Source: an uncultured cyanobacterium
GTDB lineage: Bacteria > Cyanobacteriota > Cyanobacteriia > Cyanobacteriales > CAWUOF01
Direction of reading: 5' to 3'
Assembly (NCBI GenBank): GCA_963744145.1
Contig: CAVUSO010000001.1
Coordinates: 5,760,001 to 5,824,000, forward strand
DNA length: 64,000 nt
Shown here: one piece after another, positions 1-64,000 of the stretch
How the letters are laid out: every line of letters begins with the position of its first letter
How positions within the stretch are numbered: position 1 is the first letter of the stretch
Position numbers and translations under genes: made by a program
The notes under the pieces: generated by a model
What the model saw: only the letters and a program-made list of their open reading frames with translations
Told to the model about the DNA's origin: nothing
Database searches by the model: none

Positions 1-2
1 GA

Positions 3-734
3 GCAGATTTACGAGAAATTCGTGAACAAGCGATCGCTAATTTGAATGAGTTTAAAATTTCGACTACTCTAGTCGTCACCTTGAAAAAAGGACTAAACGA
101 TCAAGAAATTGGTAAAATCATTGAATATGCACTCCAGCAAAGCTCGGTTCGGGGAGTAACATTTCAACCAATCCAAGCAGTGGGAAGACTAGAGGGATTT
201 AATCCTCAACAAGACCGATATACTTTCACCGAGGTTCGACGTGCTATTTTAGCACAAAGCAACTATTTTCAACCAGAAGATTTAATTCCAGTCCCCTGTC
301 ATCCCGATTCACTGACGATGGCTTATGCTCTCAAATTAAATGGTAAAATCATTCCCCTTACTGGTTTAATTAATCCCGATACATTTGTCAAAATTATGCC
401 TAATAGCATTTTATATGAACAAGATCAGGAATTAAAACAAAAAATATTTGAATTATTTTCCACCAGTCATTCTCCCCAATCGTCCGCAATTTCATTAAAA
501 CAGTTATTATGTTGTTTACCGATGTTACCAGTCCCGGAGGGGATTACCTATGAAAATATCTTTAGGGTGATGATTGTCCAATTTATGGACTCCTATAATT
601 TTGATGTCCGCTCCGTTAAACGTTCCTGTATACACATTGTTCATCCAGATGGTAGAATTATCCCGTTCGACACCTTCAATATGTTTTATCGTTCTGGTAG
701 TATAGGACATCACTTAGTTACCAATCGACCCTAA
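3..734 (+). CDS. Radical SAM protein, C-terminal part (MJ0619/Tes-like family), partial at window edge
   Basis: ORF open from the window start; C-terminal motifs VRGVTFQP, PCHPD and MDSYNFDVRSVKRSCIHIVHPDGRIIPF are typical of this family; the CxxxCxxC motif lies outside the window. Confidence 0.7.
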   Translation, partial: ADLREIREQAIANLNEFKISTTLVVTLKKGLNDQEIGKIIEYALQQSSVRGVTFQPIQAVGRLEGFNPQQDRYTFTEVRRAILAQSNYFQPEDLIPVPCHPDSLTMAYALKLNGKIIPLTGLINPDTFVKIMPNSILYEQDQELKQKIFELFSTSHSPQSSAISLKQLLCCLPMLPVPEGITYENIFRVMIVQFMDSYNFDVRSVKRSCIHIVHPDGRIIPFDTFNMFYRSGSIGHHLVTNRP

Positions 735-816
735 TTTCACCATTAATTAAAAACTGAGATTGTCCCCTAGGGAAATATTAAGTTTTGTAAATCATAGATT
801 TATGTTACCAATTTGA

Positions 817-962
817 GTTGAAGAGTGTTAGAATCTAAAAGTAGAGAGTAAAATCGGGGACACTGTTTTGGTTTTAATATTGATAGGCTCTTTCCTGTTG
901 GTATGGACAAGCTTTTCTCCGAAATCTCAACTGCTACATCAATTAGGTTTGGAAAATAAACT
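817..962 (+). promoter_or_regulatory. Conserved rbp promoter/5' UTR (TCTCCGAA box complementary to the RBS)
   Basis: Near-identical to 1306-1450; TCTCCGAAATCT (916-927) can pair with AGGTTTGGAAA (945-955). Confidence 0.7.
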
Positions 963-1268
963 ATGTCTATTTACGTTGGCAATCTTTCCTACGACGTTGA
1001 AGAGAAAGATTTGAAGGAAGTGTTTAGCGAATATGGCGATGTGAAAAACGTTCAGCTACCAACAGATCGGGAAACTGGTCGGATGCGGGGATTTGGTTTT
1101 GTGGAAATGGTAACAGAAGCTGACGAACAGAAAGCGATCGAAGCTTTAGATGGAGCTGAGTGGATGGGTCGTAATCTAAAAGTTAACAAAGCTAAACCGA
1201 AAACCGATGGCGGTGGGGGCGGCAGGCGGGACGGCGGCGGCGGTGGATATTCCCGGGGAAGGTATTAA
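963..1268 (+). CDS. rbp: RRM RNA-binding protein (cyanobacterial Rbp) with Gly-rich tail
   Basis: MSIYVGNLSY (RNP2) and RGFGFVEM (RNP1). Confidence 0.95.
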   Translation: MSIYVGNLSYDVEEKDLKEVFSEYGDVKNVQLPTDRETGRMRGFGFVEMVTEADEQKAIEALDGAEWMGRNLKVNKAKPKTDGGGGGRRDGGGGGYSRGRY

Positions 1269-1305
1269 ATTTTGTAACAGTTATAGATCTCTGTCACCCA
1301 TTTGG

Positions 1306-1450
1306 GTTGAAGAGTGTTAAGATACGAGAGTACAGAGTAAATTCGGTTGCAGTGTTTGTTTTTAGTATTGATAGGCTCTTTCCTTTTGGTATTGGCAGGC
1401 TTCTCTCCGAAATCTCAACTTCTACATCAATTAGGTTTTGGAGATAAACT
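1306..1450 (+). promoter_or_regulatory. Second copy of the rbp promoter/5' UTR
   Basis: TCTCCGAAATCT (1404-1415) is complementary to AGGTTTTGGAGA (1433-1444). Confidence 0.7.
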
Positions 1451-1753
1451 ATGTCTATCTACGTTGGTAATCTTTCCTACGAAGTTAACCAGCAAGATCT
1501 GGAAGCTGTATTTGCCGAATACGGTGCAGTGAAACGAGTTCAGCTACCCACCGATCGGGAAACTGGTCGTTTACGGGGATTTGGTTTTGTGGAAATGGGC
1601 ACAGATGCTGAAGAAACGGCTGCGATCGAAGCTTTAGACGGAGCCGAATGGATGGGTCGTGATCTAAAAGTTAACAAAGCCAAACCCCGGGAAAATCGCA
1701 ATTCTTCTTTTGGTGGTGGTAATCGTGGTGGTAACTCTCGTAATCGCTACTAA
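1451..1753 (+). CDS. rbp: RRM RNA-binding protein (Rbp), tandem paralog
   Basis: Same RNP1/RNP2 motifs; highly similar to 963-1268. Confidence 0.95.
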   Translation: MSIYVGNLSYEVNQQDLEAVFAEYGAVKRVQLPTDRETGRLRGFGFVEMGTDAEETAAIEALDGAEWMGRDLKVNKAKPRENRNSSFGGGNRGGNSRNRY

Positions 1754-1842
1754 TCTTTAACGTTAGATCCTCAAAATTATCAATCGTTAAGTTTATAATA
1801 AGTTGAAAATTACTTATTATAATATATGAGGCTCAGACATGA

Positions 1843-2205
1843 ATGTTTGAGCCTTTATTGATTGAGGAAACTATGAGGAACAATTCAGATTTAAAAGGAG
1901 TATTGCTCGGATTTTTTCTATTAATCGGACTTAATATTATTGCTGGATATGTTTTATTTGCATTAATTTTTTTAATATCAGCAGTTAGTGAGAGTATCCA
2001 TAGTCCATTATTAAATTTTCTTATTTCTGATTATCGTTATCTAGTTTTACTAGCAGTTCCAGGTTTAACCCAGCTAATATATGTAATTCCCCTAGTTTTA
2101 TGGCTGAAAAAGCGAGAAAGATGGGGTTTAATGAAAGGAGTAATTATTGGTGCAGTGATCACAGCGTTATTAAATGGAGGTTGTTGGTTATTTTTGATTA
2201 GATAG
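1843..2205 (+). CDS. Hypothetical membrane protein
   Basis: 120 aa with about 3 hydrophobic segments. Confidence 0.7.
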   Translation: MFEPLLIEETMRNNSDLKGVLLGFFLLIGLNIIAGYVLFALIFLISAVSESIHSPLLNFLISDYRYLVLLAVPGLTQLIYVIPLVLWLKKRERWGLMKGVIIGAVITALLNGGCWLFLIR

Positions 2206-2319
2206 ATGGTGCCGATCTAGATTTTGATCTATAATAGAGCAAATCTTAGTCCAATTGTGCGGGTAATATATGTACCGTTCAAATTAAAATTTAGACACAA
2301 AGTAAATTGGAGAGGGGCT

Positions 2320-2895
2320 ATGTCTAAACGCAAAAAACACGATCTGCGGTGGATTAAAGAAACTCTAGAGCTAAAAGAAGACCATAATTGGAAATCCGCA
2401 CCAAATACCCGGATTTTTGTCGCGGGAAGAGGAGCATTGCGATTTGATATTCCGGAAAATTGGCATTTTGAACCAGAACCCAAGTCATTTAAGTTTTTAG
2501 ACAAAAAACCACCCGATGATGATTGTCGTTTAGAAGCTTCTTATAATCTATTACCCCCTGCTGATTGGAGTGATTTTCCCCTGACATCACTATTAAAAAA
2601 AGTCGTTGAAGAAGATGAGCGCAATCCGATCGAAATCGGTGAAGTGATTAAGCTCAATCGACAAACTGCTCGTGTGGTGTGGACTCAATTAAAATTTATT
2701 GATCCCCAAGAAAACCGTCCTGCTTATTCCCGGATTTGTATTGGGTTAGGTTCGGGAGTACAATGTTTGATTACTTTTGACTATTGGGTCGATGATGCGG
2801 AAAAGTTGACCCCGGTTTGGGATCTGGTGATGAATTCCTTGGTACTAGGTTTGTATATTCGCGATCCTCGCACCGGATTTGCTTTACCAGACTAA
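2320..2895 (+). CDS. Conserved hypothetical protein
   Basis: ATG at 2320 after GGAGAGGGG; protein-like composition. Confidence 0.7.
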   Translation: MSKRKKHDLRWIKETLELKEDHNWKSAPNTRIFVAGRGALRFDIPENWHFEPEPKSFKFLDKKPPDDDCRLEASYNLLPPADWSDFPLTSLLKKVVEEDERNPIEIGEVIKLNRQTARVVWTQLKFIDPQENRPAYSRICIGLGSGVQCLITFDYWVDDAEKLTPVWDLVMNSLVLGLYIRDPRTGFALPD

Positions 2896-2942
2896 AATTG
2901 TGGGATGACAGTGAGCGAGCGAGCGCGTTTACCCAATCAATT

Positions 2943-3914
2943 TTAAAACGTACTGTGATCCGCTTTCTTAGCAGGTTCAATGATCGAGCGAATCCCTTCA
3001 AAGGTAGCTGGGATATTACGAGGGTCCATAAACATCACCTTACTACTCTCGCTTCCACCAATCTTTAGCCCCATTTCCAGATAATTTTGTGCTAAGAGAA
3101 ACTGGAGTGCTTCTTTAGCATGAGGATCATCTTTGAGAGTGTTCTTAATAATTTCGATCGCTTGTGCTGATGCTTGTGCTTTCAAAATTTGTTGCTGACG
3201 TTCTGCTTCCGCTTTTAAGATAATCGCTTGTTGTTGTGCTTCAGCTTCTAAAATCTGGGCTTTTTTTTGGGATTCAGCTTGCAATACCTGTGCTTCTGCT
3301 TTACCTCTAGCACTATTAATTGCTGCTTCTCTTTCACCTTCAGAAGCTAAAATTGCTGCCCGTTTTTTTCGCTCCGAAGACATTTGCAATTCCATCGACT
3401 CCTGGACTGCTTGGGAAGGAATAATATCTCGAAGTTCAACCCTGGTTACCTTTACTCCCCAAGGTTCAGTAGACTCGTCTAAATCTTGGAGTAAAAGATC
3501 ATTAATCTTCGCACGAGCTGTAAAGGTTTCATCTAATTCCAAATTTCCTAACTCTGATCTGATTTGAGTCCGGACTAAATTCTCCATCGCTAACTGAAGA
3601 TTTTGGACTTTATAGTAAGCTCTTTCCATATCCATAATCCGCCAATAAACGATCGCATCAGCAGTAATGGAAACATTGTCACGGGTAATACATTGTTGGG
3701 GTGGAATATCTAACACTTTTTCCCGAATCGTTTCTCGGAAAACTACTTGATCTACAAACGGAACAATAAAGTGCGGACCGGGTGTGAGTTTTTTGCTAAA
3801 ACTACCTAATCTTTCCACTAATGCTTCATTACCTTGATTAATCGTTTTATAAGTGCTTAAAAGGATACTTCCTCCAAAGCCGATCGTAATTAGGAATCCA
3901 ATTAATTCGCCCAT
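2943..3914 (-). CDS. SPFH/band 7 (stomatin-like) protein
   Basis: N-terminal [34 protein letters not shown], coiled-coil tail. Confidence 0.95.
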
Positions 3915-3942
3915 TTGATTAACATCCGATTTTTAACAATTA

Positions 3943-4452
3943 TTAAGAATGGAGAATATATTCAGGCATGACAATCAGTGTAGTACCTTCTCGTCTAATC
4001 ACCAAAACTTTTTGCCCAGGAGCGATCGCGATCGTCTGATCTTCACAACGAGCTTTCCAGGAATTTCCTTGATAACGCACACGACCAGCAACTCCGATCG
4101 GGATTTCCGTCAAAGTTTCTGCTTCCTGAGCATCCTCCAGAATATGAGCTTTGTGCTTGGGTGCAAAACGACGTGATAGAAAAATACCACCTCCTGAAAA
4201 TGCCATCCACAATATTACTTGCCAACCTAAAGGTAAAGGTATCGGTAACAATAAGGTCAGACCGGCTAGAATCAAAGCACTTACTCCCATCACCAACTCA
4301 ATAAACGCTGATGGGAGAATAAACTCTAGTCCACATAGAATCACCCCTAGGAGTAACCAGATGGTAGTTAAATTTGTCAGGGAAGAATGGGGGAGAGGGG
4401 TTTGCGCTAAGAACAATTTTGTTATATCATCATACCACATATCAACCTCCAA
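3943..4452 (-). CDS. NfeD-like protein (short form)
   Basis: TM helices plus an OB-fold-type GRVRYQGNSWKA...VLVIRREGTTLIV; canonical neighbour of SPFH genes. Confidence 0.9.
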   Translation of the reverse strand: MEVDMWYDDITKLFLAQTPLPHSSLTNLTTIWLLLGVILCGLEFILPSAFIELVMGVSALILAGLTLLLPIPLPLGWQVILWMAFSGGGIFLSRRFAPKHKAHILEDAQEAETLTEIPIGVAGRVRYQGNSWKARCEDQTIAIAPGQKVLVIRREGTTLIVMPEYILHS

Positions 4453-4705
4453 ATAATTATCCTGAGCAAAACCGGTGCAACCGGGGTGACATTGGTTTTG
4501 TCAGATCCAAGCTAGAATTGATAGTGATTTTTACAACTACTTGGCTGATCATAATTGTAAAATTTCGTAATGCTTGGTCAAATCTCAGCAGTTGCACCAC
4601 CCAGATTAGGGATAAAGTCCTAGTCTAAAAATATGCTAATTTGATCAGAATTAGCATATAGCTTAATCATAATTCCAGAATAATTTTGTAGAGTATTTTT
4701 CTCCC

Positions 4706-6601
4706 ATGAGCAGTTCCGAACCGCTGATTTCTCGCTATCTTTGGGCTGTTGGCTCTGATGCTGTCAAAATTCCACCGGGCACACAAGTAGCCGATCGATA
4801 CAAAGTAATTGCACCCCAAATATGGTTAGATACCCAACCGGAACTGCTACCGGAAGTACCAGAAGTATTACCAGAGATAAGTATTCCTTACCTTTGTCTC
4901 TATTCTCATCGGTTACATATCCCAGAAGTTTATGGATTTTGCGGTGCAAATGAAGCGGTTAGATCTGATCAGATCCTGTTGTTAGAAAATGTCCCCATTG
5001 ATGCAGATGGTAACCTATATCCCGCGATCGCCACAGCTTGGCCAACAGTGACTGGGGTGCGTCAAGTATATTGGTTATGGCAATTAATCGAATTGTGGAG
5101 ACAGCTATTATTAATCGGAGTAGGTTCGAGTCTACTCGATCTAGAGAATATTCGAGTCCAGGGTTGGAGAGTGTGGTTAAGAGAACTTTATACTGATCCA
5201 TTACCTAAAGATCAGGCTTTGAGTGCAGAAACCCAAGACCCAGTTGATCAAGCTGATGTGATTAAAGTTACCAGTAATCTGCGACTCCAGGATTTAGGTT
5301 ATTGCTGGTTTAATTTAATTACTAAAGCCCAACCCGAGGTAGCACCCCAATTAAAAGAAATTTGTCGGCAAATGCGCCAGAATGAAGCTAGTTTAGAAGC
5401 GATCGCCAAGGACTTAAATCAACTATTAATCACCACAGCAGCGAAATTGCCATTGCGCTTCCAAATTGCGAGTGGGACAGATACTGGTCCAAGTCGTCAA
5501 CAAAATGAAGATAGTTATTATCCGACATTATCAGATATCCAAAATCGAAGGTTCCCACCTCATGACCGACTAATTCCTTACCTGACTATTGTTTGTGACG
5601 GAGTCGGGGGACATGAAGGTGGGGAAGTTGCGAGTCTGTTAGCGGTGCAGTCTCTAAAAGCTTTAGTCCAAACCCTGCTCCAAGAGATCACAGCACAAAC
5701 GGAACCTACCTCTCCGGAAATAGTAATCAAACAAATCGAAGAAATTGTCAAGGTAGTGAATAACACGATCGCCGCTCAGAATAATACTCAAAATCGAGAA
5801 GCTAGACAGCGGATGGGGACAACTCTAGTCATGACGCTGCAATTACCTCAACCGATCGGGGAAAATATCGGTAATAGCCATGAAATGTATTTAGCCACAG
5901 TGGGAGATAGTCGAGCATACTGGATTACGGCTGATTATTGCCATCAATTGAGTATCGATGACGATGTAGCTACCCGGGAAGTACAATTAGGCAGATCTCC
6001 CTATCGTCATGCTCTCCAAAGAAGAGATGCTGGTGCTTTAACCCAAGCATTAGGAACTAGAGATGGCGAATTTGTCCATCCAGATCTACAACGATTTATA
6101 ATTGAAGAAGATGGTCTATTATTGCTCTGTTCGGATGGGTTAAGTGATAATAACTGGGTAGAACGCTCCTGGACTGATTATGCTGCGGCAGTTTTAAATG
6201 GAGAAATTTCTTTAGAAACTGCCACTAAGTTTTTAATTGAATTAGCTAATGAAAAAAATGGTCACGATAATACTTCGGTAGTTCTTACTTACTGTCGGGT
6301 TTCCACAGAGCCTCTAGTTTTGTTTGACACCAGTCCTGTTCCTGAGACAGAAGAGAGTTTAGGATCGGAGCTGACTGACGCTTCTAAATCGCTCCTCTAT
6401 GATGAATCAGTACAAATACTGGAACAAAACTCCCTGGTCAAATTGCCAAATTTGCGGGAACGGCGTCGTCGTAACTATAATTGGGGGGGGATAATTTTAT
6501 TGTTAGCCATGCTGTTCGTCCTAGGTGTGATTGGGTTTACCGCTTGGCAAATCTCCAATCCTCAAGGATCTGATGTACCTGGAAAAATTCTCAAACCTTG
6601 A
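4706..6601 (+). CDS. PP2C-family Ser/Thr protein phosphatase with C-terminal TM
   Basis: TDTGPSRQQNED, VCDGVGGHEGGEVAS, MGTT, VGDSRAY, LCSDGL, GHDNTS. Confidence 0.93.
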   Translation: MSSSEPLISRYLWAVGSDAVKIPPGTQVADRYKVIAPQIWLDTQPELLPEVPEVLPEISIPYLCLYSHRLHIPEVYGFCGANEAVRSDQILLLENVPIDADGNLYPAIATAWPTVTGVRQVYWLWQLIELWRQLLLIGVGSSLLDLENIRVQGWRVWLRELYTDPLPKDQALSAETQDPVDQADVIKVTSNLRLQDLGYCWFNLITKAQPEVAPQLKEICRQMRQNEASLEAIAKDLNQLLITTAAKLPLRFQIASGTDTGPSRQQNEDSYYPTLSDIQNRRFPPHDRLIPYLTIVCDGVGGHEGGEVASLLAVQSLKALVQTLLQEITAQTEPTSPEIVIKQIEEIVKVVNNTIAAQNNTQNREARQRMGTTLVMTLQLPQPIGENIGNSHEMYLATVGDSRAYWITADYCHQLSIDDDVATREVQLGRSPYRHALQRRDAGALTQALGTRDGEFVHPDLQRFIIEEDGLLLLCSDGLSDNNWVERSWTDYAAAVLNGEISLETATKFLIELANEKNGHDNTSVVLTYCRVSTEPLVLFDTSPVPETEESLGSELTDASKSLLYDESVQILEQNSLVKLPNLRERRRRNYNWGGIILLLAMLFVLGVIGFTAWQISNPQGSDVPGKILKP

Positions 6602-6704
6602 ATCAGAAATAATTTTTCTGTCATCTTCTATGAGAAAATAGGAAAGTTGTCTTTGTGCCAATCTCGGTGCAACTTGTTGGAAACAGAATCCTAGGTTTAG
6701 ATTG

Positions 6705-6935
6705 ATGAAAGTTGGCGATCGCGTTCGTGTTACTAAATCTGTCATTGTTTATCATCATCCTGATCATCGCAATCAACCTTATGACCTCCATGGTAAAGAA
6801 GGAGAAATTGCAGCGATCGTGAATGATTGGCATGGTCAACCCATAAGTGCTAATCTACCTTTTCAAGTTAAGTTTGAGTCAAAGTTTCGTGCCCACTTCC
6901 AAGCGGAAGAATTAGCATTAGTAACGGAAAACTAA
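6705..6935 (+). CDS. ftrV: Ferredoxin-thioredoxin reductase variable chain
   Basis: MKVGDRVRV..SVIVYHHP.HRNQ...W.G.PISANLP..V.F...FRAH. Confidence 0.92.
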   Translation: MKVGDRVRVTKSVIVYHHPDHRNQPYDLHGKEGEIAAIVNDWHGQPISANLPFQVKFESKFRAHFQAEELALVTEN

Positions 6936-6968
6936 CGGAAAATGGCGATCGCTTCGCCGTTTTCTGTT
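6936..6968. terminator. Hairpin between convergent genes (putative bidirectional terminator)
   Basis: CGGAAAATGGCGA...TCGCCGTTTTCTG imperfect inverted repeat. Confidence 0.55.
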
Positions 6969-6969
6969 T

Positions 6970-7200
6970 TTAGTTACCTCCGCGCAGAAACCAACCGAAT
7001 AGGTTAATATCGCTCCGCATTTGTACCAATTCTTGTTGATGACGTTGAGCTGCGGCATAATACCATTGGCAGTAGCGTTCAAATTCACGCCGATCGGTAA
7101 CTTCTTGATAAAATTCCTGTGTCACCTGGTGGGTTTCTAAGATTTCTAATTCTGGTTGGGGTGCTACAGGGACAATCCAACGTAATTCGTTAGGTTTCAT
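6970..7200 (-). CDS. Small conserved hypothetical protein
   Basis: 76-aa ORF of a common cyanobacterial type (FYQEV..R.EFERYCQWY). Confidence 0.7.
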   Translation of the reverse strand: MKPNELRWIVPVAPQPELEILETHQVTQEFYQEVTDRREFERYCQWYYAAAQRHQQELVQMRSDINLFGWFLRGGN

Positions 7201-7453
7201 AAGGTTTGGTGACTGGTAAATTATGCCAGCAGTAGAGAACGGAGTCGATTTACTTCACTAAATTTAAAAAAATTTAAGTATTGTTACAAAAGAGAGCCGA
7301 AAACTGGGATTTTTAGCCAGGGAAGAGCTATCTACCCTGACGATAGCATAAATCATCAAATGAGTGTGCAAATAATTTTTTTAGTATATAATAAATTTAT
7401 GCCTAATCGTCATCCGAATTAATAAGGCAGGTTGTTACAAGTGAAGAAGTTCT

Positions 7454-8425
7454 ATGAAAAAGACAAAATCCCTTAATGATTTCACTTTTGGTGAATTCGC
7501 TACTCAGACAATTGAGAAAAATTTTCAAAAGTCAGTGAAATACGAAGCTGAAGTTCTCAAAGATGAAGATCCCGAAGCGCTCCATGAAATGAGAGTAGGA
7601 ATGAGACGCTTACGGACGGTATTACAAGTATTTGCACCAGCACTAGATCTCCCTAAATGTGTAGATGATCAGAGAATTGGGAAAATAGCTCGTTGTTTAG
7701 GAGCAGTTCGAGATTTAGATGTCCTCAAAGAAGCACTGTTAAATCGCTATCGTTCGCAGTTACAAGGAAAAGAACGTAAGCGTTTCGAGATGATCGGCAA
7801 AAATTTACAAAAGCAGCGCATTGAAGATTTTGACCAATTAAAACAAATGCTGAATAGTTCGCTGTATGAGAAATTTAAAAGCAGTTTCAGTGAATGGTTA
7901 GTAGCACCGACCTACAAAGCGATCGCCTATTTACCAATTAGAGAAGTTCTCCCCGATCTGATGCTACCTTTAATCGGAGAAATGTTCCTACATCCTGGGT
8001 GGTTTGTGGGAGTAACAGCATCAAATGGTCAAAGAAAAAATACCCCAGTAATCACCGCAGATAATGGGATTGAATGTTTAGAACAGCAAAGCGAGCTACT
8101 CCATGATCTCCGCAAGCAAATGAAGCGTGTGCGCTATCAAACTGAGTTTTTTGTAGATTTTTACAACTCAGAGTATCAAGCTCAAATTCAAGCATTCAAA
8201 AATGTTCAAGAAATTTTGGGTGGGATGCAAGATAGTTGGGTACTAAGAGAATTTTTAGTAGTGCAACTGGAAGCTGATTTAAGCCAAGTAATGCCAACTG
8301 TAGCACAACAATTGCAAGCCGAAAGACTGCAACTTTGGCAAGAATGGCAACCAGTTCGTCAGCAATATCTTAACCCAGAATTTCGTCAGACTTTACGACA
8401 GCAAGTAATGATTCCGGTTCATTAG
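7454..8425 (+). CDS. CHAD domain protein
   Basis: DPEALHEMRVGMRRLR, LGAVRDLDV, LHDLRKQMKRVRY, QEILG.MQD. Confidence 0.92.
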   Translation: MKKTKSLNDFTFGEFATQTIEKNFQKSVKYEAEVLKDEDPEALHEMRVGMRRLRTVLQVFAPALDLPKCVDDQRIGKIARCLGAVRDLDVLKEALLNRYRSQLQGKERKRFEMIGKNLQKQRIEDFDQLKQMLNSSLYEKFKSSFSEWLVAPTYKAIAYLPIREVLPDLMLPLIGEMFLHPGWFVGVTASNGQRKNTPVITADNGIECLEQQSELLHDLRKQMKRVRYQTEFFVDFYNSEYQAQIQAFKNVQEILGGMQDSWVLREFLVVQLEADLSQVMPTVAQQLQAERLQLWQEWQPVRQQYLNPEFRQTLRQQVMIPVH

Positions 8426-8431
8426 TCGGAA

Positions 8432-9223
8432 TTATAACCAGCCTCGGAGACGATAAATAAATAACCCAACATATTCTTTTAAAGCTTTGCTAGTTCTGGC
8501 TAGTTGATCAACATCAGGGAGCAAATTTAAAAGTGTATATTGGGGACTATTGTCCAATTCTTGGAGATCTTGTGTTGCAATTAAAAAATCTGTCGGTGCA
8601 GGAATAGCTTGCATACCTTCATGTCGGAAAATTAATAGCGATCGCGGCATATGTAAAGCGGAAGTTACCAGTAAGATCTGGTTAATCCCTTTATTGGTCA
8701 GGATTTTTCGCACATTAACCGCATTTTGATAGGTATTAAAAGAAGTTGGGTCTTCTAAAATCGCCGCGCTGGGCACCCCCATGGCTCGAGCAATTTTTGC
8801 CATATCGCTCGACTCAGGGGGACCACCACCGTGCCAATCAACGCGTCCACCGCTGAGAATTAAGAGGGGAGCATGACCAGTCAGATAAAGTCTAGCACCG
8901 TGGATAATGCGATCGCCCGCTTCAGTCACATCGACCCAAGGACGAGGTGGAGACTCTGGTTTGATTCCTCCACCTAAAACTACGATCGCATCAGCATGAG
9001 GGAGAGTAGTTGGGGGTAGATTTTGCCATTCGAGCGATCGGACTAATGCAGTAGAGACAAAGGTATTACTACCGAGTAATAACAAGACTAGGGAGAGGAG
9101 AACGGGTAGGATTACCCATTGGGGTCGTTTCCACCACATCACCACAGCGACCAGTAAGAGCAGACAGGTAAGTCCCAAGGGATAGAGGAACAGGGGCAGG
9201 AGTTTGGACAGAAACAGAAACAT
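8432..9223 (-). CDS. YdcF/ElyC/SanA (DUF218) family protein
   Basis: DAIVVLGGG, LILSGG, SFNTYQNA, LLVTSALHMPRS. Confidence 0.92.
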   Translation of the reverse strand: MFLFLSKLLPLFLYPLGLTCLLLLVAVVMWWKRPQWVILPVLLSLVLLLLGSNTFVSTALVRSLEWQNLPPTTLPHADAIVVLGGGIKPESPPRPWVDVTEAGDRIIHGARLYLTGHAPLLILSGGRVDWHGGGPPESSDMAKIARAMGVPSAAILEDPTSFNTYQNAVNVRKILTNKGINQILLVTSALHMPRSLLIFRHEGMQAIPAPTDFLIATQDLQELDNSPQYTLLNLLPDVDQLARTSKALKEYVGLFIYRLRGWL

Positions 9224-9521
9224 TAGCTAGGTTCAACTATATATTCTGAATTCAGAAATTGCAGATTTATCGTTTCTAGAGTTAATCTATACACAGGTCT
9301 AATTTACCTGGGATTTGCTAATTAGCCAATTTTCCATTTCGGTAAATCTACATATATGCCATTATCCTACTTTTTGGAGAACTTAATTCAGGAGATACTC
9401 AAATAATTAGATAAAAATCATATTTTTGGTTACTTTTATTGATTGATTATTTGATCATCGATAAAAATTATCTATTGAGGCCACTATTTTTTCCACTTGG
9501 AGTTAAAATTCGAGCAAAAAG

Positions 9522-12500
9522 ATGAAAATTAGAACTAAGCTAGTAATTGGATTTTTAAGCATTGCTTCTTTAGTAGGAATTTTAGGATTAATCAATATTA
9601 ATACTGAAAAAAATATCAATAAACACTTCCAGGACATTTCTAATATTAAAGCTCCCAGAATGCTAACTTTAGAAAAATTGAAAGTGGCTTGTTTAAAAAT
9701 AGTAGCTATTTCTAACAATCAAATTATTTTAGAATCTGCATCTGGAAATAATTCAGCTTATTTTATAGCTCAAACCAAAAATTTAGAAATTGCCAAAAAT
9801 AATTTACAAGTAGAATTAGATAATTTTAAAGAATTAGTTGATTTGGCCAATGAGCAAGAGATTTTTAGTAAACTAGAAATAGCCAAAGCCGAACTTTACT
9901 TAACTAGCAAATCTCTAATTGAAGCTAATAAAAATAAAATTAATCGCCAAAATATAACTGCCAAAATAATTGATTTAGCCCAAGCTGAAGCCAAATTGAT
10001 TGAAATTATCGACAACGCGATCGCTGAAGAAATAACTGCCATAGAAGCAGATAATAAATTAGCTAATCAGCAAGCAAGTGAAGCGATATATATTAATATT
10101 GCTGGGGTGATTGGAGTAGTATTAATTGCCAACTTAATCGGGTTAATTTTAGCGGCAAATATTGCCCGACCAATTGCCAAAATCAAGCAAGTTGCTAGTC
10201 AATTAGGACAAGGAAAATTAGATGTAAAAGTAGATATAAAATCGACCGATGAAATTGGAGTTTTAGCAGAAGCATTTAATCAGATGGTTGATAATTTAAA
10301 AAGAACAACAGTCTCCAAATACTATGTTGATAATATTATTAGATCAATGATGGACGCTTTAATCGTCCTCTCTCCAGATGCTAAGATCAAGACATTTAAT
10401 TTTGCGGCATTATTACTATTAGAATATGAAGACGAGGAATTAGCAGATAAATCGATCGACATCATTTTTGCCGAGCAAGATTTTTTCAAGCAATTTGAGA
10501 ATCAGACCTTAATGATTAACAGCTTTATTGGGAGAAAAGAAACCACATTATTAACAAAGAATGGTAAGCAAATTCCGGTATCTTTTGCAGCTTCAATTAT
10601 GCGCGATAGCGATGGGAAAATTCAGGGAATAGTTTGTTTAGCCCAAGATATATCGAAACGCAAACAATCCGAAATAGTCTTACGCAGACAAGCACTAACT
10701 TTTGAAAATATTTCTGATGGTGTAGTTTTGACAGATATGGAAGGAAATATCATCGATTGTAACCTAGCCGCAGAAAAAATGTTTGGGTATGAACAAGCAG
10801 AATTATTAGACAAAAGTACAGCAATATTTTATCGTCCCCAAGAAGCAAATGTATTGACATTATTAACTCTAGATGGATTAAGACGTACAGGAAAATGGTC
10901 TGGAGAAAACAAATTTATTCGTAAAGATGGTAGTATTGGAATTAGTGAAACAACAGTATTACCGATGCGAGATGAACGAAGCATTATGGTAACAGCGATT
11001 TGGGTACACCGCGATATTACAGAACGTAAACAAGCAGAAGAAGCGTTGAGATCCTCAGAAGCAAAATGGCGTTCATTAGTAGAAAATGCACCTGATATTA
11101 TTTTAACCCTTGATGAAACTGGGAAAATTTTATTTATCAATCGGAATGCTCCGGGATTAGCGATCGAAACAGCAATTGATAGCAGTATTTATAACTATAT
11201 ACCACCGGAAGCTTGTGGGGAATTACAAGAAGTAATCGAAAAAGTATTTAGCACAGGATTAGCTCAGAAATGTGAAATGGGAGGAATTGGTAGTCATGGG
11301 ATTAATGAATGGTATTCAGTGCGGATTGGACCGATTTTTAATAAGGGAAAAGTAGTTGCAGCTACATTAATTGGGACAGATATTAGCGATCGCAAACAAA
11401 TCGAAGAAGCATTAAGAACATCAGAGGAGAAATTAGAAAGTATTTTAGAATCACTCAATGATGTAGTTTGGTCAATTGCGGTGGAACCGTGGGAGATCCT
11501 ATACTTAAATCCAGCAACAGAAATAGTTTATGGTCGTGCAGTATCAGAATTTTTAGAAAATCCCAATCTTTGGTTTGAAGTAGTACATCCAGAAGAACGG
11601 GGGAGAATCAGATATTTTTGGGAACAAAGATTAACAACAGGTGCCAATGAATTAGAATATAAAATAATTCGACCAGATGGAGAAGTTCGCTGGATTCATG
11701 AACGAGGACAAGTAACCCGTGATCAAGATGGTACTGCGATCCGTTTAGAGGGAATTTCCACAGATATTACGGAACGGAAACGAGCAGAGGAAGCATTAAA
11801 ACAAGCAAATGAACAACTAGAAATTAGAGTGCAAGAAAGAACTAGAGAAGTAATGTTTGCATTTGGGCAATTACAGCAAGAAATATCAGAGCGTCGCTTA
11901 GTAGCAGAAGCATTGCGACAAAGTGAAGAACGACTAAATGGGATTCTCAATTCCCTCAATGATGTGGTTTGGTCAGCAGCTGCAAATACATTTAAAATTC
12001 TCTATATTAGTCCAGCAGCTGAAGCAATTTATGGTCGGACAGTATCGGAATTTTTTGAGCATGATCAACTGTGGATTGAGGTGATTCATCCTGAAGATAT
12101 TACCGTAGTTAAACAGATGACTGAAGACTATTTAGAAACAAATACAGTTGATATAGAATATCGAATTTTTCAGCCTAATGGTACTTTACGTTGGCTGCGT
12201 AATCGGTGGAGATTAGTTTATGATTCTGAAGGAGTAGCAATCAGGATTGATGGAATTGCCACGGATATTACTAATCGGAAAGAAGCAGAAGAAATTTTAC
12301 GAAAATCAGAAGCTCAAGCTACAGACGCAGCCAGAATTGCTCAAGAGCAAACTCAACAACTGGAATTGACTTTGAAAGAGTTGCAAAAAACACAAGCGCA
12401 GTTAATTCAGACTGAAAAAATGTCCAGTTTAGGACAATTAGTTGCTGGAGTTGCTCATGAAATTAATAATCCAATTAGCTTTATTTATGGTAATCTGACT

Positions 12501-13256
12501 CCCGCGAAAGAATATATTGGAGAACTGCGGAATTTATTGCAACTTTATCAACAGCATTATCCTCATCCAAGTAGTGAAATCCAAACCAAAATCGAAGAAA
12601 TGGAGTTAAACTTTTTATTTGCAGACTTAGAAAAACTGTTATTATCAATGCAAGTCGGAGCAGAAAGAATTCGGAATATTGTGTTAAGTTTGCGAAACTT
12701 TTCTCGTCTGGATGAATCCCAGATGAAAACAGTTGATATTCATGAAGGAATTGAGAATACACTGCTAATTTTGCAGCATCGTTTAAAGAGTAAACCAGGT
12801 ACTGCTGGGATTGAGGTGATTAAGGAATATGGTAATTTACCAAAAGTACAATGTTATGCTGGTCAATTGAACCAAGTATTTATGAATCTTTTATCAAATG
12901 CTACTGATGCACTTTTAACAGAAAATCATCAATTGGTAGTTGTAAATGGCAAAAATACTCAAGGTACAGGAGTCAATTCCACCTTACCAACTCCGACCAT
13001 TAAAATTCAGACTGAAGTTAGCAATAATCATAAGGTCGTGATTCGGATTAGTGATAATGGTCCAGGGATGACAGAACAAGTTCGGAAACGCATATTTGAT
13101 CCATTTTTTACAACTAAACCTGTCGGTCAGGGGACTGGATTAGGATTATCAATTAGTTATCAAATTATTGTTGATAAACACGGTGGAGAATTACATTGTA
13201 CTTCCACACCAGGAGCAGGAGCAGAATTTGCGATCGAATTGCCGATTACACAGTAA
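9522..13256 (+). CDS. Membrane sensor histidine kinase (HAMP + 5 PAS/PAC + HisKA + HATPase)
   Basis: DEIGVLAEAFNQM, repeated DI(T/S)ERK, VAHEINNP, DNGPGM, PFFTTKPVGQGTGLGLS. Confidence 0.95.
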   Translation: MKIRTKLVIGFLSIASLVGILGLININTEKNINKHFQDISNIKAPRMLTLEKLKVACLKIVAISNNQIILESASGNNSAYFIAQTKNLEIAKNNLQVELDNFKELVDLANEQEIFSKLEIAKAELYLTSKSLIEANKNKINRQNITAKIIDLAQAEAKLIEIIDNAIAEEITAIEADNKLANQQASEAIYINIAGVIGVVLIANLIGLILAANIARPIAKIKQVASQLGQGKLDVKVDIKSTDEIGVLAEAFNQMVDNLKRTTVSKYYVDNIIRSMMDALIVLSPDAKIKTFNFAALLLLEYEDEELADKSIDIIFAEQDFFKQFENQTLMINSFIGRKETTLLTKNGKQIPVSFAASIMRDSDGKIQGIVCLAQDISKRKQSEIVLRRQALTFENISDGVVLTDMEGNIIDCNLAAEKMFGYEQAELLDKSTAIFYRPQEANVLTLLTLDGLRRTGKWSGENKFIRKDGSIGISETTVLPMRDERSIMVTAIWVHRDITERKQAEEALRSSEAKWRSLVENAPDIILTLDETGKILFINRNAPGLAIETAIDSSIYNYIPPEACGELQEVIEKVFSTGLAQKCEMGGIGSHGINEWYSVRIGPIFNKGKVVAATLIGTDISDRKQIEEALRTSEEKLESILESLNDVVWSIAVEPWEILYLNPATEIVYGRAVSEFLENPNLWFEVVHPEERGRIRYFWEQRLTTGANELEYKIIRPDGEVRWIHERGQVTRDQDGTAIRLEGISTDITERKRAEEALKQANEQLEIRVQERTREVMFAFGQLQQEISERRLVAEALRQSEERLNGILNSLNDVVWSAAANTFKILYISPAAEAIYGRTVSEFFEHDQLWIEVIHPEDITVVKQMTEDYLETNTVDIEYRIFQPNGTLRWLRNRWRLVYDSEGVAIRIDGIATDITNRKEAEEILRKSEAQATDAARIAQEQTQQLELTLKELQKTQAQLIQTEKMSSLGQLVAGVAHEINNPISFIYGNLTPAKEYIGELRNLLQLYQQHYPHPSSEIQTKIEEMELNFLFADLEKLLLSMQVGAERIRNIVLSLRNFSRLDESQMKTVDIHEGIENTLLILQHRLKSKPGTAGIEVIKEYGNLPKVQCYAGQLNQVFMNLLSNATDALLTENHQLVVVNGKNTQGTGVNSTLPTPTIKIQTEVSNNHKVVIRISDNGPGMTEQVRKRIFDPFFTTKPVGQGTGLGLSISYQIIVDKHGGELHCTSTPGAGAEFAIELPITQ

Positions 13257-13295
13257 TCTAGAGTAATAAAATGTTGTTTAATTCCTCTTACTCTG

Positions 13296-13874
13296 TTGAA
13301 TCACACTATTCAGCTTTTTCAGGTTCAAAACCAGCAGTTAGTAGATGCTATCCTAACTGAAGTAACGGATAAACATCTTGAGGATGCCAATAGTCTTTGG
13401 GAGCCTATTCTAGATGGCAGTGGCCAAGATGACGAGTATTGGAACTGGGTTCGCAAGAGCCGTATGGCTAAGTTACTTCCTGGTGATGAGTTGTATGCTA
13501 TTGAATGTAATGGCATGACCCAAGGATTGATGATGCTTGATGTTTTGAAAAAACGCTGTCAGATAGAATCTCAATTACGACATCGATTAGTATATATTAG
13601 TGCCTTGGCAACTGCCCCTTGGAACCGATCTTTGATCACAAACCCTCCAATCTACAAAGGAGTTGGGGGAAATCTGGTAGATTTTGCGATCGCCAGGAGC
13701 CACGAACTGGGTTATCATGGTAGGATCGGGCTACACGCTCTGCCAGGTGCGCTAGGATTTTATAGAAAGCTTAAAATTGGATTGCTTGATAGCGGTCCTG
13801 ATCCTGAAGAACCTGATCACCTAGTTTATTTTGAAACTCTACGGATGGCAACCCATGACCCAATCGATTCCTAG
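13296..13874 (+). CDS. GNAT-family N-acetyltransferase
   Basis: LVYISALATAPWNR...YKGVGGNL...GRIGLHALPGALGFY. Confidence 0.8.
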   Translation: MNHTIQLFQVQNQQLVDAILTEVTDKHLEDANSLWEPILDGSGQDDEYWNWVRKSRMAKLLPGDELYAIECNGMTQGLMMLDVLKKRCQIESQLRHRLVYISALATAPWNRSLITNPPIYKGVGGNLVDFAIARSHELGYHGRIGLHALPGALGFYRKLKIGLLDSGPDPEEPDHLVYFETLRMATHDPIDS

Positions 13875-14523
13875 TAAGTCGAAATCTACATCTGATGAAG
13901 TTGCTCACTATCAACGTTTGATGGAGTTAGTTGAAGCAGAAGATGCTAGTCAAGGAGAAGTTGGTTGTGGAGGAAATAGGGGAAAAAGGATTTTGGAATA
14001 TTTCAGTACCCGTGGAATCACTTTTGATGATGAAAAACTAACGAGTTTGTTGCGAGAGCATTTAGGGCATATTCTGAAAGAGCCGGATTTTGATTCAATC
14101 ACAAGTCAGCTTCAGCGTCAAATTGAATCTCTGATAGTCCCATCATTTAGTCATCCATTAAGTTCTTCGTCTCCGTCAGCTTTAGTAGAAGTAACAGAAC
14201 ATATTCCAACTGACAAACTTAAAGCTTTATTTCAGTTCCATAATGCCGAGTTTTGTTCTGAAAAGATTTTAGAACAACTGGTTGATTTTAGCCATCAGAT
14301 CATCCATAAAGCAGTGCTACATCCGCGACATACCTGGTCTAAGCCAATTTGGGTGTTCAGAGGTGAAACACAGATTTATATTGTTCAGGCAATAGGAATT
14401 GAGGACGCGATCGCTAAAGTTAAGCTTCAGCACCCCCAGGAAATAGGGAATTTGGAAGTGATCAGAGTCGGGGGTGTTTTAGCACCAGATCAGGCGATCG
14501 CTCTAGATAAGTCACTTTTATGA
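13855..14523 (+). CDS. Hypothetical protein overlapping the GNAT gene end
   Basis: Long ORF with ATG at 13855 overlapping the upstream gene by 20 nt. Confidence 0.6.
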   Translation: MTQSIPSKSKSTSDEVAHYQRLMELVEAEDASQGEVGCGGNRGKRILEYFSTRGITFDDEKLTSLLREHLGHILKEPDFDSITSQLQRQIESLIVPSFSHPLSSSSPSALVEVTEHIPTDKLKALFQFHNAEFCSEKILEQLVDFSHQIIHKAVLHPRHTWSKPIWVFRGETQIYIVQAIGIEDAIAKVKLQHPQEIGNLEVIRVGGVLAPDQAIALDKSLL

Positions 14524-14530
14524 TTCTATT

Positions 14531-16136
14531 TTAGAAAGCAAAAGTTGTTCTAATCGTCCCAATAACACCATCAGAATTAGCCGAATTTTGATTGGGAGAA
14601 GTGATCCAAATGATCCCTGGTGTAATAGAAATATGGTCAGTAACTTGGTATTTATAAAAAGCTTCTAGATGAAGCGACAAATTGTTAGGACGAGCTGATC
14701 CTGAGATAGGGCTCTGCTCCCACTACAATCCCACCAAGATTCCCTTTTTTGCCCAGATCCGGTAACCCTAGTCCTAAACCATAATACCAAATATCGGCAC
14801 TAGCATGAGTCTTAGGATTTTCAGCATCAGTGTAGCCAAAAAAGCCATTAACGGTAAAGCGAGGGCTAAAGCGATAAAATCCAGATGTTCCATAGGAATT
14901 CGTAGCAGCTCGACCTGAAAAAGGAGTGTTAGCAGGGGCATTTCCTATTTTTGTTCCCCCTGTCCCAAAATCAAAAATCGGTCCATTAGGTTGATAAGCA
15001 TTTATGTATGTAAAAGCGATCCCAAACTGATCATTAGGTGACCAAGCAAGTTGACCGAGCGCACTATATTCACCATTAAATAAACCGTTTCCTGAACTCG
15101 GATTACTAGCAACATCATCCCCTGCAAAATAACCCCCACTCAAGGTTAATTTTTTGGTTAATTTATAATTCAGTCCAATGCCCTCCCCACCACCAATGGT
15201 ATAAATTGGATTAAATTGTGCGAAAATACTCAGTGCTTTTTTACCTCCTGTACCACCACCCAGAACAGGATTAAAAACCGGAGCGAAATCCCACCAACGA
15301 CCACTATAGGCAGGAATATAAACATAAAGCCGATCGTTAATAGGAAATTCGTAGGATAACCAATCTAGATTAATACTATTATTACCTGGTGGTAGATTAA
15401 ATGTTTGATTACCCTCCGCGTTAGAGGGATAGCCAGGAAATTGTAGTCTTTGACCGTTACCTGCTGCGAGTCGGATGGTTAAAATGTCTTTCCCTGTAAA
15501 ACTCGATTCTAGAACAAGACGTAATCGATCTTGAAAAACAGGAATACTTCCCTTTGTGGAACCTTGATATGCACCTGTGAAAGCAAAGATTGCTTCTCCT
15601 GTTAGTTTTGTTGTGCTTGAGAATTGATGAGCTTTTAGGTAAGCATTACGGCTTTCCAAATTGTCGATCCGTTTTCCTAGGGTGGCTAATTCAGTGGAAA
15701 ATTGCTTGGTTAATTGATTTAATTTGTCAATATCTTCTCGCCGTACCCCATTATTTTCTTGCAGTAACTTGGTTAGGGGCTCGATACAAGCATTTAAAAG
15801 ACCCGCAAATTCCCAACGAGTAAGAGCTCGATTACCTCGAAATGTTTGATCGGGATAACCAGTAACACACCTATAGCGTTCAACTAAACTCTTGAGAGCT
15901 TCATAAGCCCAATCCGTTGGTTGCACATCGCGTAATTGCGATACAGAGTTTATTTGGTCTAATGAATTCCCTGGAGTCAGATTGATGGGGTCTGATGATT
16001 GAGCAATAGAAGTTGACTTTGAGGGTGTTAACAATAGATTTGGAGAGTTCTCAGCTTGAGCGGGGGCGATCGCCAATAATGCTATGCCAAAGATAACTGT
16101 TCTAGTCAGTAATTGCCTATAAATTTGATTTTTCAC
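14531..16136 (-). CDS. SLH-domain OprB-type cyanobacterial porin, +1 frameshift near 14705
   Basis: SVSQLRDVQPTDWAYEAL, FRGNRALTRWEFA, QFSSTTKL; the C-terminus LHLEAFYKYQVTDHISITPG...GTIRTTFAF* continues in another frame to 14531. Confidence 0.9.
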
Positions 16137-16251
16137 AGTTAAATAGACTCCTCACACACCAAAGTATTGCTATACCTAAAGCACAAAACTTTGGCATAGT
16201 CATAACAAAACTTTTGACCAATCAGGTTGATTGATCAGTTACTCAAACTCA

Positions 16252-16446
16252 TAAATACTGTAATTCGATAGACATTGCGTAGTTTGAGCGGTAAGGTCTG
16301 AATTATGACACATCTTTTTAAGGAAAACAAGCTCTGTCAGAAATTTTTTTAGATTCATTTTGTGGGATTTATGGCATTGACTTTTGATATTTAACTACGC
16401 TATGATGCTGCAAAAGTACATAAACCTTATCGACATACAGTATTTT
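16252..16446. promoter_or_regulatory. Divergent promoter with two 35-bp operator-like sites (16252-16286 and 16412-16446)
   Basis: Sites share AAATACTGTA-NN-TCGATA-N4-TT-NN-GTA-N-TTT in opposite orientations; TTGACT-N18-TATGAT at 16377-16406. Confidence 0.6.
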
Positions 16447-16514
16447 GTTGCATAAGAAACTTTTTCGCAGCCAAAATGCCATCCTGATCAAACAGTTGCA
16501 AGGCTCTAAATGTT

Positions 16515-17363
16515 ATGGTGTCAAAGATAGGACAAGATCAAACGCGCCGATCACCTCATCCCAGAGGAAAACCTGGGAGAATCATTACTCGATTTTTCAG
16601 CTCAGAGAAGGGGATTTCTTTCGCTTCGGTGCTGGTGGTGCTTTTACTTTGGTACACCATTACCACCTTAAACTGGGTCAATCCTCTATTTTTGCCCTCT
16701 CCGATTGCCGTTTGGTCAGCGTTTATTGAAATCTTCAACAATGGCTATAAGGGTAATTCCTTGGGATACCATATCTTTCAAAGTATGTTGCGGTTAGTAA
16801 TAGCGTTAATTGTAGCGATCACCACCGCAATCCCGTTAGGAATGTTATGTGGTTTCTCAAAACCGATACGGGCAGCATTTGATCCCATCATTGAGTTCTA
16901 TCGACCCTTACCTCCCTTAGCTTATTACACGCTGTTAGTCCTTTGGTTGGGTATTGAAAATCCCTCAAAGATAGCGTTGTTATTTCTAGCAGCTTTTGCA
17001 CCCTTATTCCTAGCCGTAGTTTCTGGGGTGGAACGGATTTCTCTAGATCGCATTAATGGAGCGAAATCCTTAGGAGCATCAGGTTGGCAATTATTTATTT
17101 ATGTCATTTTTCCGTCCTGTTTACCCGAAATTTTTACAGGATTACGAACAGCGATCGGAGTTTCTTATTCAACCTTAGTCGCAGCCGAAATGGTAGCTGC
17201 TGTTTCCGGAATTGGCTGGATGGTTTTAGATGCTAGTAAGTTTCTCAGAAGTGATGTCATTTTCGTTGGCATTATCATCATGGGAGTCATTGCTATTTTA
17301 ATCGATACAGTCATCCGTTGGATTCAAAAAACGCAATTGCCTTGGATTGGTCGAGATACTTAA
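16515..17363 (+). CDS. tauC: Taurine/sulfonate ABC transporter permease
   Basis: FLPSP, DPIIEFYRPLPPLAY, AKSLGA, LVAAEM. Confidence 0.88.
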   Translation: MVSKIGQDQTRRSPHPRGKPGRIITRFFSSEKGISFASVLVVLLLWYTITTLNWVNPLFLPSPIAVWSAFIEIFNNGYKGNSLGYHIFQSMLRLVIALIVAITTAIPLGMLCGFSKPIRAAFDPIIEFYRPLPPLAYYTLLVLWLGIENPSKIALLFLAAFAPLFLAVVSGVERISLDRINGAKSLGASGWQLFIYVIFPSCLPEIFTGLRTAIGVSYSTLVAAEMVAAVSGIGWMVLDASKFLRSDVIFVGIIIMGVIAILIDTVIRWIQKTQLPWIGRDT

Positions 17364-17421
17364 AGAGCCTTTAATCAGTTTGGCATATTAAATCAAATTT
17401 AATTTCTGAAGAAAAAACATC

Positions 17422-18504
17422 ATGGGTCTAAAACGCAGAGAGGTTTTGTTAGGTTTAGCTAGTGCCAGTTTACCCATTATCCTGGCTAGTTGCGGTGGAG
17501 CAAAAAAGGAAGAAACACCTAATCCAACAAAAGGGAGCAATACATCTTCTCCTTCCTCTTCCTCTGTACCAGCTAATAATACTGGGCAAGTTCCTGATCA
17601 AATCCGCATTGGTTATCAAGTAATTCCGAATCCCGCATTATTAGCAAAAGCATTGGGGTTAGCAACTAAGGCTTTTCCTAATTCCAAAGTTGAGTATATT
17701 AGCTTCGATTCAGGAAGAGATGTAAATACTGCGATCGCCGCTAAAGGAATTGATTTTGGAGTTTTGGGTTCAGTTCCTGCTAGTGTCGGTATTGCTCAAG
17801 GTTTAAAATACCAAGTCTATTTCATTCAGGATGTGATCGGAGCCGCCGAAGCTCTTGTTGTTAAGAAAGACATTAAAAATCTAGCAGATTTGAAAGGTAA
17901 AAAAATCGCTACTCCCTTTGGTTCAACCGCCCATTTTTCCCTGGAATCTTTATTACAACAGGAAAATATTTCTGAGAAAGACTTACAAATTTTAGACTTG
18001 CAACCTCCTGATATTGTAGCAGCTTGGAGTAGGGGAGATATTGATGCTAGTTACCTGTGGCAACCCAATCTCGGTAAATTACAAAAAGCCGAGGGGACGG
18101 TTCTGATTACATCAGCCGATTTAGCTAAAAAAGGAGTTGTAACTGCTGATTTAGACGTGGTTAGTAAGGAATTTGCTGACAAATATCCCGATGTAGTGAA
18201 ACGCTATGTAGGGGTTTTAGATGAAGCAATTAAAACCTATCGCAGTGATTCTAAAACCGCGACCCAATCTCTAGCTAAAGAATTAAATATTACACCAGAA
18301 GAAACAGAATCATCGGTAAAAGAATTACTTTGGTTAGATTCAACGGAACAAAAAGATCCCAAATATTTAGGTGCTACTGATCAACCAGGTGATTTAGCTA
18401 AAATCTTAAAAAATCAAGCTGATTTTGCCGTTGCTCAGAAAAAAATTACCTCTGCACCTGATTTAGCTGTCTATCAACAGAGTCTTTATACTAAGGTTCT
18501 GTAA
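17422..18504 (+). CDS. tauA: Taurine/sulfonate ABC transporter substrate-binding lipoprotein
   Basis: KRREVL...LASC lipobox; IRIGYQ, FDSG, GKKIATPFGSTAHFSL, AAWSRGDIDA. Confidence 0.85.
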   Translation: MGLKRREVLLGLASASLPIILASCGGAKKEETPNPTKGSNTSSPSSSSVPANNTGQVPDQIRIGYQVIPNPALLAKALGLATKAFPNSKVEYISFDSGRDVNTAIAAKGIDFGVLGSVPASVGIAQGLKYQVYFIQDVIGAAEALVVKKDIKNLADLKGKKIATPFGSTAHFSLESLLQQENISEKDLQILDLQPPDIVAAWSRGDIDASYLWQPNLGKLQKAEGTVLITSADLAKKGVVTADLDVVSKEFADKYPDVVKRYVGVLDEAIKTYRSDSKTATQSLAKELNITPEETESSVKELLWLDSTEQKDPKYLGATDQPGDLAKILKNQADFAVAQKKITSAPDLAVYQQSLYTKVL

Positions 18505-19391
18505 TGTCTTTTTTATCCTCTGTTATTGTTTCAAAAATCCCTAATCCTATGACTGCTTTTTCCTCTACTCAAACCCTCGTTAGTCAAAAAACAGACCAAA
18601 ATCAAAACGCGATCGCTTCTCTTACTCAAATTGGAGTAACTTTTGGGAGGGGCAGTAATACCAATGAAGTTTTACATGATATTAATTTAGACCTAAACTT
18701 AGGAGATTTTGTCTGTGTTTTGGGATCATCGGGCTGTGGTAAAACCACACTTTTAAGAGTATTAGCGGGCTATCAACCTTTAACAAAGGGAAAAGTAACA
18801 GTAGCAGGTAAAGTCCATACTAAACCCAATCCTGATGTGGGAGTTGTCTTTCAACGTCCTAATTTGTTTCCTTGGTTAACGATCGCGGGTAACGTCGAGT
18901 TTGGTCCCAAAATGAAAGGAATCAATCCATGGGAACGTCGAGAGCGAGTTGCTAATACTTTAGAGATTGTGGATTTGAGCCACGCTGCCAATTATTTACC
19001 CTATCAACTATCAGGAGGAATGCAACAACGGGCTGCGATCGCCCGCACCTTAGCAGCAGAACCCCAAATCATTTTAATGGATGAACCCTTTGGGGCTTTA
19101 GATGCACTTACCCGTGAATCAATTCAAATCCATCTGAGAAACATTTGGAAACGTACCCAAAAAACGATCTTTTTTATTACCCATGATGTCGAAGAAGCCT
19201 TACTACTCGGTACTCGAATTATTGTCATGCACGCTCGTCCAGGACGGATTGTCAAAGAATTTATCAATCCCTTTGCTCACCGACCAGCAGAAGAAACTGC
19301 TACCAATTTAAGAATTTCTAAGGAATTTGTGGAAGCAAGAGAATTTCTGGTTAATAGCATTCGGAGCGATAAAACTGGAACAGAAAGCTGA
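18504..19391 (+). CDS. tauB: Taurine/sulfonate ABC transporter ATP-binding protein
   Basis: GSSGCGKTT, LSGGMQQR, LMDEPFGALDALTRE, ITHDVEEA. Confidence 0.88.
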   Translation: MSFLSSVIVSKIPNPMTAFSSTQTLVSQKTDQNQNAIASLTQIGVTFGRGSNTNEVLHDINLDLNLGDFVCVLGSSGCGKTTLLRVLAGYQPLTKGKVTVAGKVHTKPNPDVGVVFQRPNLFPWLTIAGNVEFGPKMKGINPWERRERVANTLEIVDLSHAANYLPYQLSGGMQQRAAIARTLAAEPQIILMDEPFGALDALTRESIQIHLRNIWKRTQKTIFFITHDVEEALLLGTRIIVMHARPGRIVKEFINPFAHRPAEETATNLRISKEFVEAREFLVNSIRSDKTGTES

Positions 19392-19415
19392 TCTTGAATG
19401 GGATCAGAGGTTATC

Positions 19416-19571
19416 TAATACGGTTCGGTTAAGTGTAGGGGCGTTCGCGTAGCGTGCCGGAGGCATAGCATTCGGGCGACAATTGAACGCTCAAATGAGT
19501 AATATTAGACCCGAATGCTTCGCCCAACTTCCGTCGATATCTCCCAAAATATCCTTAAACGAACCGTATTG
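19416..19571. mobile_element. Nezha-like MITE containing a REP doublet and an SDR insertion
   Basis: TIRs AATACGGTTCGGTTAAG / CTTAAACGAACCGTATTG; 10-bp direct repeat AGAGGTTATC at 19406-19415 and 19572-19581. Confidence 0.8.
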
Positions 19572-19604
19572 AGAGGTTATCTAATTTTAGCGGAGAGTAC
19601 ATCT

Positions 19605-20534
19605 ATGAGTTCTGAAAATCTTGAGATCAAACCCCTCGCAGGTCGGATTGGAGCTGAAATTGTTGGAGTTGATTTGAGTAGTCAACTAAGTGATAGTATA
19701 ATTAGCGAAATTCGGAAAGCTCTAATTAAATACAAAGTCATTTTTTTCCGTAACCAAACCATAGATGAAAAGGGTCAGGTTGCTTTTGCTGGTCGGTTTG
19801 GTCAGCTCACAATTGCTCATCCAACAGTACCAGCATATTTTCCGGAGCATCCCGAAGTTTTTGATTTAGACTACGGACGATATAAAGCCTACACTGATCA
19901 TTGGCATACCGATGTAACTTTTGTCGATCGCCCTCCTTTGGGTTCAGTTTTACGAGCTGTGGTTATTCCTCCCTACGGTGGAGACACAGTTTGGGCTAAT
20001 ACAGCAACAGCTTATCAAGATTTACCGCCGTACCTAAAAGCTCTAGCAGATCAACTGTGGGTTGTACATACCAACGACTCCGACTATGCAGCATCTACAG
20101 TTGATGTATCTGACGCTGCTAGAGCTTACGCAAAGATTTTTCAATCTACTATCTATGAAACCATTCATCCAGCGGTTCATGTGCATCCCGAATCAGGGGA
20201 ACGAGCACTATTATTGGGTAGGTTTGCGCGTCGAATTAAGGGACTTTCTTCTACTGATTCCTTTGCAACCTTGCAACTTTTGCAGTCCTATGTGACTCGT
20301 TTAGAAAATACGGTACGCTGGCGGTGGCACATTGGAGATGTAGCATTTTGGGATAATCGCGCTACCCAACATTATGCGATCGCTGATTACGGTGATCAAC
20401 CCCGTCGAGTCCAACGAGTTACGATCGCAGGAGATATTCCCGTTAGCATTAATGGTGAACGCGGGGAAATTGTCAAAGGAAATTCTTCTGATTATATTCC
20501 TGATCGTAATGTTACTGCCGAAGTAGCTGTTTAA
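19605..20534 (+). CDS. tauD: TauD/TfdA alpha-ketoglutarate-dependent dioxygenase
   Basis: WHTDVTF, GGDTVW, HPAVHVHPESGERAL, WDNRATQHYA; ATG 19605 after GGAGAG. Confidence 0.92.
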   Translation: MSSENLEIKPLAGRIGAEIVGVDLSSQLSDSIISEIRKALIKYKVIFFRNQTIDEKGQVAFAGRFGQLTIAHPTVPAYFPEHPEVFDLDYGRYKAYTDHWHTDVTFVDRPPLGSVLRAVVIPPYGGDTVWANTATAYQDLPPYLKALADQLWVVHTNDSDYAASTVDVSDAARAYAKIFQSTIYETIHPAVHVHPESGERALLLGRFARRIKGLSSTDSFATLQLLQSYVTRLENTVRWRWHIGDVAFWDNRATQHYAIADYGDQPRRVQRVTIAGDIPVSINGERGEIVKGNSSDYIPDRNVTAEVAV

Positions 20535-20720
20535 CTGGTATATTCCTGCATAAAAAACAAAAATTACTAACTTATGCAGGAATAGTTGACTTTTGGGCGT
20601 TGCTGATTTCATCTCCTGTGTTTTACCCAATTTCGGATCGCTTGTCTAATTGCTAGTCTTCCATTTGGACGAGATTGGTCAATGATGGAGGGAATTTCTT
20701 GCACTCGCAACATTGGAAAA
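20464..20720. repeat. Direct repeat copy A (tauD 3' end plus Uma2 3' end); copy B at 23817-24047
   Basis: Near-identical sequence at both positions apart from a short indel. Confidence 0.9.
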
Positions 20721-20807
20721 TTTTACTTTGCCTCTTCAAACAAATCTTGGGAAATATAGCCGCGATCGCCAAATATTTGGGTGATATCAATGCGTGATAT
20801 AATGCGA

Positions 20808-22551
20808 TCACAGAATCGGTTTAATAAATTCCATAATACCAGTATCATCAAACTCATTGGCTAAATCAATCAACCGAGTAACAAAAGGTTTATAGTCAGG
20901 GTTCAACTGTTCTAACCGATTAGCCTCATTTAATACCATATCCATATCACCAATTCGACTAGCTTGATAGATTTGTTCTAGTTCCGGTGCTGATGGGAAT
21001 ATCATTTTTTGTTCGTTTACTGCTTCTACTTCTTCATAGTTCCAAGTCAGTTGTAAATGAGTTGCTAAGAGATTAAGTAAATCTGGAGCATTAACTGGTT
21101 TGGCGAGAAAATCATCACCACCCGCGTCTAAGCTCATTTGTTGATCTATTTGAGCTACTGAAGCTGAGGAAACTAATACTTTTGTATATTTTAAATCTTC
21201 ATCGTTACGTAACTGTTTAAGAAACTCAAAACCATCCATTATTGGCATTGATAAATCTGTAATTACTAAATCAGGTAAGTTTTCTCTGGTTTTATCTAAA
21301 CCTATTTGTCCATTTTCAGCGACCATAACTATAAAACCAATCGGTTCTAATAAATTGACTATTACCGCCCTATTTTCCCAGCGATCGTCTATAATTAATA
21401 TCTGTTTTGGCTCCCCCTTATAACTAATAATATTACCAACAGGGTTTGTTTGTTTTTGTACCCATTCGACATTTAAGGGTAATTCTACTTCAAAAAAGAA
21501 TTTACTCCCTACTCCCAATATACTCTCAACCTTAATTTGTCCTCCCATTAATTGGACAATTTGCTGACTGATAGCTAACCCTAGTCCTGTACCTTCAGCT
21601 TGACGCGCGCGATCGCCTACTTGTTGAAAAGCTTGGAATAATTTCTGGATATTTTCTTCACTAATACCAACTCCCGTATCGATCACAGAAAAACGTAGGT
21701 AAATAAAAGAATTTGGATCAATATTTGAGTTTAATCGCTCTACTTTTAAAGTAACACTACCTTGATCAGTAAATTTAATCGCATTACCTAAGAGATTAAT
21801 TAATACCTGACGCAATCTTTTTTCATCAGCAATAACCCCATTAGGTAAGTTAGGATCTGGTGTGTAATAAAAATCAATACCTTTTTGTTGGGCACGGATT
21901 TGAGATATTTCTCCAACTCCTTGTACCAGTGAGGGTAAATGAATGGCACTAGGAACAAGTTCAAGTTTACGGAAGCTCTCAATTTTGGCAATATCAAGAA
22001 CATCATTGATTAAAGTTAATAAATGAGAACCGCACTGATGAATAACATTAACTCCATGTTTTTCCTGATTTGGAATAGATTTAGAACGTCCTAAAATTTG
22101 AGCATAACCTAAAATACCATTTAAGGGTGTTCGTAATTCATGACTCATACTAGCAAGAAATTCACTTTTAGCTTGATTAGCACTATCAGGTACTGAGATG
22201 AGGATAAATTTGCATTTGCTCCCACATTTGCGCTTCACCTTTGGCTCCACTAACATCAATTACACCTCTGGCAAAAGCAGAAGTGTTAAGACGATTGACA
22301 GCATAGGGAATTTCTGTATAGATTTTTAGTTTTTCCTCAATGCGCTGCGATAATTCTGAGCGTAATTGGCTAGCAACCTCATTGACAGCTTTTTGCCCAT
22401 TGCGTAAAGATAACCATCCAGTCAATCCCACAGCAGCAAAGATTTGAATAATAAATGGAGCAATTAGTATTAGTCTTAGCGGAATTAAACGAAATTTAGG
22501 CGATCGTTTAGTAGAATTAAGCTCTGAGTCTGAATTTTTCACTTTAACCAT
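20808..22551 (-). pseudogene. Hybrid histidine kinase/receiver with an internal deletion of the sensor region
   Basis: N-terminal TM fragment (LRLILIAPFIIQIFAAVGLTGWLS) is joined out of frame directly to [33 protein letters not shown]. Confidence 0.75.
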
Positions 22552-22817
22552 GTCTGATGTACTAGCTGCGTTTGATTATTTAGTTTCCATAGTAATTTGG
22601 ACTAGGGTATTTTATGACTAAAATACACCAATATTTGGTTTTTAGTCTTGAATGCGATCGCTGCCAATATTCCGAATTAAAGCCACATTAAATCTACAAT
22701 TATTGATCCGAGCCAATTTCAGATGATCGAAAAGAAAGGCAAAACTTGGTATTTCGATTATGGTGAAGTATTTTACAATAATACGGGTAAACACTAATAT
22801 ACCACAAGGTAACAAGA

Positions 22818-23559
22818 ATGGGCTTTAAATACATTGATGGACTGGCAACCGCTGAGAACGTTAATAAGCTACTATCTTTAGTGGATATGGTTGCTGGCGC
22901 AAGAGTTGATCCACAAAATGTATTCGATATTGAAGATGTTTTGACTAATGGCCCACAGATGGAAAAATGCTTGCAAACTGTGTGTCAAAACTCTGATTCC
23001 GTTAAATTGCTGAACGAGCGTTATCTGGGACCAGATTTCAATCTGGAATCGTTGCTCCAATTACCCAAAGGCTCGTTGGGTTGGACCTATGGAAAAGTTT
23101 TGAGTGCAATGGAGTACGATCTCCACTTCTATCGCATTCGGGAGATTAAATCAGATGTAGATTATATCACCCACCGTATTCGCAAAACCCATGACTTGCA
23201 CCACATCTTGACGGGTTTTAGCTTTGATGATCGTGGTGAGTTCGGTGTTATTTCTGTCACAATTGGTCAGATTAAATATCCAGCATTCCAGCTAGTTTGT
23301 TTAATTGGCTCATTATTATCATTTGCGATCGACCGTCCACGAGAAGGCGTCGATGACCCATTGGAATTCAACTTTGACCTAGTTACCCAAGGAATCCGTA
23401 TTGCACGACAAGCGAAGCCTCTGTTCCCAGTAAAATTTGAGGAGGGATTAGAACGTCCCCTTGATCAATGGCTGGGCTGAGTTGAATATTGTGCCTGTGA
23501 CTGAAGGAGTTTGGAGTTGGTATAGCAATCCCAAATTGAGAGCTGCGATCGCTGCATAA
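22818..23559 (+). CDS. Coq4-like protein, +1 frameshift near 23473
   Basis: LPKGSLG..Y, RKTHDLHHILTGF...GE; after ERPLDQW the sequence AELNIVPVTEGVWSWYSNPKLRAAIAA* continues in the +1 frame. Confidence 0.82.
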
Positions 23560-23816
23560 TGCAGCAACTGGTCTTGAACCTACCCTAACTAAAATCTTTG
23601 AATTAGTTGGGGTAAAAAACAAATTATTATTCTTTTTCTGATTGGTCGGTTAGTTTATCATAAAAATAAGGATCGGAAATCCATTGTTCAAAGGCAAATT
23701 CTAACAAACCGTTTGGCGAAAGCTTAAACATCCAATAAAACGAAGTTGTCATCACCGCCCTGCAAAAGTTGCAGTTAGCATTGGAAGCAGATAAGTTGAA
23801 AGAATCGCCCTCCCTT

Positions 23817-24047
23817 GGGAAATTGTCCAAGGAAATTCTTCTGATTATATTCCTGCTCGTAATGTTACTGCCGAAGTAGCTGTTTAACTGGTATATTCCT
23901 GCATAAAAAACAAAAATTACTAACTGTTGCTGATTTCATCTCCTGTGTCTTACCCAATTTCGGATAGCTTGTCTAATTGCTAGTCTTCCATTTGGACGAG
24001 ATTGGTCAATTATGGAGGGAATTTCTTGCACTCGCAACATAGGAAAA
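23817..24047. repeat. Direct repeat copy B of 20464-20720
   Basis: Repeats the last ~70 nt of tauD and overlaps the 3' end of the intact Uma2 gene. Confidence 0.9.
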
Positions 24048-24562
24048 ATTGAGCTAGTTTCTACTTCTACATATTGCTCATTTTGAAGTTGATAAATTTT
24101 CAATTTGCCAGAATTGTAACTCCAAATTTCTGGTACACCTAAACGGGCATAAATGGGAAAGCGATTTAAAGATTTATTGGTTAAATCGATTTCTAAAGCT
24201 AAATCAGGAGGTGGATCTTGATTCAAGTCAAACTTTAATTGACCTCGTACTCTGGCTTCATTTTGAAAATAAAAGCAGTTATCGGGTTCAATTCCGGCTT
24301 GGCTAATTTCCCGTTTCCAAGTAGCCGATCCGTAATTTTCATAATTGATTGCTAGTTCTTCTGATATGTCTTTAATTGCATCCCCAATGGATTCTTTGTA
24401 ATACTCATGTTCAGGTAATGGGGTCATAATTTCCAAAGTTCCGTTATCGTAAGCAACTCGTGCAGCACGAGTTTGACCTAAGTCAATTAGTAAATTTTCA
24501 AATTGCTGCCAACTAATATCTTGTAAAATCACGCGATCGGCACGGTGTTCGGTCAGTTGCAT
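23936..24562 (-). CDS. Uma2 (DUF820) family endonuclease-like protein
   Basis: ISWQQFE, YDNGTLEIMTP.PEHE, EPDNCFY, PPPDLALEIDLT, YARLGVPEIW. Confidence 0.93.
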   Translation of the reverse strand: MQLTEHRADRVILQDISWQQFENLLIDLGQTRAARVAYDNGTLEIMTPLPEHEYYKESIGDAIKDISEELAINYENYGSATWKREISQAGIEPDNCFYFQNEARVRGQLKFDLNQDPPPDLALEIDLTNKSLNRFPIYARLGVPEIWSYNSGKLKIYQLQNEQYVEVETSSIFPMLRVQEIPSIIDQSRPNGRLAIRQAIRNWVRHRR

Positions 24563-24658
24563 AAGCTTTTTTCATCCCGTCTGACAAACAATTACTATAT
24601 GATCATTTTACTTTGGCTCCAATCTACAAAGAAGTTGGGGCAATCTAGTAGATTTAGC

Positions 24659-25529
24659 AAGCATGACCGAGTTCGTGCAGAAAAGTCACTAGCATGATTA
24701 AAACCGCCAAAGTCAAGACCGTGGTCGAGCCGCCGATGGCCCAAACTGTTTGATTCGATGCGATCGCTTCTTCCGCCGAATCTAGCCATACGGCGATCGA
24801 GGAGGTAATAAATGCACAAAGGATAAATCCAATTGGCCAAGTCCAAATCCAGCGTAATTTGTCGATATGTTTGGTGAGCCAAACATCGGGATTAAAGACT
24901 GGAATTTGATAATAGAATAGTTGCATTAAATTGAATTTTTTCGGAGGTTTTTGTGGATTTATTCCTTCCAGCATCCCCGATGCTGCTAACATTTGGAGGA
25001 GATATTGCAGTTCCTCTAAGGTAATGTCGTATTGATTCGCGATCGCGGGAATTGATATTAGCTGCAATTGGGAAATTATCTCCTTATCAAAATTATCTAT
25101 TTGCAGATTAGTCAGGTTTTCCGGATTGCGAAGTATCCAATAATCCTCGGGGTGATATATCCATTCCAAGCTTGATTTTAATTGAATACCATTATTAGTT
25201 ACCTGGGGTGAAACCGCATCGGATACAGGTTTTTCTCCTTCTATTTCTGGGGGAGTTAGTAAGATTTCCCAATCAGTTAATTGCTGAAGCAATTTGACAA
25301 TAAATTCGGCAGGAATAAACTTATTGAAATGAGAGCGACAACGGTTTAAAACTTGACGAGCCGTATATTTTCCCGTAAAGTGTTTTAAAGCATAGCCTTC
25401 TATCGCTTCAAATTGATAGCGACGATTTCCGATTTTCGCTTGTAAGATTACTTGACCTGAATGATATAGTTAGTCATCTATTTGCCAATGAGCAGATAGA
25501 TCGGGACAAATAAGTTCTAGGTTATCCAT
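24659..25529 (-). pseudogene. Truncated copy 1 of the RRE-like/M50 peptidase
   Basis: Near-identical to 38032-38902; CAA>TAA at 25470-25472; similarity ends right after HELGHA. Confidence 0.88.
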
Positions 25530-25839
25530 TGAAGTAACTGTATTGATGTACTGTCAAAAAAAAAATAACTTGCGGTAATCCTTTACTGAGCCAGAAAATA
25601 GATATTTTAGGATCATCTATTTACTACTTGGAGGGGAAAGGAATACTTAGTCAATCGTTCAAATATTTCCGACAGTTTTTGAGTTCAAAAGGTAGAATGT
25701 TCAAAATCGATCTATCCCCTGAAAATCAAGGGATTGCCACTAGGATCTCAAAACTATCCAAGCTATTAAGTTAAAGCTTTTGGCCAAAACTTATCATCCG
25801 AATACAGAATAACTTAACTATGAGCAGAAAACCAGCAAA

Positions 25840-25937
25840 TTAATATAAAGTTTCTGTAAACCTATTATCAAGATTATGTAAAGTTCCTAAAAATATTCAG
25901 CTAACATCTTGACATTACAAATGAATTTTTCTAGCAT
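25840..25937 (+). promoter_or_regulatory. Promoter of S8 gene copy 1: TTGACA-N17-TAGCAT with upstream 11-bp-period direct repeats
   Basis: -35 at 25909-25914, -10 at 25932-25937; four repeats at 25840-25883; conserved in copy 2. Confidence 0.65.
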
Positions 25938-27895
25938 AGCGGCATCCAGTTATGTGAGGAAACGACAGCTCACTGGATGGCCAAATTTTCTGAAATTAGG
26001 GGTGGATATGGCATTCTCATCTCAGGGTAAACAAGCATCTTCAGGTCAAGGTTTGGGAAAATCAACCAAAAAACGCCACATTCGACGGCGGAGTTTCATT
26101 TTAGAGGAAATTAATACCCCTAGCGCCCTGATTCCCGGTGGGTTATCTGAATGGAATCCCCTCAAGCATATCCTCGAAACATTCTCACACTTAGGTTTAC
26201 ATTTACCAATTAATTTACATTTTTTGGCCTTAGACGGTGGTACTTGTCCCACCACCCCATCAACCAATGACCCAGGAGTCCCGTTACCAGATTTTGACCC
26301 TTTAGGATTAAGACATAATGGAGTTCCCCCTCAGACACCATTTAATCTTGATAGTGCGATCGTAACTCTACCCCCTCCCACTACTATCCTGATCGATCCA
26401 CCAGGAACAGGTTCAGGTAATGTAAATAATCCTGTTACGTTAGATCCGAAACAGTTTGATTTTCCTTTATCTTCTCAGCCATTAGTTGGTGATATAGATA
26501 CAGGATTAAATGCCAATAATCCCTATTTTAACTACAATAATATTAAGGAAGGATATAATTATGTCGATAATACTAATAGTTCCTTAATTCAATCAGGTAA
26601 TCAACATGGTACTTTTACCTTTGGGATTATTGATTCAATTAATCAAACCGCACCAAAATGGGTAGGAGATGCGATCGGTTCTGGTAAATGGGCTGATTCT
26701 TTAGTAGATTTTGTGAATGCGGCTAAAGCATCTGGGCAAAAGAATGCGATCGTCAATCTTAGTTTAGATTTAACTCAGAAAAACCCTGATGGAACGGTAA
26801 CAACACGCTATGAATTGACACCTGAAGAAAGAGCAGCTTTAGAATATGCTCGTCAAAATGGAGTTCTGATCGCAGTAGCCGCAGGAAATGACGGTGGAGT
26901 AATGTCTGTTTTAGGACAAGCTTCCCAGGAATTTGACAATATTATTACAGTTGGTTCTGGAGATACTAACGGTCGCGATTCTTATTCAAGTCACGGTTAC
27001 GGTTTAGATATTTTAGCAGACGGTGGCACAAGTGAAAATCCCGTTTACTCAACCGAGGGAAGTGGCTTAGGAACAATGGCTGGAACTTCTGTAGCAACAG
27101 CTAAGGTAACAGGAGCAGCATCATTAGTTTGGGCAGCAAATCCCAATCTAAGCTATCGTCAAGTTATTGATATTTTGGAGAAAACTGCGAAGGATTTAGG
27201 AACATCAGGATGGGATCAAGATACAGGTTTTGGACTATTAAATGTAGTAGCAGCAGTGCAATTGGCAAAAAATACTACACCAGAAGTACAAGCTACACCT
27301 CCAATTTTTACACCAACAACTTGGGGGGGTGAAGGAAAAGTTACGCCGTTAGAACGAGCTGCTTCAGATATTCCAGAATCTTGGCAGATGAGTAGTTCGG
27401 CGAAAGGAGCAGGACAAATTGCAGTTAGTCGCGATCAAGATGGTCGTCTTGAAGCATTTACAATTGGCTCTGACAATAAGGTTTATCATGCTTGGCAAAC
27501 TTCTCCTAATGGTGATTGGTCTAACTGGAGTGAGATGTCTGGAGAAACTGCTAAGAGTCTAACTGTAGCTCGAAACCAAGATGGTCGTTTAGAAGTGTTT
27601 GCAATCAACACAGATGGTAAGGTTTATCACAACTGGCAAACAACTCCTAATGGTAGTTGGGATAACTGGGACCTTCTAGCTAATAGTGTTGATGCTCAAG
27701 ATTTAACCATAGGTCAAGACGCCGATGGTCACTTAGAAGCTTTTGCGATCGATACAAATAATCAAGTTATTCACACTTGGCAAGGTCCAGGTGGTTGGAG
27801 TGACTGGGGACCGATTGCAGGTGGTAGTGCCAAAAGTATTACCGTAGGTCGCAATCCAGATGGTCGTTTGGAATTATTTACAATTGATACAGATG

Positions 27896-29470
27896 CAATA
27901 CTCCGGACAAAATTAAACTGCAATCGCACCGTAGGAAAGTAGTTCTGAGTAATTGGGATGGCTTTTGATCAAAGTCGGCTCCAAATCTAACTTCAAAATA
28001 AATTGTTCCAAAAGATGCGCGTTGAAGGCTTGGCGTTTATAAGTAGCCATAGAAAAGATAAAGGGCTCATCTTCTTGATGGTTTAATCTGGCTGATAATT
28101 TGGCAATATTCAAAGCTGTCAGACTAGCATTAAAATGAAAATCTAATTTGGCCGCATCACGGGCTTGACAATCCACTAATCCTGTAAACTGTTTAGCATC
28201 ACGAAAAATAAATTCAATCTGAAAACGAGCCTGATAATACTCGTAAATTTCCAGGGCGGTCAGCGACAAATCTGTTGAAAACAAAATTAGATAACCAGTT
28301 TTGTCAGGCTGACGCTGATCAACAACCACGACAATTTTAATGTTTCTCTCTAAGGAGACATGATTAACTATCGCACTATAAATATTAACTGATTTCTCAA
28401 CTTCCTGGCCCCAAGTCAAACGACTTAAATTAGTGAAATTGACTTTTCCTGCATAGAGACGTGGGCGACCACGCTCTTTTTGTTCACCCTGATATAAATA
28501 ACGCATATTGGCATCAATCCGCAATTTACCTAGGTAATGAAAATTGACAGATATCACCCCATCAACAAACTTTTTTTTACTATAGTACCCATCAGCTACT
28601 AGGTGGCGTATATCCGATGGAATATAGCTTTGAGCTCTTTTTAGTTGCTCTAAATACTGATCTACTCTTGTAGCTTCATCCTCTTGATTGTCCGATGTTT
28701 TCGGACTAGATTTTCGGGATTTTTTCTGATTTTTTCCTGGCGATTTTTTGGTGGTTTTTCTTGGTGATTCTGTGGGCAAAGATGGTGATGTTTGCTGAAC
28801 AGATAAAGCATAAGCCGTGTTGATATCTAAATCAATAAGTGCGAGCAGAGAAATTTCTAACCCCCGTTCTGCTTGGCTCTTACTACTATTATAGAAATAA
28901 TCTTTTCCATAGGTTTTTTTACCACTTTTTTGAATAAATGAACAGTCCATTGCTAAAATTTTTCGACTCGTGACCGCTAGGGCTAATTGCAGGAGTTGTT
29001 TATTTAACTCCAAAAAATTGAAGGAGCGCTGAAAATGGCGTCGATAAGTTTTTTCGTTTAACTGCGAGTAACGACTTAAATTAGTAAAATTGACTTTACC
29101 ATAGACTAACAAGATAGTTGTCATTAAGGTTAAGAAAAATTTTTTTTGAGCTTTACTAATCCCAGCAAGTTGAGTTAAGATGTTTTCTAGAAAATTCATA
29201 ATTATCGGTCGGGTCGAATTTACATAGTAAATTCTCTCACGATCGATATTTTTTTGGTGATCTCAGTAAGGAAAAAATTGCGCCCAATCCGTTCGGTTGC
29301 CTGATTTGGCCAGAAAATTGTTCAAGTAGAAAACGATTCAGAATCGAAAATATCTGCCAAATCAGGTTTTCGGCTAGTCCCAGTCTGTCTTTTGGCTATT
29401 GGCCGAAAACTATTGGTTAGTCAATTATACCTATAAATAATTTTCTCTCACCAAAGTGTCCGGAGTATTG
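27896..29470 (-). mobile_element. IS element, 1575 bp (IS4-like DDE transposase)
   Basis: 14-bp perfect TIRs CAATACTCCGGACA / TGTCCGGAGTATTG; 7-bp TSD ACAGATG (27889-27895, 29471-29477). Confidence 0.92.
27913..29199 (-). CDS. DDE transposase
   Basis: [31 protein letters not shown] (YREK-like motif). Confidence 0.92.
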
Positions 29471-30069
29471 ACAGATGGTAAGGTTTATCACAACTGGCAA
29501 ACAAGTCCTAATGGTAGTTGGGATAATTGGGGCCTTCTAGCTAATAGTGTTGATGCTCAAGATTTAACCGTAGGTCAAGATGCTGATGGTCACTTAGAAG
29601 CTTTTGCGATCGATACAAATAATCAAGTTATTCACACTTGGTACGGTCCAGGTGGTTGGAGTAACTGGGGACCGATTGCAGGTGGTAGTGCCAAAAGTAT
29701 TACAGTAGGTCGCAATCCAAATGGTAGTTTGGAGCTATTTACAATTGGTACAGATGGTAATGTTTATCACAACTGGCAAACAACTCCTAATGGTAGTTGG
29801 GATAACTGGGGTCTTCTAGCTAATAGTGTTGATGCTCAAGATTTAACTGTAAGTCAAGATGCTGATGGTCACTTAGAAGCTTTTGCGATCAACACAGATA
29901 ATAAAGTTATCCATACTTGGTACGGTCCAGGTGGTTGGAGTAATTGGGGACCGATTTCATCCAGTTCATTGCCTTCTAATAACTCCAATAGCAATAATTC
30001 CTCTGATATTCATTATGTTAATTTCTCTGGTTCTGTTGGGCCGGATATTGGGGTTAACTTGCGTTATAG

Positions 30070-32313
30070 CCCACATTCCGCACCCTGAACTGTCACAATT
30101 CGTAATTACTGAAATAAACCTCTATCAAAGCTGAAATTTTGGCCCACTATCGTCAAAAAAGAGGTTTTTAAACCTTGATGGTCAGGTCATCAATCTCTAG
30201 TTTATTAATAATTATTAGCAATAAGTAGAAAATGAGGATTTCGGCCCGTTTTTTCAATAAATTTTGGTGTTGACTAGCTCTCTTAACTCAGTTTTGTTAG
30301 TTAATAACTGAACAATCTCTAGTTAAGATAGGTTAATTCTTAGCTCTTAATTAAATTCAAGAACTCATTCAAGCTAAATATATTTATGCTATATTAGCAA
30401 GAGGATTAAGTGATAAATTTATAGTAGCGCCGACAATCTTCTGGTAGCAGGGTCAGGATAAATTCACGTTCATTACTCCAATTAGATACTTGTTGTTGTT
30501 GTTGAAATGTGACCAGGTGAATTGCTTGAAAGCATTGAAATATCCATTTAGCTGTTGGACGGTCTGTTGCTTTCCCTAACTGATTTTTTATGGTTGATTT
30601 TGCTGCTGATAAAGCGGCTCGTATTTGTCTTTGTGCTAGGGTATAAACCAGTAAACCTAGCCCCATAATTGCTGCTAATGATTCGATGCGTTCGGGACTT
30701 TTCAGATAAACACTATCTGCAAAAAATGTGGGATCTTTAAGAAAACCAAATCCTCTTTCACAGGATTGCTGTGCCTTATACTCAGTCAGCATTGCCTCAT
30801 TACTAATTTCGCTTTCTGCTAAAACGTTCGTCGCAATTATGAATCTACCTGCACTGTTAGTTTCTTGTTCAATTTGGCTTTTATCCTCGGTAAAACTGCC
30901 GAGAATTTGATAACACTTTTTTTGACTTTTATCTAATTTATCTGGTCTGATTTCCCTGACTTCTTTTGGTTCAATTTGATGATATTTAAAGGATTTCGAT
31001 AGGTGAGTTAATGCCTTGACTGCATCAGCTTTACAGGCAAATCTATCTTGGGATAATTTTCCTAATTCGCTGTTCAGTTTGGTGGCGGATTTACTAATTT
31101 TCTGTGATAATTTCCGTAAATCTGATTCTCTTCTTTCTTGACTTTCCACAACTAGCCATCTTTGCTTTATCCCACCATAAGTCTGCTCTTTTGCCGCCCA
31201 TGAATATCCAACTAATTTGCTTTTAGTAAATTCTGAATCTGGCAAATTTGCTACTAATTCTTGGGCTAATTTTATCTTTAACGGTACTCGGCTTAACCAC
31301 TTAATTTCCGACATTAATTTGAGATTATCTTCTGTATATAAGGCACAATCAGCTACGATTAAACTATCTACTTTTATTTGATTTTTATAATCAATTGCTA
31401 TCTTCGCAAAGCATGATGAGTCGGCTTGATTTCCTGACGCTGCTTTTAAAAATATTGGGATATCTCCATCCCCGGTACATACTAATTCTATTAAAAATTG
31501 TTTTAAATCAGGTCTATGGTCACGGGAATAACCGTAATTTATTTTGATTGGTTGTCGCGATTTTATTTGGGGCTCTCCTTGGTCTGACAATTCTGGCTGA
31601 CTAAATATTATCTCTGGTAATTCTTGATGATATTCCCCATGTACGTGAATTGACGATGAGTCTAGATGGGATGTATTTAAAGATATATCAAACTTTTTAA
31701 CTGCATTTAAAGTAATTGCTAAAAATATTGTATCCAGTCCTTTACTATATAGTTTATCCATCACTCTTCCCAGTTTATCGTCATTTAAATATTCGGGCTT
31801 TACCCCGGCTCCTATTAAATGTTCACAGGGAATTGATTCAAAAAATTTCGGAAACATATATAATGGTTTAGAAATAAATCCTAACCCATTGATAATCATT
31901 GCTTTAACTGCTTGTCCAGCAGTAACTTTTTCTCCCGATTCTATCCCGATTAAATTATTAATTATTTCTACTATTCCAATCGTATCTACTATTCCTGCTA
32001 CTAACCCCAGATGGTCGATATTCTGAATTTTAATATCGTTTATGTCTACCATAGTTACCCAATTTAACGAGCCAATTTTTGGTTCAATTATCGCATTTTT
32101 AGGCTCGATTGCAATTAATTTTTTTACTCTTTCATTTTCCGGACTTCTGCTACGGTTAATCTCTCAATAACCCAGGGCCTCTTTCTGCTCATAAATCTAG
32201 TTTAATAAAATTTATTCTCATTAATCTCATTTATGATCTTTTTGAGCCAACTTTCTTCGTCCCCAATTTTTACCCTTTTATTAAGATGTGCCAGTGAGGG
32301 TGCGGAATGTGGG
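30070..32313 (-). mobile_element. IS1634-family element, 2244 bp
   Basis: 17-bp TIRs CCCACATTCCGCACCCT / AGGGTGCGGAATGTGGG; 6-bp TSD TTATAG (30064-30069, 32314-32319). Confidence 0.93.
30406..32052 (-). CDS. IS1634-family transposase
   Basis: IDHLGLVAG, LNDDKLGRVMD, HLDSSS, GYSRDHRPDLKQ, YKAQQSCERGFGFLK. Confidence 0.92.
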   Translation of the reverse strand: MVDINDIKIQNIDHLGLVAGIVDTIGIVEIINNLIGIESGEKVTAGQAVKAMIINGLGFISKPLYMFPKFFESIPCEHLIGAGVKPEYLNDDKLGRVMDKLYSKGLDTIFLAITLNAVKKFDISLNTSHLDSSSIHVHGEYHQELPEIIFSQPELSDQGEPQIKSRQPIKINYGYSRDHRPDLKQFLIELVCTGDGDIPIFLKAASGNQADSSCFAKIAIDYKNQIKVDSLIVADCALYTEDNLKLMSEIKWLSRVPLKIKLAQELVANLPDSEFTKSKLVGYSWAAKEQTYGGIKQRWLVVESQERRESDLRKLSQKISKSATKLNSELGKLSQDRFACKADAVKALTHLSKSFKYHQIEPKEVREIRPDKLDKSQKKCYQILGSFTEDKSQIEQETNSAGRFIIATNVLAESEISNEAMLTEYKAQQSCERGFGFLKDPTFFADSVYLKSPERIESLAAIMGLGLLVYTLAQRQIRAALSAAKSTIKNQLGKATDRPTAKWIFQCFQAIHLVTFQQQQQVSNWSNEREFILTLLPEDCRRYYKFIT

Positions 32314-34138
32314 TTATAGTCCGAACAAGGATAATCGCAGCCCTTATAATGATCCCTATAATGAGACGTTGAATTTTGATGCTTGGACTTATGGCGATAC
32401 ACTCCCCGATTTCTGGCAAGGAACGCCCGATGCTCGCTGGTTCCGCGTAACTGGCCCAGATGGGAATAAATATTGGGTTCCTAGTGCTTATATTAATGGG
32501 AATCCACCTGATTCTAGTCCTCTTCCAGGTGGTGGTTCTAGCAATAATAATAATTCGGGGAGTAGTAATAGCGGGTATAACAGGCAAGATGCTGTTGCTT
32601 ACGCTCATGAATATGCTAACAGCCGCAATCCTCAATATTACGACTATTCAAACGAAGGTGGAAACTGCGCTAACTTTGTTTCTCAATGTTTAGTTAATGG
32701 TGGACTTTTACCAGACAAGGCAGATAGCAACGGTAAAAATCCTTACGAATATATCAATGCTGATGGATTAACCAACTATTTGCTTAATAACGGTTTTGCG
32801 ACAGAAGTTAGCTCTATTGATCAGTTAGAACCTGGGGATGTAATTGCCTATTCTTGGGATGGCGGTCCAGTCATGGATCACGTTGCTGTATATACTGGTA
32901 ACGGCACTGTGGCTGGTAATACTACCGATGAAGATGGTTGGGATTGGAAACTAGGAGTAGGAAATTACTATCCTAATGGTACAATCAAACTGCTGCACAT
33001 AACTGGTGGAAATAGCGCGTCATTCGTTCCACCTGATTCTGTTACTATTAATGGCTATGATATCAGTGGTCCGTTTTACTCAGTCTTCAAACAGTATCAA
33101 AATTTACTTGGTAATCCTACTTCTTCAGTGATTGTTCAAGGAGATGGCACTAGCATACAATATTTCGATAATGGATACATTTTCTGGGATGGTCAGCAAG
33201 CTGTAGCTTACTACAGTGGAAATGGAATACCAGTTACACCACCTCCGGATAATCTACCTGATCCTTTCGATGGAAACTATGACAGAAATGCTGCGGTTGC
33301 TTATGCTCGAAAATATGCTGATTACCCTAATCCAGAATATCAGGATCAATACAATAATGGTGGTGATTGTACAAATTTCGTCTCTCAAGCTTTAATTGCA
33401 GGTGGAGCTTTATTTCTACCTGTAGTTCAAAACAATTTAATGACATTTTTGCATTTTGGTAAAACTACTTTAAAAAATGATTTTATCAATGCAGATAAAC
33501 TGCCACTATATCTTGAATCTCACGGAATGGCTATTATTAAGAGAGGCTTAAAAGGGCTATCAGTTGAAGAGAAGCTTAGGGAAATTGAACAATTCATGAT
33601 ACCAGGAGATATTTTTGGTTATGACGAACATCCTGGTCAATATATAGATCACCTCAATTTTTATCTTGATTATGGAGCAGACGGTGTACCTAGAGTTGCT
33701 AATCATAGTGGTAATACAGATGAAGGTTATGAGGGCGATTCGATTAAAGATGTTAATTTGGATTCTCTTGAAATGCTAATCCATATCATTCGTCCAGATA
33801 ATAGACTTTAGAATCTATTTTAAAGTTAAAGGAAAGCCTATCTATCGTGGATAAATCTGGTTCTTTAGACTGTAAACTAGCACCTGACTAGAGAAAGCGA
33901 TCACTTTTTCACCATCGAAAGTGCGATCGCTAGTAGGTCTCCCAAGAAGAATCACCTTTACCTATTTATAGAAAAGCGATCGCCTCTATTTCCAATCTCT
34001 ATGTTTACTCTCAGAAGCGATCGCAATTATTAATTCATAAGCGAGGGTTGGAAATAGGAAGCGATCGCCATTGGTAAAATCCGATGAAAAGCAGTTGCTC
34101 AAGTCAAATATTTAATTCATCTTTTGTTGGATAAAATG

Positions 34139-34298
34139 CAATACGGTGCAGTTAACTGTAGGGGCGAAGCATTCGGGCGATTATTTAGCACTTAAATCTG
34201 TTAATATTATATCCGAATGCTGATGCCTACGGCACGCTACGCGAACGCCCGGTCTGCGCCGATATCCCCCAAAAAAAGATGGTAACTGAACCATATTG
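34139..34298. mobile_element. Nezha-like MITE with REP doublet and SDR insertion
   Basis: TIRs CAATACGGTGCAGTTA / TAACTGAACCATATTG; 10-bp TSD GGATAAAATG; an empty paralogous site is present at 47334-47343. Confidence 0.88.
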
Positions 34299-34354
34299 GG
34301 ATAAAATGGTGATAGCGAAGAATGCGATTAGCTTAAACAATTCGGAAGGAAGAA

Positions 34355-34425
34355 GGGCGAAGCATTCCGGGAATAAATTGCTGGTGAGCACCAATAACTG
34401 ATCTGCCGGAATGCTTCGCCCCTAC
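34355..34425. repeat. REP-like doublet GGGCGAAGCATTCCGG...CCGGAATGCTTCGCCCCTAC; further copies near 35134, 45553, 47390, 49627
   Basis: Long inverted repeat with CTAC/GTAG foot and a conserved loop. Confidence 0.8.
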
Positions 34426-34580
34426 AAGAAACTCACATTAGATCGCTTTTTTGAGAGGTCGATGGCGATCGCTAGTAAATCTCCCAAACAGAATCACCTT
34501 TCCCTATTGATAGAAAAGCGATCGCCCCCATCCCCAACTTCTAACCTTACAATGGTGGTATAGTATTGGAACTTAAAATC

Positions 34581-35015
34581 ATGTCTACAGAACAGATGGG
34601 CAAAATTACCACCACATTGACTATTACAAACCGAGCCGATCAATCTGCTGCAACACGCGGTTATATTCCCCCAGAACAAGTCCGCTCGATTACCCTAAAA
34701 AACGTGCTAGTAGATACAGGAGCTACTACCCTTTGTTTACCCCCAGAAGCGATCGCCCAGCTAGGTTTAGAACTGCTGCGAGAAGTTGATGTTACCACTG
34801 CGACCGGACTCAGTAAAGCTCGCATTTTTCGAGATGCTAGTATTTTACTAATGGGACGAGAAGGCACCTTTGAATGTCTAGAATTACCTGGTGGACGAGA
34901 TGCTCTTTTGGGAGTGATTCCTCTGGAAGCTTTGGGAATTGAGTTAGACTTACGAAATCAGCAATTAAAAGTTTTACCCGAAACCTCGATCGATACCTAT
35001 TTAACCATCTTGTAA
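34581..35015 (+). CDS. Clan AA (retropepsin-like) aspartyl protease
   Basis: VLVDTGATTL and ALLGVIPLEALG. Confidence 0.85.
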   Translation: MSTEQMGKITTTLTITNRADQSAATRGYIPPEQVRSITLKNVLVDTGATTLCLPPEAIAQLGLELLREVDVTTATGLSKARIFRDASILLMGREGTFECLELPGGRDALLGVIPLEALGIELDLRNQQLKVLPETSIDTYLTIL

Positions 35016-35606
35016 AAATAATCTTCTTTCCAAATCCCAGAGAGCGATCGCAATTATTAACTCATCAATAGGGTTGGAAATAGGAAGCGATCGCTATTGG
35101 TAAAATCCGCTCAAAAACAGTTGAGAAGAAGAAGGGCGAAGCATTCCGGGAATAAATTGCTGGTGAGCACCAATAACTGATCTGCCGGAATGCTGATGCC
35201 TACGGCACGCTGCGCGAACGCGTAGCGTGCCGTAGGCAAACGCCCCTACTACAATAAACTGACATTATATCGCTTGTTTGAGAGGTCGATGGCGATCGCG
35301 TCATATCTCCAAAGCAGAATCACCTTTCCCTATTTAGAGAAAAGCGATCGCCTAGATCCAATCTCTAGCTTTACAATGGTGATCTAGTATTGGAACTCAA
35401 AATAATGTCTACAGAACAAATGGGCAAAATCACCACTACATTGGTAACATCCTAACTGCCGCAGATGTCCTGAATTTACTCGTCAGGGGAATGGGGCGAT
35501 CGCGTTTTTTGAGGATGGGGCGTGTAATCGCAACAGAAATAAGCTAAACTTTATCCAGGAGGAAACTTTATATTACAAAGCCACGACACTTGCGTAGTTC
35601 GTAATT

Positions 35607-35993
35607 TTGTTAAGAGATAGGATAGGCATTGTGATTCAGGGAGAAGGTTTTACAGTCAAAGAAAGCAAATTGGACTACTTTTTTGGTCGTGCTACATCTA
35701 CCCCGCGCAATGCGAAGCGGTCCTCAAATAATTTAGAAAACCTAAAAAAACTGGGAATTGATGAGACTGTTGATGGCATAGCAAGACTCATTCAAATATT
35801 TCAAGAAGGCTTAAATGCTCCTGAGATTATAGCGTACAGGAAAGACAACGAATACGGAACTAGTATAGCCAGGAAAGTTGAAGTAAGTGGGCCGGATGTA
35901 GTCGGTGCGATCATTGTTAGCTACTACTACCCTGGTGGTAATCGCTCTGTAATCCCTCAAGTTTCCTCAATTATTACCCTCATCTATAAATAG
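35607..35993 (+). CDS. Stand-alone polymorphic-toxin-like C-terminal domain
   Basis: KLDYFFGR...N..RS..NL..L..LGI...SYYYPGGN....P.V.SII resembles CdiA/MafB-type toxin tips as recalled, not searched. Confidence 0.55.
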   Translation: MLRDRIGIVIQGEGFTVKESKLDYFFGRATSTPRNAKRSSNNLENLKKLGIDETVDGIARLIQIFQEGLNAPEIIAYRKDNEYGTSIARKVEVSGPDVVGAIIVSYYYPGGNRSVIPQVSSIITLIYK

Positions 35994-36001
35994 GAAAATT
36001 T

Positions 36002-36496
36002 ATGAAACTTCAACCCATTAATGAATCAGAATTCAACCGAATTGAAAGCCCCCGCCAGATAATTGCCCATGACTATTCTCACTATTTTTCGCTGCTCAAT
36101 CTTGGCGAAAATCTAGGCTATTACGGTCTTAGTTGGAGAAGTCAGCTAGTTGAGCCAATTGTTCAAATTAGTTCTGACAAAAATACAGTTTGGATTGGAG
36201 TAGATCAACAGTTGGCAGCTATTTGTCTCCAAACAGGTCGTATTATTGTAGCCATGCCCCTAACTTGTTATATTGTGGAAATCCTCATCTTGGAGGAGGT
36301 AACGATAGCAATAACAGAAAATGAGGTCCTGGTTTTTAATCCTGGTGGAGCAATCCGCTATAATTGCGGTCTGCCTGACATTCCAGAAGAAATCTCAATT
36401 GTCGGCACGAATTTGCTAATTAAAACCATCGCTGGTGATAATTTAACCATTAATTCGATTGTTGGTAATCTCAAAGAAAAGGTACTATCTGTTTAG
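36002..36496 (+). CDS. Putative immunity protein
   Basis: Starts 8 nt after the toxin-like ORF; 164 aa; no enzyme motif. Confidence 0.55.
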   Translation: MKLQPINESEFNRIESPRQIIAHDYSHYFSLLNLGENLGYYGLSWRSQLVEPIVQISSDKNTVWIGVDQQLAAICLQTGRIIVAMPLTCYIVEILILEEVTIAITENEVLVFNPGGAIRYNCGLPDIPEEISIVGTNLLIKTIAGDNLTINSIVGNLKEKVLSV

Positions 36497-36802
36497 AGAA
36501 AAGGGTGTAATCTTTGCATGAACCAAAATCATGTCTACAGAACAAATGGGCAAAATCACCACCACATTGACTATGACAAACCGAGCTGATCAATCTGCTG
36601 AGCTGATATAAGCCGTGCTATATCTCCAAAGAAAAATCACCTTTCCCTATTTATAGAAAAGCGATCGCCCATCGACCATCTCTAGCTTTACAATGGTGAT
36701 AGCCAAGAAATGTAATCAGCTCAAAAATTAGGAAGAATGGCGATCGCTATGGAGAAAACTAAAAAGTCCAAATCTTGATTCTAATTAGCTGGCGATCGCC
36801 AT

Positions 36803-36835
36803 AAAAAAGCCCCAGATTTTTCTAGGGCTGTTTTT
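36803..36835 (-). terminator. Intrinsic terminator downstream of the PEP-CTERM gene
   Basis: AAAAAAGCCC...GGGCTGTTTTT hairpin with A/T tails. Confidence 0.6.
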
Positions 36836-36876
36836 GTAATTTGTATGACTCAAAACCGATAAAGATATCCTATGGT

Positions 36877-37398
36877 TTAATGAGAACCAGCGATTTTCTT
36901 TTGTTTCCAGTAATAGCCAAAGCTTGCAGCTAAAATTCCACCTATAATAGTGGTTGGTTCTGGTACTGATTCATCCCCAGTAGATTTATTACCGTCAGGA
37001 TTGTTGGCACTAGTATTACTACCTGTGCAACCATTTGAACTACTTGCAATGGGAGCATTAAAGGCAATTTTAACTCCATTAGAATTAGACCCAGTAAAAG
37101 GTTGGGAGTTACCATTATTACTATTAGTTTCTGGAGCATTGAGCAAGTTGAGAGTAGCAACTGGGTTATCCGTGTTAGATAAATTAACTGCAACTTGGGA
37201 ATTATTTGCAGGTGGGACAACACTCCCAGTCAATAGAGGATTATCCGTATTCTGATTGCTCCCATTACCATTACTGTAGGAACTTAGAATTGTGTCAGTG
37301 AGAGGAGTAGCAAGAGTAGGTAAGGATTGTTCGTTAAAAATCACACAACCAACTATTCCGCTGATCAGTATTAGTCCTTTTTTTTGATTAAATTTCAT
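36877..37398 (-). CDS. PEP-CTERM sorting domain protein
   Basis: Signal peptide, Asn/Ser-rich body, C-terminal VPEPTTIIGGILAASFGYYWKQKK. Confidence 0.9.
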   Translation of the reverse strand: MKFNQKKGLILISGIVGCVIFNEQSLPTLATPLTDTILSSYSNGNGSNQNTDNPLLTGSVVPPANNSQVAVNLSNTDNPVATLNLLNAPETNSNNGNSQPFTGSNSNGVKIAFNAPIASSSNGCTGSNTSANNPDGNKSTGDESVPEPTTIIGGILAASFGYYWKQKKIAGSH

Positions 37399-37483
37399 GA
37401 CAATTAGCTCCTAATATTTTTTCCAAAAGGTGAGATTGACTTTCTGATTAAGCATGGTTTTACCCTTGATGATTGAGCGCATT

Positions 37484-38902
37484 TTAAAAATGTGGGATCG
37501 GTAACTTAGTCAAGTCAAATCCTCCTGGTAAATGTTGCATAATCCAAACGGCTAGTAAAGATAGTAGATACCCAAAAATCCAGATGGTATAGGCTATACT
37601 CAAAGGAGCATAAGCCGCCAAAATCCAGCGATCGCTTGGTGCTTCTATGATTTCTTGTCTTTGCCACAATTGGGCATAAAATTGGAACGAGCGATCGCGT
37701 AGATTATTAATTCCTGACCAAGCTACTAACAGATAATATCCGTCAAATTTATTCAGCGGATTAAGGTTAAGCATTACTGTTACTAAAGCGGCTGTCATCA
37801 GCAAATAACTTGTATTATGGATGAGTGGATTAGCACTAGAAAACAGCCAAATCCACACAGCGATCGACCAAATAATTATTTGGACTAAAACTCCTGCTGC
37901 TACTACTAAAATGCGTTCTTTTCGCCTGATTAAACTGTATTGATCGGTAGTGTTAGTATAGCATCCTGGCATCAAGCACATGAATAACAATCCTATCTCA
38001 CGCACCATCCCCCCATAGTGTTTTAAGGTAAAAGCATGACCCAGTTCGTGCAGAAAAGTCACTAGCATGATTAAAACCGCCAAAGTCAAGACCGTGGTCG
38101 AGCCGCCGATGGCCCAAACTGTTTGACTCGATGCGATCGCTTCCTCAGCCGAATCTAGCCATACGGCGATCGAGGAGGTAATAAATGCACAAAGGATAAA
38201 TCCAATTGGTCAAGTCCAAATCCAACGTAATTTGTCGATATGTTTGGTGAGCCAAGCATCAGGATTAAAGACTGGAATTTGATAATAGAAGAGTTGCATT
38301 AAATTGAATTTTTTCGGAGGTTTTTGTGGATTTATTCCTTCCAGCATCCCCGCTCCTGCTAACATTTGGAGGAGATATTGCAGTTCCTCTAAGGTAATGT
38401 CATATTGATTCGCGATCGCGGGAATTGATATTAGCTGCAATTGGGAAATTATCTCCTTATCAAAATTATCTATTTGCAGATTAGTCAGGTTTTCCGGATT
38501 GCGAAGTATCCAATAATCCTCGGGGTGATATATCCATTCCAAGCTTGATTTTAATTGAATACCATTATTAGTTACCTGGGGTGAAACCGCATCGGATACA
38601 GGTTTTTCTCCTTCTATTTCTGGGGTAGTTAGTAAGATTTCCCAATCAGTTAATTGCTGAAGCAATTTGACAATAAATTCGGCAGGAATAAACTTATTGA
38701 AATGAGAGCGACAACGGTTTAAAACTTGACGAGCCGTATATTTTCCCGTAAAGTGCTTTAAAGCATAGCCTTCTATCGCTTCAAATTGATAGCGACGATT
38801 TCCGATTTTCGCTTGTAAGATTACTTGACCTGAATGGTATAGTTGGTCATCTATTTGCCAATGAGCAGATAGATCGGGACAAATAAGTTCTAGGTTATCC
38901 AT
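37484..38902 (-). pseudogene. M50 (site-2) metallopeptidase with two N-terminal PqqD/RRE-like domains; in-frame TGA at 38210-38212
   Basis: HELGH and NLNPLNKFDG motifs; copy 1 has TGG (Trp) where this copy has TGA; both ORF halves are in the same frame. Confidence 0.85.
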
Positions 38903-39212
38903 TGAAGTAACTGTATTGGTGTACTGTCCAAAAAAAAATAACTTGCGGTAATCCTTTACTGAGTGAGAAAATAGATATTTTAGGATCATCTATTCACTAC
39001 TTGGAGGGGAAAGGAATACTTAGTCAATCGTTCAAATATTTCCGATAGTTTTTGAGTTCAAAAGGTAGAATGTTCAAAATCAATCTATCCCCTGAAAATC
39101 AAGGGATTGCCACTAGGATCTCAAAACTATCCAAACTATTAAGTTAAAGCTTTTGGCCAAAACTTATCATCCGAATACAGAATAACCTAACTATGAGCAG
39201 AAAACCAGCAAA

Positions 39213-39310
39213 TTAATATAAAGTTTCTGTAAACCTATTATAAAGATTATGTAAAGTTCCTAAAAATATTCAGCTAACATCTTGACATTACAAATGAATT
39301 TTTCTAACAT
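39213..39310 (+). promoter_or_regulatory. Promoter of S8 gene copy 2: TTGACA-N17-TAACAT with 11-bp-period repeats
   Basis: Paralogous to 25840-25937. Confidence 0.65.
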
Positions 39311-39380
39311 AGCGGCATCCAGTTGTGTGAGCAAATTACAGCCCACTGGATGGCCAAATTTTCTTAAATTAGGGGTAGAT

Positions 39381-42300
39381 ATGGCATTCTCATCTCAGGG
39401 TAAACAAGCATCTTCAGGTCAAGGTTTGGGAAAATCAACCAAAAAACGCCACATTCGACGGCGGAGTTTCATTTTAGAGGAAATTAATACCCCTAGCGCC
39501 CTGATTCCCGGTGGGTTATCTGAATGGAATCCCCTCAAGCATATCCTCGAAACATTCTCACACTTAGGTTTACATTTACCAATTAATTTACATTTTTTGG
39601 CCTTAGACGGTGGTACTTGTCCCACCACCCCATCAACCAATGACCCAGGAGTCCCGTTACCAGATTTTGACCCTTTAGGATTAAGACATAATGGAGTTCC
39701 CCCTCAGACACCATTTAATCTTGATAGTGCGATCGCCACTCTACCTCCTCCCACTACCTTACCGATCGATCCACCAGGAACAGGGTCAGGTAATGTAAAT
39801 AATCCTGTTACATTAGATCCGAAACAGTTTGATTTTCCTTTATCTTCTCAGCCATTAGTTGGTGATATTGATACAGGATTAAATGCCAATAATCCCTATT
39901 TTAACTACAATAATATTAAGGAAGGATATAATTATGTCGATAATACTAATAATTCCTTAATTCAATCAGGTAATCAACACGGTACTTTTACCTTTGGGAT
40001 TATTGATTCAATTAATCAAACCGCACCAAAATGGGTAGGAGATGCGATCGGTTCTGGTAAATGGGCTGAGTCTTTAATAGATTTTGTGAATGCGGCTAAA
40101 GCATCTGGGCAGAAGAATGCGATCGCTAATCTTAGTTTAGATTTAACTCAGAAAAACTCTGATGGAACGGTAACAACACGCTATGAATTCACACCTGAAG
40201 AAAGAGCAGCTTTAGAATATGCTCGTGAAAACAATGTCTTAATTGTCACAGCCGCAGGAAATGATGGCAGTGTAATGTCTGCATTAGGTCAATCTTCCCA
40301 AGAATTTGACAATGTGATTACAGTTGGTTCTGGAAATAGTAATGGTAGGTATGATTATTCTAGCTACGGTAATGGTTTAGATATCCTAGCTGATGGTGGC
40401 ACCACAGCAAACCCCCTTGAATCTACCGTAGGAGATGGGTTAGGAACAATGGCTGGAACTTCAGGAGCGACTGCCAAAGTAACAGGAGCAGCATCATTAG
40501 TATGGGCAGCAAATCCTGAGTTAAGTTACAGTCAAGTGATTGATATTTTGGAGAAAACGGCGAATAATTTAGGAACGCCCGGATGGAATCAAGATACAGG
40601 TTTTGGACTATTAAATGTAGTAGCAGCAGTACAATTAGCAAAGAATACCACGCCAGAGGTACAGGCTACACCTCCGATTTTAACCCCGACAACTTGGGGT
40701 GGTGAAGGGCAAGTTACACCGTTAGAACGGGCTGATTCAGATCAAGGTAGTATTCCAGAATCTTGGCAGATGAGTAGTTCGGCAAAAGGAGTCGGACAAA
40801 TTGCAGTTAGTCGCGATCAAGATGGTTGTCTTGAAGCATTTACAATTGGTGCAGATAATCAAGTTTATCGTGCTTGTCAAACTTCTCCTAATGGTGGTTG
40901 GTCTAACTGGAGTGAGCTGCCTGGAGAAACTGCGAAGAGTCTAACTGTAGCTCAAAACCAAGATGGTCGTTTAGAAGTGTTTGCGATCAACACAGATAAT
41001 CAGGTTGACCATATTTGGCAAACAACTCCTAATGGTACTTGGAGTAATTGGAATACCTTAGCTAATGGAGCTGATGTTCAAGATTTAACTGTGGGACAAG
41101 ATGCCTCTGGTAATTTAGAAGTTTTTGCAATCGATACAAATAATCAAGTTATTCATACTTGGCAAGGTGGTTCCCAAGGTGGTTGGAGTGACTGGGGACC
41201 GATGTCAGGCGTTGCGGCTAAAAGTATTACGGTGGGTCGCAATTCAGATGGTCGTTTAGAACTATTTACAATTGGTACAGATGGTAATGTTTATCACAAC
41301 TGGCAAACAACTCCTAATGGTACTTGGAGTAACTGGAATACCTTAGCTAATGGAGCTGATGTTCAAGATTTAACTGTGGGACAAGATGCCTCTGGTAATT
41401 TAGAAGTTTTTGCAATCGATACAAATAATCAAGTTATTCATACTTGGCAAGGTGGTTCCCAAGGTGGTTGGAGTATCTGGGGACCGATGTCAGGTGTTGC
41501 GGCTAAAAGTATTACCGTAGGTCGCAATCCAGATGGTCGTTTGGAACTATTTACAATTGGTACAGATGGTAATGTTTATCACAACTGGCAAACAACTCCT
41601 AATGGTAGTTGGGATAACTGGGGCATTCTGGCTAATAGTGTTGATGCTCAAGACTTAACTGTAAGTCAAGATGCTGATGGTCACTTAGAAGCTTTTGCGA
41701 TCAACACAGATAATCAAGTTATCCATAGTTGGTACAGTTCCCAAGGTGGTTGGAGTAATTGGGGACCGATTTCATCCAATTCAGTATCCAATTCAGCAGT
41801 TATTAGCGACTATACTATCAGTCAAAGTTTTTTCAACGTTTATCAACAAAATCAAAACTCTCTTGGTAATCCAATTGGTGATGTTCAATCTTTATCTAAT
41901 GGGATCAGCTATCAGAATTTTGAAAATGGGTCGATTATAAATAGTCCGAATGGAACTTTTCCTCTGTATGGACCGATTAGTCAACAATATTTGAACGATG
42001 GGGCACTTAATGGAAACTCACTGCAAAATTTGGGTGTTCCTACTAGTCCTATATATACAGATCAGAATGGATTTCAAACACAGTATTTTGAAAATGGTTC
42101 AATCGTTTGGGATGGTCAGCAAGCTGTAACTTATGATAGCGCAAATGGAGTTCCTGTTGCAAGTATTAATGATATACCAAGTTCAGAACCACAGCAAAAT
42201 ATAATTTATGGTATTAACAATGTCTCTAGTGAAAGTTCTAACTTAATTGGTGATGTTGGTAATTTAACTAGTGACACTCCTAACTTGATTGGTGATGTTG

Positions 42301-44052
42301 GCACAATCCTACAATTACCATATAACAACAATATCCTACAATTACCAGGGATAGTAAAAGTTTCTTCTGGCTCTATTGATGATTTGTTGAAAGGAGCCCA
42401 GCGATTACCACTAAAGAGTGGAGTTGATCCAGTAATACAATACGAAAAGAATGGTGGATGGTCATTAATTTGGGAAGATTATCAAAACTTGACAGAAGGG
42501 TTAAACCCTATACAAAAAGAAACTAGGGATGGTCTTCTTTGGGTGACTAAGCTTCCTGATGGAAGTAAAGCTATCGGTCGAAACTTTAGTTCTGGAAACT
42601 TGCTTACTATTGAAATTCAGAATCCAGATAGTAACACAATTAGAGATCAGATATATTGACCCTATGAGTCCAAGTTCTAAATTTCTTCCTAAAGACTTCC
42701 CTATTGGTGAAGACCCTAGTGTTAGCAGTGATGTCAACAGTCCAACTTCAACTGACATTAATAGTCCTGACTCCAAGATAGTTAGTCCAAGTGATAGTGG
42801 TAATTTTGATTCTGGAACAAGTAATTCAGGAGATAGCAATACGGCTTCAGATACTTCTAGCTCAAGTGATTCTAGTGCCAATGACTCTAGTGTTAGCAGT
42901 GATGTCAACAGTCCAACTTCAACTGACATTAATAGTCCTGACTCCGGGATAGTTAGTCCAAGTGATAGTGGTAATTTTGGTTCTGGAACAAGTAATTCAG
43001 GGGATAGCAATACTACTTCAGATACTTCTAGCTCAAGTGATTCTAGTGCCAATGACTCTAGTGTTAGCCGTGATGTCAACAGTCCAACTTCAACTGACAT
43101 TAATAGTCCTGACTCCGGGATAGTTAGTCCAAATGATAGTGGTAATTTTGGTTCTGGAACAAGTAATTCAGTGGATAGCAATACTGCTTCAGATACTAAT
43201 TTTCCCAGTGAAGGCGATTCTGCTAGTATTTCTTCAGATACTAATTCTTTGGGTGCTTCAACTTTGGGTGATGTTGCCAATACAGCTATGTCAGCAATTT
43301 TCATCGCTGATTCTTCCTTCAATCTTGCAAACGCATATCAACAAGATGGTGGACAATTTGGACAAAACTTTGATACAACAGCAGGCAGTGTAGCTGGTCA
43401 GGTTATCGGTGGGGATATTGGTGCAGAAGTAGGAGAGGCAATTGGTTTTACCATTGGGTCTTTTTTTGGTGGAGTAGGAGCAATTCCAGGGGCAGCTATT
43501 GGTAGTTTTGTTGGTGGTTTAATTGGTTCTAATGTTGGTTCTAATGTTGGTTCTAGCCTAGGTAGTGCCTATTATGGCGCAACTACTGGTGATAGTGGTA
43601 GTTATTCTTCTAATAATTATTCCGGTAGTAACTATAGTAGTAGCTATTCTAGTGGCGCAACTACTGGTGATAATGGTAGTTATTCTTCTAATAATTATTC
43701 TAGCAATAACTACAGCAGTAGCTATTCTAGTGGCGCAACTACTGGTGATAGTGGTAGTTATTCTTCTAATAATTATTCTAGCAATAACTACAGCAGTAGC
43801 TATTCTAGTGGCGCAATTACTGGTGATAATGGTAGTTATTCTTCTAATAATTATTCTAGCAATAACTACAGCAGTAGCTATTCTAGTGGCGCAACTACTG
43901 GTGATAGTGGTAGTTATTCTTCTAATAATTATTCTAGCAATAACTACAGCAGTAGCTATTCTAGTGGCGCAACTACTGGTGATAGTGGTAGTTATTCCTC
44001 TAATAATTATTCTAGCAATAACTACAGCAGTAGCTATTCTAGTGGTTATTAA
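39381..44052 (+). CDS. Leader-S8 peptidase-7-blade propeller-LGFP-like-putative RNase toxin-Ser/Asp repeats-glycine zipper-SSNNY repeats (~1556 aa if the +1 frameshift near 42645 is corrected)
   Basis: ORF 39381-42659 overlaps ORF 42559-44052 in the +1 frame; joining them gives [11 protein letters not shown](I/L)EIRY; S8 motifs DIDTG, HGT, AAGND, GTSGA. Confidence 0.8.
42716..43197 (+). repeat. 171-bp (57-aa) coding tandem repeat, ~2.8 copies
   Basis: GTTAGC(A/C)GTGATGTCAAC recurs at 42721, 42892, 43063. Confidence 0.93.
43576..44043 (+). repeat. 78-bp (26-aa [26 protein letters not shown]) coding tandem repeat, 6 copies
   Basis: Units start at 43576, 43654, 43732, 43810, 43888, 43966. Confidence 0.95.
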
Positions 44053-44066
44053 CTATGACATAAATA

Positions 44067-44107
44067 AAAGCCAATTATATACTAAATAGTCTAATATAGT
44101 TGGCTTT
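44067..44107 (+). terminator. Hairpin after S8 gene copy 2
   Basis: AAAGCCAATTATAT...ATATAGTTGGCTTT. Confidence 0.55.
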
Positions 44108-44208
44108 AGATAATACCACTACACAGATGATATTTAGATTATATCTAGCCAGAATAAATTTGGAATTAGTTCAATAACTAAAAATAGCTAAAACTGAAGT
44201 TAAAAAGT

Positions 44209-45300
44209 ATGACTCAAAATACAGTTATTAATACCAATTCAAATATAGATAGTCAAATTGAATACATTCATTCTTCTAGTTTTCCAGAATTACTACAACA
44301 ACTAGGAATATCCTTATTAGTTTCTACTTATCAAGCTGGTAAATTAATGGCAATAAGAGCTAAAAATAACCGGTTAACAACTTTATTGCGTAACTTTCAG
44401 CAAGTAAAAGGAATCGCTTTGTCATCTCAGCAACTAGCTATAGGAGTTCTTAACAGTATTTGGTTTTTTCGTAACATTTCAGAAATAATTCCTCTATTAG
44501 AAACTCCTAACGATTATGATGCCTGCTTTATCCCATTATCTTCACAAACCACAGGAGATATTCAGGTTCACGAAATTGCCTGGGTAGAAGAAAAACTTTG
44601 GATAGTTAATACTCGTTTCTCCTGTTTATGTACCCTTGATCCATACTATAGTTTTGTTCCATGTTGGCAACCTTCTTTTATTACTGCTTTAAAAAATGAG
44701 GATCGTTGTCACTTAAATGGATTAGCACTGGTTGATGGTCAGATCAAATATGTTACAGCTTTAGGAGAAACTGATCATGCCCAAGGTTGGCGAGAAAATA
44801 AAGCAAAAGGAGGATGTCTAATCGAATTCCCTACCAGCGAAATAGTGGCACGCGGTTTATGTATGCCTCATTCTCCTCGCTTTTATGATGGGAAGTTGTG
44901 GCTACTGGATTCTGGTAATGGTCATCTATTAGTAGTAGATTTAGACAAAGGTAGTAGTACCGTCGTTGTTGAGTTACCTGGTTTTACCAGAGGTTTAGCT
45001 TTTCACGATCGCTATGCTTTCATCGGTTTATCTCAAATACGCGAGAAAAAAATCTTTAGTGGATTACCAATAGAGGAAAAATTTTCTAAATTACAATGTG
45101 GTGTTTGCATTATTGATATCAAAACAGGTAAACCTGTAGGTTCTCTGGAATTTCAATCTGGCTGTACAGAGTTGTTTGATGTGCAAGTGTTCCCAAATTT
45201 TCGTCAACCAACTATAATTGGTTTCCAGAAAGACACGATCAATAATATCTTCGTTACTAAGGGATTCACTGAATTACCTCAAAATATCCAAATTGAGTAA
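44209..45300 (+). CDS. TIGR03032 / DUF4915 family protein
   Basis: SLLVSTYQAGKL, TGDIQVHE, VNTRFSCL, EDRCHLNGLA, GL.MPHSPR, PGFTRGL. Confidence 0.9.
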   Translation: MTQNTVINTNSNIDSQIEYIHSSSFPELLQQLGISLLVSTYQAGKLMAIRAKNNRLTTLLRNFQQVKGIALSSQQLAIGVLNSIWFFRNISEIIPLLETPNDYDACFIPLSSQTTGDIQVHEIAWVEEKLWIVNTRFSCLCTLDPYYSFVPCWQPSFITALKNEDRCHLNGLALVDGQIKYVTALGETDHAQGWRENKAKGGCLIEFPTSEIVARGLCMPHSPRFYDGKLWLLDSGNGHLLVVDLDKGSSTVVVELPGFTRGLAFHDRYAFIGLSQIREKKIFSGLPIEEKFSKLQCGVCIIDIKTGKPVGSLEFQSGCTELFDVQVFPNFRQPTIIGFQKDTINNIFVTKGFTELPQNIQIE

Positions 45301-45754
45301 GGAAAAAATAATCTTGGTTATTATCATAGATAACACTCAAATAACATTGAATTTGCTCCAGTTGACCAGCTAATTATTAACTTCCGACTACAAAGACAAT
45401 TAGCCTTTTTACCATAGAAAGTGCGATCGCTAGTAAATCTCCCAAGAAAAATCACCTTTCCCTATTGATAGAAAAGCGATCACCGCTATTTCCAATCTCT
45501 ATGTTTACTCTCAGAAGCGATCGCCATTGATAAAATATGCTCAAAAGGAAGAGGGGCGAAGCATTCCGGTCATAAATTGCTGGTGATTACCAATAACTGA
45601 TCTGCCGGAATGCTTCGCCCCTACAATCAACTGACATTATATCGCTTTTTTGAGATGTTGATGGCGATCGCTAGCAGAATCTCCAAAGAAGAATCATATT
45701 TCCCTATTTATAGAAAAGCGATCGCATCCATTCCCAATCTCTATCCTTACAATA

Positions 45755-45915
45755 ATGAGCAAAATTACCACCATATTGACTATTACAAACCGAACCGATC
45801 AATCTGCTCCAACACGCGGTTATATTCCCCCAGATCAAGTCCGCTCAATTACCCTAAAAAATGTGCTAGTAGATCCGAGAGCTACTAGCATGAGTTTACC
45901 CCCAGAAGCGATCGC
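45755..45915 (+). pseudogene. Aspartyl protease fragment truncated at a HIP1 site
   Basis: Matches the 5' half of 34581-35015 up to GAAGCGATCGC, then unrelated sequence. Confidence 0.8.
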
Positions 45916-45956
45916 ATTGATCCGCTTGCTGAATTTTCTGACCATATTTTTGTCAC

Positions 45957-46367
45957 TTAAAACGGATTAACAATTCTTGTTTTATTTTCAATCAGTTGAT
46001 TAGCCTGCATATCTTCTGAATATAAAATATCACAATTATGTTGTAAACCCGTAGCAACAACCAGACTATCCCAATAAGTATAACCGTAGGTTGAATTAAT
46101 CTCTAAAGCTGTCATCACTTTTAAAACATCTATTTCCACAATAGTAAAATTTGTTACCATCTCTAAAATAATCTGTTTCGCTTCATCTTTAGGTTTCAGG
46201 TTCTTTTTTGTCAGAACATTATAAAACTCGCCTAAAATCTGAGTGCTAATAATAATTGACGTAAAGTTATTATTAACTAACTCTCTCACTTTGACCGACT
46301 TATCTGGTGGATTTTGAGCATAAAGATAAACCCAAATATTGGTATCTAATAATACCTTATTTTTCAT
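45957..46367 (-). CDS. vapC: PIN-domain (VapC-like) toxin
   Basis: VLLDTNIWVY, STQILGEF, YWDSLVVA, LYSEDM. Confidence 0.9.
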   Translation of the reverse strand: MKNKVLLDTNIWVYLYAQNPPDKSVKVRELVNNNFTSIIISTQILGEFYNVLTKKNLKPKDEAKQIILEMVTNFTIVEIDVLKVMTALEINSTYGYTYWDSLVVATGLQHNCDILYSEDMQANQLIENKTRIVNPF

Positions 46368-46572
46368 AAATATCCTCTCTATTAAATTGATAGTTATCAG
46401 GGAGAGTAAAAGAATACCGTTCTACAAAATCAAAAAAACGTTTCTTTTTGACGGCAATTTCCTCAGTTTCAAAGACAATTACTTGAAAGCTTTTACCTTC
46501 CCACTCATCACTCAATTTTTCATCAAGTATAAGATTACCGTTATTACAAGTTGCTTGGAGAACTTTATACAT
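46357..46572 (-). CDS. Antitoxin partner of the PIN toxin
   Basis: 71 aa, overlaps the toxin start; ends F..P..YQFNREDIYE. Confidence 0.75.
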   Translation of the reverse strand: MYKVLQATCNNGNLILDEKLSDEWEGKSFQVIVFETEEIAVKKKRFFDFVERYSFTLPDNYQFNREDIYEK

Positions 46573-46728
46573 TTTATTTATGATCCCCTTTGAAAGTTTT
46601 ACAGGTTTTTTGCAGCAAATTTTTTGAGGTTATTTTTAAGATCATACACAGTATTTGCTCAAAAAACAAGTCCCATAGAGTTGAGGGCAAGCAACATTTA
46701 GCCCAACTTGATAAATGTAGTTAATATT

Positions 46729-46825
46729 GGGAGCATCTCAGTTTTGCAAAAACATGCTCAAAATGAGGCTGAAACGCTTGGTTTTTCGTTGCCTGAGAAT
46801 TGATTTGCAAATATGAGATGCACCC
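46729..46825. mobile_element. 97-bp MITE
   Basis: TIRs GGGAGCATCTCAGTTTTGCAAA / TTTGCAAATATGAGATGCACCC; 9-bp TSD GTTAATATT (46720-46728, 46826-46834). Confidence 0.85.
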
Positions 46826-46931
46826 GTTAATATTTCCCGATCTGATCAGATTCTAGCAAATCACCAGGTCATTCCGACCCAGCAAGTCCGCTATAATCAA
46901 GGAGAACCCAAATAAGATAAAATTAATTTCC

Positions 46932-47211
46932 ATGACTAACGAAGAAATCAAGCAACTGATTGAAAGTAATGCTAGAACTGCTCAATCTATTCTAGACTCA
47001 ATGGTTGAAGCTCGACAGGAACGGGAAGAACTCCGGGATGGGACGATCCAACTGCAAAATGCTGTGATCCGCTTAACAACTCTTCAAGAGGGTATTGCTA
47101 ACTTACTGGTTGCTTGCTTACGATGATCGCCGGACAATTCTGAGGAAGCTAAGTTTAATTGAGAACAAATTGGATAAAATTTTAGAGCGAGATAACAGGG
47201 AGAGCATATAA
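46932..47211 (+). pseudogene. Small coiled-coil hypothetical protein, +1 frameshift near 47120
   Basis: MTNEEIKQLIESNAR...GIANLL continues as DDRRTILRKLSLIENKLDKILE in the +1 frame. Confidence 0.65.
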
Positions 47212-47615
47212 ATCTGCAAATATTACTTTTCCGACAATTTATTGCAGTTTGTTGTTCTTTTTAAAGCGATCGCCATTAATAAAATCTGCTCAAAAAATGT
47301 TGATCAAGTCAAATATTAAATTCATCTATTGTTGGATAAAATGGTGATAGTGAAGAAATGCGATTAGCTTAAACAATTCGGAAGAAGAAGGGCGAAGCAT
47401 TCCGGTCATAAATTGCTGGTGATTACCAATAACTGATCTGCCGGAATGCTGATGCCTACGGCACGCTCTCGCGTTCGCCCCTACAATAAACTGACATTAG
47501 ATCGCTTGTTTGAGATGTTGATGGCGATCGCTAGTAGATCTCCCAAGAAAAATCACCTTTCCCTATTTATAGAAAAGCGATCGCCTCTCCACCAAAAACC
47601 CAACATTCATAACTC

Positions 47616-47936
47616 ATGCCATCAGGTAACATAATAACTGCCTCCGATGTCCTGAATTTCCTCATTACTGGAATCGACAAAACCACCTTAGCAACTGAAC
47701 TCACCGCATCAGGTTGGATATCCACCACAGCTAGAGGCGGTTCAATAAGTGGTAGTGGCGAAATCTGGACTAGCCCAAACAATCAATATAGCATCAGAAT
47801 TATGACTAAGCCCGATGGTTCATCCTATAGCCGTGTTTATAATGGCCCCGGAGGTGGCGCACCTGGAGAACAACCCCTCAACGCATTAGGAAAACCTGGA
47901 ACTCGTGCAGAAACCCACTTTAACCTACTTCCCTAG
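47616..47936 (+). CDS. Stand-alone toxin-like (putative RNase) domain
   Basis: GW...W.SP....SIRIM......Y.RVYN....QPL...GKPG.RAETHF pattern typical of polymorphic toxin tips; recognition only. Confidence 0.55.
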   Translation: MPSGNIITASDVLNFLITGIDKTTLATELTASGWISTTARGGSISGSGEIWTSPNNQYSIRIMTKPDGSSYSRVYNGPGGGAPGEQPLNALGKPGTRAETHFNLLP

Positions 47937-47956
47937 TCTAACCCCCAAACTCTATT

Positions 47957-48382
47957 ATGAACTTTGAAGAAATCTGGCAACAATACGACTTTACCGAAGC
48001 CGAATTACTCTCAATGGGATGGCAATTTCCCTATAACTACATCCTCAATCTCAACTATTACTGGGAACTCAATCCCACTCACACAAATTCTGAAATTGCC
48101 ACCACCGAACAACCCCTAAAACTCATCCTAAAATCCTGCATTCGGCTCGATATACAACTCAATTCCAATCCTGACGACTTAGAACAAATTCCCGCGAATC
48201 TTGGTACTATTATCGGCTGGGGTAAAGTCACCCATTCCCCTTGGTTAGAAAATCTCTTTCTTTCCCCTGATGAATGGCTACATCTATTTTTTGATATTGG
48301 TGGAAATAACAAAATTGAAGCCCTTTGTCAGTCGATCGTAATAGAACAATTAGCCAAACAATCCTTAGCCGTGATTTCCTAA
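47957..48382 (+). CDS. Putative immunity protein
   Basis: Acidic 141-aa ORF 20 nt downstream of the toxin-like ORF. Confidence 0.55.
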   Translation: MNFEEIWQQYDFTEAELLSMGWQFPYNYILNLNYYWELNPTHTNSEIATTEQPLKLILKSCIRLDIQLNSNPDDLEQIPANLGTIIGWGKVTHSPWLENLFLSPDEWLHLFFDIGGNNKIEALCQSIVIEQLAKQSLAVIS

Positions 48383-48431
48383 TCATTCAAAAAACTCAGA
48401 CATCAAATATCATCCCTAATTAAAGAGTGAA

Positions 48432-49577
48432 ATGATGATCGCATTATCCCAAAAATCGGCGAAAATTTGGTTAAGCATTCCCGAATATCCTTTAGCAACT
48501 ATTCCTTCCTCAGCTTATCTTCGTTGTTCCCTGATAACTTCTGTTAAAAATCTCCTAGAAAAATGCAACAATTTAGTTAATCCAGAAAGCGTAAACAATC
48601 AAAAACCTTTACCTGATCTTCAAGTCTTTTTTAACTCAATTCAAACCAGCAACCAGGTTTACCAAGCATCCTACTCTCGTCAATTAGCAGCAGGTTTCCC
48701 CTCCAACATTGAGCAAACCTCCTCCAACAATGATCCCAAAGACTGGTTTATCAAAACCGCAGATTTCGGTGATGATAACGATCGCGTGATCCAACACCGT
48801 GATGGCAAATTTACCCAACTCTTACAAGACATTGCTCGTTACCATCAAATCTACGAACAAGGTTATGACAAAATCATCCTCTTACGTCCCCCCATCTACA
48901 CTGGTTATGATATCCAACTGACTGCCGCGATGCAATGCTTAGGCTATACCAAAGAGCAATTTCAATTCATCATTGTTCAACCGCTCAAACTCTATGCTTT
49001 CCACCAATCCAGTCAAAAAATTCAGCCTATTCCCGATATTTCCTCACAAGAATTAATCACTAATCTTGGCATGAACGTCCTTTAATGGTATTCTTTGCGC
49101 GTTGCTCTCACCAGTATCGCTCCCATCGATATTAGCACTGCTACCGAACCAAGTCCAACTAATAGTCTATATCGGATTCAATCCGCCCATGTTCGTTGCT
49201 GTATCCTATTACAAGCAGCAGATCAGCAAGGTTTAATTGAGTTAGATCCGCGATCGCGCTCTAATTGGAAAATCATTCCACCTCTCCTTACTTTAACAGA
49301 ATATACCTGGGATTCTCCTCTTGCTGCTAGTCTAGCAACTCAACTACAAGCAGTTCCCGAAATTATTCAACAAAGTGCCAAGGAAATAGCTCCTCATTTA
49401 ACTTGTCATCACCTAGAAGCTATGAGCGAAACTTGCCATCAATGGTTAGACAATATGATATTAAACCCAGCAAACTTAGCCTTAATTTTAACAGCAAAGC
49501 AAACAATATTTGATTTGATGGAAAATATCTTATCTATCACTGTACCGGATTCAATGAATGGACTTGAAGGAGCATGA
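48432..49577 (+). pseudogene. Degenerate arginyl-tRNA synthetase-like protein (DALR domain), in-frame TAA at 49083-49085
   Basis: W.IKTADFGDDNDRVI...DG and NSLYRIQSAHVRCC resemble ArgRS; no HIGH motif seen; the two ORFs are in frame. Confidence 0.7.
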
Positions 49578-49924
49578 TCAGTGGCTAAATAAGCGATCGC
49601 AGTCCGAATCAACAAAAGAAGAAGAAGGGCGAAGCATTCCGGTCATAAATTGCTGGTGATCACCAATAACTGATCTGCCGGAATGCTTCGCCCCTACAAT
49701 CAACTGATATTATATCGCTTGTTTGAGATGCCTATGGCGATCGCTAGCAGATCTCCAAAGAAGAATCATATTTCCCTATTTATAGAAAAGCGATCGCCCC
49801 GATCGACCATCTCGCTAACTGACAAAACTACCTCTATTATTTAGGTGAGGATAAAATCTCAAGCGATCGCCATTGATAAAATATAATAAGCGAGCCAATT
49901 TTGATTAAATAACCATAAAATCTT

Positions 49925-50063
49925 AAACTTTTAGATTTTGTAGAGATTCTTAAACCAGTTTCTATTGAGAGATTAACTCTGGTAGAACCAGAATACAGAT
50001 CAATTCCTAGCTTACCTACTGGACAAGTGCGAACTATCCTTGAAGTTTATGATCAGGAAAAAT
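49925..50063 (+). pseudogene. DUF4926-like gene, N-terminal half
   Basis: KLLDFVEILKPV...SLPTGQVRTILEVY read manually. Confidence 0.55.
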
Positions 50064-50120
50064 GGCTTTTCCTGTAGCCAGATTTTTGATATAATGGAAA
50101 AAATATACCATAATCCACTT

Positions 50121-50345
50121 ATGCTAGAATCAGTCCAAACCTCACGACTCCAACAAGCGCTCGATACAGTAGAATCTTTATCGATTGAAGAACAAAACCT
50201 AGTCATTGAAATTCTGCTGAAACGACTCCAGAGAAAACGTCGAGAACAACTACTGCAAGAAATTTCAGAAGTGCGCCAGGAAGTATCTCAAGGTATAATC
50301 CAATTTGGTTCTGTAGGAGATTTTCTCAAAGAGTTAGATGAGTGA
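50121..50345 (+). CDS. Antitoxin
   Basis: LQQALDTVESLSIEEQ...GSVGDFLKELDE; overlaps the toxin start (GTGA). Confidence 0.75.
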   Translation: MLESVQTSRLQQALDTVESLSIEEQNLVIEILLKRLQRKRREQLLQEISEVRQEVSQGIIQFGSVGDFLKELDE

Positions 50346-50620
50346 AAAAAATTGCTTGGACTCCCAAATCTTTACGAGCATACAAACGCCTAATTCGTCA
50401 ACAACCTCAATTGCGAACTGCTTTGGAAGAAACTCTCATCCAACTTGCAATTGATCCTTTTCATCCTACACTCAAAACTCACAAACTATCTGGTGAATTG
50501 AATGGCATTTGGTCAGCTTCAATTGACTACAGTTATAGAATTTTATTTGAATTTATGACAAATGATTCTGAAGATGCAATTTTACTCCTGAACATTGGCG
50601 ACCACGATGATGTTTATTAA
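50342..50620 (+). CDS. RelE/YafQ-family mRNA interferase toxin
   Basis: DPFHPTLKTHKLSG...WSASIDYSYRILF...IGDHDDVY. Confidence 0.88.
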   Translation: MKKIAWTPKSLRAYKRLIRQQPQLRTALEETLIQLAIDPFHPTLKTHKLSGELNGIWSASIDYSYRILFEFMTNDSEDAILLLNIGDHDDVY

Positions 50621-50630
50621 GGCAAAATTT

Positions 50631-50768
50631 AGGTGTTGCTTAATTAGGGTATGAAAATAGGTAATGGGAAAATCCATTAGGGGCACAGTATGGGCCATTA
50701 GGGGCGTATTGCAATACGCTCCTACCAATTTTTGCATTAGTCATTCATACTGTAAATCAGCAACACCT
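50631..50768. mobile_element. MITE-like element with internal REP-like hairpin
   Basis: Imperfect TIRs AGGTGTTGCT..GTATGAA / TTCATAC..AGCAACACCT; no clear TSD. Confidence 0.55.
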
Positions 50769-50775
50769 ATTAAAG

Positions 50776-51153
50776 GGATAGGATAAGCATTGTGATTCAG
50801 GGAGAAGGTTTTACAGTCAAAAAAAGCAAATTGGACTACTTTTTGGTTTTGTTACATCTACCCCGCGCAATGCGAAGAGATCCTCAAATAATTTAGAAAA
50901 CCTAAAAGCCATGCCCCTAACTTGTTATATTGTGGAAATCCTCATCTTGGAGGAGGTAACGATAGCAATAACGGAAAATGAGGTACTGGTTTTTAATCCT
51001 GGTGGAGCAATCCGCTATAATTGCGATCTGCCTGACATTCCAGAAGAAATCTCAATTGTCGGCACAAATTTGCTAATTAAAACCATCGCTGGTGATAATT
51101 TAACCATTAATTCGATTGCTGGTAATCTCAAAGAAAAGGCACTATCTGTTTAG
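50776..51153 (+). pseudogene. Internally deleted second copy of the 35607-36496 toxin/immunity pair
   Basis: 5' of toxin (..AAAACCTAAAA) is fused to 3' half of immunity gene (GCCATGCCCCTAACTTG..). Confidence 0.85.
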
Positions 51154-51187
51154 AGGAAAGGGTGTAATCTTTGCATGAACCAAAATC

Positions 51188-51622
51188 ATGTCTACAGAAC
51201 AAATGGGCAAAATCACCACTACATTGACTATGACAAACCGAGCTGATCAGATTCTAGCAAATCACCAGGTCTTTCCAACCCAGCAAGTCCGCTCAATTAC
51301 CCTAAAGAACGTACTAGTAGATACAGGATCTACTACCATGAGTTTACCCCCAGAAGCGATCGCCCAGCTAGGTTTAGAACTGCTGCGATCAGTTGATGTT
51401 ACCACTGCGACCGGACTCAGTAAAGCTCGCATTTTTCGAGATGCTAGTATTTTACTAATGGGACGAGAAGGCACCTTTGAATGTCTAGAATTACCTGGTG
51501 GACGAGATGCTCTTTTGGGAGTGATTCCGCTCGAAGCATTAGGAATTGAATTGGACTTACAGAATCAGCAATTAAAAGTTTTACCCGAAACCTCGATCGA
51601 TACCTATTTAACCATCTTGTAA
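51188..51622 (+). CDS. Clan AA aspartyl protease, paralog of 34581-35015
   Basis: VLVDTGSTT; near-identical C-terminal two thirds. Confidence 0.85.
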   Translation: MSTEQMGKITTTLTMTNRADQILANHQVFPTQQVRSITLKNVLVDTGSTTMSLPPEAIAQLGLELLRSVDVTTATGLSKARIFRDASILLMGREGTFECLELPGGRDALLGVIPLEALGIELDLQNQQLKVLPETSIDTYLTIL

Positions 51623-51781
51623 AAATAATCTTCTTTTCATCTGCTTATTAAAAGTAGAGCAAGTGCTACCTGCCAAGTTGGAAGGACAACTCAAGCTAGA
51701 ACTGGAAAACCAGATTTTTGAGGAATGGCTGAGAACAGTATCTAAGTCAACACCATTACTATACTCCTAATAACAAAAATT

Positions 51782-51880
51782 GTCAATCAATATTTAGTAG
51801 AATTTGCTGACAGACAAGGATGTGAATATGCCATGGCTATCTTAAAAGAAGATGAAGTTTTAGTCCATTTAGCAGGATAA
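51782..51880 (+). pseudogene. DUF4926-like gene, C-terminal half
   Basis: VNQYLVEFADRQGCEYAMAILKEDEVLV read manually. Confidence 0.55.
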
Positions 51881-52078
51881 TCGCTGATTCTAAAATGCCA
51901 AAGTGATAGTAAATATTTTTTGAATAGAGAATGCGATCGCGATCTAACCAAGTGCTATATGCTATATTTATATAGGCGTCCCATTATTGATATTAGCCCA
52001 GATAAAAAAATCTGTAAGATATCCAAAATGGCTAGAATAACCTTTTCAATGTCTTCCTAGATATAGATTGGAGAAGTT

Positions 52079-52678
52079 ATGAAAAAATATCGCATTACTG
52101 TTTTAATCAACCTGGGTATTATGTTTTTAGTGTTGGCGTTAATTGCTTATATGCACTTAATCGACAAACCAGCATCAGCATTATTTCTTCATCCCGTTTC
52201 TCCTAACTACCCAGGAGAGAGAATTTTAACTTATACATTTCAAATTTTGTGTTCTATCCCATTTATAGTTTGTACTTTTACTTGGGGGGTTCTCAGAACG
52301 ATTCAAGCTAAAGGTAAGTTGATTTTATTGTCAGCAATCATGTTCGGAATTTTTTTTATCAACGAAATTTTTCGGATTCACATTATGCTGTCAAATGCTG
52401 GTATTCCTGAAGTGTTCCCCATTGGACTATATGCGATTTTTTTTACTTTTTGTGGATTATTATGCAGGAAATAAATTTTATTAACGAGCTATATTATCCT
52501 ATTAACTGGGATAATTTTATTAGCTTTGGCGATGAAAATAGATCATGCTTTTGGAGAAAATACAATCGCTATTTTCCTAGCAGGTATACCCAAAGTTTTT
52601 GGGGCACTAAATGTTGCTATTTATTATTGGGATGTCTGTCATAAAGAGTTATTAAGATTTGGGGGAAGAAATCAGTGA
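52079..52678 (+). pseudogene. Membrane protein with in-frame TAA at 52472-52474
   Basis: The hydrophobic reading frame continues in frame after the stop (ILLTSYIILLTGIILLALAMKID...) to TGA at 52678. Confidence 0.65.
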
Positions 52679-52806
52679 CGCAAATCACACTAAAACTCAA
52701 AATGGCTCACAAAAAATATCCAACACTATCACCAAAAGACTCAACAATCATCACTTACCACCAAAGGTAATCACGGGATGATCAAGAAACCGAGTTAAAT
52801 AAAATA

Positions 52807-52998
52807 GTGATGATTCAATTCTCCAGTACAATTAAGGAAATTGTGGCCAATATCAACCAAACCCAAAAAGTAACCAAATCTGATTGGTGTATGATCGCGA
52901 CAGCACTTTTAGATGAATCAACTACAGAGGAAGAATGTAAAGTGATAGATATTGTACTTGGTCTGATCGCCAAAGGTACTGTCCAAGTTTCGGATTAA
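52807..52998 (+). CDS. Small hypothetical protein
   Basis: 63 aa; MIATALLDES.TEEE...ID......KG.V.V pattern common in cyanobacteria. Confidence 0.55.
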   Translation: MMIQFSSTIKEIVANINQTQKVTKSDWCMIATALLDESTTEEECKVIDIVLGLIAKGTVQVSD

Positions 52999-53024
52999 TT
53001 ATCGTATATTTTTTGCTAATTACT

Positions 53025-54555
53025 ATGCTGGCAAGAATCTGGAGTGCATCATTAGTCGGAATTGACGCTGTTAAGGTAGGTGTAGAAGTTGATGTAGCTG
53101 GTGGATTACCAGCTATAGTAATGGTAGGTCTACCTGATACTGCGGTACAAGAGTCACGGGAAAGAGTAAAAGCAGCAATAAAAAATGCTGGGTTTGCTTA
53201 TCCAATGAAAAGAATTGTCATTAACCTAACTCCAGCAGATTTACGCAAAGAAGGACCAAGCTTTGATTTACCAATTAGTATTGGAATGCTAGCAGCTTCA
53301 GAACAAGTAAATGCCCAATTACTAGGAGATTATCTATTTTTAGGAGAACTTTCTCTTGATGGTAGTTTAAGACCAATTGCTGGTGTATTAGCGATCGCTG
53401 CGGCTGCCCAAAAATTAGGTATTACAGGTATAGTTATTCCCTCGGCAAATGCCCAAGAAGCTGCTTTAGTAGAAGGTTTAGAAGTTTATGGGTTTAACTC
53501 CTTATGTGAAGTTGTCAATTTTCTGAATGCTCCTGAAAATTATTCACCCTTAAAAATTAATATTCACGCTGAACTAAATAAAAACTATTTTACCAGTTAC
53601 GATCTCAAAGATGTGAAAGGTCAATCCCATGCTCGTCGTGCTTTGGAAATAGCTGCTGCTGGGGGACATAATCTGATTTTTGTTGGACCTCCAGGAAGTG
53701 GGAAAACCATGTTAGCTCGTCGTTTATCAGGAATATTACCTCCTTTAACTTTTGCTGAAGCTTTAGAAGTTACTCAAATCCATTCAGTCGCAGGATTATT
53801 AAAAAATAAAGGTTCTTTAGTTAGCGATCGCCCATTTCGCAGTCCTCACCATTCTGCTTCCGGTCCATCTTTAGTCGGTGGTGGTAGTTTTCCTAAACCA
53901 GGAGAAATTTCTCTAGCTCATCGAGGTGTATTATTTTTAGACGAATTAACCGAGTTTAAACGAGATGTATTAGAGTTTTTGCGACAACCATTAGAAGATG
54001 GTCAAGTGACAATTTCTCGGACTCGTCTATCAGTCATGTTTCCCGCTCAGTTTACATTAGTTGCTAGCACTAATCCCTGTCCTTGTGGTTATTTTGGTGA
54101 TCCCATTCAACCTTGTACTTGTTCTCCCCGTCATCGAGAACAATATTGGGCAAAACTTTCTGGTCCATTGATGGATCGGATTGATTTACAAGTAATGGTA
54201 AATCGTCTCAAACCCGAAGAAATTACCCAGCAGTCACTCGGAGAAAATTCTGAACCAATTAGAGCTAGAGTAAAATTAGCTCGCGATCGCGCTTATGAGC
54301 GTTTTCAATCCGAACCCAATTTGCGTTGTAATGCTCAAATGCAAAGTTCTCATTTGCGAGAATGGTGTCAATTAGATCAAACTTCCACCAAATTATTAGA
54401 AGCAGCAATTAGCAAATTAGGTCTATCAGCTAGAGCTAGCGATCGCATTTTAAAAGTAGCACGGACGATCGCAGATCTCAGCTGGTGAATTAGAGATCCA
54501 ATCTCCCCATCTTGCTGAAGCCATTCAATATCGGACTATCGATCGAATGCAATAG
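53025..54555 (+). CDS. comM: YifB/ComM Mg-chelatase-related ATPase, +1 frameshift near 54480
   Basis: VGLPDTAVQESRERV, GPPGSGKTMLARR, PFRSPHHS, LFLDELTEF, NPCPCG; terminal HLAEAIQYRTIDRMQ* lies in the +1 frame. Confidence 0.92.
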
Positions 54556-54951
54556 TTTTTATCAACAGAGATTTTGATTAATCACCCAATAATCAAGTCA
54601 ATCCAGTTCAGTGAGATCAGAAAATATATGATTTTTTAGGCGTCGCCGTGAGCGTCAGTCGAACGGTATGTAGTAGCGATAAGAGCGCTCTTGACGGAAA
54701 AAATACCCCCTCCCATTCACGGTAAACGCATCTAAATCATGGAAACCTTACCCAGTAATGCTTTCATGATTTAATCACAAAAATTAACAATTGCTGAAAC
54801 CCTGATTCAGTAAGCATTATAAAAATCAGATGCTTGTATTCTGAATGGTGAGCCTGGTAAACTGTCTCTAGAAATCAGATAGGATATGGGTTTTAATGGA
54901 ATCTCTCCCCACTTGCTAGGGAAATTATTTGAATATAAACTGGACACTACT

Positions 54952-55353
54952 ATGAAAATCGATCGGTTACAGGAACTCAAGCAAAAATTGGCCGTTGAAA
55001 AAGAGCTTTCCGATATCTGGTTATTTTACATGGATCATTTTGCAGATTATCCGGAATTTACTGAACTAGGAAAGCCTGCCCGTAGTGAATATCTAAGTGC
55101 TATTCTCCACAAATGTTGTCAGCAAATGTTTGGTAAGGCAATAAAAATTACCGACTTTTTATTGATTTACATTGCAGAATATCAGCTCTTTCATGGACCT
55201 TTCCAAGTAGAAGGACAGATTGGCGGTGTGATTTATTTCGAGGATATAAAAATTGGGTTAATTGCCGTGTCAGAAGAATTTCTCCCCGTCAGTGAGGTTA
55301 AGTATTCACGCTTCTCCATCCCCCACGAACACCCCCACGCGATGAGAAATTAA
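54952..55353 (+). CDS. Conserved hypothetical protein
   Basis: 133-aa ORF with protein-like composition. Confidence 0.65.
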   Translation: MKIDRLQELKQKLAVEKELSDIWLFYMDHFADYPEFTELGKPARSEYLSAILHKCCQQMFGKAIKITDFLLIYIAEYQLFHGPFQVEGQIGGVIYFEDIKIGLIAVSEEFLPVSEVKYSRFSIPHEHPHAMRN

Positions 55354-55515
55354 TTAAATAACATAGTTCAAAATTTCCTATCCTATCAGTAAGCAATTTA
55401 TCTTTCTGGTAGGGTTTTAGTTTTAGCCATCAAGTCAGGATTTCTCAGAACGCGATCGCTAAATAATACCACCCATTGACATCTTCGTCAATTCGGGTGG
55501 TTAAGGTAAATTTGC

Positions 55516-56457
55516 TTAATGATAATTTCTGGTTGCCATCAACATATGATAAGCAATCAATAGTTGAGTAATAGCTAAGGGATAGCTTTGGATCGCTTCT
55601 CCAGTTGTACCGGTAATATTACCGATTTCTTGATTACCTTCCAAACTACAATAGGGTAACAAGTCAGGTAATTCATTGCACATAATTTTCTCTAGCTTGC
55701 TGACTTGTTGGCTAGTAGCATGATTGTCAATTTCTAACACATCAACTGGTTTACCCATATCTCGATCTAATTCGAGACGGATGGTTTGAGTTGAATCAAC
55801 TTTGGTTTGAGCTAAAATATTGGTAAAATCCGGATGAGGAATAGTCGGTCTGAGAATTAAACGGACATTGAGATTAGGATTATGCTCCAAAGGTATATCA
55901 TCAGGTGGATAAAATGTCACTATGACATCTGCCCATTGTCGCTGAGGACGGATATATTCTTCTGAATCTGGTTCACGTTTTTGGAGTTCAGCGAGAACTT
56001 GTTCTTCACTATAACCGCGTTTCATCGTATCACGCTTGATTTTCCAATAAGTACGCAAAGGTTCTGGTGGTGCTAAATAGACTTTTATATCATAACAATC
56101 CCGACAACCACGGGTCGAATAACCGAGCAAACCTTCGATAATCACAAATTTATTTGGTTTGATGTATTCTGGTGCTTCAAATGTGCCGGTTTTATGACTA
56201 TAAACGGGTTTGAGGATGGGTTGTCCAGTTCGCAGCAAGATTAAGTGTTGCTGCATAATGTCTAAATAGTTACAATCAGGATGGAGTGCAGTTATCCCAA
56301 GTTGGGCTCGTTGTTGACGATCGTAACGATGATAATCGTCTGTACAAAGAACTGTAACATTTTCAGCGCCCAGCACTTGAGCAATCCCTGAAGTTAGGGT
56401 GGTTTTCCCAGCAGCACTGTCACCGACAATTCCCAGAATAATGGGTCGATAGTTCAT
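55516..56457 (-). CDS. prk: Phosphoribulokinase / uridine kinase family protein
   Basis: GIVGDSAAGKTT, CTDDYHRYDR, IIEGLL, WKIKRDT..RGY, PQRQWAD. Confidence 0.85.
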   Translation of the reverse strand: MNYRPIILGIVGDSAAGKTTLTSGIAQVLGAENVTVLCTDDYHRYDRQQRAQLGITALHPDCNYLDIMQQHLILLRTGQPILKPVYSHKTGTFEAPEYIKPNKFVIIEGLLGYSTRGCRDCYDIKVYLAPPEPLRTYWKIKRDTMKRGYSEEQVLAELQKREPDSEEYIRPQRQWADVIVTFYPPDDIPLEHNPNLNVRLILRPTIPHPDFTNILAQTKVDSTQTIRLELDRDMGKPVDVLEIDNHATSQQVSKLEKIMCNELPDLLPYCSLEGNQEIGNITGTTGEAIQSYPLAITQLLIAYHMLMATRNYH

Positions 56458-56589
56458 AATTCCTCATCTATGAAAACAATTAATTAGGTTAAGTCTACAA
56501 GTAAATGGGATCGGGATCAATCATCAAAATTGATTGCAGCAATAATTAATTTTTCTTAATCAGCTCAATATCTAATCAGAAATATCTGT

Positions 56590-58212
56590 TTACCAGTCAT
56601 CATTGTGTCGAGGTTGTTTAGGTTCCCAGTCATCACGTTCAGATAATTGGGGTGCTGCTTCCGGTTCATTTAAGCTGGATGCTGCTGGTTCTATTTCCGG
56701 TGGTGACTTGATTTGTAAAGGTTCAACGACTTTAGCGATCGCATTTTTAATAAAAGCTTTGACAAATTCATCTCGACGATTAAGTTGAAACTGTCTTTGG
56801 ACTACTTCGGTAATTCCTCCATCACCCCAATCCTGGTCATGACGAAAATATTCAATAAAACTTTTACCAGCAATCCGAGTTAAATATGCTGCGGTGACTC
56901 CTTGGATAGTTTTCCCTACTACTAAAGTAGCAAAATTTAATTGCAGTGCTGCCGAAACTAACTCAATTGCTCCCTTCACAATCCCTAAACTAGCCAAAGT
57001 TTTGCCCAAGGAAAGAGCCAATTCTTGTCCGCGCTCCATATTCAGTTCACAACCATAAATTCTGCCAATTTCTACTACCATTTGAGCATTAACAGCCGCA
57101 GTTGCAAGGAGATCAACTATGGGTAAAGGAGTAACTGCAATTACCCCAGCACCAATCCACTGAAACCGCTCGACAATTTTTTCTGATTGACGTCGTCTTT
57201 GGGCATCAATTAAACGTCTTGCTTCTTCTCCTAAACGCTGAGATTGGAGTAAAATATTATCAGCAATTAAATCTTCTCCTTCCGATCGTAAAATAGCAGC
57301 CATCCGCTGAATCAGGGGCATAATATCTGGTTCCGCTTGGAAAATTTTGCCATTTTCTAGGGTGACAGGTTGAGGATTAGCTGCGATCGCAACCACATCA
57401 TTAGTATTAATAAAACTCCGCACTCGCTCTCGCAATCTGGCCAAAATTATTGATCGATCTTCTTCAAAATATCGATCAATTTTATTAAAAATAACTAAGG
57501 ATCTTTTGCCAATTTCTGCTAACATTTGTAACGGCGTATATTCCGAATTAGATAAGTCGTTATCTAACACAAATAATAACAAATCTGCTTCCGTTGCTAA
57601 TTCTCTTGCTAATTTTTCTCGTTCCGTTCCAGCTCCACCAGCTTCTAAAATTCCTGGGGTATCAATAATCAAAATTTCTCTTTCTAAACCTTTAAGTTTG
57701 AGACGATAAGTTTCTCCCACTTCCGTAGTACCCATTGGTGCAGAAACTCGACCAACCATCCGTCCAATTAACGCATTAACTAAAGAACTTTTGCCAGCTG
57801 AACCTGTACCAAATACTACTACTTGTAATTCTCCACGAGACAAACTAGCTTCAATTTCCCTAGCTCGCGATCGCAGTGCTTGTTGAGCAACTTCATCGTG
57901 AATTTGAGCTACTTGTTGTCTGACAGCTTTGAGAGTTTCGGAAGCAGCTTCAGTTTTTTGAGCAGACACTTGATACTGAGGACGACGCTGACGTGACTTT
58001 TGGGGGCGTTGCAATAACATGATGTAATAGACAAACGCTCCGATTAAAATTCCTAATATTCCAATCAGTAATAATAGTAGCAGATTCGCCAGCAGAGGTG
58101 TGGCAAAGGAAATTTGCCAGTAAAGCCGATATAGGGAATCAATCAACCATAGCATCAGCCCTAGAATTAGGCTAATACCAATAATTAGCGTCAGTAGGCG
58201 CGGCAAGGGCAT
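56590..58212 (-). CDS. YcjF/DUF697 GTP-binding protein
   Basis: GTGSAGKSS, DTPG, NKID, PLPIVDLLATAAVNAQM. Confidence 0.9.
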   Translation of the reverse strand: MPLPRLLTLIIGISLILGLMLWLIDSLYRLYWQISFATPLLANLLLLLLIGILGILIGAFVYYIMLLQRPQKSRQRRPQYQVSAQKTEAASETLKAVRQQVAQIHDEVAQQALRSRAREIEASLSRGELQVVVFGTGSAGKSSLVNALIGRMVGRVSAPMGTTEVGETYRLKLKGLEREILIIDTPGILEAGGAGTEREKLARELATEADLLLFVLDNDLSNSEYTPLQMLAEIGKRSLVIFNKIDRYFEEDRSIILARLRERVRSFINTNDVVAIAANPQPVTLENGKIFQAEPDIMPLIQRMAAILRSEGEDLIADNILLQSQRLGEEARRLIDAQRRRQSEKIVERFQWIGAGVIAVTPLPIVDLLATAAVNAQMVVEIGRIYGCELNMERGQELALSLGKTLASLGIVKGAIELVSAALQLNFATLVVGKTIQGVTAAYLTRIAGKSFIEYFRHDQDWGDGGITEVVQRQFQLNRRDEFVKAFIKNAIAKVVEPLQIKSPPEIEPAASSLNEPEAAPQLSERDDWEPKQPRHNDDW

Positions 58213-58318
58213 GAAAGTAGTTAAAATTAAGTATGGTCTAACTGGGATAAATTGAGCTTTACTCGATCATATCTATTTTTCTTATCTTTTTTACCATTTT
58301 TGGGGATCTGGGCAGAAG

Positions 58319-58483
58319 AAGGGTTTACCCTGAGTGTTCCCTGAGCGGAGTCGAAGGGCGGAGTCGAAGGGCGGAGTCGAAGGGCGGAGTCGAAGGGTGA
58401 AGCATTCGGATATAATATTATTGGTGCTTATCGCTCAATTGTCGCCCGAATGCTTCACCCCTACAGTTAACTGAACCGTATTG
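58319..58483. repeat. REP doublet/MITE remnant with tandemly amplified 13-mer CGGAGTCGAAGGG (x4)
   Basis: Read directly; right TIR TTAACTGAACCGTATTG present. Confidence 0.75.
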
Positions 58484-58525
58484 GGGCAGATTACAGAAAT
58501 TTTCTTGTTAAAATCTGCCATCAAA

Positions 58526-60082
58526 CTAAGCTTCTTTAATGGGACGCATCGTGGGAAACATGATTGCGTCACGGATGCTTTGAGTATTGGTGAGTAACAT
58601 TACTACTCGGTCTACTCCTATTCCCATACCTGCACAATTTGGCATTCCCAAGGATAAAGCTTCAATAAAGTCTTCATCCATGGGATGTGCTTCGTCATCT
58701 CCAGCTTTTTTCTGTGCTAATTGTTCTTCAAAACGCTGACGTTGTTCTTGTGGATCGTTCAACTCAGAAAATCCGTTGGAGTATTCTGTACCATTGATAA
58801 ATAACTCGAATCGTTCGACAAATCCTGGTTTACTCCGATGTCCTTTAGCGAGGGGACTAACTTCAACCGGAAAGTCAATAATGAAGGTAGGTTGAATTAA
58901 AGTTGGTACAACTTGTTTGTCAAATACTGCATAGAGTAGGTAGCCCAAATTCTGTTTGTCTAAGTTAGATAATGGTACTCCAATTTGTTCAGCTTGAACA
59001 ATAGCTGCTGCTAATTCTAGCTGCTCAAAATCTAACTTGGTTTCATCTTTAACTGCTTCTACCATGGTTTTAATTTGCCAATGGTGACCAGACAGACTCG
59101 GATATTTGCTACTATGATCATATTTACGTTCTAAGCTAATGGTTTGTCCTTGATATTCAATTTCTGGTCGATCGCCCACTACTGTAGCTTGAGCATAACA
59201 AATCACCTCTTCCACTAAGGTAAGAATATCAAAATAATCGGCATAAGCTTGATAAACTTCTAAGGAAGTAAATTCTGGGTTATGGGTACTGTCTACTCCT
59301 TCATTCCGAAATACTCTCCCTAGTTCAAATACCCGTTCAAATCCACCACAAACTGCTCTTTTCAGAAATAGCTCGGGAGCAATGCGTAGATATAGATCTA
59401 CATCTAAAGCATTATGATGTGTGATAAATGGTCTAGCAGCAGCACCTCCATAAATTGCTTGTAAGGTGGGAGTTTCAATTTCATAAAAATCGGCATTACC
59501 TAGATAATTACGAATACTACTAATAATCCGACTGCGGATCATAAATCGCTGTAATGATTCTGGATTTCCGGCTAAATCCATTTCCCGATGTCTACGACAA
59601 GTTTCCGGATCATTAACTCCATAATAAGCGTCAGGAAACTGAATCGTAGCTTTAGCAAGAAGTTGTAATTCTCCTACTTGGAGCGATAATTCTCCCCGAT
59701 TAGTTCGACAACCAATTCCTTCAGCTCCGACAAAATCTCCGACATCTAGGAGTTTTTGAATTTGTTTAAAGCTTAATCCAGGTTCACCTTTAACGATTTT
59801 TTTTTCAATTTTGAGTTGGATTTTTCCAGCAGCATCTTTGACATCCATAAAGCAGATGCTACCACTATCCCGTTTGGATGTGATCCGACCACAAACCCGA
59901 ATATTAATTTGTTCGGGATCTGTTTCTCCATTTTGGAGTTCTTTACCTGGTTGGGTAAATAATTCCTCCACTTTTTGACTGGTATGCGATCGCTGATAAG
60001 CTTGACTGGGATATGGTTCTATCCCTTGCGATCGCAATTCTGCTACTTTCTGTGAGCGGACTTCTGCTTCACTTCGAGTCAT
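58526..60082 (-). CDS. lysS: Lysine--tRNA ligase (class II)
   Basis: OB-fold N-terminus, GGAAARPFITHHNALD, FELGRVFRNEG..HNPEFT, ERFELF, GMGIGVDR. Confidence 0.93.
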   Translation of the reverse strand: MTRSEAEVRSQKVAELRSQGIEPYPSQAYQRSHTSQKVEELFTQPGKELQNGETDPEQINIRVCGRITSKRDSGSICFMDVKDAAGKIQLKIEKKIVKGEPGLSFKQIQKLLDVGDFVGAEGIGCRTNRGELSLQVGELQLLAKATIQFPDAYYGVNDPETCRRHREMDLAGNPESLQRFMIRSRIISSIRNYLGNADFYEIETPTLQAIYGGAAARPFITHHNALDVDLYLRIAPELFLKRAVCGGFERVFELGRVFRNEGVDSTHNPEFTSLEVYQAYADYFDILTLVEEVICYAQATVVGDRPEIEYQGQTISLERKYDHSSKYPSLSGHHWQIKTMVEAVKDETKLDFEQLELAAAIVQAEQIGVPLSNLDKQNLGYLLYAVFDKQVVPTLIQPTFIIDFPVEVSPLAKGHRSKPGFVERFELFINGTEYSNGFSELNDPQEQRQRFEEQLAQKKAGDDEAHPMDEDFIEALSLGMPNCAGMGIGVDRVVMLLTNTQSIRDAIMFPTMRPIKEA

Positions 60083-60361
60083 CCCCTGGTATCCTCTTTA
60101 ATGCCAAACATGGTATTATAGCATAAATGCTACCAATAAAATTCTATTCTCCGGAGAAAATAGTTGGCAATCATGATGAGTTAAGATTGTGATCAAAATA
60201 TCCCAACTAAGGTGATCGGGTTGTGGATCAAATAAATTAGTCGATCGTTGGCTTTTAATTTTCTGAAAATAAAAAGTTTCCAAGACTGATTTTTACCTGG
60301 TTCAAAGTTAGCTCATTTAACAGTCTAATTGTGATCTAATTAGTTATTTATATCCCCACTT

Positions 60362-62306
60362 ATGTCTTTTCTACCTACTAAATCCTCAGTCAAACCAAAA
60401 CGAACTTCAGCGGTACTACTCGGTAGCGTCATTTTACTGGTAGGTGTAACAGCATTACTCAGCTATAAGATACTTTACCATGTAATTTTAAACAACTTAA
60501 AAGCTAATATGCACTTAAAAGTAGAAACGACAGGTAATGAAATTGATAACTTACTTGCGAGCAAGTTAGAAAAACTCAAACTCCTGGTTCGATACCCCGA
60601 TGGTTAGAACTGTAGATTGGTCAAAAGCTGGACCTTATTTACAGTTAGAACTAGATCAAAATCCAGATTTTAACGGAATCGCTTTGATCAAACCAGACGG
60701 GTCGATGTATCTTACCTCGAATAACGGATTAGAGGTGATTAATATTAAAGATCGCCCCTATTTTCAGCAAGCGATGGCTGGAAAATCAATTATTAATAAT
60801 CCGATTATTGCCCGCACCAGTAATAATTTAATTTCTATTTTTGCCACACCAATATTTTCTGCACCTTGCTGTTTTAGTCAGAAACTTTCTCCCGAACGAG
60901 AATTAATCCGTTCCCAATCCTTAGCTTTTTTTCAGCTTCCTAATAATCCTAACTATCGTCCTTACCCAATCGGAGTCTTAACCGCAGCGGTACCTGTATT
61001 ACGAATCGGACAGCTAGTAGATAAAATTGCTGATGAAGATCATAGTTATGCTTTTGTAATTGACAATCAAGGTCAACCTTTAGCTTATCCTGATAAAAGT
61101 TTTCTCCAGACACCACATAATTTGCTGAAAACGAAAGATCCTGAATTAGGAAGAATTGTGGAAGCAATGGTTCATCACAATTCTAATGTAGAATTAGTCA
61201 AATTAAACAATGAATGGGTTTATGTTGCTTATTTACCGCTGCATGAAGCTAACTGGTTTTTAGCCTTAGTCACTCCTCAAACTGCGCTAGAAAAAGGATT
61301 AAGTATTCTCAATTTATTAGCATTATTTATTGGCTTACTGTTAATTATTGCCATTATCGTAACTTGGAGACAAATCCAACTATTTGACGCCACCCGTATT
61401 TATGCTGAAAAAGAAGCATTACAATCTCAACAACTTGCTCAAACTTTAAAAGAATTACAAGAAACCCAATTTCACCTCATCCAAAGTGAAAAAATGTCTT
61501 CCCTTGGTCAAATGGTAGCTGGGATTGCTCATGAAATTAACAATCCTGTCAACTTCATCCATGGTAATCTTACCCATGTTAAGGAATATACTCATAATTT
61601 ACTAACGTTAGTTGAACTTTATAATGAAGAACTAGGTTCTCCCTCGGAGAAAATAGAAGATTATAGTGAAAACATTGATTTAGAATTTATGATTGAGGAT
61701 TTACCAAAAATCTTGAATTCGATGAAAATTGGTACAGAGCGGATCAGGGAAATTGTTCTCTCTTTGAGAAACTTTTCTCGAATTGATGAAGCAGATATGA
61801 AATCTGTTGATATCCATGAAGGAATTGATAGCACTTTATTATTATTAGAAAATAAATTAAAAGCCAAACCTGGTCATTCCGAAATTAAAATAGTTAAAAA
61901 CTATAGTGATCTTCCTTTAGTAGAGTGCTATCCCGGTCAATTAAATCAAGTATTTATGAATATTATTAATAACGCAATTGACGCGATCGATGAATATAGG
62001 GATCAGGCTGATCTGGCAAATAAAAATGTACCGAGTACCATTACGATTCGGACAGAACTTTCCGAACTTGGTTATGTAACGATCGGGATAGGTGATAATG
62101 GACCAGGAATATCAGCTGAAGTACAGAATCGTCTATTTGATCCATTTTTTACGACGAAACCTGTGGGTAAAGGAACTGGGTTGGGGTTATCAATTAGTTA
62201 TCAGATTATTGTCCAGAAACACGGGGGAAAATTAAGTTGTCTTTCTGCGATCGGTCAAGGTACAGAGTTTTTAATTGAAATCCCCTGCAAACAGCAATCT
62301 ACCTAA
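60362..62306 (+). CDS. Cache-domain sensor histidine kinase, +1 frameshift near 60590
   Basis: First TM in ORF 60362-60607; dCache (IKDRPYFQQAM), TM2, IAHEINNP and HATPase in ORF 60600-62306. Confidence 0.85.
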
Positions 62307-62321
62307 AACTATAATTTAATT

Positions 62322-62699
62322 CAATAGGATTCAGTTAACTGTAGGGGCGTTCGCGTAGCGTGCCGGAGGTATAGCATTCGGGCGACAATTGAACAATCAA
62401 ACTTTACCCTGAGTTTACCCTGAGCGTAGCCGAAGGGCGTAGTCGAAGGGCAGCAATATCATATCCGAATGCTTCGCCCTCACCATCTATGCAGCCAACC
62501 GATCAACTATATATAGCAATAGGGTTCAGTTAAGATTTTTTTTGGATATCTCGGCGAAGAAGGGCGAAGCATTCGGATATAAAATTAACGGCCCTTCGAC
62601 TACGCCCTTCGGCTACGCTCAGGGTAAACTCAGGGTAAAATTTAAGTGATAAATTATCGCCCGAATGCTTCGCCCCTACATGGTAATTTAATCCTATTG
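62322..62699. repeat. Cluster of two REP doublets/MITE-like units with SDR insertions
   Basis: CAATAGG(A/G)TTCAGTTAA ends; GTAGGGGCG/CGCCCCTAC arms; TTTACCCTGAG...GAAGGG insert present in both orientations. Confidence 0.7.
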
Positions 62700-64000
62700 C
62701 CAATTTCCTACCAATACATAAGGTGCCCAGAAAGTGGGCTGTTGAAAACGGGGATTATGTAATAGTTTTTCTTGCGCTCGACGGAGTGCTTCTGCTTTGG
62801 TGACTTTAGCATCTTCTAATTCATGGTAAAATTGAGTCATTAAAGTAGCAGTTGCTTCATCACTCACACTCCAAAGAGTAGCGATCGTACTCCGGGCTCC
62901 AGCTCGAATTGCGACTCCAGCTAATCCTAGTGCTGCTCGATTGTCTCCCACCGCAGTTTTACAAGCACTTAAAACTAATAATTCAATTGGTTTACCTTCA
63001 TTTTGCTCTCGACTTCGTAATAATTCATTTAACTGATTCACATTAATCCGACTATCCCAAGTGAGAATAAAGGTGTCTTCAGCTTTAGAACTAAATTGTC
63101 CATGCGTCGCGAGATGAATGACTGGATAGGAAGCTGAGTTAATCGCATTTTGGATGGTAGTTTTGGTAAAGTTTTGATTTAAAAGTAACTTAGTCGGAAT
63201 TTCTGATTTAATTTGGTCTAGCTCGATTTTGACATAGGGTAGAGCTGAAAAACCTAATCGAGCTTCACTTAATCCTCCAGTGATAGCTTGTAAATGTCCC
63301 CGAGCTAAACCTTGAGAAGGTAGTAGTTGTAATCCTGGAGTAACAGCGATCGCATATTTTTCTAGCAAAAACTTTTTCCCATCATATAGTGCCCCCATGG
63401 GAATATTGCGAAACACTCCATCCGGGACAAAGACTAAGGTTTTGATATTCTGACTGGTTAGCTCTGCTTCAAGTGGTCGAATTAGCCAATTATATACTTT
63501 TTGACTACGAGATAATATCAGTAATTTTCCTAAATAAGGTGCTGGGAGAGTTTTTCTTAATTCATCAACCCGACTTTCAACTTCTTTTTGGGACACATTG
63601 ATACTGTAATGGCGCAGATTTTTACCTGGAAGTGACAGAATAATTTCGATGCGATCGGGTAAAATAATTGGATAAATAACGGCTGCACTTGGATCAACTT
63701 GGTCAATTTGCTTTGGTTTAGCATCTAAACAAGCTTCTCGAAAAAAGTTATCTAGTTCTGCTAGTTGGAGTGATTCAATGACACTTCGAGCTTGGATCAA
63801 ATTTTCTTGATTTTGACCCGAACCTAATTGATCTTTTCCAGAAATTTCTTTGACATTACTAATGGGGACATCTTGCAATAGTAAAGCAACTAATTCTCTA
63901 TATACAGGTTCAACACTTTCGCGAAAAGAAAATTGAATATCTGGGTTAATTGATACTAAATCGCTGCGGAGAGATTTGAGATTATTTACTGCTTCTGTAT
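62694..64000 (-). CDS. CHAT domain protein, C-terminal part (partial)
   Basis: LQLAELDNFFREAC, LVFVPDG, IHLATHGQFS, LLVLSACKTA.GD.RA.LGLAG, WAPYVLVGNW. Confidence 0.93.
   Translation of the reverse strand, partial: TEAVNNLKSLRSDLVSINPDIQFSFRESVEPVYRELVALLLQDVPISNVKEISGKDQLGSGQNQENLIQARSVIESLQLAELDNFFREACLDAKPKQIDQVDPSAAVIYPIILPDRIEIILSLPGKNLRHYSINVSQKEVESRVDELRKTLPAPYLGKLLILSRSQKVYNWLIRPLEAELTSQNIKTLVFVPDGVFRNIPMGALYDGKKFLLEKYAIAVTPGLQLLPSQGLARGHLQAITGGLSEARLGFSALPYVKIELDQIKSEIPTKLLLNQNFTKTTIQNAINSASYPVIHLATHGQFSSKAEDTFILTWDSRINVNQLNELLRSREQNEGKPIELLVLSACKTAVGDNRAALGLAGVAIRAGARSTIATLWSVSDEATATLMTQFYHELEDAKVTKAEALRRAQEKLLHNPRFQQPTFWAPYVLVGNWQ

Follow-up and report, generated by a model that had tools for sequence, protein, structure and literature searches.

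A duplicated cyanobacterial locus and a candidate family of leader-bearing subtilase effectors with exchangeable C-termini

The duplicated locus and its two effector genes

The window, i.e., the whole 64,000-nucleotide stretch of cyanobacterial DNA analysed here, carries a genuine duplication: two paralogous loci, offset by 13,373 bp, each combining the inner part of an M50 metalloprotease gene, an intergenic region, and a gene coding for a leader, a subtilase (S8) domain and a seven-bladed beta-propeller. Blastn recovers the duplicated block as two segments, 24659-27895 against 38032-41283 (92.99% over 3254 columns) and 29471-29968 against 41277-41783 (88.2% over 509 columns), with 1236 of 1262 positions (98%) identical across the M50 and intergenic portion. 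The latter is divergently placed between the two genes (38990..39281 in copy 2, duplicating 25617-25908 in copy 1, within the 98% block) and holds promoter-like matches to consensus only. In the shared part the identity is a mosaic, 95.5-100% up to 26858 and 74.5-89% beyond, which indicates recombination rather than simple decay. The similarity stops directly at the last blade, behind the motif WGPISS; past it, blastn finds the copies alike only in an 82-nt LGFP stretch (33157-33238 vs 42080-42161, 77%) and in downstream repeats. A first-pass annotation had described two such loci, similar from the M50 gene through seven blades (the count obtained for each copy) and then diverging abruptly; its account stands on these points, but not on the integrity of copy 1, the nature of the copy 2 tip or the position of a glycine zipper.

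Copy 1 is a pseudogene. Its M50 gene survives on the reverse strand as a remnant (24659..25616), traced by three-frame translation and its 98% blastn match to copy 2, which has two in-frame stops and ends after HELGHA at the duplication boundary; the end at 25616 is the copy 2 start codon minus the offset. The effector gene, on the forward strand and earlier taken for a single gene, is split by two insertion sequences that had been overlooked. Its first piece (25909..27895), an ORF with a Pfam Peptidase_S8 match (E 1e-25), codes for the leader, the S8 domain and blades 1-4 and is broken within blade 4 by a 1575-bp element on the reverse strand (27896..29470) with 14-nt perfect inverted repeats, a 7-bp target duplication (ACAGATG, 27889-27895 and 29471-29477) and a DDE transposase ORF (27913-29199; DDE_5 and DDE_Tnp_1 matches). 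The second piece (29478..30069), delineated by an 88% blastn match to 41277-41783 and frame arithmetic, holds what is left of blade 4, all of blades 5-7 and the first stretch of tail past WGPISS. It is followed by a 2244-bp element, likewise on the reverse strand (30070..32313), with 17-nt perfect inverted repeats, a 6-bp target duplication (TTATAG, 30064-30069 and 32314-32319) and a transposase-like ORF (30406-32052; DUF4277, E 3.8e-42). In silico excision of both elements yields a 1356-codon frame with zero internal stops, which appears only when both are removed. The third piece (32320..33811) codes for an SH3-like stretch, an Amidase_6 domain, an LGFP-like stretch and another Amidase_6 domain; Pfam finds Amidase_6 in two stretches (E 1.4e-47) with weaker CHAP and NlpC/P60 matches, and the search against PDB sequences returned no match. 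Judging from these matches, the copy 1 tip was probably a double Amidase_6 (NlpC/P60-like) cell-wall amidase. Of the tail as previously described, both Amidase_6 domains are upheld and the SH3-like stretch is unconfirmed; residues 1-69 of this piece are found again in other family members.

The copy 2 effector gene is intact (39282..42659, forward strand; ORF and family alignment) and codes for 1125 aa if the first TTG is taken as its beginning, although translation probably starts at M34 (39381). Its subtilase catalytic domain (39849..40607; Pfam E 1.9e-26, PDB subtilisins E about 1e-16) retains D197, H233, N327 and S394, in columns that show no variation in any of the 18 proteins aligned, in keeping with the intact D/H/N/S motifs reported at first. 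The propeller (40770..41801) matches PLL2 (PDB 6rfz, E 3.5e-65), PHL (5mxe, E 2e-63) and the NCBIfam model beta_propeller_lectin (E 4.7e-34), bearing out the earlier PLL-type call. The likeness to the Photorhabdus lectins PLL, PLL2, PLL3 and PHL (5c9l, 6rfz, 6t96, 5mxe) covers all seven blades (E 3.5e-65 to 9.5e-59); whereas those lectins stand alone, at about 370 aa, the propeller here is an internal module of a 1125-aa enzyme. It recurs in only two of 80 related loci: by sequence it is a true PLL/PHL-type lectin, but one that behaves as a swappable module outside the constant chassis to which it had been assigned. Two LGFP repeats (41862..42170; Pfam E 1.9e-12, 2 stretches) separate it from a C-terminal domain of no assigned family, the presumed effector tip (42294..42656).

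For this tip the Pfam search gave no match, and its AF2 model (pLDDT 76.7) matched no PDB fold at E <= 0.001; the RNase-toxin-like identity once suggested for it thus finds no support. Among 1.84 billion representatives the domain has seven relatives, all C-terminal in their host protein; the six proteins ending in it range from 104 to 1200 aa and include another S8 effector. It is a small domain that is also terminal in unrelated proteins. The glycine zipper once counted as part of copy 2 lies in a separate 462-aa ORF (42664..44052, forward strand) beginning 4 nt past the copy 2 stop codon. The product has three Ser/Asp/Asn-rich 57-aa repeats, a glycine-zipper hydrophobic segment at about aa 245-300 (Gly-zipper_Omp, E 2.1e-5, just under the cut-off) and six 26-aa repeats; it has no relative anywhere in the 80 loci and may serve in immunity or in some accessory role.

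The predicted leader and its probable RRE-M50 partner

The effector begins with a predicted leader peptide, M34-P71 (39381..39494), delimited by alignment and motif logo. A search for a hydrophobic signal sequence in the copy 2 leader found none; across the family the leader is basic, not hydrophobic, and closes with the motif F-I-L-E-x-I-x-T-P|S, present here as F63-I-L-E-E-I-N-T-P71|S72 (39468-39497), with L65, P71 and S72 nearly invariant in the family alignment. The logo of 37 unique segments reads L(-7), E/D(-6), P/K/E(-5), I(-4) and P(-1). All 59 matches of a leader HMM lie inside S8 ORFs, as against none among the other 22,392 six-frame fragments; nine of the 59 are weak, mostly internal and without the T/S-P-S core.

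Upstream, on the reverse strand, lies the copy 2 gene for an intramembrane metalloprotease (37484..38989; Pfam Peptidase_M50) with HELGH and NPLNKFDG motifs and a tandem N-terminal RRE, interrupted by an in-frame TGA (38210-38212). With both M50 copies in the window defective, the system may not function there. The N-terminal part is modelled by AF2 (pLDDT 80.2) as two beta3-alpha3 domains, for which the best Foldseek matches are ThcOx (E 3.2e-4), TbiB1 with its leader (TM 0.65), a lasso B1 protein (TM 0.71), LynD, TruD and PqqD; on these models it consists of two RiPP-recognition elements. The best NCBIfam match of the protein is the daptide_HExxH intramembrane metalloprotease (E 4.8e-36 in the window, 4.7e-44 in related locus L003), followed by YydH/LiaK (E 4.7e-13). 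The scores of 124.7-151 fall far under the curated cut-off of 300, marking it as a relative rather than a member of the daptide peptidase family. Downstream of it is a PEP-CTERM protein gene (36877..37398, reverse strand; NCBIfam cyano_PEP, cluster 2, tblastn to the window), syntenic with genes for 225-aa PEP-CTERM proteins in 18 Microcoleus-type loci.

The first-pass annotation had treated the M50 gene as scenery. It adjoins the S8 gene in 41-42 of the 80 loci, and it is present in 33, and absent from 14, of the 47 loci with at least 2.5 kb of upstream and 3 kb of downstream sequence. Leader and M50 occur together in 31 of these 47, the leader alone in three, the M50 alone in two and neither in 11 (Fisher p = 1.4e-6, kinship among loci ignored). 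We therefore regard the gene as a probable conserved functional partner of the effectors, a putative RRE-fused leader peptidase. HlyD family matches were obtained for four of five neighbour proteins tested, and in 13 loci the genes run S8-M50-HlyD or M50-HlyD-S8. Neither the window nor the Microcoleus-type loci have a HlyD gene adjoining the M50 gene, and no transporter ATPase is conserved near the related loci.

A close parallel comes from the daptides, whose leader is removed by MpaP, a site-2 protease with an RRE fused to its N-terminus; the leader motif given is ELExMEAP, in which L stands at -7, M at -4 and P at -1 (10.1101/2023.03.08.531785). The accessible portions of that report describe the same N-terminal RRE-plus-M50 arrangement (MpaP/DapP) as in the window protein, and a leader motif in register with that of the cyanobacterial family: L(-7), an acidic residue at -6, I/M(-4) and P(-1), joined by P(-5) in many members. 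In contrast to that peptidase, the M50 here has two RREs, its presumed substrates are not short peptides but proteins of 850 to over 3000 aa, and the hosts are cyanobacteria rather than Actinomycetota or Bacillota; nor do aminotransferase, decarboxylase or methyltransferase genes lie nearby. EpeP, another M50 protein, is thought both to cleave and to export its peptide (review PMC10885120, as far as its accessible part goes). This EpeP/YydH type, represented by the second-best NCBIfam match (E 4.7e-13), is a membrane M50 like the window gene, but its substrate is a small peptide that owes its modification to a radical-SAM epimerase, an enzyme lacking here.

A constant front with shuffled tips

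Scoring 7999 candidates gave 501 relatives at E <= 1e-3 (120 of them listed), and 238 pattern matches in species-representative genomes yielded 211 confirmed places; the 80 loci kept are from cyanobacteria or from MAGs with uninformative titles. Each protein opens with a leader (about 40 residues) and a proline-rich linker (about 110 residues), followed by a complete subtilase and, last, by an exchangeable C-terminal part that combines binding modules (the PLL-type propeller and LGFP here; SH3b, LysM, PPC or DUF4394 in other members) with one or more killing enzymes. In 28 of 28 short-leader relatives scanned, Peptidase_S8 sits at about residues 165-490 with differing domains behind it: M23, CHAP, muramidase, pesticin-like, GH19, phage lysozyme, SLT, Amidase_6, colicin E3-like 'Cytotoxic', Colicin_E5 or Lipase_3. 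In 140 protein pairs whose N-termini are at least 85% identical, the C-terminal part is alignable over less than 30% in 91, over 30-80% in 41 and over at least 80% in only eight. This supports, for more than one genus, the proposed constant N-terminus and subtilase with swapped effectors: in filamentous cyanobacteria a non-Sec leader of about 40 aa and the subtilase are constant, everything behind them being shuffled.

The plan of a killing enzyme joined to a targeting domain is common to lysostaphin, zoocin A, pesticin and colicins E3/E5, with which the family has the catalytic families M23, CHAP, Pesticin, Cytotoxic and Colicin_E5 in common; it differs from them in lacking a Sec signal and the colicin translocation and receptor domains and in having an N-terminal subtilase and a RiPP-like leader. 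The double-glycine substrates of peptidase-containing ABC transporters (PCATs) likewise start with a non-Sec leader that a dedicated membrane protease takes off, and the HlyD adaptors of some loci are a further likeness; however, a G-G behind the motif is not conserved in the family, and a C39 domain or ABC transporter is neither found in the window nor conserved in related loci. The broader frame is that of the polymorphic toxin systems, large multidomain proteins in which the N-terminal part, for trafficking, is conserved and hypervariable toxin domains at the C-terminus are swapped among close relatives (Zhang, de Souza, Anantharaman, Iyer, Aravind 2012, PMC3482391); Table 1 of that survey counts subtilisin as a processing protease and beta-propellers as a repeat type. 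The cyanobacterial family has tips of the colicin E3/E5 and peptidoglycan-hydrolase kinds in common with them, whereas the accessible portions of the survey list neither a RiPP-type leader with an RRE-M50 secretion route nor this family. The adjacent immunity genes and orphan cassettes typical of those systems are likewise not evident in it: among pairs with similar tips, the downstream ORF is similar in three and not in 48, a negative result overall for cognate immunity. The downstream orphan toxin/immunity pairs named at first as a mark of such systems were not borne out either: for orf128/orf164 a search for longer relatives found none, and a weak DUF6883 lead is all they offer. In one relative a DUF6980 ORF lies 27 nt downstream of a colicin E3-like tip.

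Interpretation and alternatives

We favour, with a probability of about 0.6, the reading that these proteins form a modular, polymorphic family of secreted effectors in filamentous cyanobacteria whose leader is recognised and cut by the RRE-M50 protease. Briefly, the RRE domains would bind the leader motif and the M50 domain would cut behind T-P, as does the homologous peptidase in daptide maturation. Cutting may be coupled to export, with the HlyD-type adaptor as the third gene in 13 related loci. The subtilase might then activate or release the tip, the lectin propeller could anchor the enzyme on target-cell glycans, and the tip would attack peptidoglycan or another target. Several observations weigh against this reading: cognate immunity genes are not evident, both M50 copies in the window are defective, the M50 scores lie far under the daptide cut-off, some well-flanked loci have only the leader or only the M50, no transporter ATPase is conserved nearby, and, to our knowledge, a substrate of more than 1000 aa is far above every known RRE-M50 substrate in size. 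The interpretation first offered for the locus is thus partly retained, in its constant N-terminus, variable C-terminus and PLL-type lectin, while the propeller as chassis, the immunity pairs, the RNase tip and the incidental M50 gene are not upheld.

The proteins might instead be secreted exoenzymes akin to class III bacteriocins or lysostaphin, with which the cyanobacterium lyses unrelated neighbouring bacteria for nutrients or space; the M50 would still act as leader peptidase, but there would be no self/non-self system of immunity genes. Most tips do join peptidoglycan hydrolases to wall-binding modules (such as SH3_3, LysM and LGFP), a general cognate-immunity signal is lacking, and a lectin propeller suits the binding of foreign surface glycans; yet the same chassis also bears colicin E3-like, Colicin_E5 and pesticin-like tips, the DUF6980 ORF behind the E3-like tip has a toxin-plus-immunity layout, and tip turnover behind near-identical N-termini is a signature of intraspecific arms races, so that we hold this account to be unlikely. 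We find it decidedly improbable that they are endogenous enzymes of wall remodelling or programmed lysis (e.g., necridium formation or hormogonium release), which the leader would keep inactive until regulated intramembrane proteolysis switches them on. The pairing with M50 would then be analogous to a site-1/site-2 protease cascade, and it does resemble the eukaryotic S1P/S2P pair of a subtilase and a site-2 protease; the occurrence in only filamentous cyanobacteria among the 80 loci kept and the want of evident immunity genes would also fit. However, housekeeping autolysins are not expected to exchange tips between 85-95% identical N-termini or to carry colicin-type nuclease or lipase domains, RRE domains typify leader recognition rather than anti-sigma processing, HlyD adaptors indicate export, and the gene decays here without obvious replacement.

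That decay is itself plain: copy 1 is broken by insertion sequences, its M50 gene is a stump, and the copy 2 M50 gene has a premature stop. Together with the abundance of repeats and mobile elements in the region, the pseudogene with its two elements and the two damaged M50 genes could suggest that a segment with an ordinary gene for a secreted protease was recently duplicated and then decayed through insertions, the tails being without functional meaning and no cassettes having been exchanged. We give this very little credence, given that the break coincides precisely with a domain boundary, each tail forms a coherent array of domains, removal of the elements gives back the open frame, the mosaic identity indicates recombination, and the constant/variable pattern across many other genomes largely refutes it.

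Our literature search found no description of this leader-subtilase family. If the favoured reading of a modular effector family holds, large toxins tagged with a leader and paired with a membrane protease of a kind that normally trims small antibiotic peptides would point to an undescribed route for handling such proteins in filamentous cyanobacteria.

A constant head and exchangeable tips

The two paralogous loci in the window (copies 1 and 2), each comprising a leader–subtilase (S8) effector gene and an adjoining gene for an M50 intramembrane metalloprotease, belong to a sizeable family. A search with residues 1–480 of the copy 2 effector scored 7999 candidates and gave 501 proteins at E ≤ 1e-3; those with names among the 120 matches listed are all from filamentous cyanobacteria, and many of the matches listed cover 89–99% of the 480 residues at 56–64% identity, while their precomputed domains vary widely. 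Species-representative genomes gave 238 pattern matches; 211 of them were confirmed, and 80 loci (designated by L and a number) were kept. One relative that has no leader (L077) is carried by a Calothrix plasmid of 366 kb, so the wider S8 family is in part found on plasmids.

As the first-pass annotation had proposed, the C-terminal domains of the cyanobacterial homologues were tabulated. The Pfam scan covered the 28 of the 80 S8 ORFs with a short N-terminal region and a mostly complete frame, truncated ones (L009, L012, L022 and L030) being excluded. Peptidase_S8 is found near the N-terminus in all 28, followed by varied domains that include lytic and colicin-type families: M23 in 7 proteins; CHAP in 6; SLT and Peptidase_C39_2 in 3 each; Pesticin, GH19, Phage_lysozyme and Lipase_3 in 2 each; and Muramidase, Amidase_6, Cytotoxic (colicin E3-type) and Colicin_E5 in 1 each, with 4 proteins showing binding modules alone or nothing after the subtilase. 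These tips also differ among close relatives: 21 proteins (20 from Microcoleus-type loci plus copy 2) give 210 pairs, and among the 140 with an N-terminal identity of at least 85%, the alignable C-terminal part is below 30% in 91, 30–80% in 41 and at least 80% in 8. The claim of a constant N-terminus with swapped C-terminal effectors is thereby borne out, and this is the pattern characteristic of polymorphic toxins.

The subtilase itself (residues 190–442 of copy 2; Pfam E 1.9e-26) retains its catalytic D197, H233, N327 and S394, at columns invariant in the family alignment, and is a candidate in-built releasing peptidase. It is followed in copy 2 by seven propeller blades, two LGFP repeats and about 120 final residues without a family. 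The assignment of the propeller to the PLL type stands: it is homologous over its whole length to two Photorhabdus lectins, PLL2 (6rfz, residues 35–370 of 371 aligned, E 3.5e-65) and PHL (5mxe, E 2e-63), with NCBIfam matches to beta_propeller_lectin (E 4.7e-34) and the CV39L lectin (E 4e-31), both under the family cut-offs. It had also been taken as part of the constant chassis, yet it recurs in only 2 of the 80 loci, at 57–68% identity in L060 and about 32% in L048. The propeller is therefore a swappable module, the constant part stopping near residue 480, after the subtilase.

The tails differ between the two copies. In copy 1, the propeller is followed by a stretch recurring in other family members and then by two Amidase_6 domains (E 1.4e-47) separated by an LGFP-like stretch. 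The last 120 residues of copy 2 have 7 relatives among 1.84 billion representatives; the 6 inspected all match at the C-terminus, in proteins of 104–1200 aa, one of them another S8 effector. Such C-terminal recurrence of the putative tip is typical of toxin cassettes. The tip had been described as RNase-toxin-like, an identity that we find unsupported: a Pfam search gave no match, an AF2 model of middling quality (pLDDT 76.7) matched no PDB fold at E ≤ 0.001 in Foldseek (the best, at 0.034, being to unrelated folds), and the Atlas clusters are all unnamed, apart from a lead to MafB (0.88) that rests on 11% of members.

The two copies and their surroundings

The window, with a G+C content of about 38–40% and GCGATCGC-rich repeats, has the marks of a cyanobacterial chromosome. 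The two loci had been described as offset by 13,373 bp, which holds as measured at their left ends: when one half of the region is compared with the other by blastn, 24659–27895 aligns with 38032–41283 at 92.99% identity over 3254 columns, and 29471–29968 with 41277–41783 at 88.2% over 509 columns. Beyond about 29968 and 41783, the only similarity seen by blastn lies in 82 nt that code for LGFP and in certain repeats further downstream. Identity between the copies is mosaic, at 95.5–100% over 24659–26858, from the M50 gene to the first part of the subtilase gene, and 74.5–89% over the rest. The left boundary of the duplication is abutted by a gene for a Uma2-family putative endonuclease (23936–24562, minus strand), which has a PADLOC match to the candidate defence family PDC-S17 (E 6.5e-43).

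The copy 2 effector is a single open frame of 1125 aa (39282–42659). That of copy 1 lies in three pieces, cut by two insertion sequences. IS#1 (27896–29470) encodes a DDE transposase, has perfect inverted repeats of 14 nt and is flanked by the target duplication ACAGATG; IS#2 (30070–32313) holds a DUF4277 ORF, has perfect inverted repeats of 17 nt and is flanked by the target duplication TTATAG. Removing both elements in silico, together with one copy of each target duplication, restores a frame of 1356 codons with no internal stop. A family member in L012 (2852–8731) likewise seems interrupted, resembling the disruption of copy 1: its S8 frame ends at 495 aa and is followed by a 370-aa minus-strand ORF and then by a 1021-aa frame with PPC and LGFP domains. 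The M50 gene of copy 1 is a stump that stops after HELGHA at the duplication boundary and holds two in-frame stops. That of copy 2 is complete save for a TGA at 38210–38212, where copy 1 has TGG; this stop falls between the RRE (RiPP recognition element) part and the protease part. Other RiPP systems include RRE and protease as split proteins. The function of the M50 protein in the window is doubtful, since the second part, after the stop, would be without its first membrane helix. At face value, the copy 2 effector is thus the sole intact gene among both effector–M50 pairs. Scans for promoter-like sites (26, against 18.4 ± 4.0 in shuffled sequences) and terminator-like sites (3, against 3.5) were uninformative. 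Overall, the first-pass observation is real yet was read too smoothly, and its interpretation is right in its core with several details wrong.

Among these details is the glycine zipper, which had been placed in the copy 2 effector and is instead located in a separate ORF (42664–44052; 462 aa) beginning 4 nt past its stop codon. Here two low-complexity repeat arrays, of 171-nt units three times over at 42701–43213 and 78-nt units six times over from about 43497, flank the hydrophobic glycine-zipper segment; because of these tandem arrays, long spurious ORFs arise at 42501–43322 (minus strand) and 43565–44089 (plus strand). Searching the 80 loci by tblastn returned no relative of this ORF. Directly after it lies a TIGR03032/DUF4915 protein (44209–45300, E 2.8e-130), also with no relative in the 80 loci.

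Downstream orphan toxin/immunity pairs had likewise been claimed. The window holds no displaced copy of either effector tail, and the pair orf128 (35607–35993; 128 aa) and orf164 (36002–36496; 164 aa) has no Pfam, NCBIfam or PADLOC match. We reject its reading as an orphan cassette: neither protein has longer relatives (in itself weak evidence), and the Atlas lead for orf128 is to DUF6883 (0.88). In L075 and L079, homologous pairs follow S8 genes that have no leader, at a distance of 0.65–3 kb, and we treat the two as an independent two-gene module. As for immunity genes next to the effectors, a plus-strand ORF of at least 45 aa lies within 200 nt downstream of 53 of 75 S8 genes; co-variation of tip and downstream ORF gives no general signal, pairs with similar tips sharing a similar downstream ORF 3 times and not sharing one 48 times. 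Two cases are suggestive, namely a DUF6980 ORF (E 2.1e-26) after the colicin E3-like tip in L011 and, in L014, a 111-aa ORF lying 5 nt downstream of the E5 tip.

Several other genes recur in these neighborhoods. Pentapeptide-repeat proteins of about 660–680 aa lie within about 240 nt after the effector gene in L010, L020 and L029, and L008 has a 695-aa ORF without a Pfam match downstream of its S8 gene. A repeated GCGATCGC-rich unit in the window codes for an aspartyl protease, retropepsin-like and about 149 aa long (Pfam gag-asp_proteas/Asp_protease_2) at 34566–35015 and 51188–51622, with fragments near 35358–35443, 36484–36600 and 45754–45915; aspartyl-protease ORFs at 70–83% identity lie just downstream of S8 effectors in L001, L023, L045 and L055. 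The window further encodes a PIN-domain protein (45957–46367, minus strand) and a CHAT-domain protein (62694–63998, minus strand), and on Coleofasciculus-type contigs CHAT, TPR and DUF1822 genes are repeatedly seen close to S8 loci (clusters 11, 18 and 19).

The leader and its M50 partner

The M50 gene, overlooked in the first-pass annotation, is the most interesting part of the locus and the sole neighbour conserved across the family. By tblastn it is detected in 41–42 of the 80 loci, and in 33 of the 47 with at least 2.5 kb upstream and at least 3 kb downstream; it lies upstream of the S8 gene, divergently in 24 loci and on the same strand in 6, or downstream (11 loci). The protein bears the motifs HELGH and NPLNKFDG. 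NCBIfam matches it best to the daptide biosynthesis intramembrane metalloprotease (E 4.8e-36 and 124.7 bits for the C-terminal part in the window, E 4.7e-44 and 151 bits for L003, below the curated cut-off of 300 bits) and the YydH/LiaK epipeptide protease, also with a score below the curated cut-off. An AF2 model of the N-terminal 259 residues of the window protein (28-row alignment, pLDDT 80.2) displays two consecutive domains of three strands and three helices. In Foldseek searches the best meaningful PDB matches are the cyanobactin oxidase ThcOx (E 3.2e-4), TbiB1 with its leader peptide bound (TM 0.65), a lasso B1 protein with its leader (TM 0.71), LynD, TruD, TigE and PqqD. The matched folds are RREs, and the model gives the M50 protein tandem RRE folds. 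Downstream of the M50 gene lies a gene for a PEP-CTERM sorting-signal protein (36877–37398, minus strand), and 225-aa PEP-CTERM proteins occupy the same relative position in 18 Microcoleus-type loci.

The S8 proteins begin with a basic, non-hydrophobic stretch and no Sec-like hydrophobic segment. At the end of this stretch stands a conserved motif; the logo built on 37 unique of 50 segments reads F(-9) I(-8) L(-7) E(-6) K/P/E(-5) I(-4) V/L/I(-3) T(-2) P(-1) S(+1), corresponding to F63 to S72 in copy 2. Among 22,392 six-frame fragments from the 80 loci and the window, an HMM of this motif matched 59, all within S8 ORFs; 9 of these, mostly weak and internal, are without the T/S-P-S core. In these sequences the conserved leader is specific to the S8 proteins, and it is a candidate N-terminal trafficking signal. 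Under a strict leader criterion, 31 of the 47 well-flanked loci have both leader and M50 gene, 3 the leader alone, 2 the M50 gene alone and 11 neither (Fisher p = 1.4e-6, uncorrected for relatedness).

Daptide biosynthesis offers a parallel. According to the available part of the daptide paper (10.1101/2023.03.08.531785), a site-2 protease there carries RRE domains fused to its N-terminus. The leader motif is given as ELExMEAP, the numbered residues being L(-7), D(-6), P(-5), M(-4) and P(-1); removal of the leader is ascribed to the RRE-dependent peptidase MpaP. The M50 proteins of the S8 loci share the order of RRE N-terminal to a site-2 protease with HExxH, and the S8-effector leader motif lies in the same register as the daptide motif as given there; an analogous cleavage of copy 2 would separate P71 from S72. 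Unlike daptide systems, with their short precursors and C-terminus-modifying enzymes, the S8 family has neither, as judged from the leader HMM, the window and the conserved neighbours. The S8 family is related to the daptide-type leader-peptidase systems without being one of them. The G-G that follows the motif in the window prompted us to consider a double-glycine/PCAT leader; positions +5/+6 are G or D and not invariant, no C39-ABC transporter was found, and the conserved neighbours of the S8 loci include no ABC or C39 transporter cluster, for which reasons we reject it.

A proposed route out of the cell

Among established systems, the S8 family works like a polymorphic toxin family: its close relatives share a conserved N-terminal and central region and carry unrelated tips, and a known lectin fold, with the seven-bladed propeller homologous over its full length to PLL and PHL, serves as one of its many targeting modules. 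In both copies and the 28 relatives, Pfam finds no TPS domain with FHA repeats, no RHS repeats and no MafB N-domain, as would be found in CDI, Rhs and MafB systems. For polymorphic toxins, the available text of Zhang et al. 2012 (PMC3482391) names subtilisin as one of the processing proteases and beta-propellers as one of the repeat types; the M50/RRE route and the S8-effector family are absent from that text. A full-text literature search, covering the main text of papers open without subscription, returned no description of the family.

In 13 loci, a third gene follows the M50 gene. Its products are anchored in the membrane at their N-terminus and contain a long coiled coil, and 4 of the 5 tested match HlyD families (HlyD_D23 in L072, E 7.6e-18). 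Conservation in the 80 loci stops at this S8–M50–HlyD trio and extends to no further gene, ABC transporters included. An M50 protease, EpeP, is thought both to cleave and to export its peptide, according to the available part of a review (PMC10885120). Against this backdrop, we tentatively propose, at a probability of roughly 0.4, that filamentous cyanobacteria traffic these proteins of more than 1000 aa by a route derived from peptide natural-product biosynthesis. Briefly, the tandem RRE domains of the intramembrane M50 protease would read the RiPP-type leader; the protease would then remove it and pass the effector out of the cell, alone or with the HlyD-type adaptor; and no dedicated ABC ATPase in the locus would be needed for export.

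If true, polymorphic toxins would have a new mode of secretion and processing, and this would be the first RRE system with a large folded enzyme as its substrate, implying that leader/RRE logic is not confined to short peptides. RiPP leader recognition and polymorphic protein toxins, fields studied separately, would become joined, and there would be a testable answer to how giant effectors without a Sec signal exit cyanobacterial cells. In practical terms, the family would offer: (i) a naturally occurring, modular collection of lytic enzymes (M23, CHAP, muramidases, amidases and lipases) and binding modules directed against bacterial envelopes; (ii) in the conserved leader–M50 pair, a directly usable handle for genome mining. 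Finally, it would suggest enzyme-based competition by mat- and crust-forming cyanobacteria, Microcoleus, Tychonema, Coleofasciculus and Nostoc among them, and would bear on the ecology of benthic mats.

What the first reader, a model, noticed from the sequence alone, without database searches (positions are those of the whole stretch)
26008..39510. Tandem RRE-like domains on an M50 peptidase facing a protein with an [14 protein letters not shown] leader: possible leader-directed export/processing pathway
Seen: the S8 proteins have no hydrophobic signal peptide but share an identical basic N-terminus [23 protein letters not shown]; the divergent M50 (HELGH, NLNPL..FDG) has two ~90-aa soluble N-terminal domains with a three-strand/three-helix pattern. 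Known: PqqD/RRE domains bind leader peptides, and LEPRxLL-type N-terminal motifs occur on large secreted proteins. Inference: the RRE-M50 recognises and cleaves this LEPRxLL-like leader, applying RiPP-style logic to a large exoprotein. No HlyD/ABC exporter is in this window.
Basis: inference. Interest (0 to 1): 0.72.

Follow-up and report, generated by a model that had tools for sequence, protein, structure and literature searches.

The report
Decayed leader-reading protease and tagged cargo
A filamentous cyanobacterium carries two broken copies of a membrane protease with two predicted peptide-binding domains, each facing a large enzyme with a short conserved N-terminal tag; intact versions travel together across many cyanobacteria and likely form an undescribed tag-reading, tag-cutting export route.

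Summary
The identical leaders come from a recent 3.2-kb duplication (93% DNA identity), so they are one observation, not two. Both M50 copies here are broken: copy 2 has an in-frame TGA, copy 1 a TAA and a truncation. S8 copy 1 carries two IS elements.

The family is real. Both N-terminal domains fold as RRE/PqqD (best Z 10.4). In 300 other genomes, 15 of 16 with the leader have this M50. A dedicated HlyD-type adaptor occurs in 13 genomes, all M50-positive, but not in this one. The leader (F-I-L-E-x-I-x-T-P-S) heads S8, leishmanolysin-like, calpain and Ig-adhesin proteins, so it is not an S8 propeptide. It shares its register with the daptide leader ELExMEAP, which is cut after Pro in clusters encoding a related RRE-site-2 protease. 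It fails the LEPR-XLL HMM.

Best reading: leader recognition, cleavage after Pro, and coupling to ABC-less export; all inferred, none shown. This is a cyanobacterial variant of the M50/HlyD module of Kamneva 2015, without the secondary SecA. The scan reported this system before on other DNA (e1-8421434). New here: an adaptor-less lineage and a predicted cut site.

The parts
37484..38902 (-). RRE-RRE-M50 gene, copy 2 (472 codons from the ATG at 38902; an upstream in-frame ATG lies at 38989); interrupted by one in-frame TGA
   Evidence: Pfam Peptidase_M50 on the 3' part
38630..38881 (-). RRE/PqqD-like domain 1 (lost in the Microcoleus/Okeania relatives)
   Evidence: AF2 model; PqqD 5sxy Z 8.6, rmsd 2.7, 87 aligned
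38333..38566 (-). RRE-like domain 2, next to the membrane core; kept also where domain 1 is lost
   Evidence: lasso B1 RRE 6jx3_B Z 10.4, rmsd 1.9, 76 aligned; TbiB1 Z 9.3
38210..38212 (-). premature TGA (Trp codon in copy 1) separating the RRE domains from the M50 core
38036..38050 (-). HELGH zinc-binding motif
   Evidence: HExxH in 97 of 97 homologues
37739..37768 (-). NLNPLNKFDG motif with the third zinc ligand
   Evidence: found in 96 of 97 homologues
39381..39494 (+). predicted 38-residue leader of cargo copy 2: basic stretch, then FILEEINTP (39468-39494); predicted cut after Pro38
   Evidence: cut site inferred from daptides
39381..42659 (+). cargo copy 2: leader, S8 subtilase (39849-40607; Asp, His and Ser motifs present), beta-propeller lectin-like repeats, LGFP repeats, unassigned C-terminal domain
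24654..25529 (-). RRE-RRE-M50 copy 1, pseudogene: TAA at 25470-25472, truncated after HELGHA
26008..26121 (+). leader of cargo copy 1 (duplicate of copy 2)
26008..33811 (+). cargo copy 1 in three pieces (26008-27895, 29471-30064, 32319-33811): S8, lectin-like repeats, LGFP, two Amidase_6/CHAP-like domains
27896..29470 (-). IS element (DDE_5 transposase at 27913-29199) with perfect 14-bp inverted ends, inserted in cargo copy 1
30065..32318 (-). IS element (DUF4277 transposase at 30406-32052; IS1634-type by recall) with 22-bp inverted ends, inserted in cargo copy 1
36877..37398 (-). PEP-CTERM protein directly downstream of M50 copy 2, in the place held by the HlyD-type adaptor in other lineages
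38032..41283 (.). duplicated segment (partner 24659-27895), 93% identical

Best explanation
This locus is a duplicated and broken copy of a cyanobacterial module in which an inner-membrane zinc protease with two RRE-fold domains likely binds the N-terminal F-I-L-E-x-I-x-T-P tag of large signal-peptide-less proteins, is predicted to cut it after the proline, and likely hands the protein on for export. Shown: the folds (as predicted models), the catalytic motifs, the motif and its position, the co-occurrence, the adaptor linkage and fusion, and the breaks. Inferred: step 1, the RRE next to the membrane binds the leader as an added beta-strand, with Leu(-7) and Ile(-4) in the hydrophobic pockets (about 0.75). 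Step 2, the M50 cuts after Pro, giving a mature start at Ser-Ala/Gly (about 0.6). Step 3, in most lineages M50 plus a dedicated HlyD-type adaptor and a TolC borrowed from elsewhere move the protein out with no ABC transporter of their own (about 0.55). In the lineage of this window the adaptor is missing, so the cargo would go to the periplasm or use a generic adaptor (about 0.4). In this strain the route is probably dead.
For: Fold: the top Foldseek hits are ThcOx (E 9.5e-5, aligned over 228 columns, both domains) and the TbiB1 RRE; the top VIA-align hits are lasso B1 Z 10.4, TbiB1 9.3, TigE 9.0 and PqqD 8.6, with one non-RiPP protein (Rv2067c, 9.2) among them. Catalysis: HExxH in 97 of 97 and the NxxP..DG motif in 96 of 97 homologues. 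Selection: dN/dS 0.10-0.26 in the 22 of 36 adaptor-less pairs that were not saturated. Co-occurrence in 300 other genomes: M50 at E<=1e-100 in 20; leader in 16, of which 15 are M50-positive; in family f6 the same 3 of 37 genomes carry both. In trans: the cargo lies about 165 kb (G029) and 2.2 Mb (G091) from the M50; G173 has 8 leader matches. Adaptor: E<1e-100 in 13 genomes, all M50-positive; the next score is 1e-33. It is fused to M50 in L009, L013 and L024; in G008 and G091 it lies beside cargo genes far from the M50. An ABC ATPase lies within 5 kb of it in only 2 of 23 loci. Leader: 177 clusters match; in the best 150 the motif could be anchored in 149, with its Leu at residue 18-76 (median 32), F97 L100 E97 I95 T96 P100 S96 percent (L, E and P partly fixed by the anchoring pattern). 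Portable: 12 of 82 hits of 700 aa or more lack S8 and carry Ig, Calx-beta, calpain or dockerin domains; L102 and L104 carry a leishmanolysin-like domain. [quoted passage not shown] EpeP/YydH is thought to cleave and export.
Against: Both M50 copies in the window are broken, so nothing here works as described. This genome and 7 of the 20 M50-positive genomes lack the dedicated adaptor, yet the M50 stays under purifying selection, so adaptor-coupled export is not what keeps it there. 5 of 20 M50-positive genomes gave no leader hit: G203 has a divergent LERLNTPS next to its M50, G005 ends its contig near the gene and G083 has a broken M50, but G093 (intact M50 and adaptor) and G089 (adjacent 2074-aa protein without the motif) are unexplained. 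The profiles were built from neighbours of the M50, and kin are not independent. 70 of 82 long cargo proteins share an S8 domain, so much of the motif's conservation is common descent. No energy source is identified: only canonical SecA was found in 6 of 6 genomes. The daptide passages read attribute cleavage to MpaP but show no test of it, and the residue effects concern the RRE of MpaB, not of MpaP. No sequence-level PqqD match.
Confidence: 0.52

Rival explanations
1. Processing only: the RRE-M50 removes the leader (for example to mature or activate a hydrolytic protein), and export runs through ordinary type I or other systems.
For: A whole lineage keeps M50 and leader under purifying selection with no dedicated adaptor. 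The genome has more than ten generic HlyD-like genes. Daptide clusters carry their own ABC transporters beside the RRE-protease.
Against: The dedicated adaptor is never found without the M50 (13 of 13), is adjacent or fused to it, and follows the cargo genes when they are far from the M50.
Confidence: 0.2
2. Recognition and translocation without cleavage: the M50 helices form or gate the inner-membrane passage, as Kamneva et al. proposed, and the leader stays on, perhaps as a retention anchor.
For: Kamneva 2015 proposes the pore role for the homologous M50; M50-adaptor fusions exist.
Against: The zinc ligands are almost invariant, and the invariant Pro-Ser sits where daptide leaders are cut.
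Confidence: 0.12
3. The motif is a conserved part of one S8 family (propeptide or autoprocessing site), and the M50 is only a linked passenger.
For: 70 of 82 long leader-bearing proteins have S8; many M50 and cargo genes are neighbours.
Against: The motif heads proteins with no S8. The S8 starts anywhere from residue 141 to 1361. Co-occurrence holds in trans, and 1 of 280 genomes without a strong M50 match has a leader hit, in a 74-aa frame.
Confidence: 0.06
4. Regulated intramembrane proteolysis or quality control: the M50 senses the leader of mislocalised cargo and degrades it or releases a signal, protecting the producer from its own proteases and cell-wall hydrolases.
For: Site-2 proteases classically act in signalling (own knowledge). 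The cargo carries amidase, M23, lysozyme and S8 domains that could harm the producer.
Against: No conserved regulator or anti-sigma gene was seen in the gene lists. It does not explain the adaptor linkage, nor non-enzymatic Ig-type cargo.
Confidence: 0.06

Closest known systems
Secondary SecA_DEAD + Peptidase_M50/HlyD + GAF-HlyD module (Kamneva, Poudel, Ward 2015, PMC4452313; abstract, passages and section 17 read)
   Same: Homologous M50: the family profile aligns from the second RRE through the M50 core with a Magnetococcales M50-HlyD fusion whose locus has GAF-HlyD, another adaptor, TolC and a giant upstream gene (hhalign 99.8%). HlyD-type adaptor without an ABC transporter; proposed secretion role.
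   Different: The paper's main text has 0 occurrences of 'cyanobacteria' and 'PqqD' and names no cargo or leader in the parts read. The cyanobacterial form has no secondary SecA_DEAD in 6 of 6 genomes tested, usually two RREs, one adaptor, and an adaptor-less lineage.
Daptide RRE-site-2 protease MpaP/DapP, NCBIfam NF041824 (bioRxiv 10.1101/2023.03.08.531785; passages and section 6 read)
   Same: RRE fused N-terminally to an intramembrane site-2 protease; leader L-E-x-hydrophobic-x-small-P in the same register; cleavage observed after the conserved Pro.
   Different: Scores 125 (window fragment) and 149 bits (intact L018) against a cut-off of 300. The cargo is a protein of about 600 to over 4000 residues, not a short peptide ending in Thr; no daptide tailoring enzymes; one RRE there, mostly two here.
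Planctomycete RRLxxExLExRxLLA / LxLExLExRxxP export motif (PF07595; PMC8567305, passages read) and LEPR-XLL (NF012209)
   Same: Short basic-then-LE motif near the N-terminus of very large surface proteins, thought to be a novel export signal; FxLExI resembles the LxLExL half.
   Different: Neither HMM matches. The second half (LExRxLL) is replaced by TPSG.
EpeP/YydH epipeptide M50 (NF058609; review PMC10885120, passages read)
   Same: M50 protease thought to both cleave and export its substrate.
   Different: Weak match only (49 bits against 225); small peptide substrate; Gram-positive host.
Peptidase-containing ABC transporters (C39-ABC + HlyD + TolC; recalled)
   Same: Leader recognition and removal coupled to one-step export.
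   Different: No ABC or C39 exporter travels with the module (2 of 23 loci have any ABC ATPase nearby); no double-glycine site.

Membership tests
RRE/PqqD-like domain | three-strand sheet followed by three helices, structurally closest to RRE/PqqD | tested here: met
   (predicted model; Z 10.4 for domain 2 and 8.6 for domain 1)
RRE/PqqD-like domain | sequence match to Pfam PqqD | tested here: not met
   no PqqD family among the listed hits of the window protein or 97 homologues (one search shows 25 of 32 families)
RRE/PqqD-like domain | binds a leader peptide in the beta3/alpha3 cleft | not testable with these tools
   needs a binding assay or a solved structure
M50 / site-2 protease | HExxH and NxxP...DG zinc ligands within a multi-pass membrane domain | tested here: met
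   Pfam PF02163 above cut-off; 97 of 97 and 96 of 97 homologues; four helices above the hydropathy threshold
M50 / site-2 protease | intact reading frame in this window | tested here: not met
Daptide protease (NF041824) | score above the curated cut-off of 300 bits | tested here: not met
   125 and 149 bits
Daptide protease (NF041824) | short precursor ending in Thr plus DapBCDM enzymes nearby | tested here: not met
   window gene content; neighbours in relatives are large proteins
Daptide protease (NF041824) | leader of the form LE-x-hydrophobic-x-small-P | tested here: met
LEPR-XLL (NF012209) / Planc_extracel (PF07595) | HMM match at the N-terminus | tested here: not met
   no hit on the window proteins; NF012209 0 of 5 leader-bearing genomes at E<=1
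Kamneva SecA_DEAD/M50/HlyD module | homologous M50 | tested here: met
   (against one Magnetococcales locus of that layout, not against the paper's own sequences)
Kamneva SecA_DEAD/M50/HlyD module | HlyD-type adaptor with the M50 | tested here: inconclusive
   met in 13 of 20 M50-positive genomes, not met in this genome
Kamneva SecA_DEAD/M50/HlyD module | secondary SecA_DEAD protein | tested here: not met
   one canonical SecA (930-961 aa) in each of 6 genomes
Kamneva SecA_DEAD/M50/HlyD module | GAF-HlyD and TolC in the locus | not tested
   none recognised in the gene lists; no profile search was run
Type I secretion / PCAT | co-encoded ABC exporter | tested here: not met
   ABC ATPase within 5 kb of the adaptor in 2 of 23 loci (motif search)
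S8 subtilase (cargo) | Asp/His/Ser triad | tested here: met
   DIDTG, HGT, GTS in both window copies

The most novel reading that the evidence does not exclude
An RRE-M50 protein is by itself a leader-gated, Sec-independent inner-membrane translocase and leader peptidase for proteins of 100-450 kDa. With a dedicated HlyD-type adaptor it secretes them; in the Microcoleus/Nostocales lineage of this window it works without the adaptor and delivers them to the periplasm. The 38-residue tag would be a transferable export signal descended from, or convergent with, the RiPP (daptide) leader.
Probability: 0.25. Interest if true: 0.88.

Novelty: new variant of a known kind. Interest (0 to 1): 0.55.

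Why it matters
If right, RiPP leader recognition is used to route giant enzymes and adhesins out of the cell without an ABC pump. That gives the untested M50/HlyD module of Kamneva 2015 a substrate, a signal and a cut site, in its smallest form (two or three genes) and in culturable genera such as Lyngbya, Microcoleus and Limnoraphis. The adaptor-less lineage is a natural experiment that separates cleavage from outer-membrane export. A 38-residue tag would also be a candidate secretion tool for cyanobacteria. This window is a poor test object, because the module is broken here.

Tried and rejected
Complex prediction of RRE1-RRE2 (alignment A1, residues 1-195) with the leader (A4, residues 17-48): no verdict, score 0.02 against a mark of 0.32; no support and no evidence against.

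Single-sequence AlphaFold of the N-terminal part: pLDDT 40, unusable. A sequence search of the PDB with the M50 profile found only a weak wHTH match (LrpA, E 0.06).

Checking the TGA against sequencing data: one DNA holder, no RNA holder listed. Its contig over M50 copy 2 carries 13 differences, all copy-1 alleles, including Trp at the TGA and the copy-1 TAA. It reads as a collapsed assembly of the two copies, so it neither confirms nor refutes the TGA, and it may be the source sample.

A wider leader profile (A4) on five genomes missed by A2 gave only two chance-level hits in unrelated frames. The C-terminal domain of cargo 2 gave no Pfam, PDB or homologue hit other than itself, the last search limited to 597-1903-aa proteins; the Atlas could not read it. 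TIGR03032/DUF4915 linkage was rejected: no hit in any fetched locus.

The careful tree did not finish; the quick tree was used. The adaptor-less branch has SH-aLRT 93 (unstarred) and includes one M50 from an adaptor-bearing genome; no one-clade test was run.

Literature: no description of the cyanobacterial system was found (open-access library only; supplements not read, and those of the daptide preprint and of Kamneva 2015 may hold relevant gene lists). A T1SS review (PMC8277102, first 300,000 of 747,818 characters searched) had no relevant passage. Passages of 10.64898/2026.03.19.712371, 10.1101/2023.11.21.568195 and PMC12749797 gave background only.
Full report
The locus. The window is part of a 7.7-Mb, 39% G+C genome whose M50 groups with those of filamentous cyanobacteria. 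It holds two copies of one unit: an M50 gene on the minus strand facing a large S8 gene on the plus strand. The segments 24659-27895 and 38032-41283 are 93% identical, with only 27 differences across 38032-39323. No other copy of the M50 or of the leader exists in the genome.

Both M50 copies are broken. Copy 2 (37484-38902) has an in-frame TGA at 38210-38212, where copy 1 has Trp, between the soluble domains and the membrane core. Copy 1 has a TAA at 25470-25472 and stops just after HELGHA. Cargo copy 1 is interrupted by two IS elements, at 27896-29470 and 30065-32318. Cargo copy 2 is an open frame of 1092 codons: leader, S8 with a complete triad, lectin-like propeller repeats, LGFP repeats and an unassigned end. 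The one public run that holds this DNA could not settle whether the TGA is real.

The N-terminal domains. Pfam is blind to them. An AlphaFold2 model built on 98 sequences has mean pLDDT 84 and shows two domains, each of three strands followed by three helices, joined by a disordered linker. Foldseek ranks the cyanobactin oxidase ThcOx and the lasso RRE TbiB1 first. VIA-align gives lasso B1 Z 10.4 (rmsd 1.9, 76 aligned) for domain 2 and PqqD Z 8.6 (rmsd 2.7, 87 aligned) for domain 1; five of 48,161 chains reach Z 8, four of them RRE/PqqD and one a methyltransferase. Microcoleus and Okeania relatives keep only domain 2, which makes it the likelier leader reader (inference). The zinc ligands are nearly invariant in 97 homologues.

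The leader. A profile of 41 leaders finds 177 clusters among 1.84 billion representatives. In 149 of the best 150 the motif can be anchored; its Leu lies at residue 18-76, and the consensus is basic stretch, T-F-I-L-E-P-I-L-T-P-S-G. Only 4 of 144 have a hydrophobic stretch above 1.8 in the first 45 residues. Of 82 hits of 700 aa or more, 70 carry S8 and 12 do not; these carry Ig, Calx-beta, calpain, dockerin or PA14 domains. Two f6 loci that group with Nostocales-type M50s replace S8 with a leishmanolysin-like domain and one Microcoleaceae locus with dockerin/Ig repeats, beside the same M50. S8 begins anywhere from residue 141 to 1361. The motif is thus a portable N-terminal tag and not an S8 propeptide. 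It does not match NF012209 or PF07595, though FxLExI recalls the first half of the planctomycete LxLExLExRxxP motif (PMC8567305, passages).

Co-occurrence. In 300 other genomes drawn from the phylum, 20 have the M50 at E<=1e-100, one has an N-terminal fragment and seven have distant M50s. The leader profile hits 16 genomes, 15 of them among the 20; the sixteenth hit lies in a 74-aa frame (at most 20 candidates were scored per genome). In family f6 the same 3 of 37 genomes have both. Linkage does not explain all of it: cargo lies about 165 kb from the M50 in G029 and 2.2 Mb in G091, and G173 has eight leader matches for one M50. Of the five M50 genomes with no hit, G203 has a divergent LERLNTPS on the adjacent gene, G005 and G083 are cut or broken, and G089 and G093 remain unexplained. 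Kin are not independent and the profiles came from M50 neighbours, so no P value is given.

The adaptor. A distinct HlyD-type family scores E<1e-100 in 13 genomes, all M50-positive, with a gap to generic HlyDs at 1e-33. It lies directly behind the M50, is fused to it in L009, L013 and L024, or sits among cargo genes far from it in G008 and G091. An ABC ATPase lies within 5 kb in 2 of 23 loci, and six genomes tested have only canonical SecA. This genome and seven M50-positive others lack the adaptor. In a quick tree of 52 M50s (three duplicate loci left out), all 20 rows without an adjacent adaptor, the window's included, fall in one branch (SH-aLRT 93) among adaptor-bearing rows, together with one M50 of an adaptor-bearing genome. 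For the loci only the 10-kb flanks were checked for the adaptor. M50s of this branch are under purifying selection, dN/dS 0.10-0.26 in the 22 unsaturated of 36 pairs. In the window and in 13 of 19 such loci a PEP-CTERM gene follows the M50.

Mechanism. The best NCBIfam match of the M50 is the daptide protease model, below its cut-off. [quoted passage not shown] I-L-E-P-I-L-T-P has the same spacing, with Leu and Ile at -7 and -4 and, in 65% of hits, Pro at -5 as in MpaA. I infer binding as an added strand, cleavage after Pro38 and a mature start at Ser39. The epipeptide M50 EpeP is thought to cleave and export (PMC10885120, passages), and Kamneva et al. proposed that the homologous M50 forms the inner-membrane pore of an ABC-less system (PMC4452313, section 17). 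With cargo made of extracellular-type domains and no signal peptide, export is the likeliest purpose. For the adaptor-less lineage, delivery to the periplasm, use of a generic adaptor and processing alone all remain open. None of binding, cleavage or export has been shown.

Novelty and verdict. It works like a daptide RRE-protease joined to the Kamneva M50/HlyD module, but it is a member of neither: it is below the NF041824 cut-off, has no small precursor and has no secondary SecA. I found no paper on the cyanobacterial form. The scan itself reported the same system in another cyanobacterium (e1-8421434) and its relatives in other bacteria; I had reached the reading before those look-ups and do not count them as support. 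Verdict: a real feature and a new variant of a known but untested kind, decayed in this strain. Interest 0.55.

Noticed in passing
window 42559-44052, position 42643: A contig of run X1 lacks one base at 42643 (depth 7, one contig). That would put cargo copy 2 in frame with the overlapping ORF 42559-44052 (Ser-rich repeats, glycine zipper), so the two may be one protein split by a frameshift or an assembly error.
   Followed up: partly
window 42351-42641: The last ~100 residues of cargo copy 2 resemble, from recall only, the toxic tips of bacterial polymorphic toxins; no Pfam, PDB or homologue hit.
   Followed up: partly
window 33900-35380, 36620-36700, 45400-45760, 47260-47590: Repeated segments of up to about 300 bp, several carrying the 5' end of the aspartyl-protease gene at 34566-35015, precede different pairs of small ORFs (35607/36002 and 47616/47957) with no Pfam match; possibly a decayed cassette array of toxin-immunity-like pairs.
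   Followed up: partly
window 44209-45300: TIGR03032/DUF4915 gene downstream of cargo copy 2, with a paralogue elsewhere in the genome; not found in any fetched M50 locus.
   Followed up: yes
L018, L091, L092, L096, L097, L099, L100, L105, L120-L122, L125 against L003, L004, L016, L102-L104, L117, L118, L128 and the window: DUF4114 follows the leader in 12 of 12 scanned cargo proteins from adaptor-bearing loci or genomes, and in 0 of 11 from the adaptor-less branch; possibly one joint loss.
   Followed up: partly
L102:11190-16184, L104:3839-8446: Cargo with a variant leader (GKSFPLDENISPS, GKSHGLDDIISPS) and a leishmanolysin-like (M8) domain in place of S8, matched below the Pfam cut-off.
   Followed up: partly
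L095 (G091) 1-9200: The M50 of G091 stands at the edge of genes that look, by recall of their sequences, like a phage-tail or contractile injection cluster, while its cargo and adaptor lie 2.2 Mb away.
   Followed up: no
L110-L115: Distant M50s in non-photosynthetic classes of the phylum lie next to genes with a radical-SAM-type cysteine motif, without adaptor or giant cargo; they look like RiPP clusters.
   Followed up: no
window 20808-22551 and 48432-49577: A hybrid sensor kinase and an ArgS-related gene each appear split into two ORFs, in line with general gene decay in this region.
   Followed up: no
L091:7521-13745: A 2074-aa DUF4114/calpain protein faces an intact M50 and adaptor but has no recognisable leader motif; an exception to the rule or a highly divergent tag.
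   Followed up: partly
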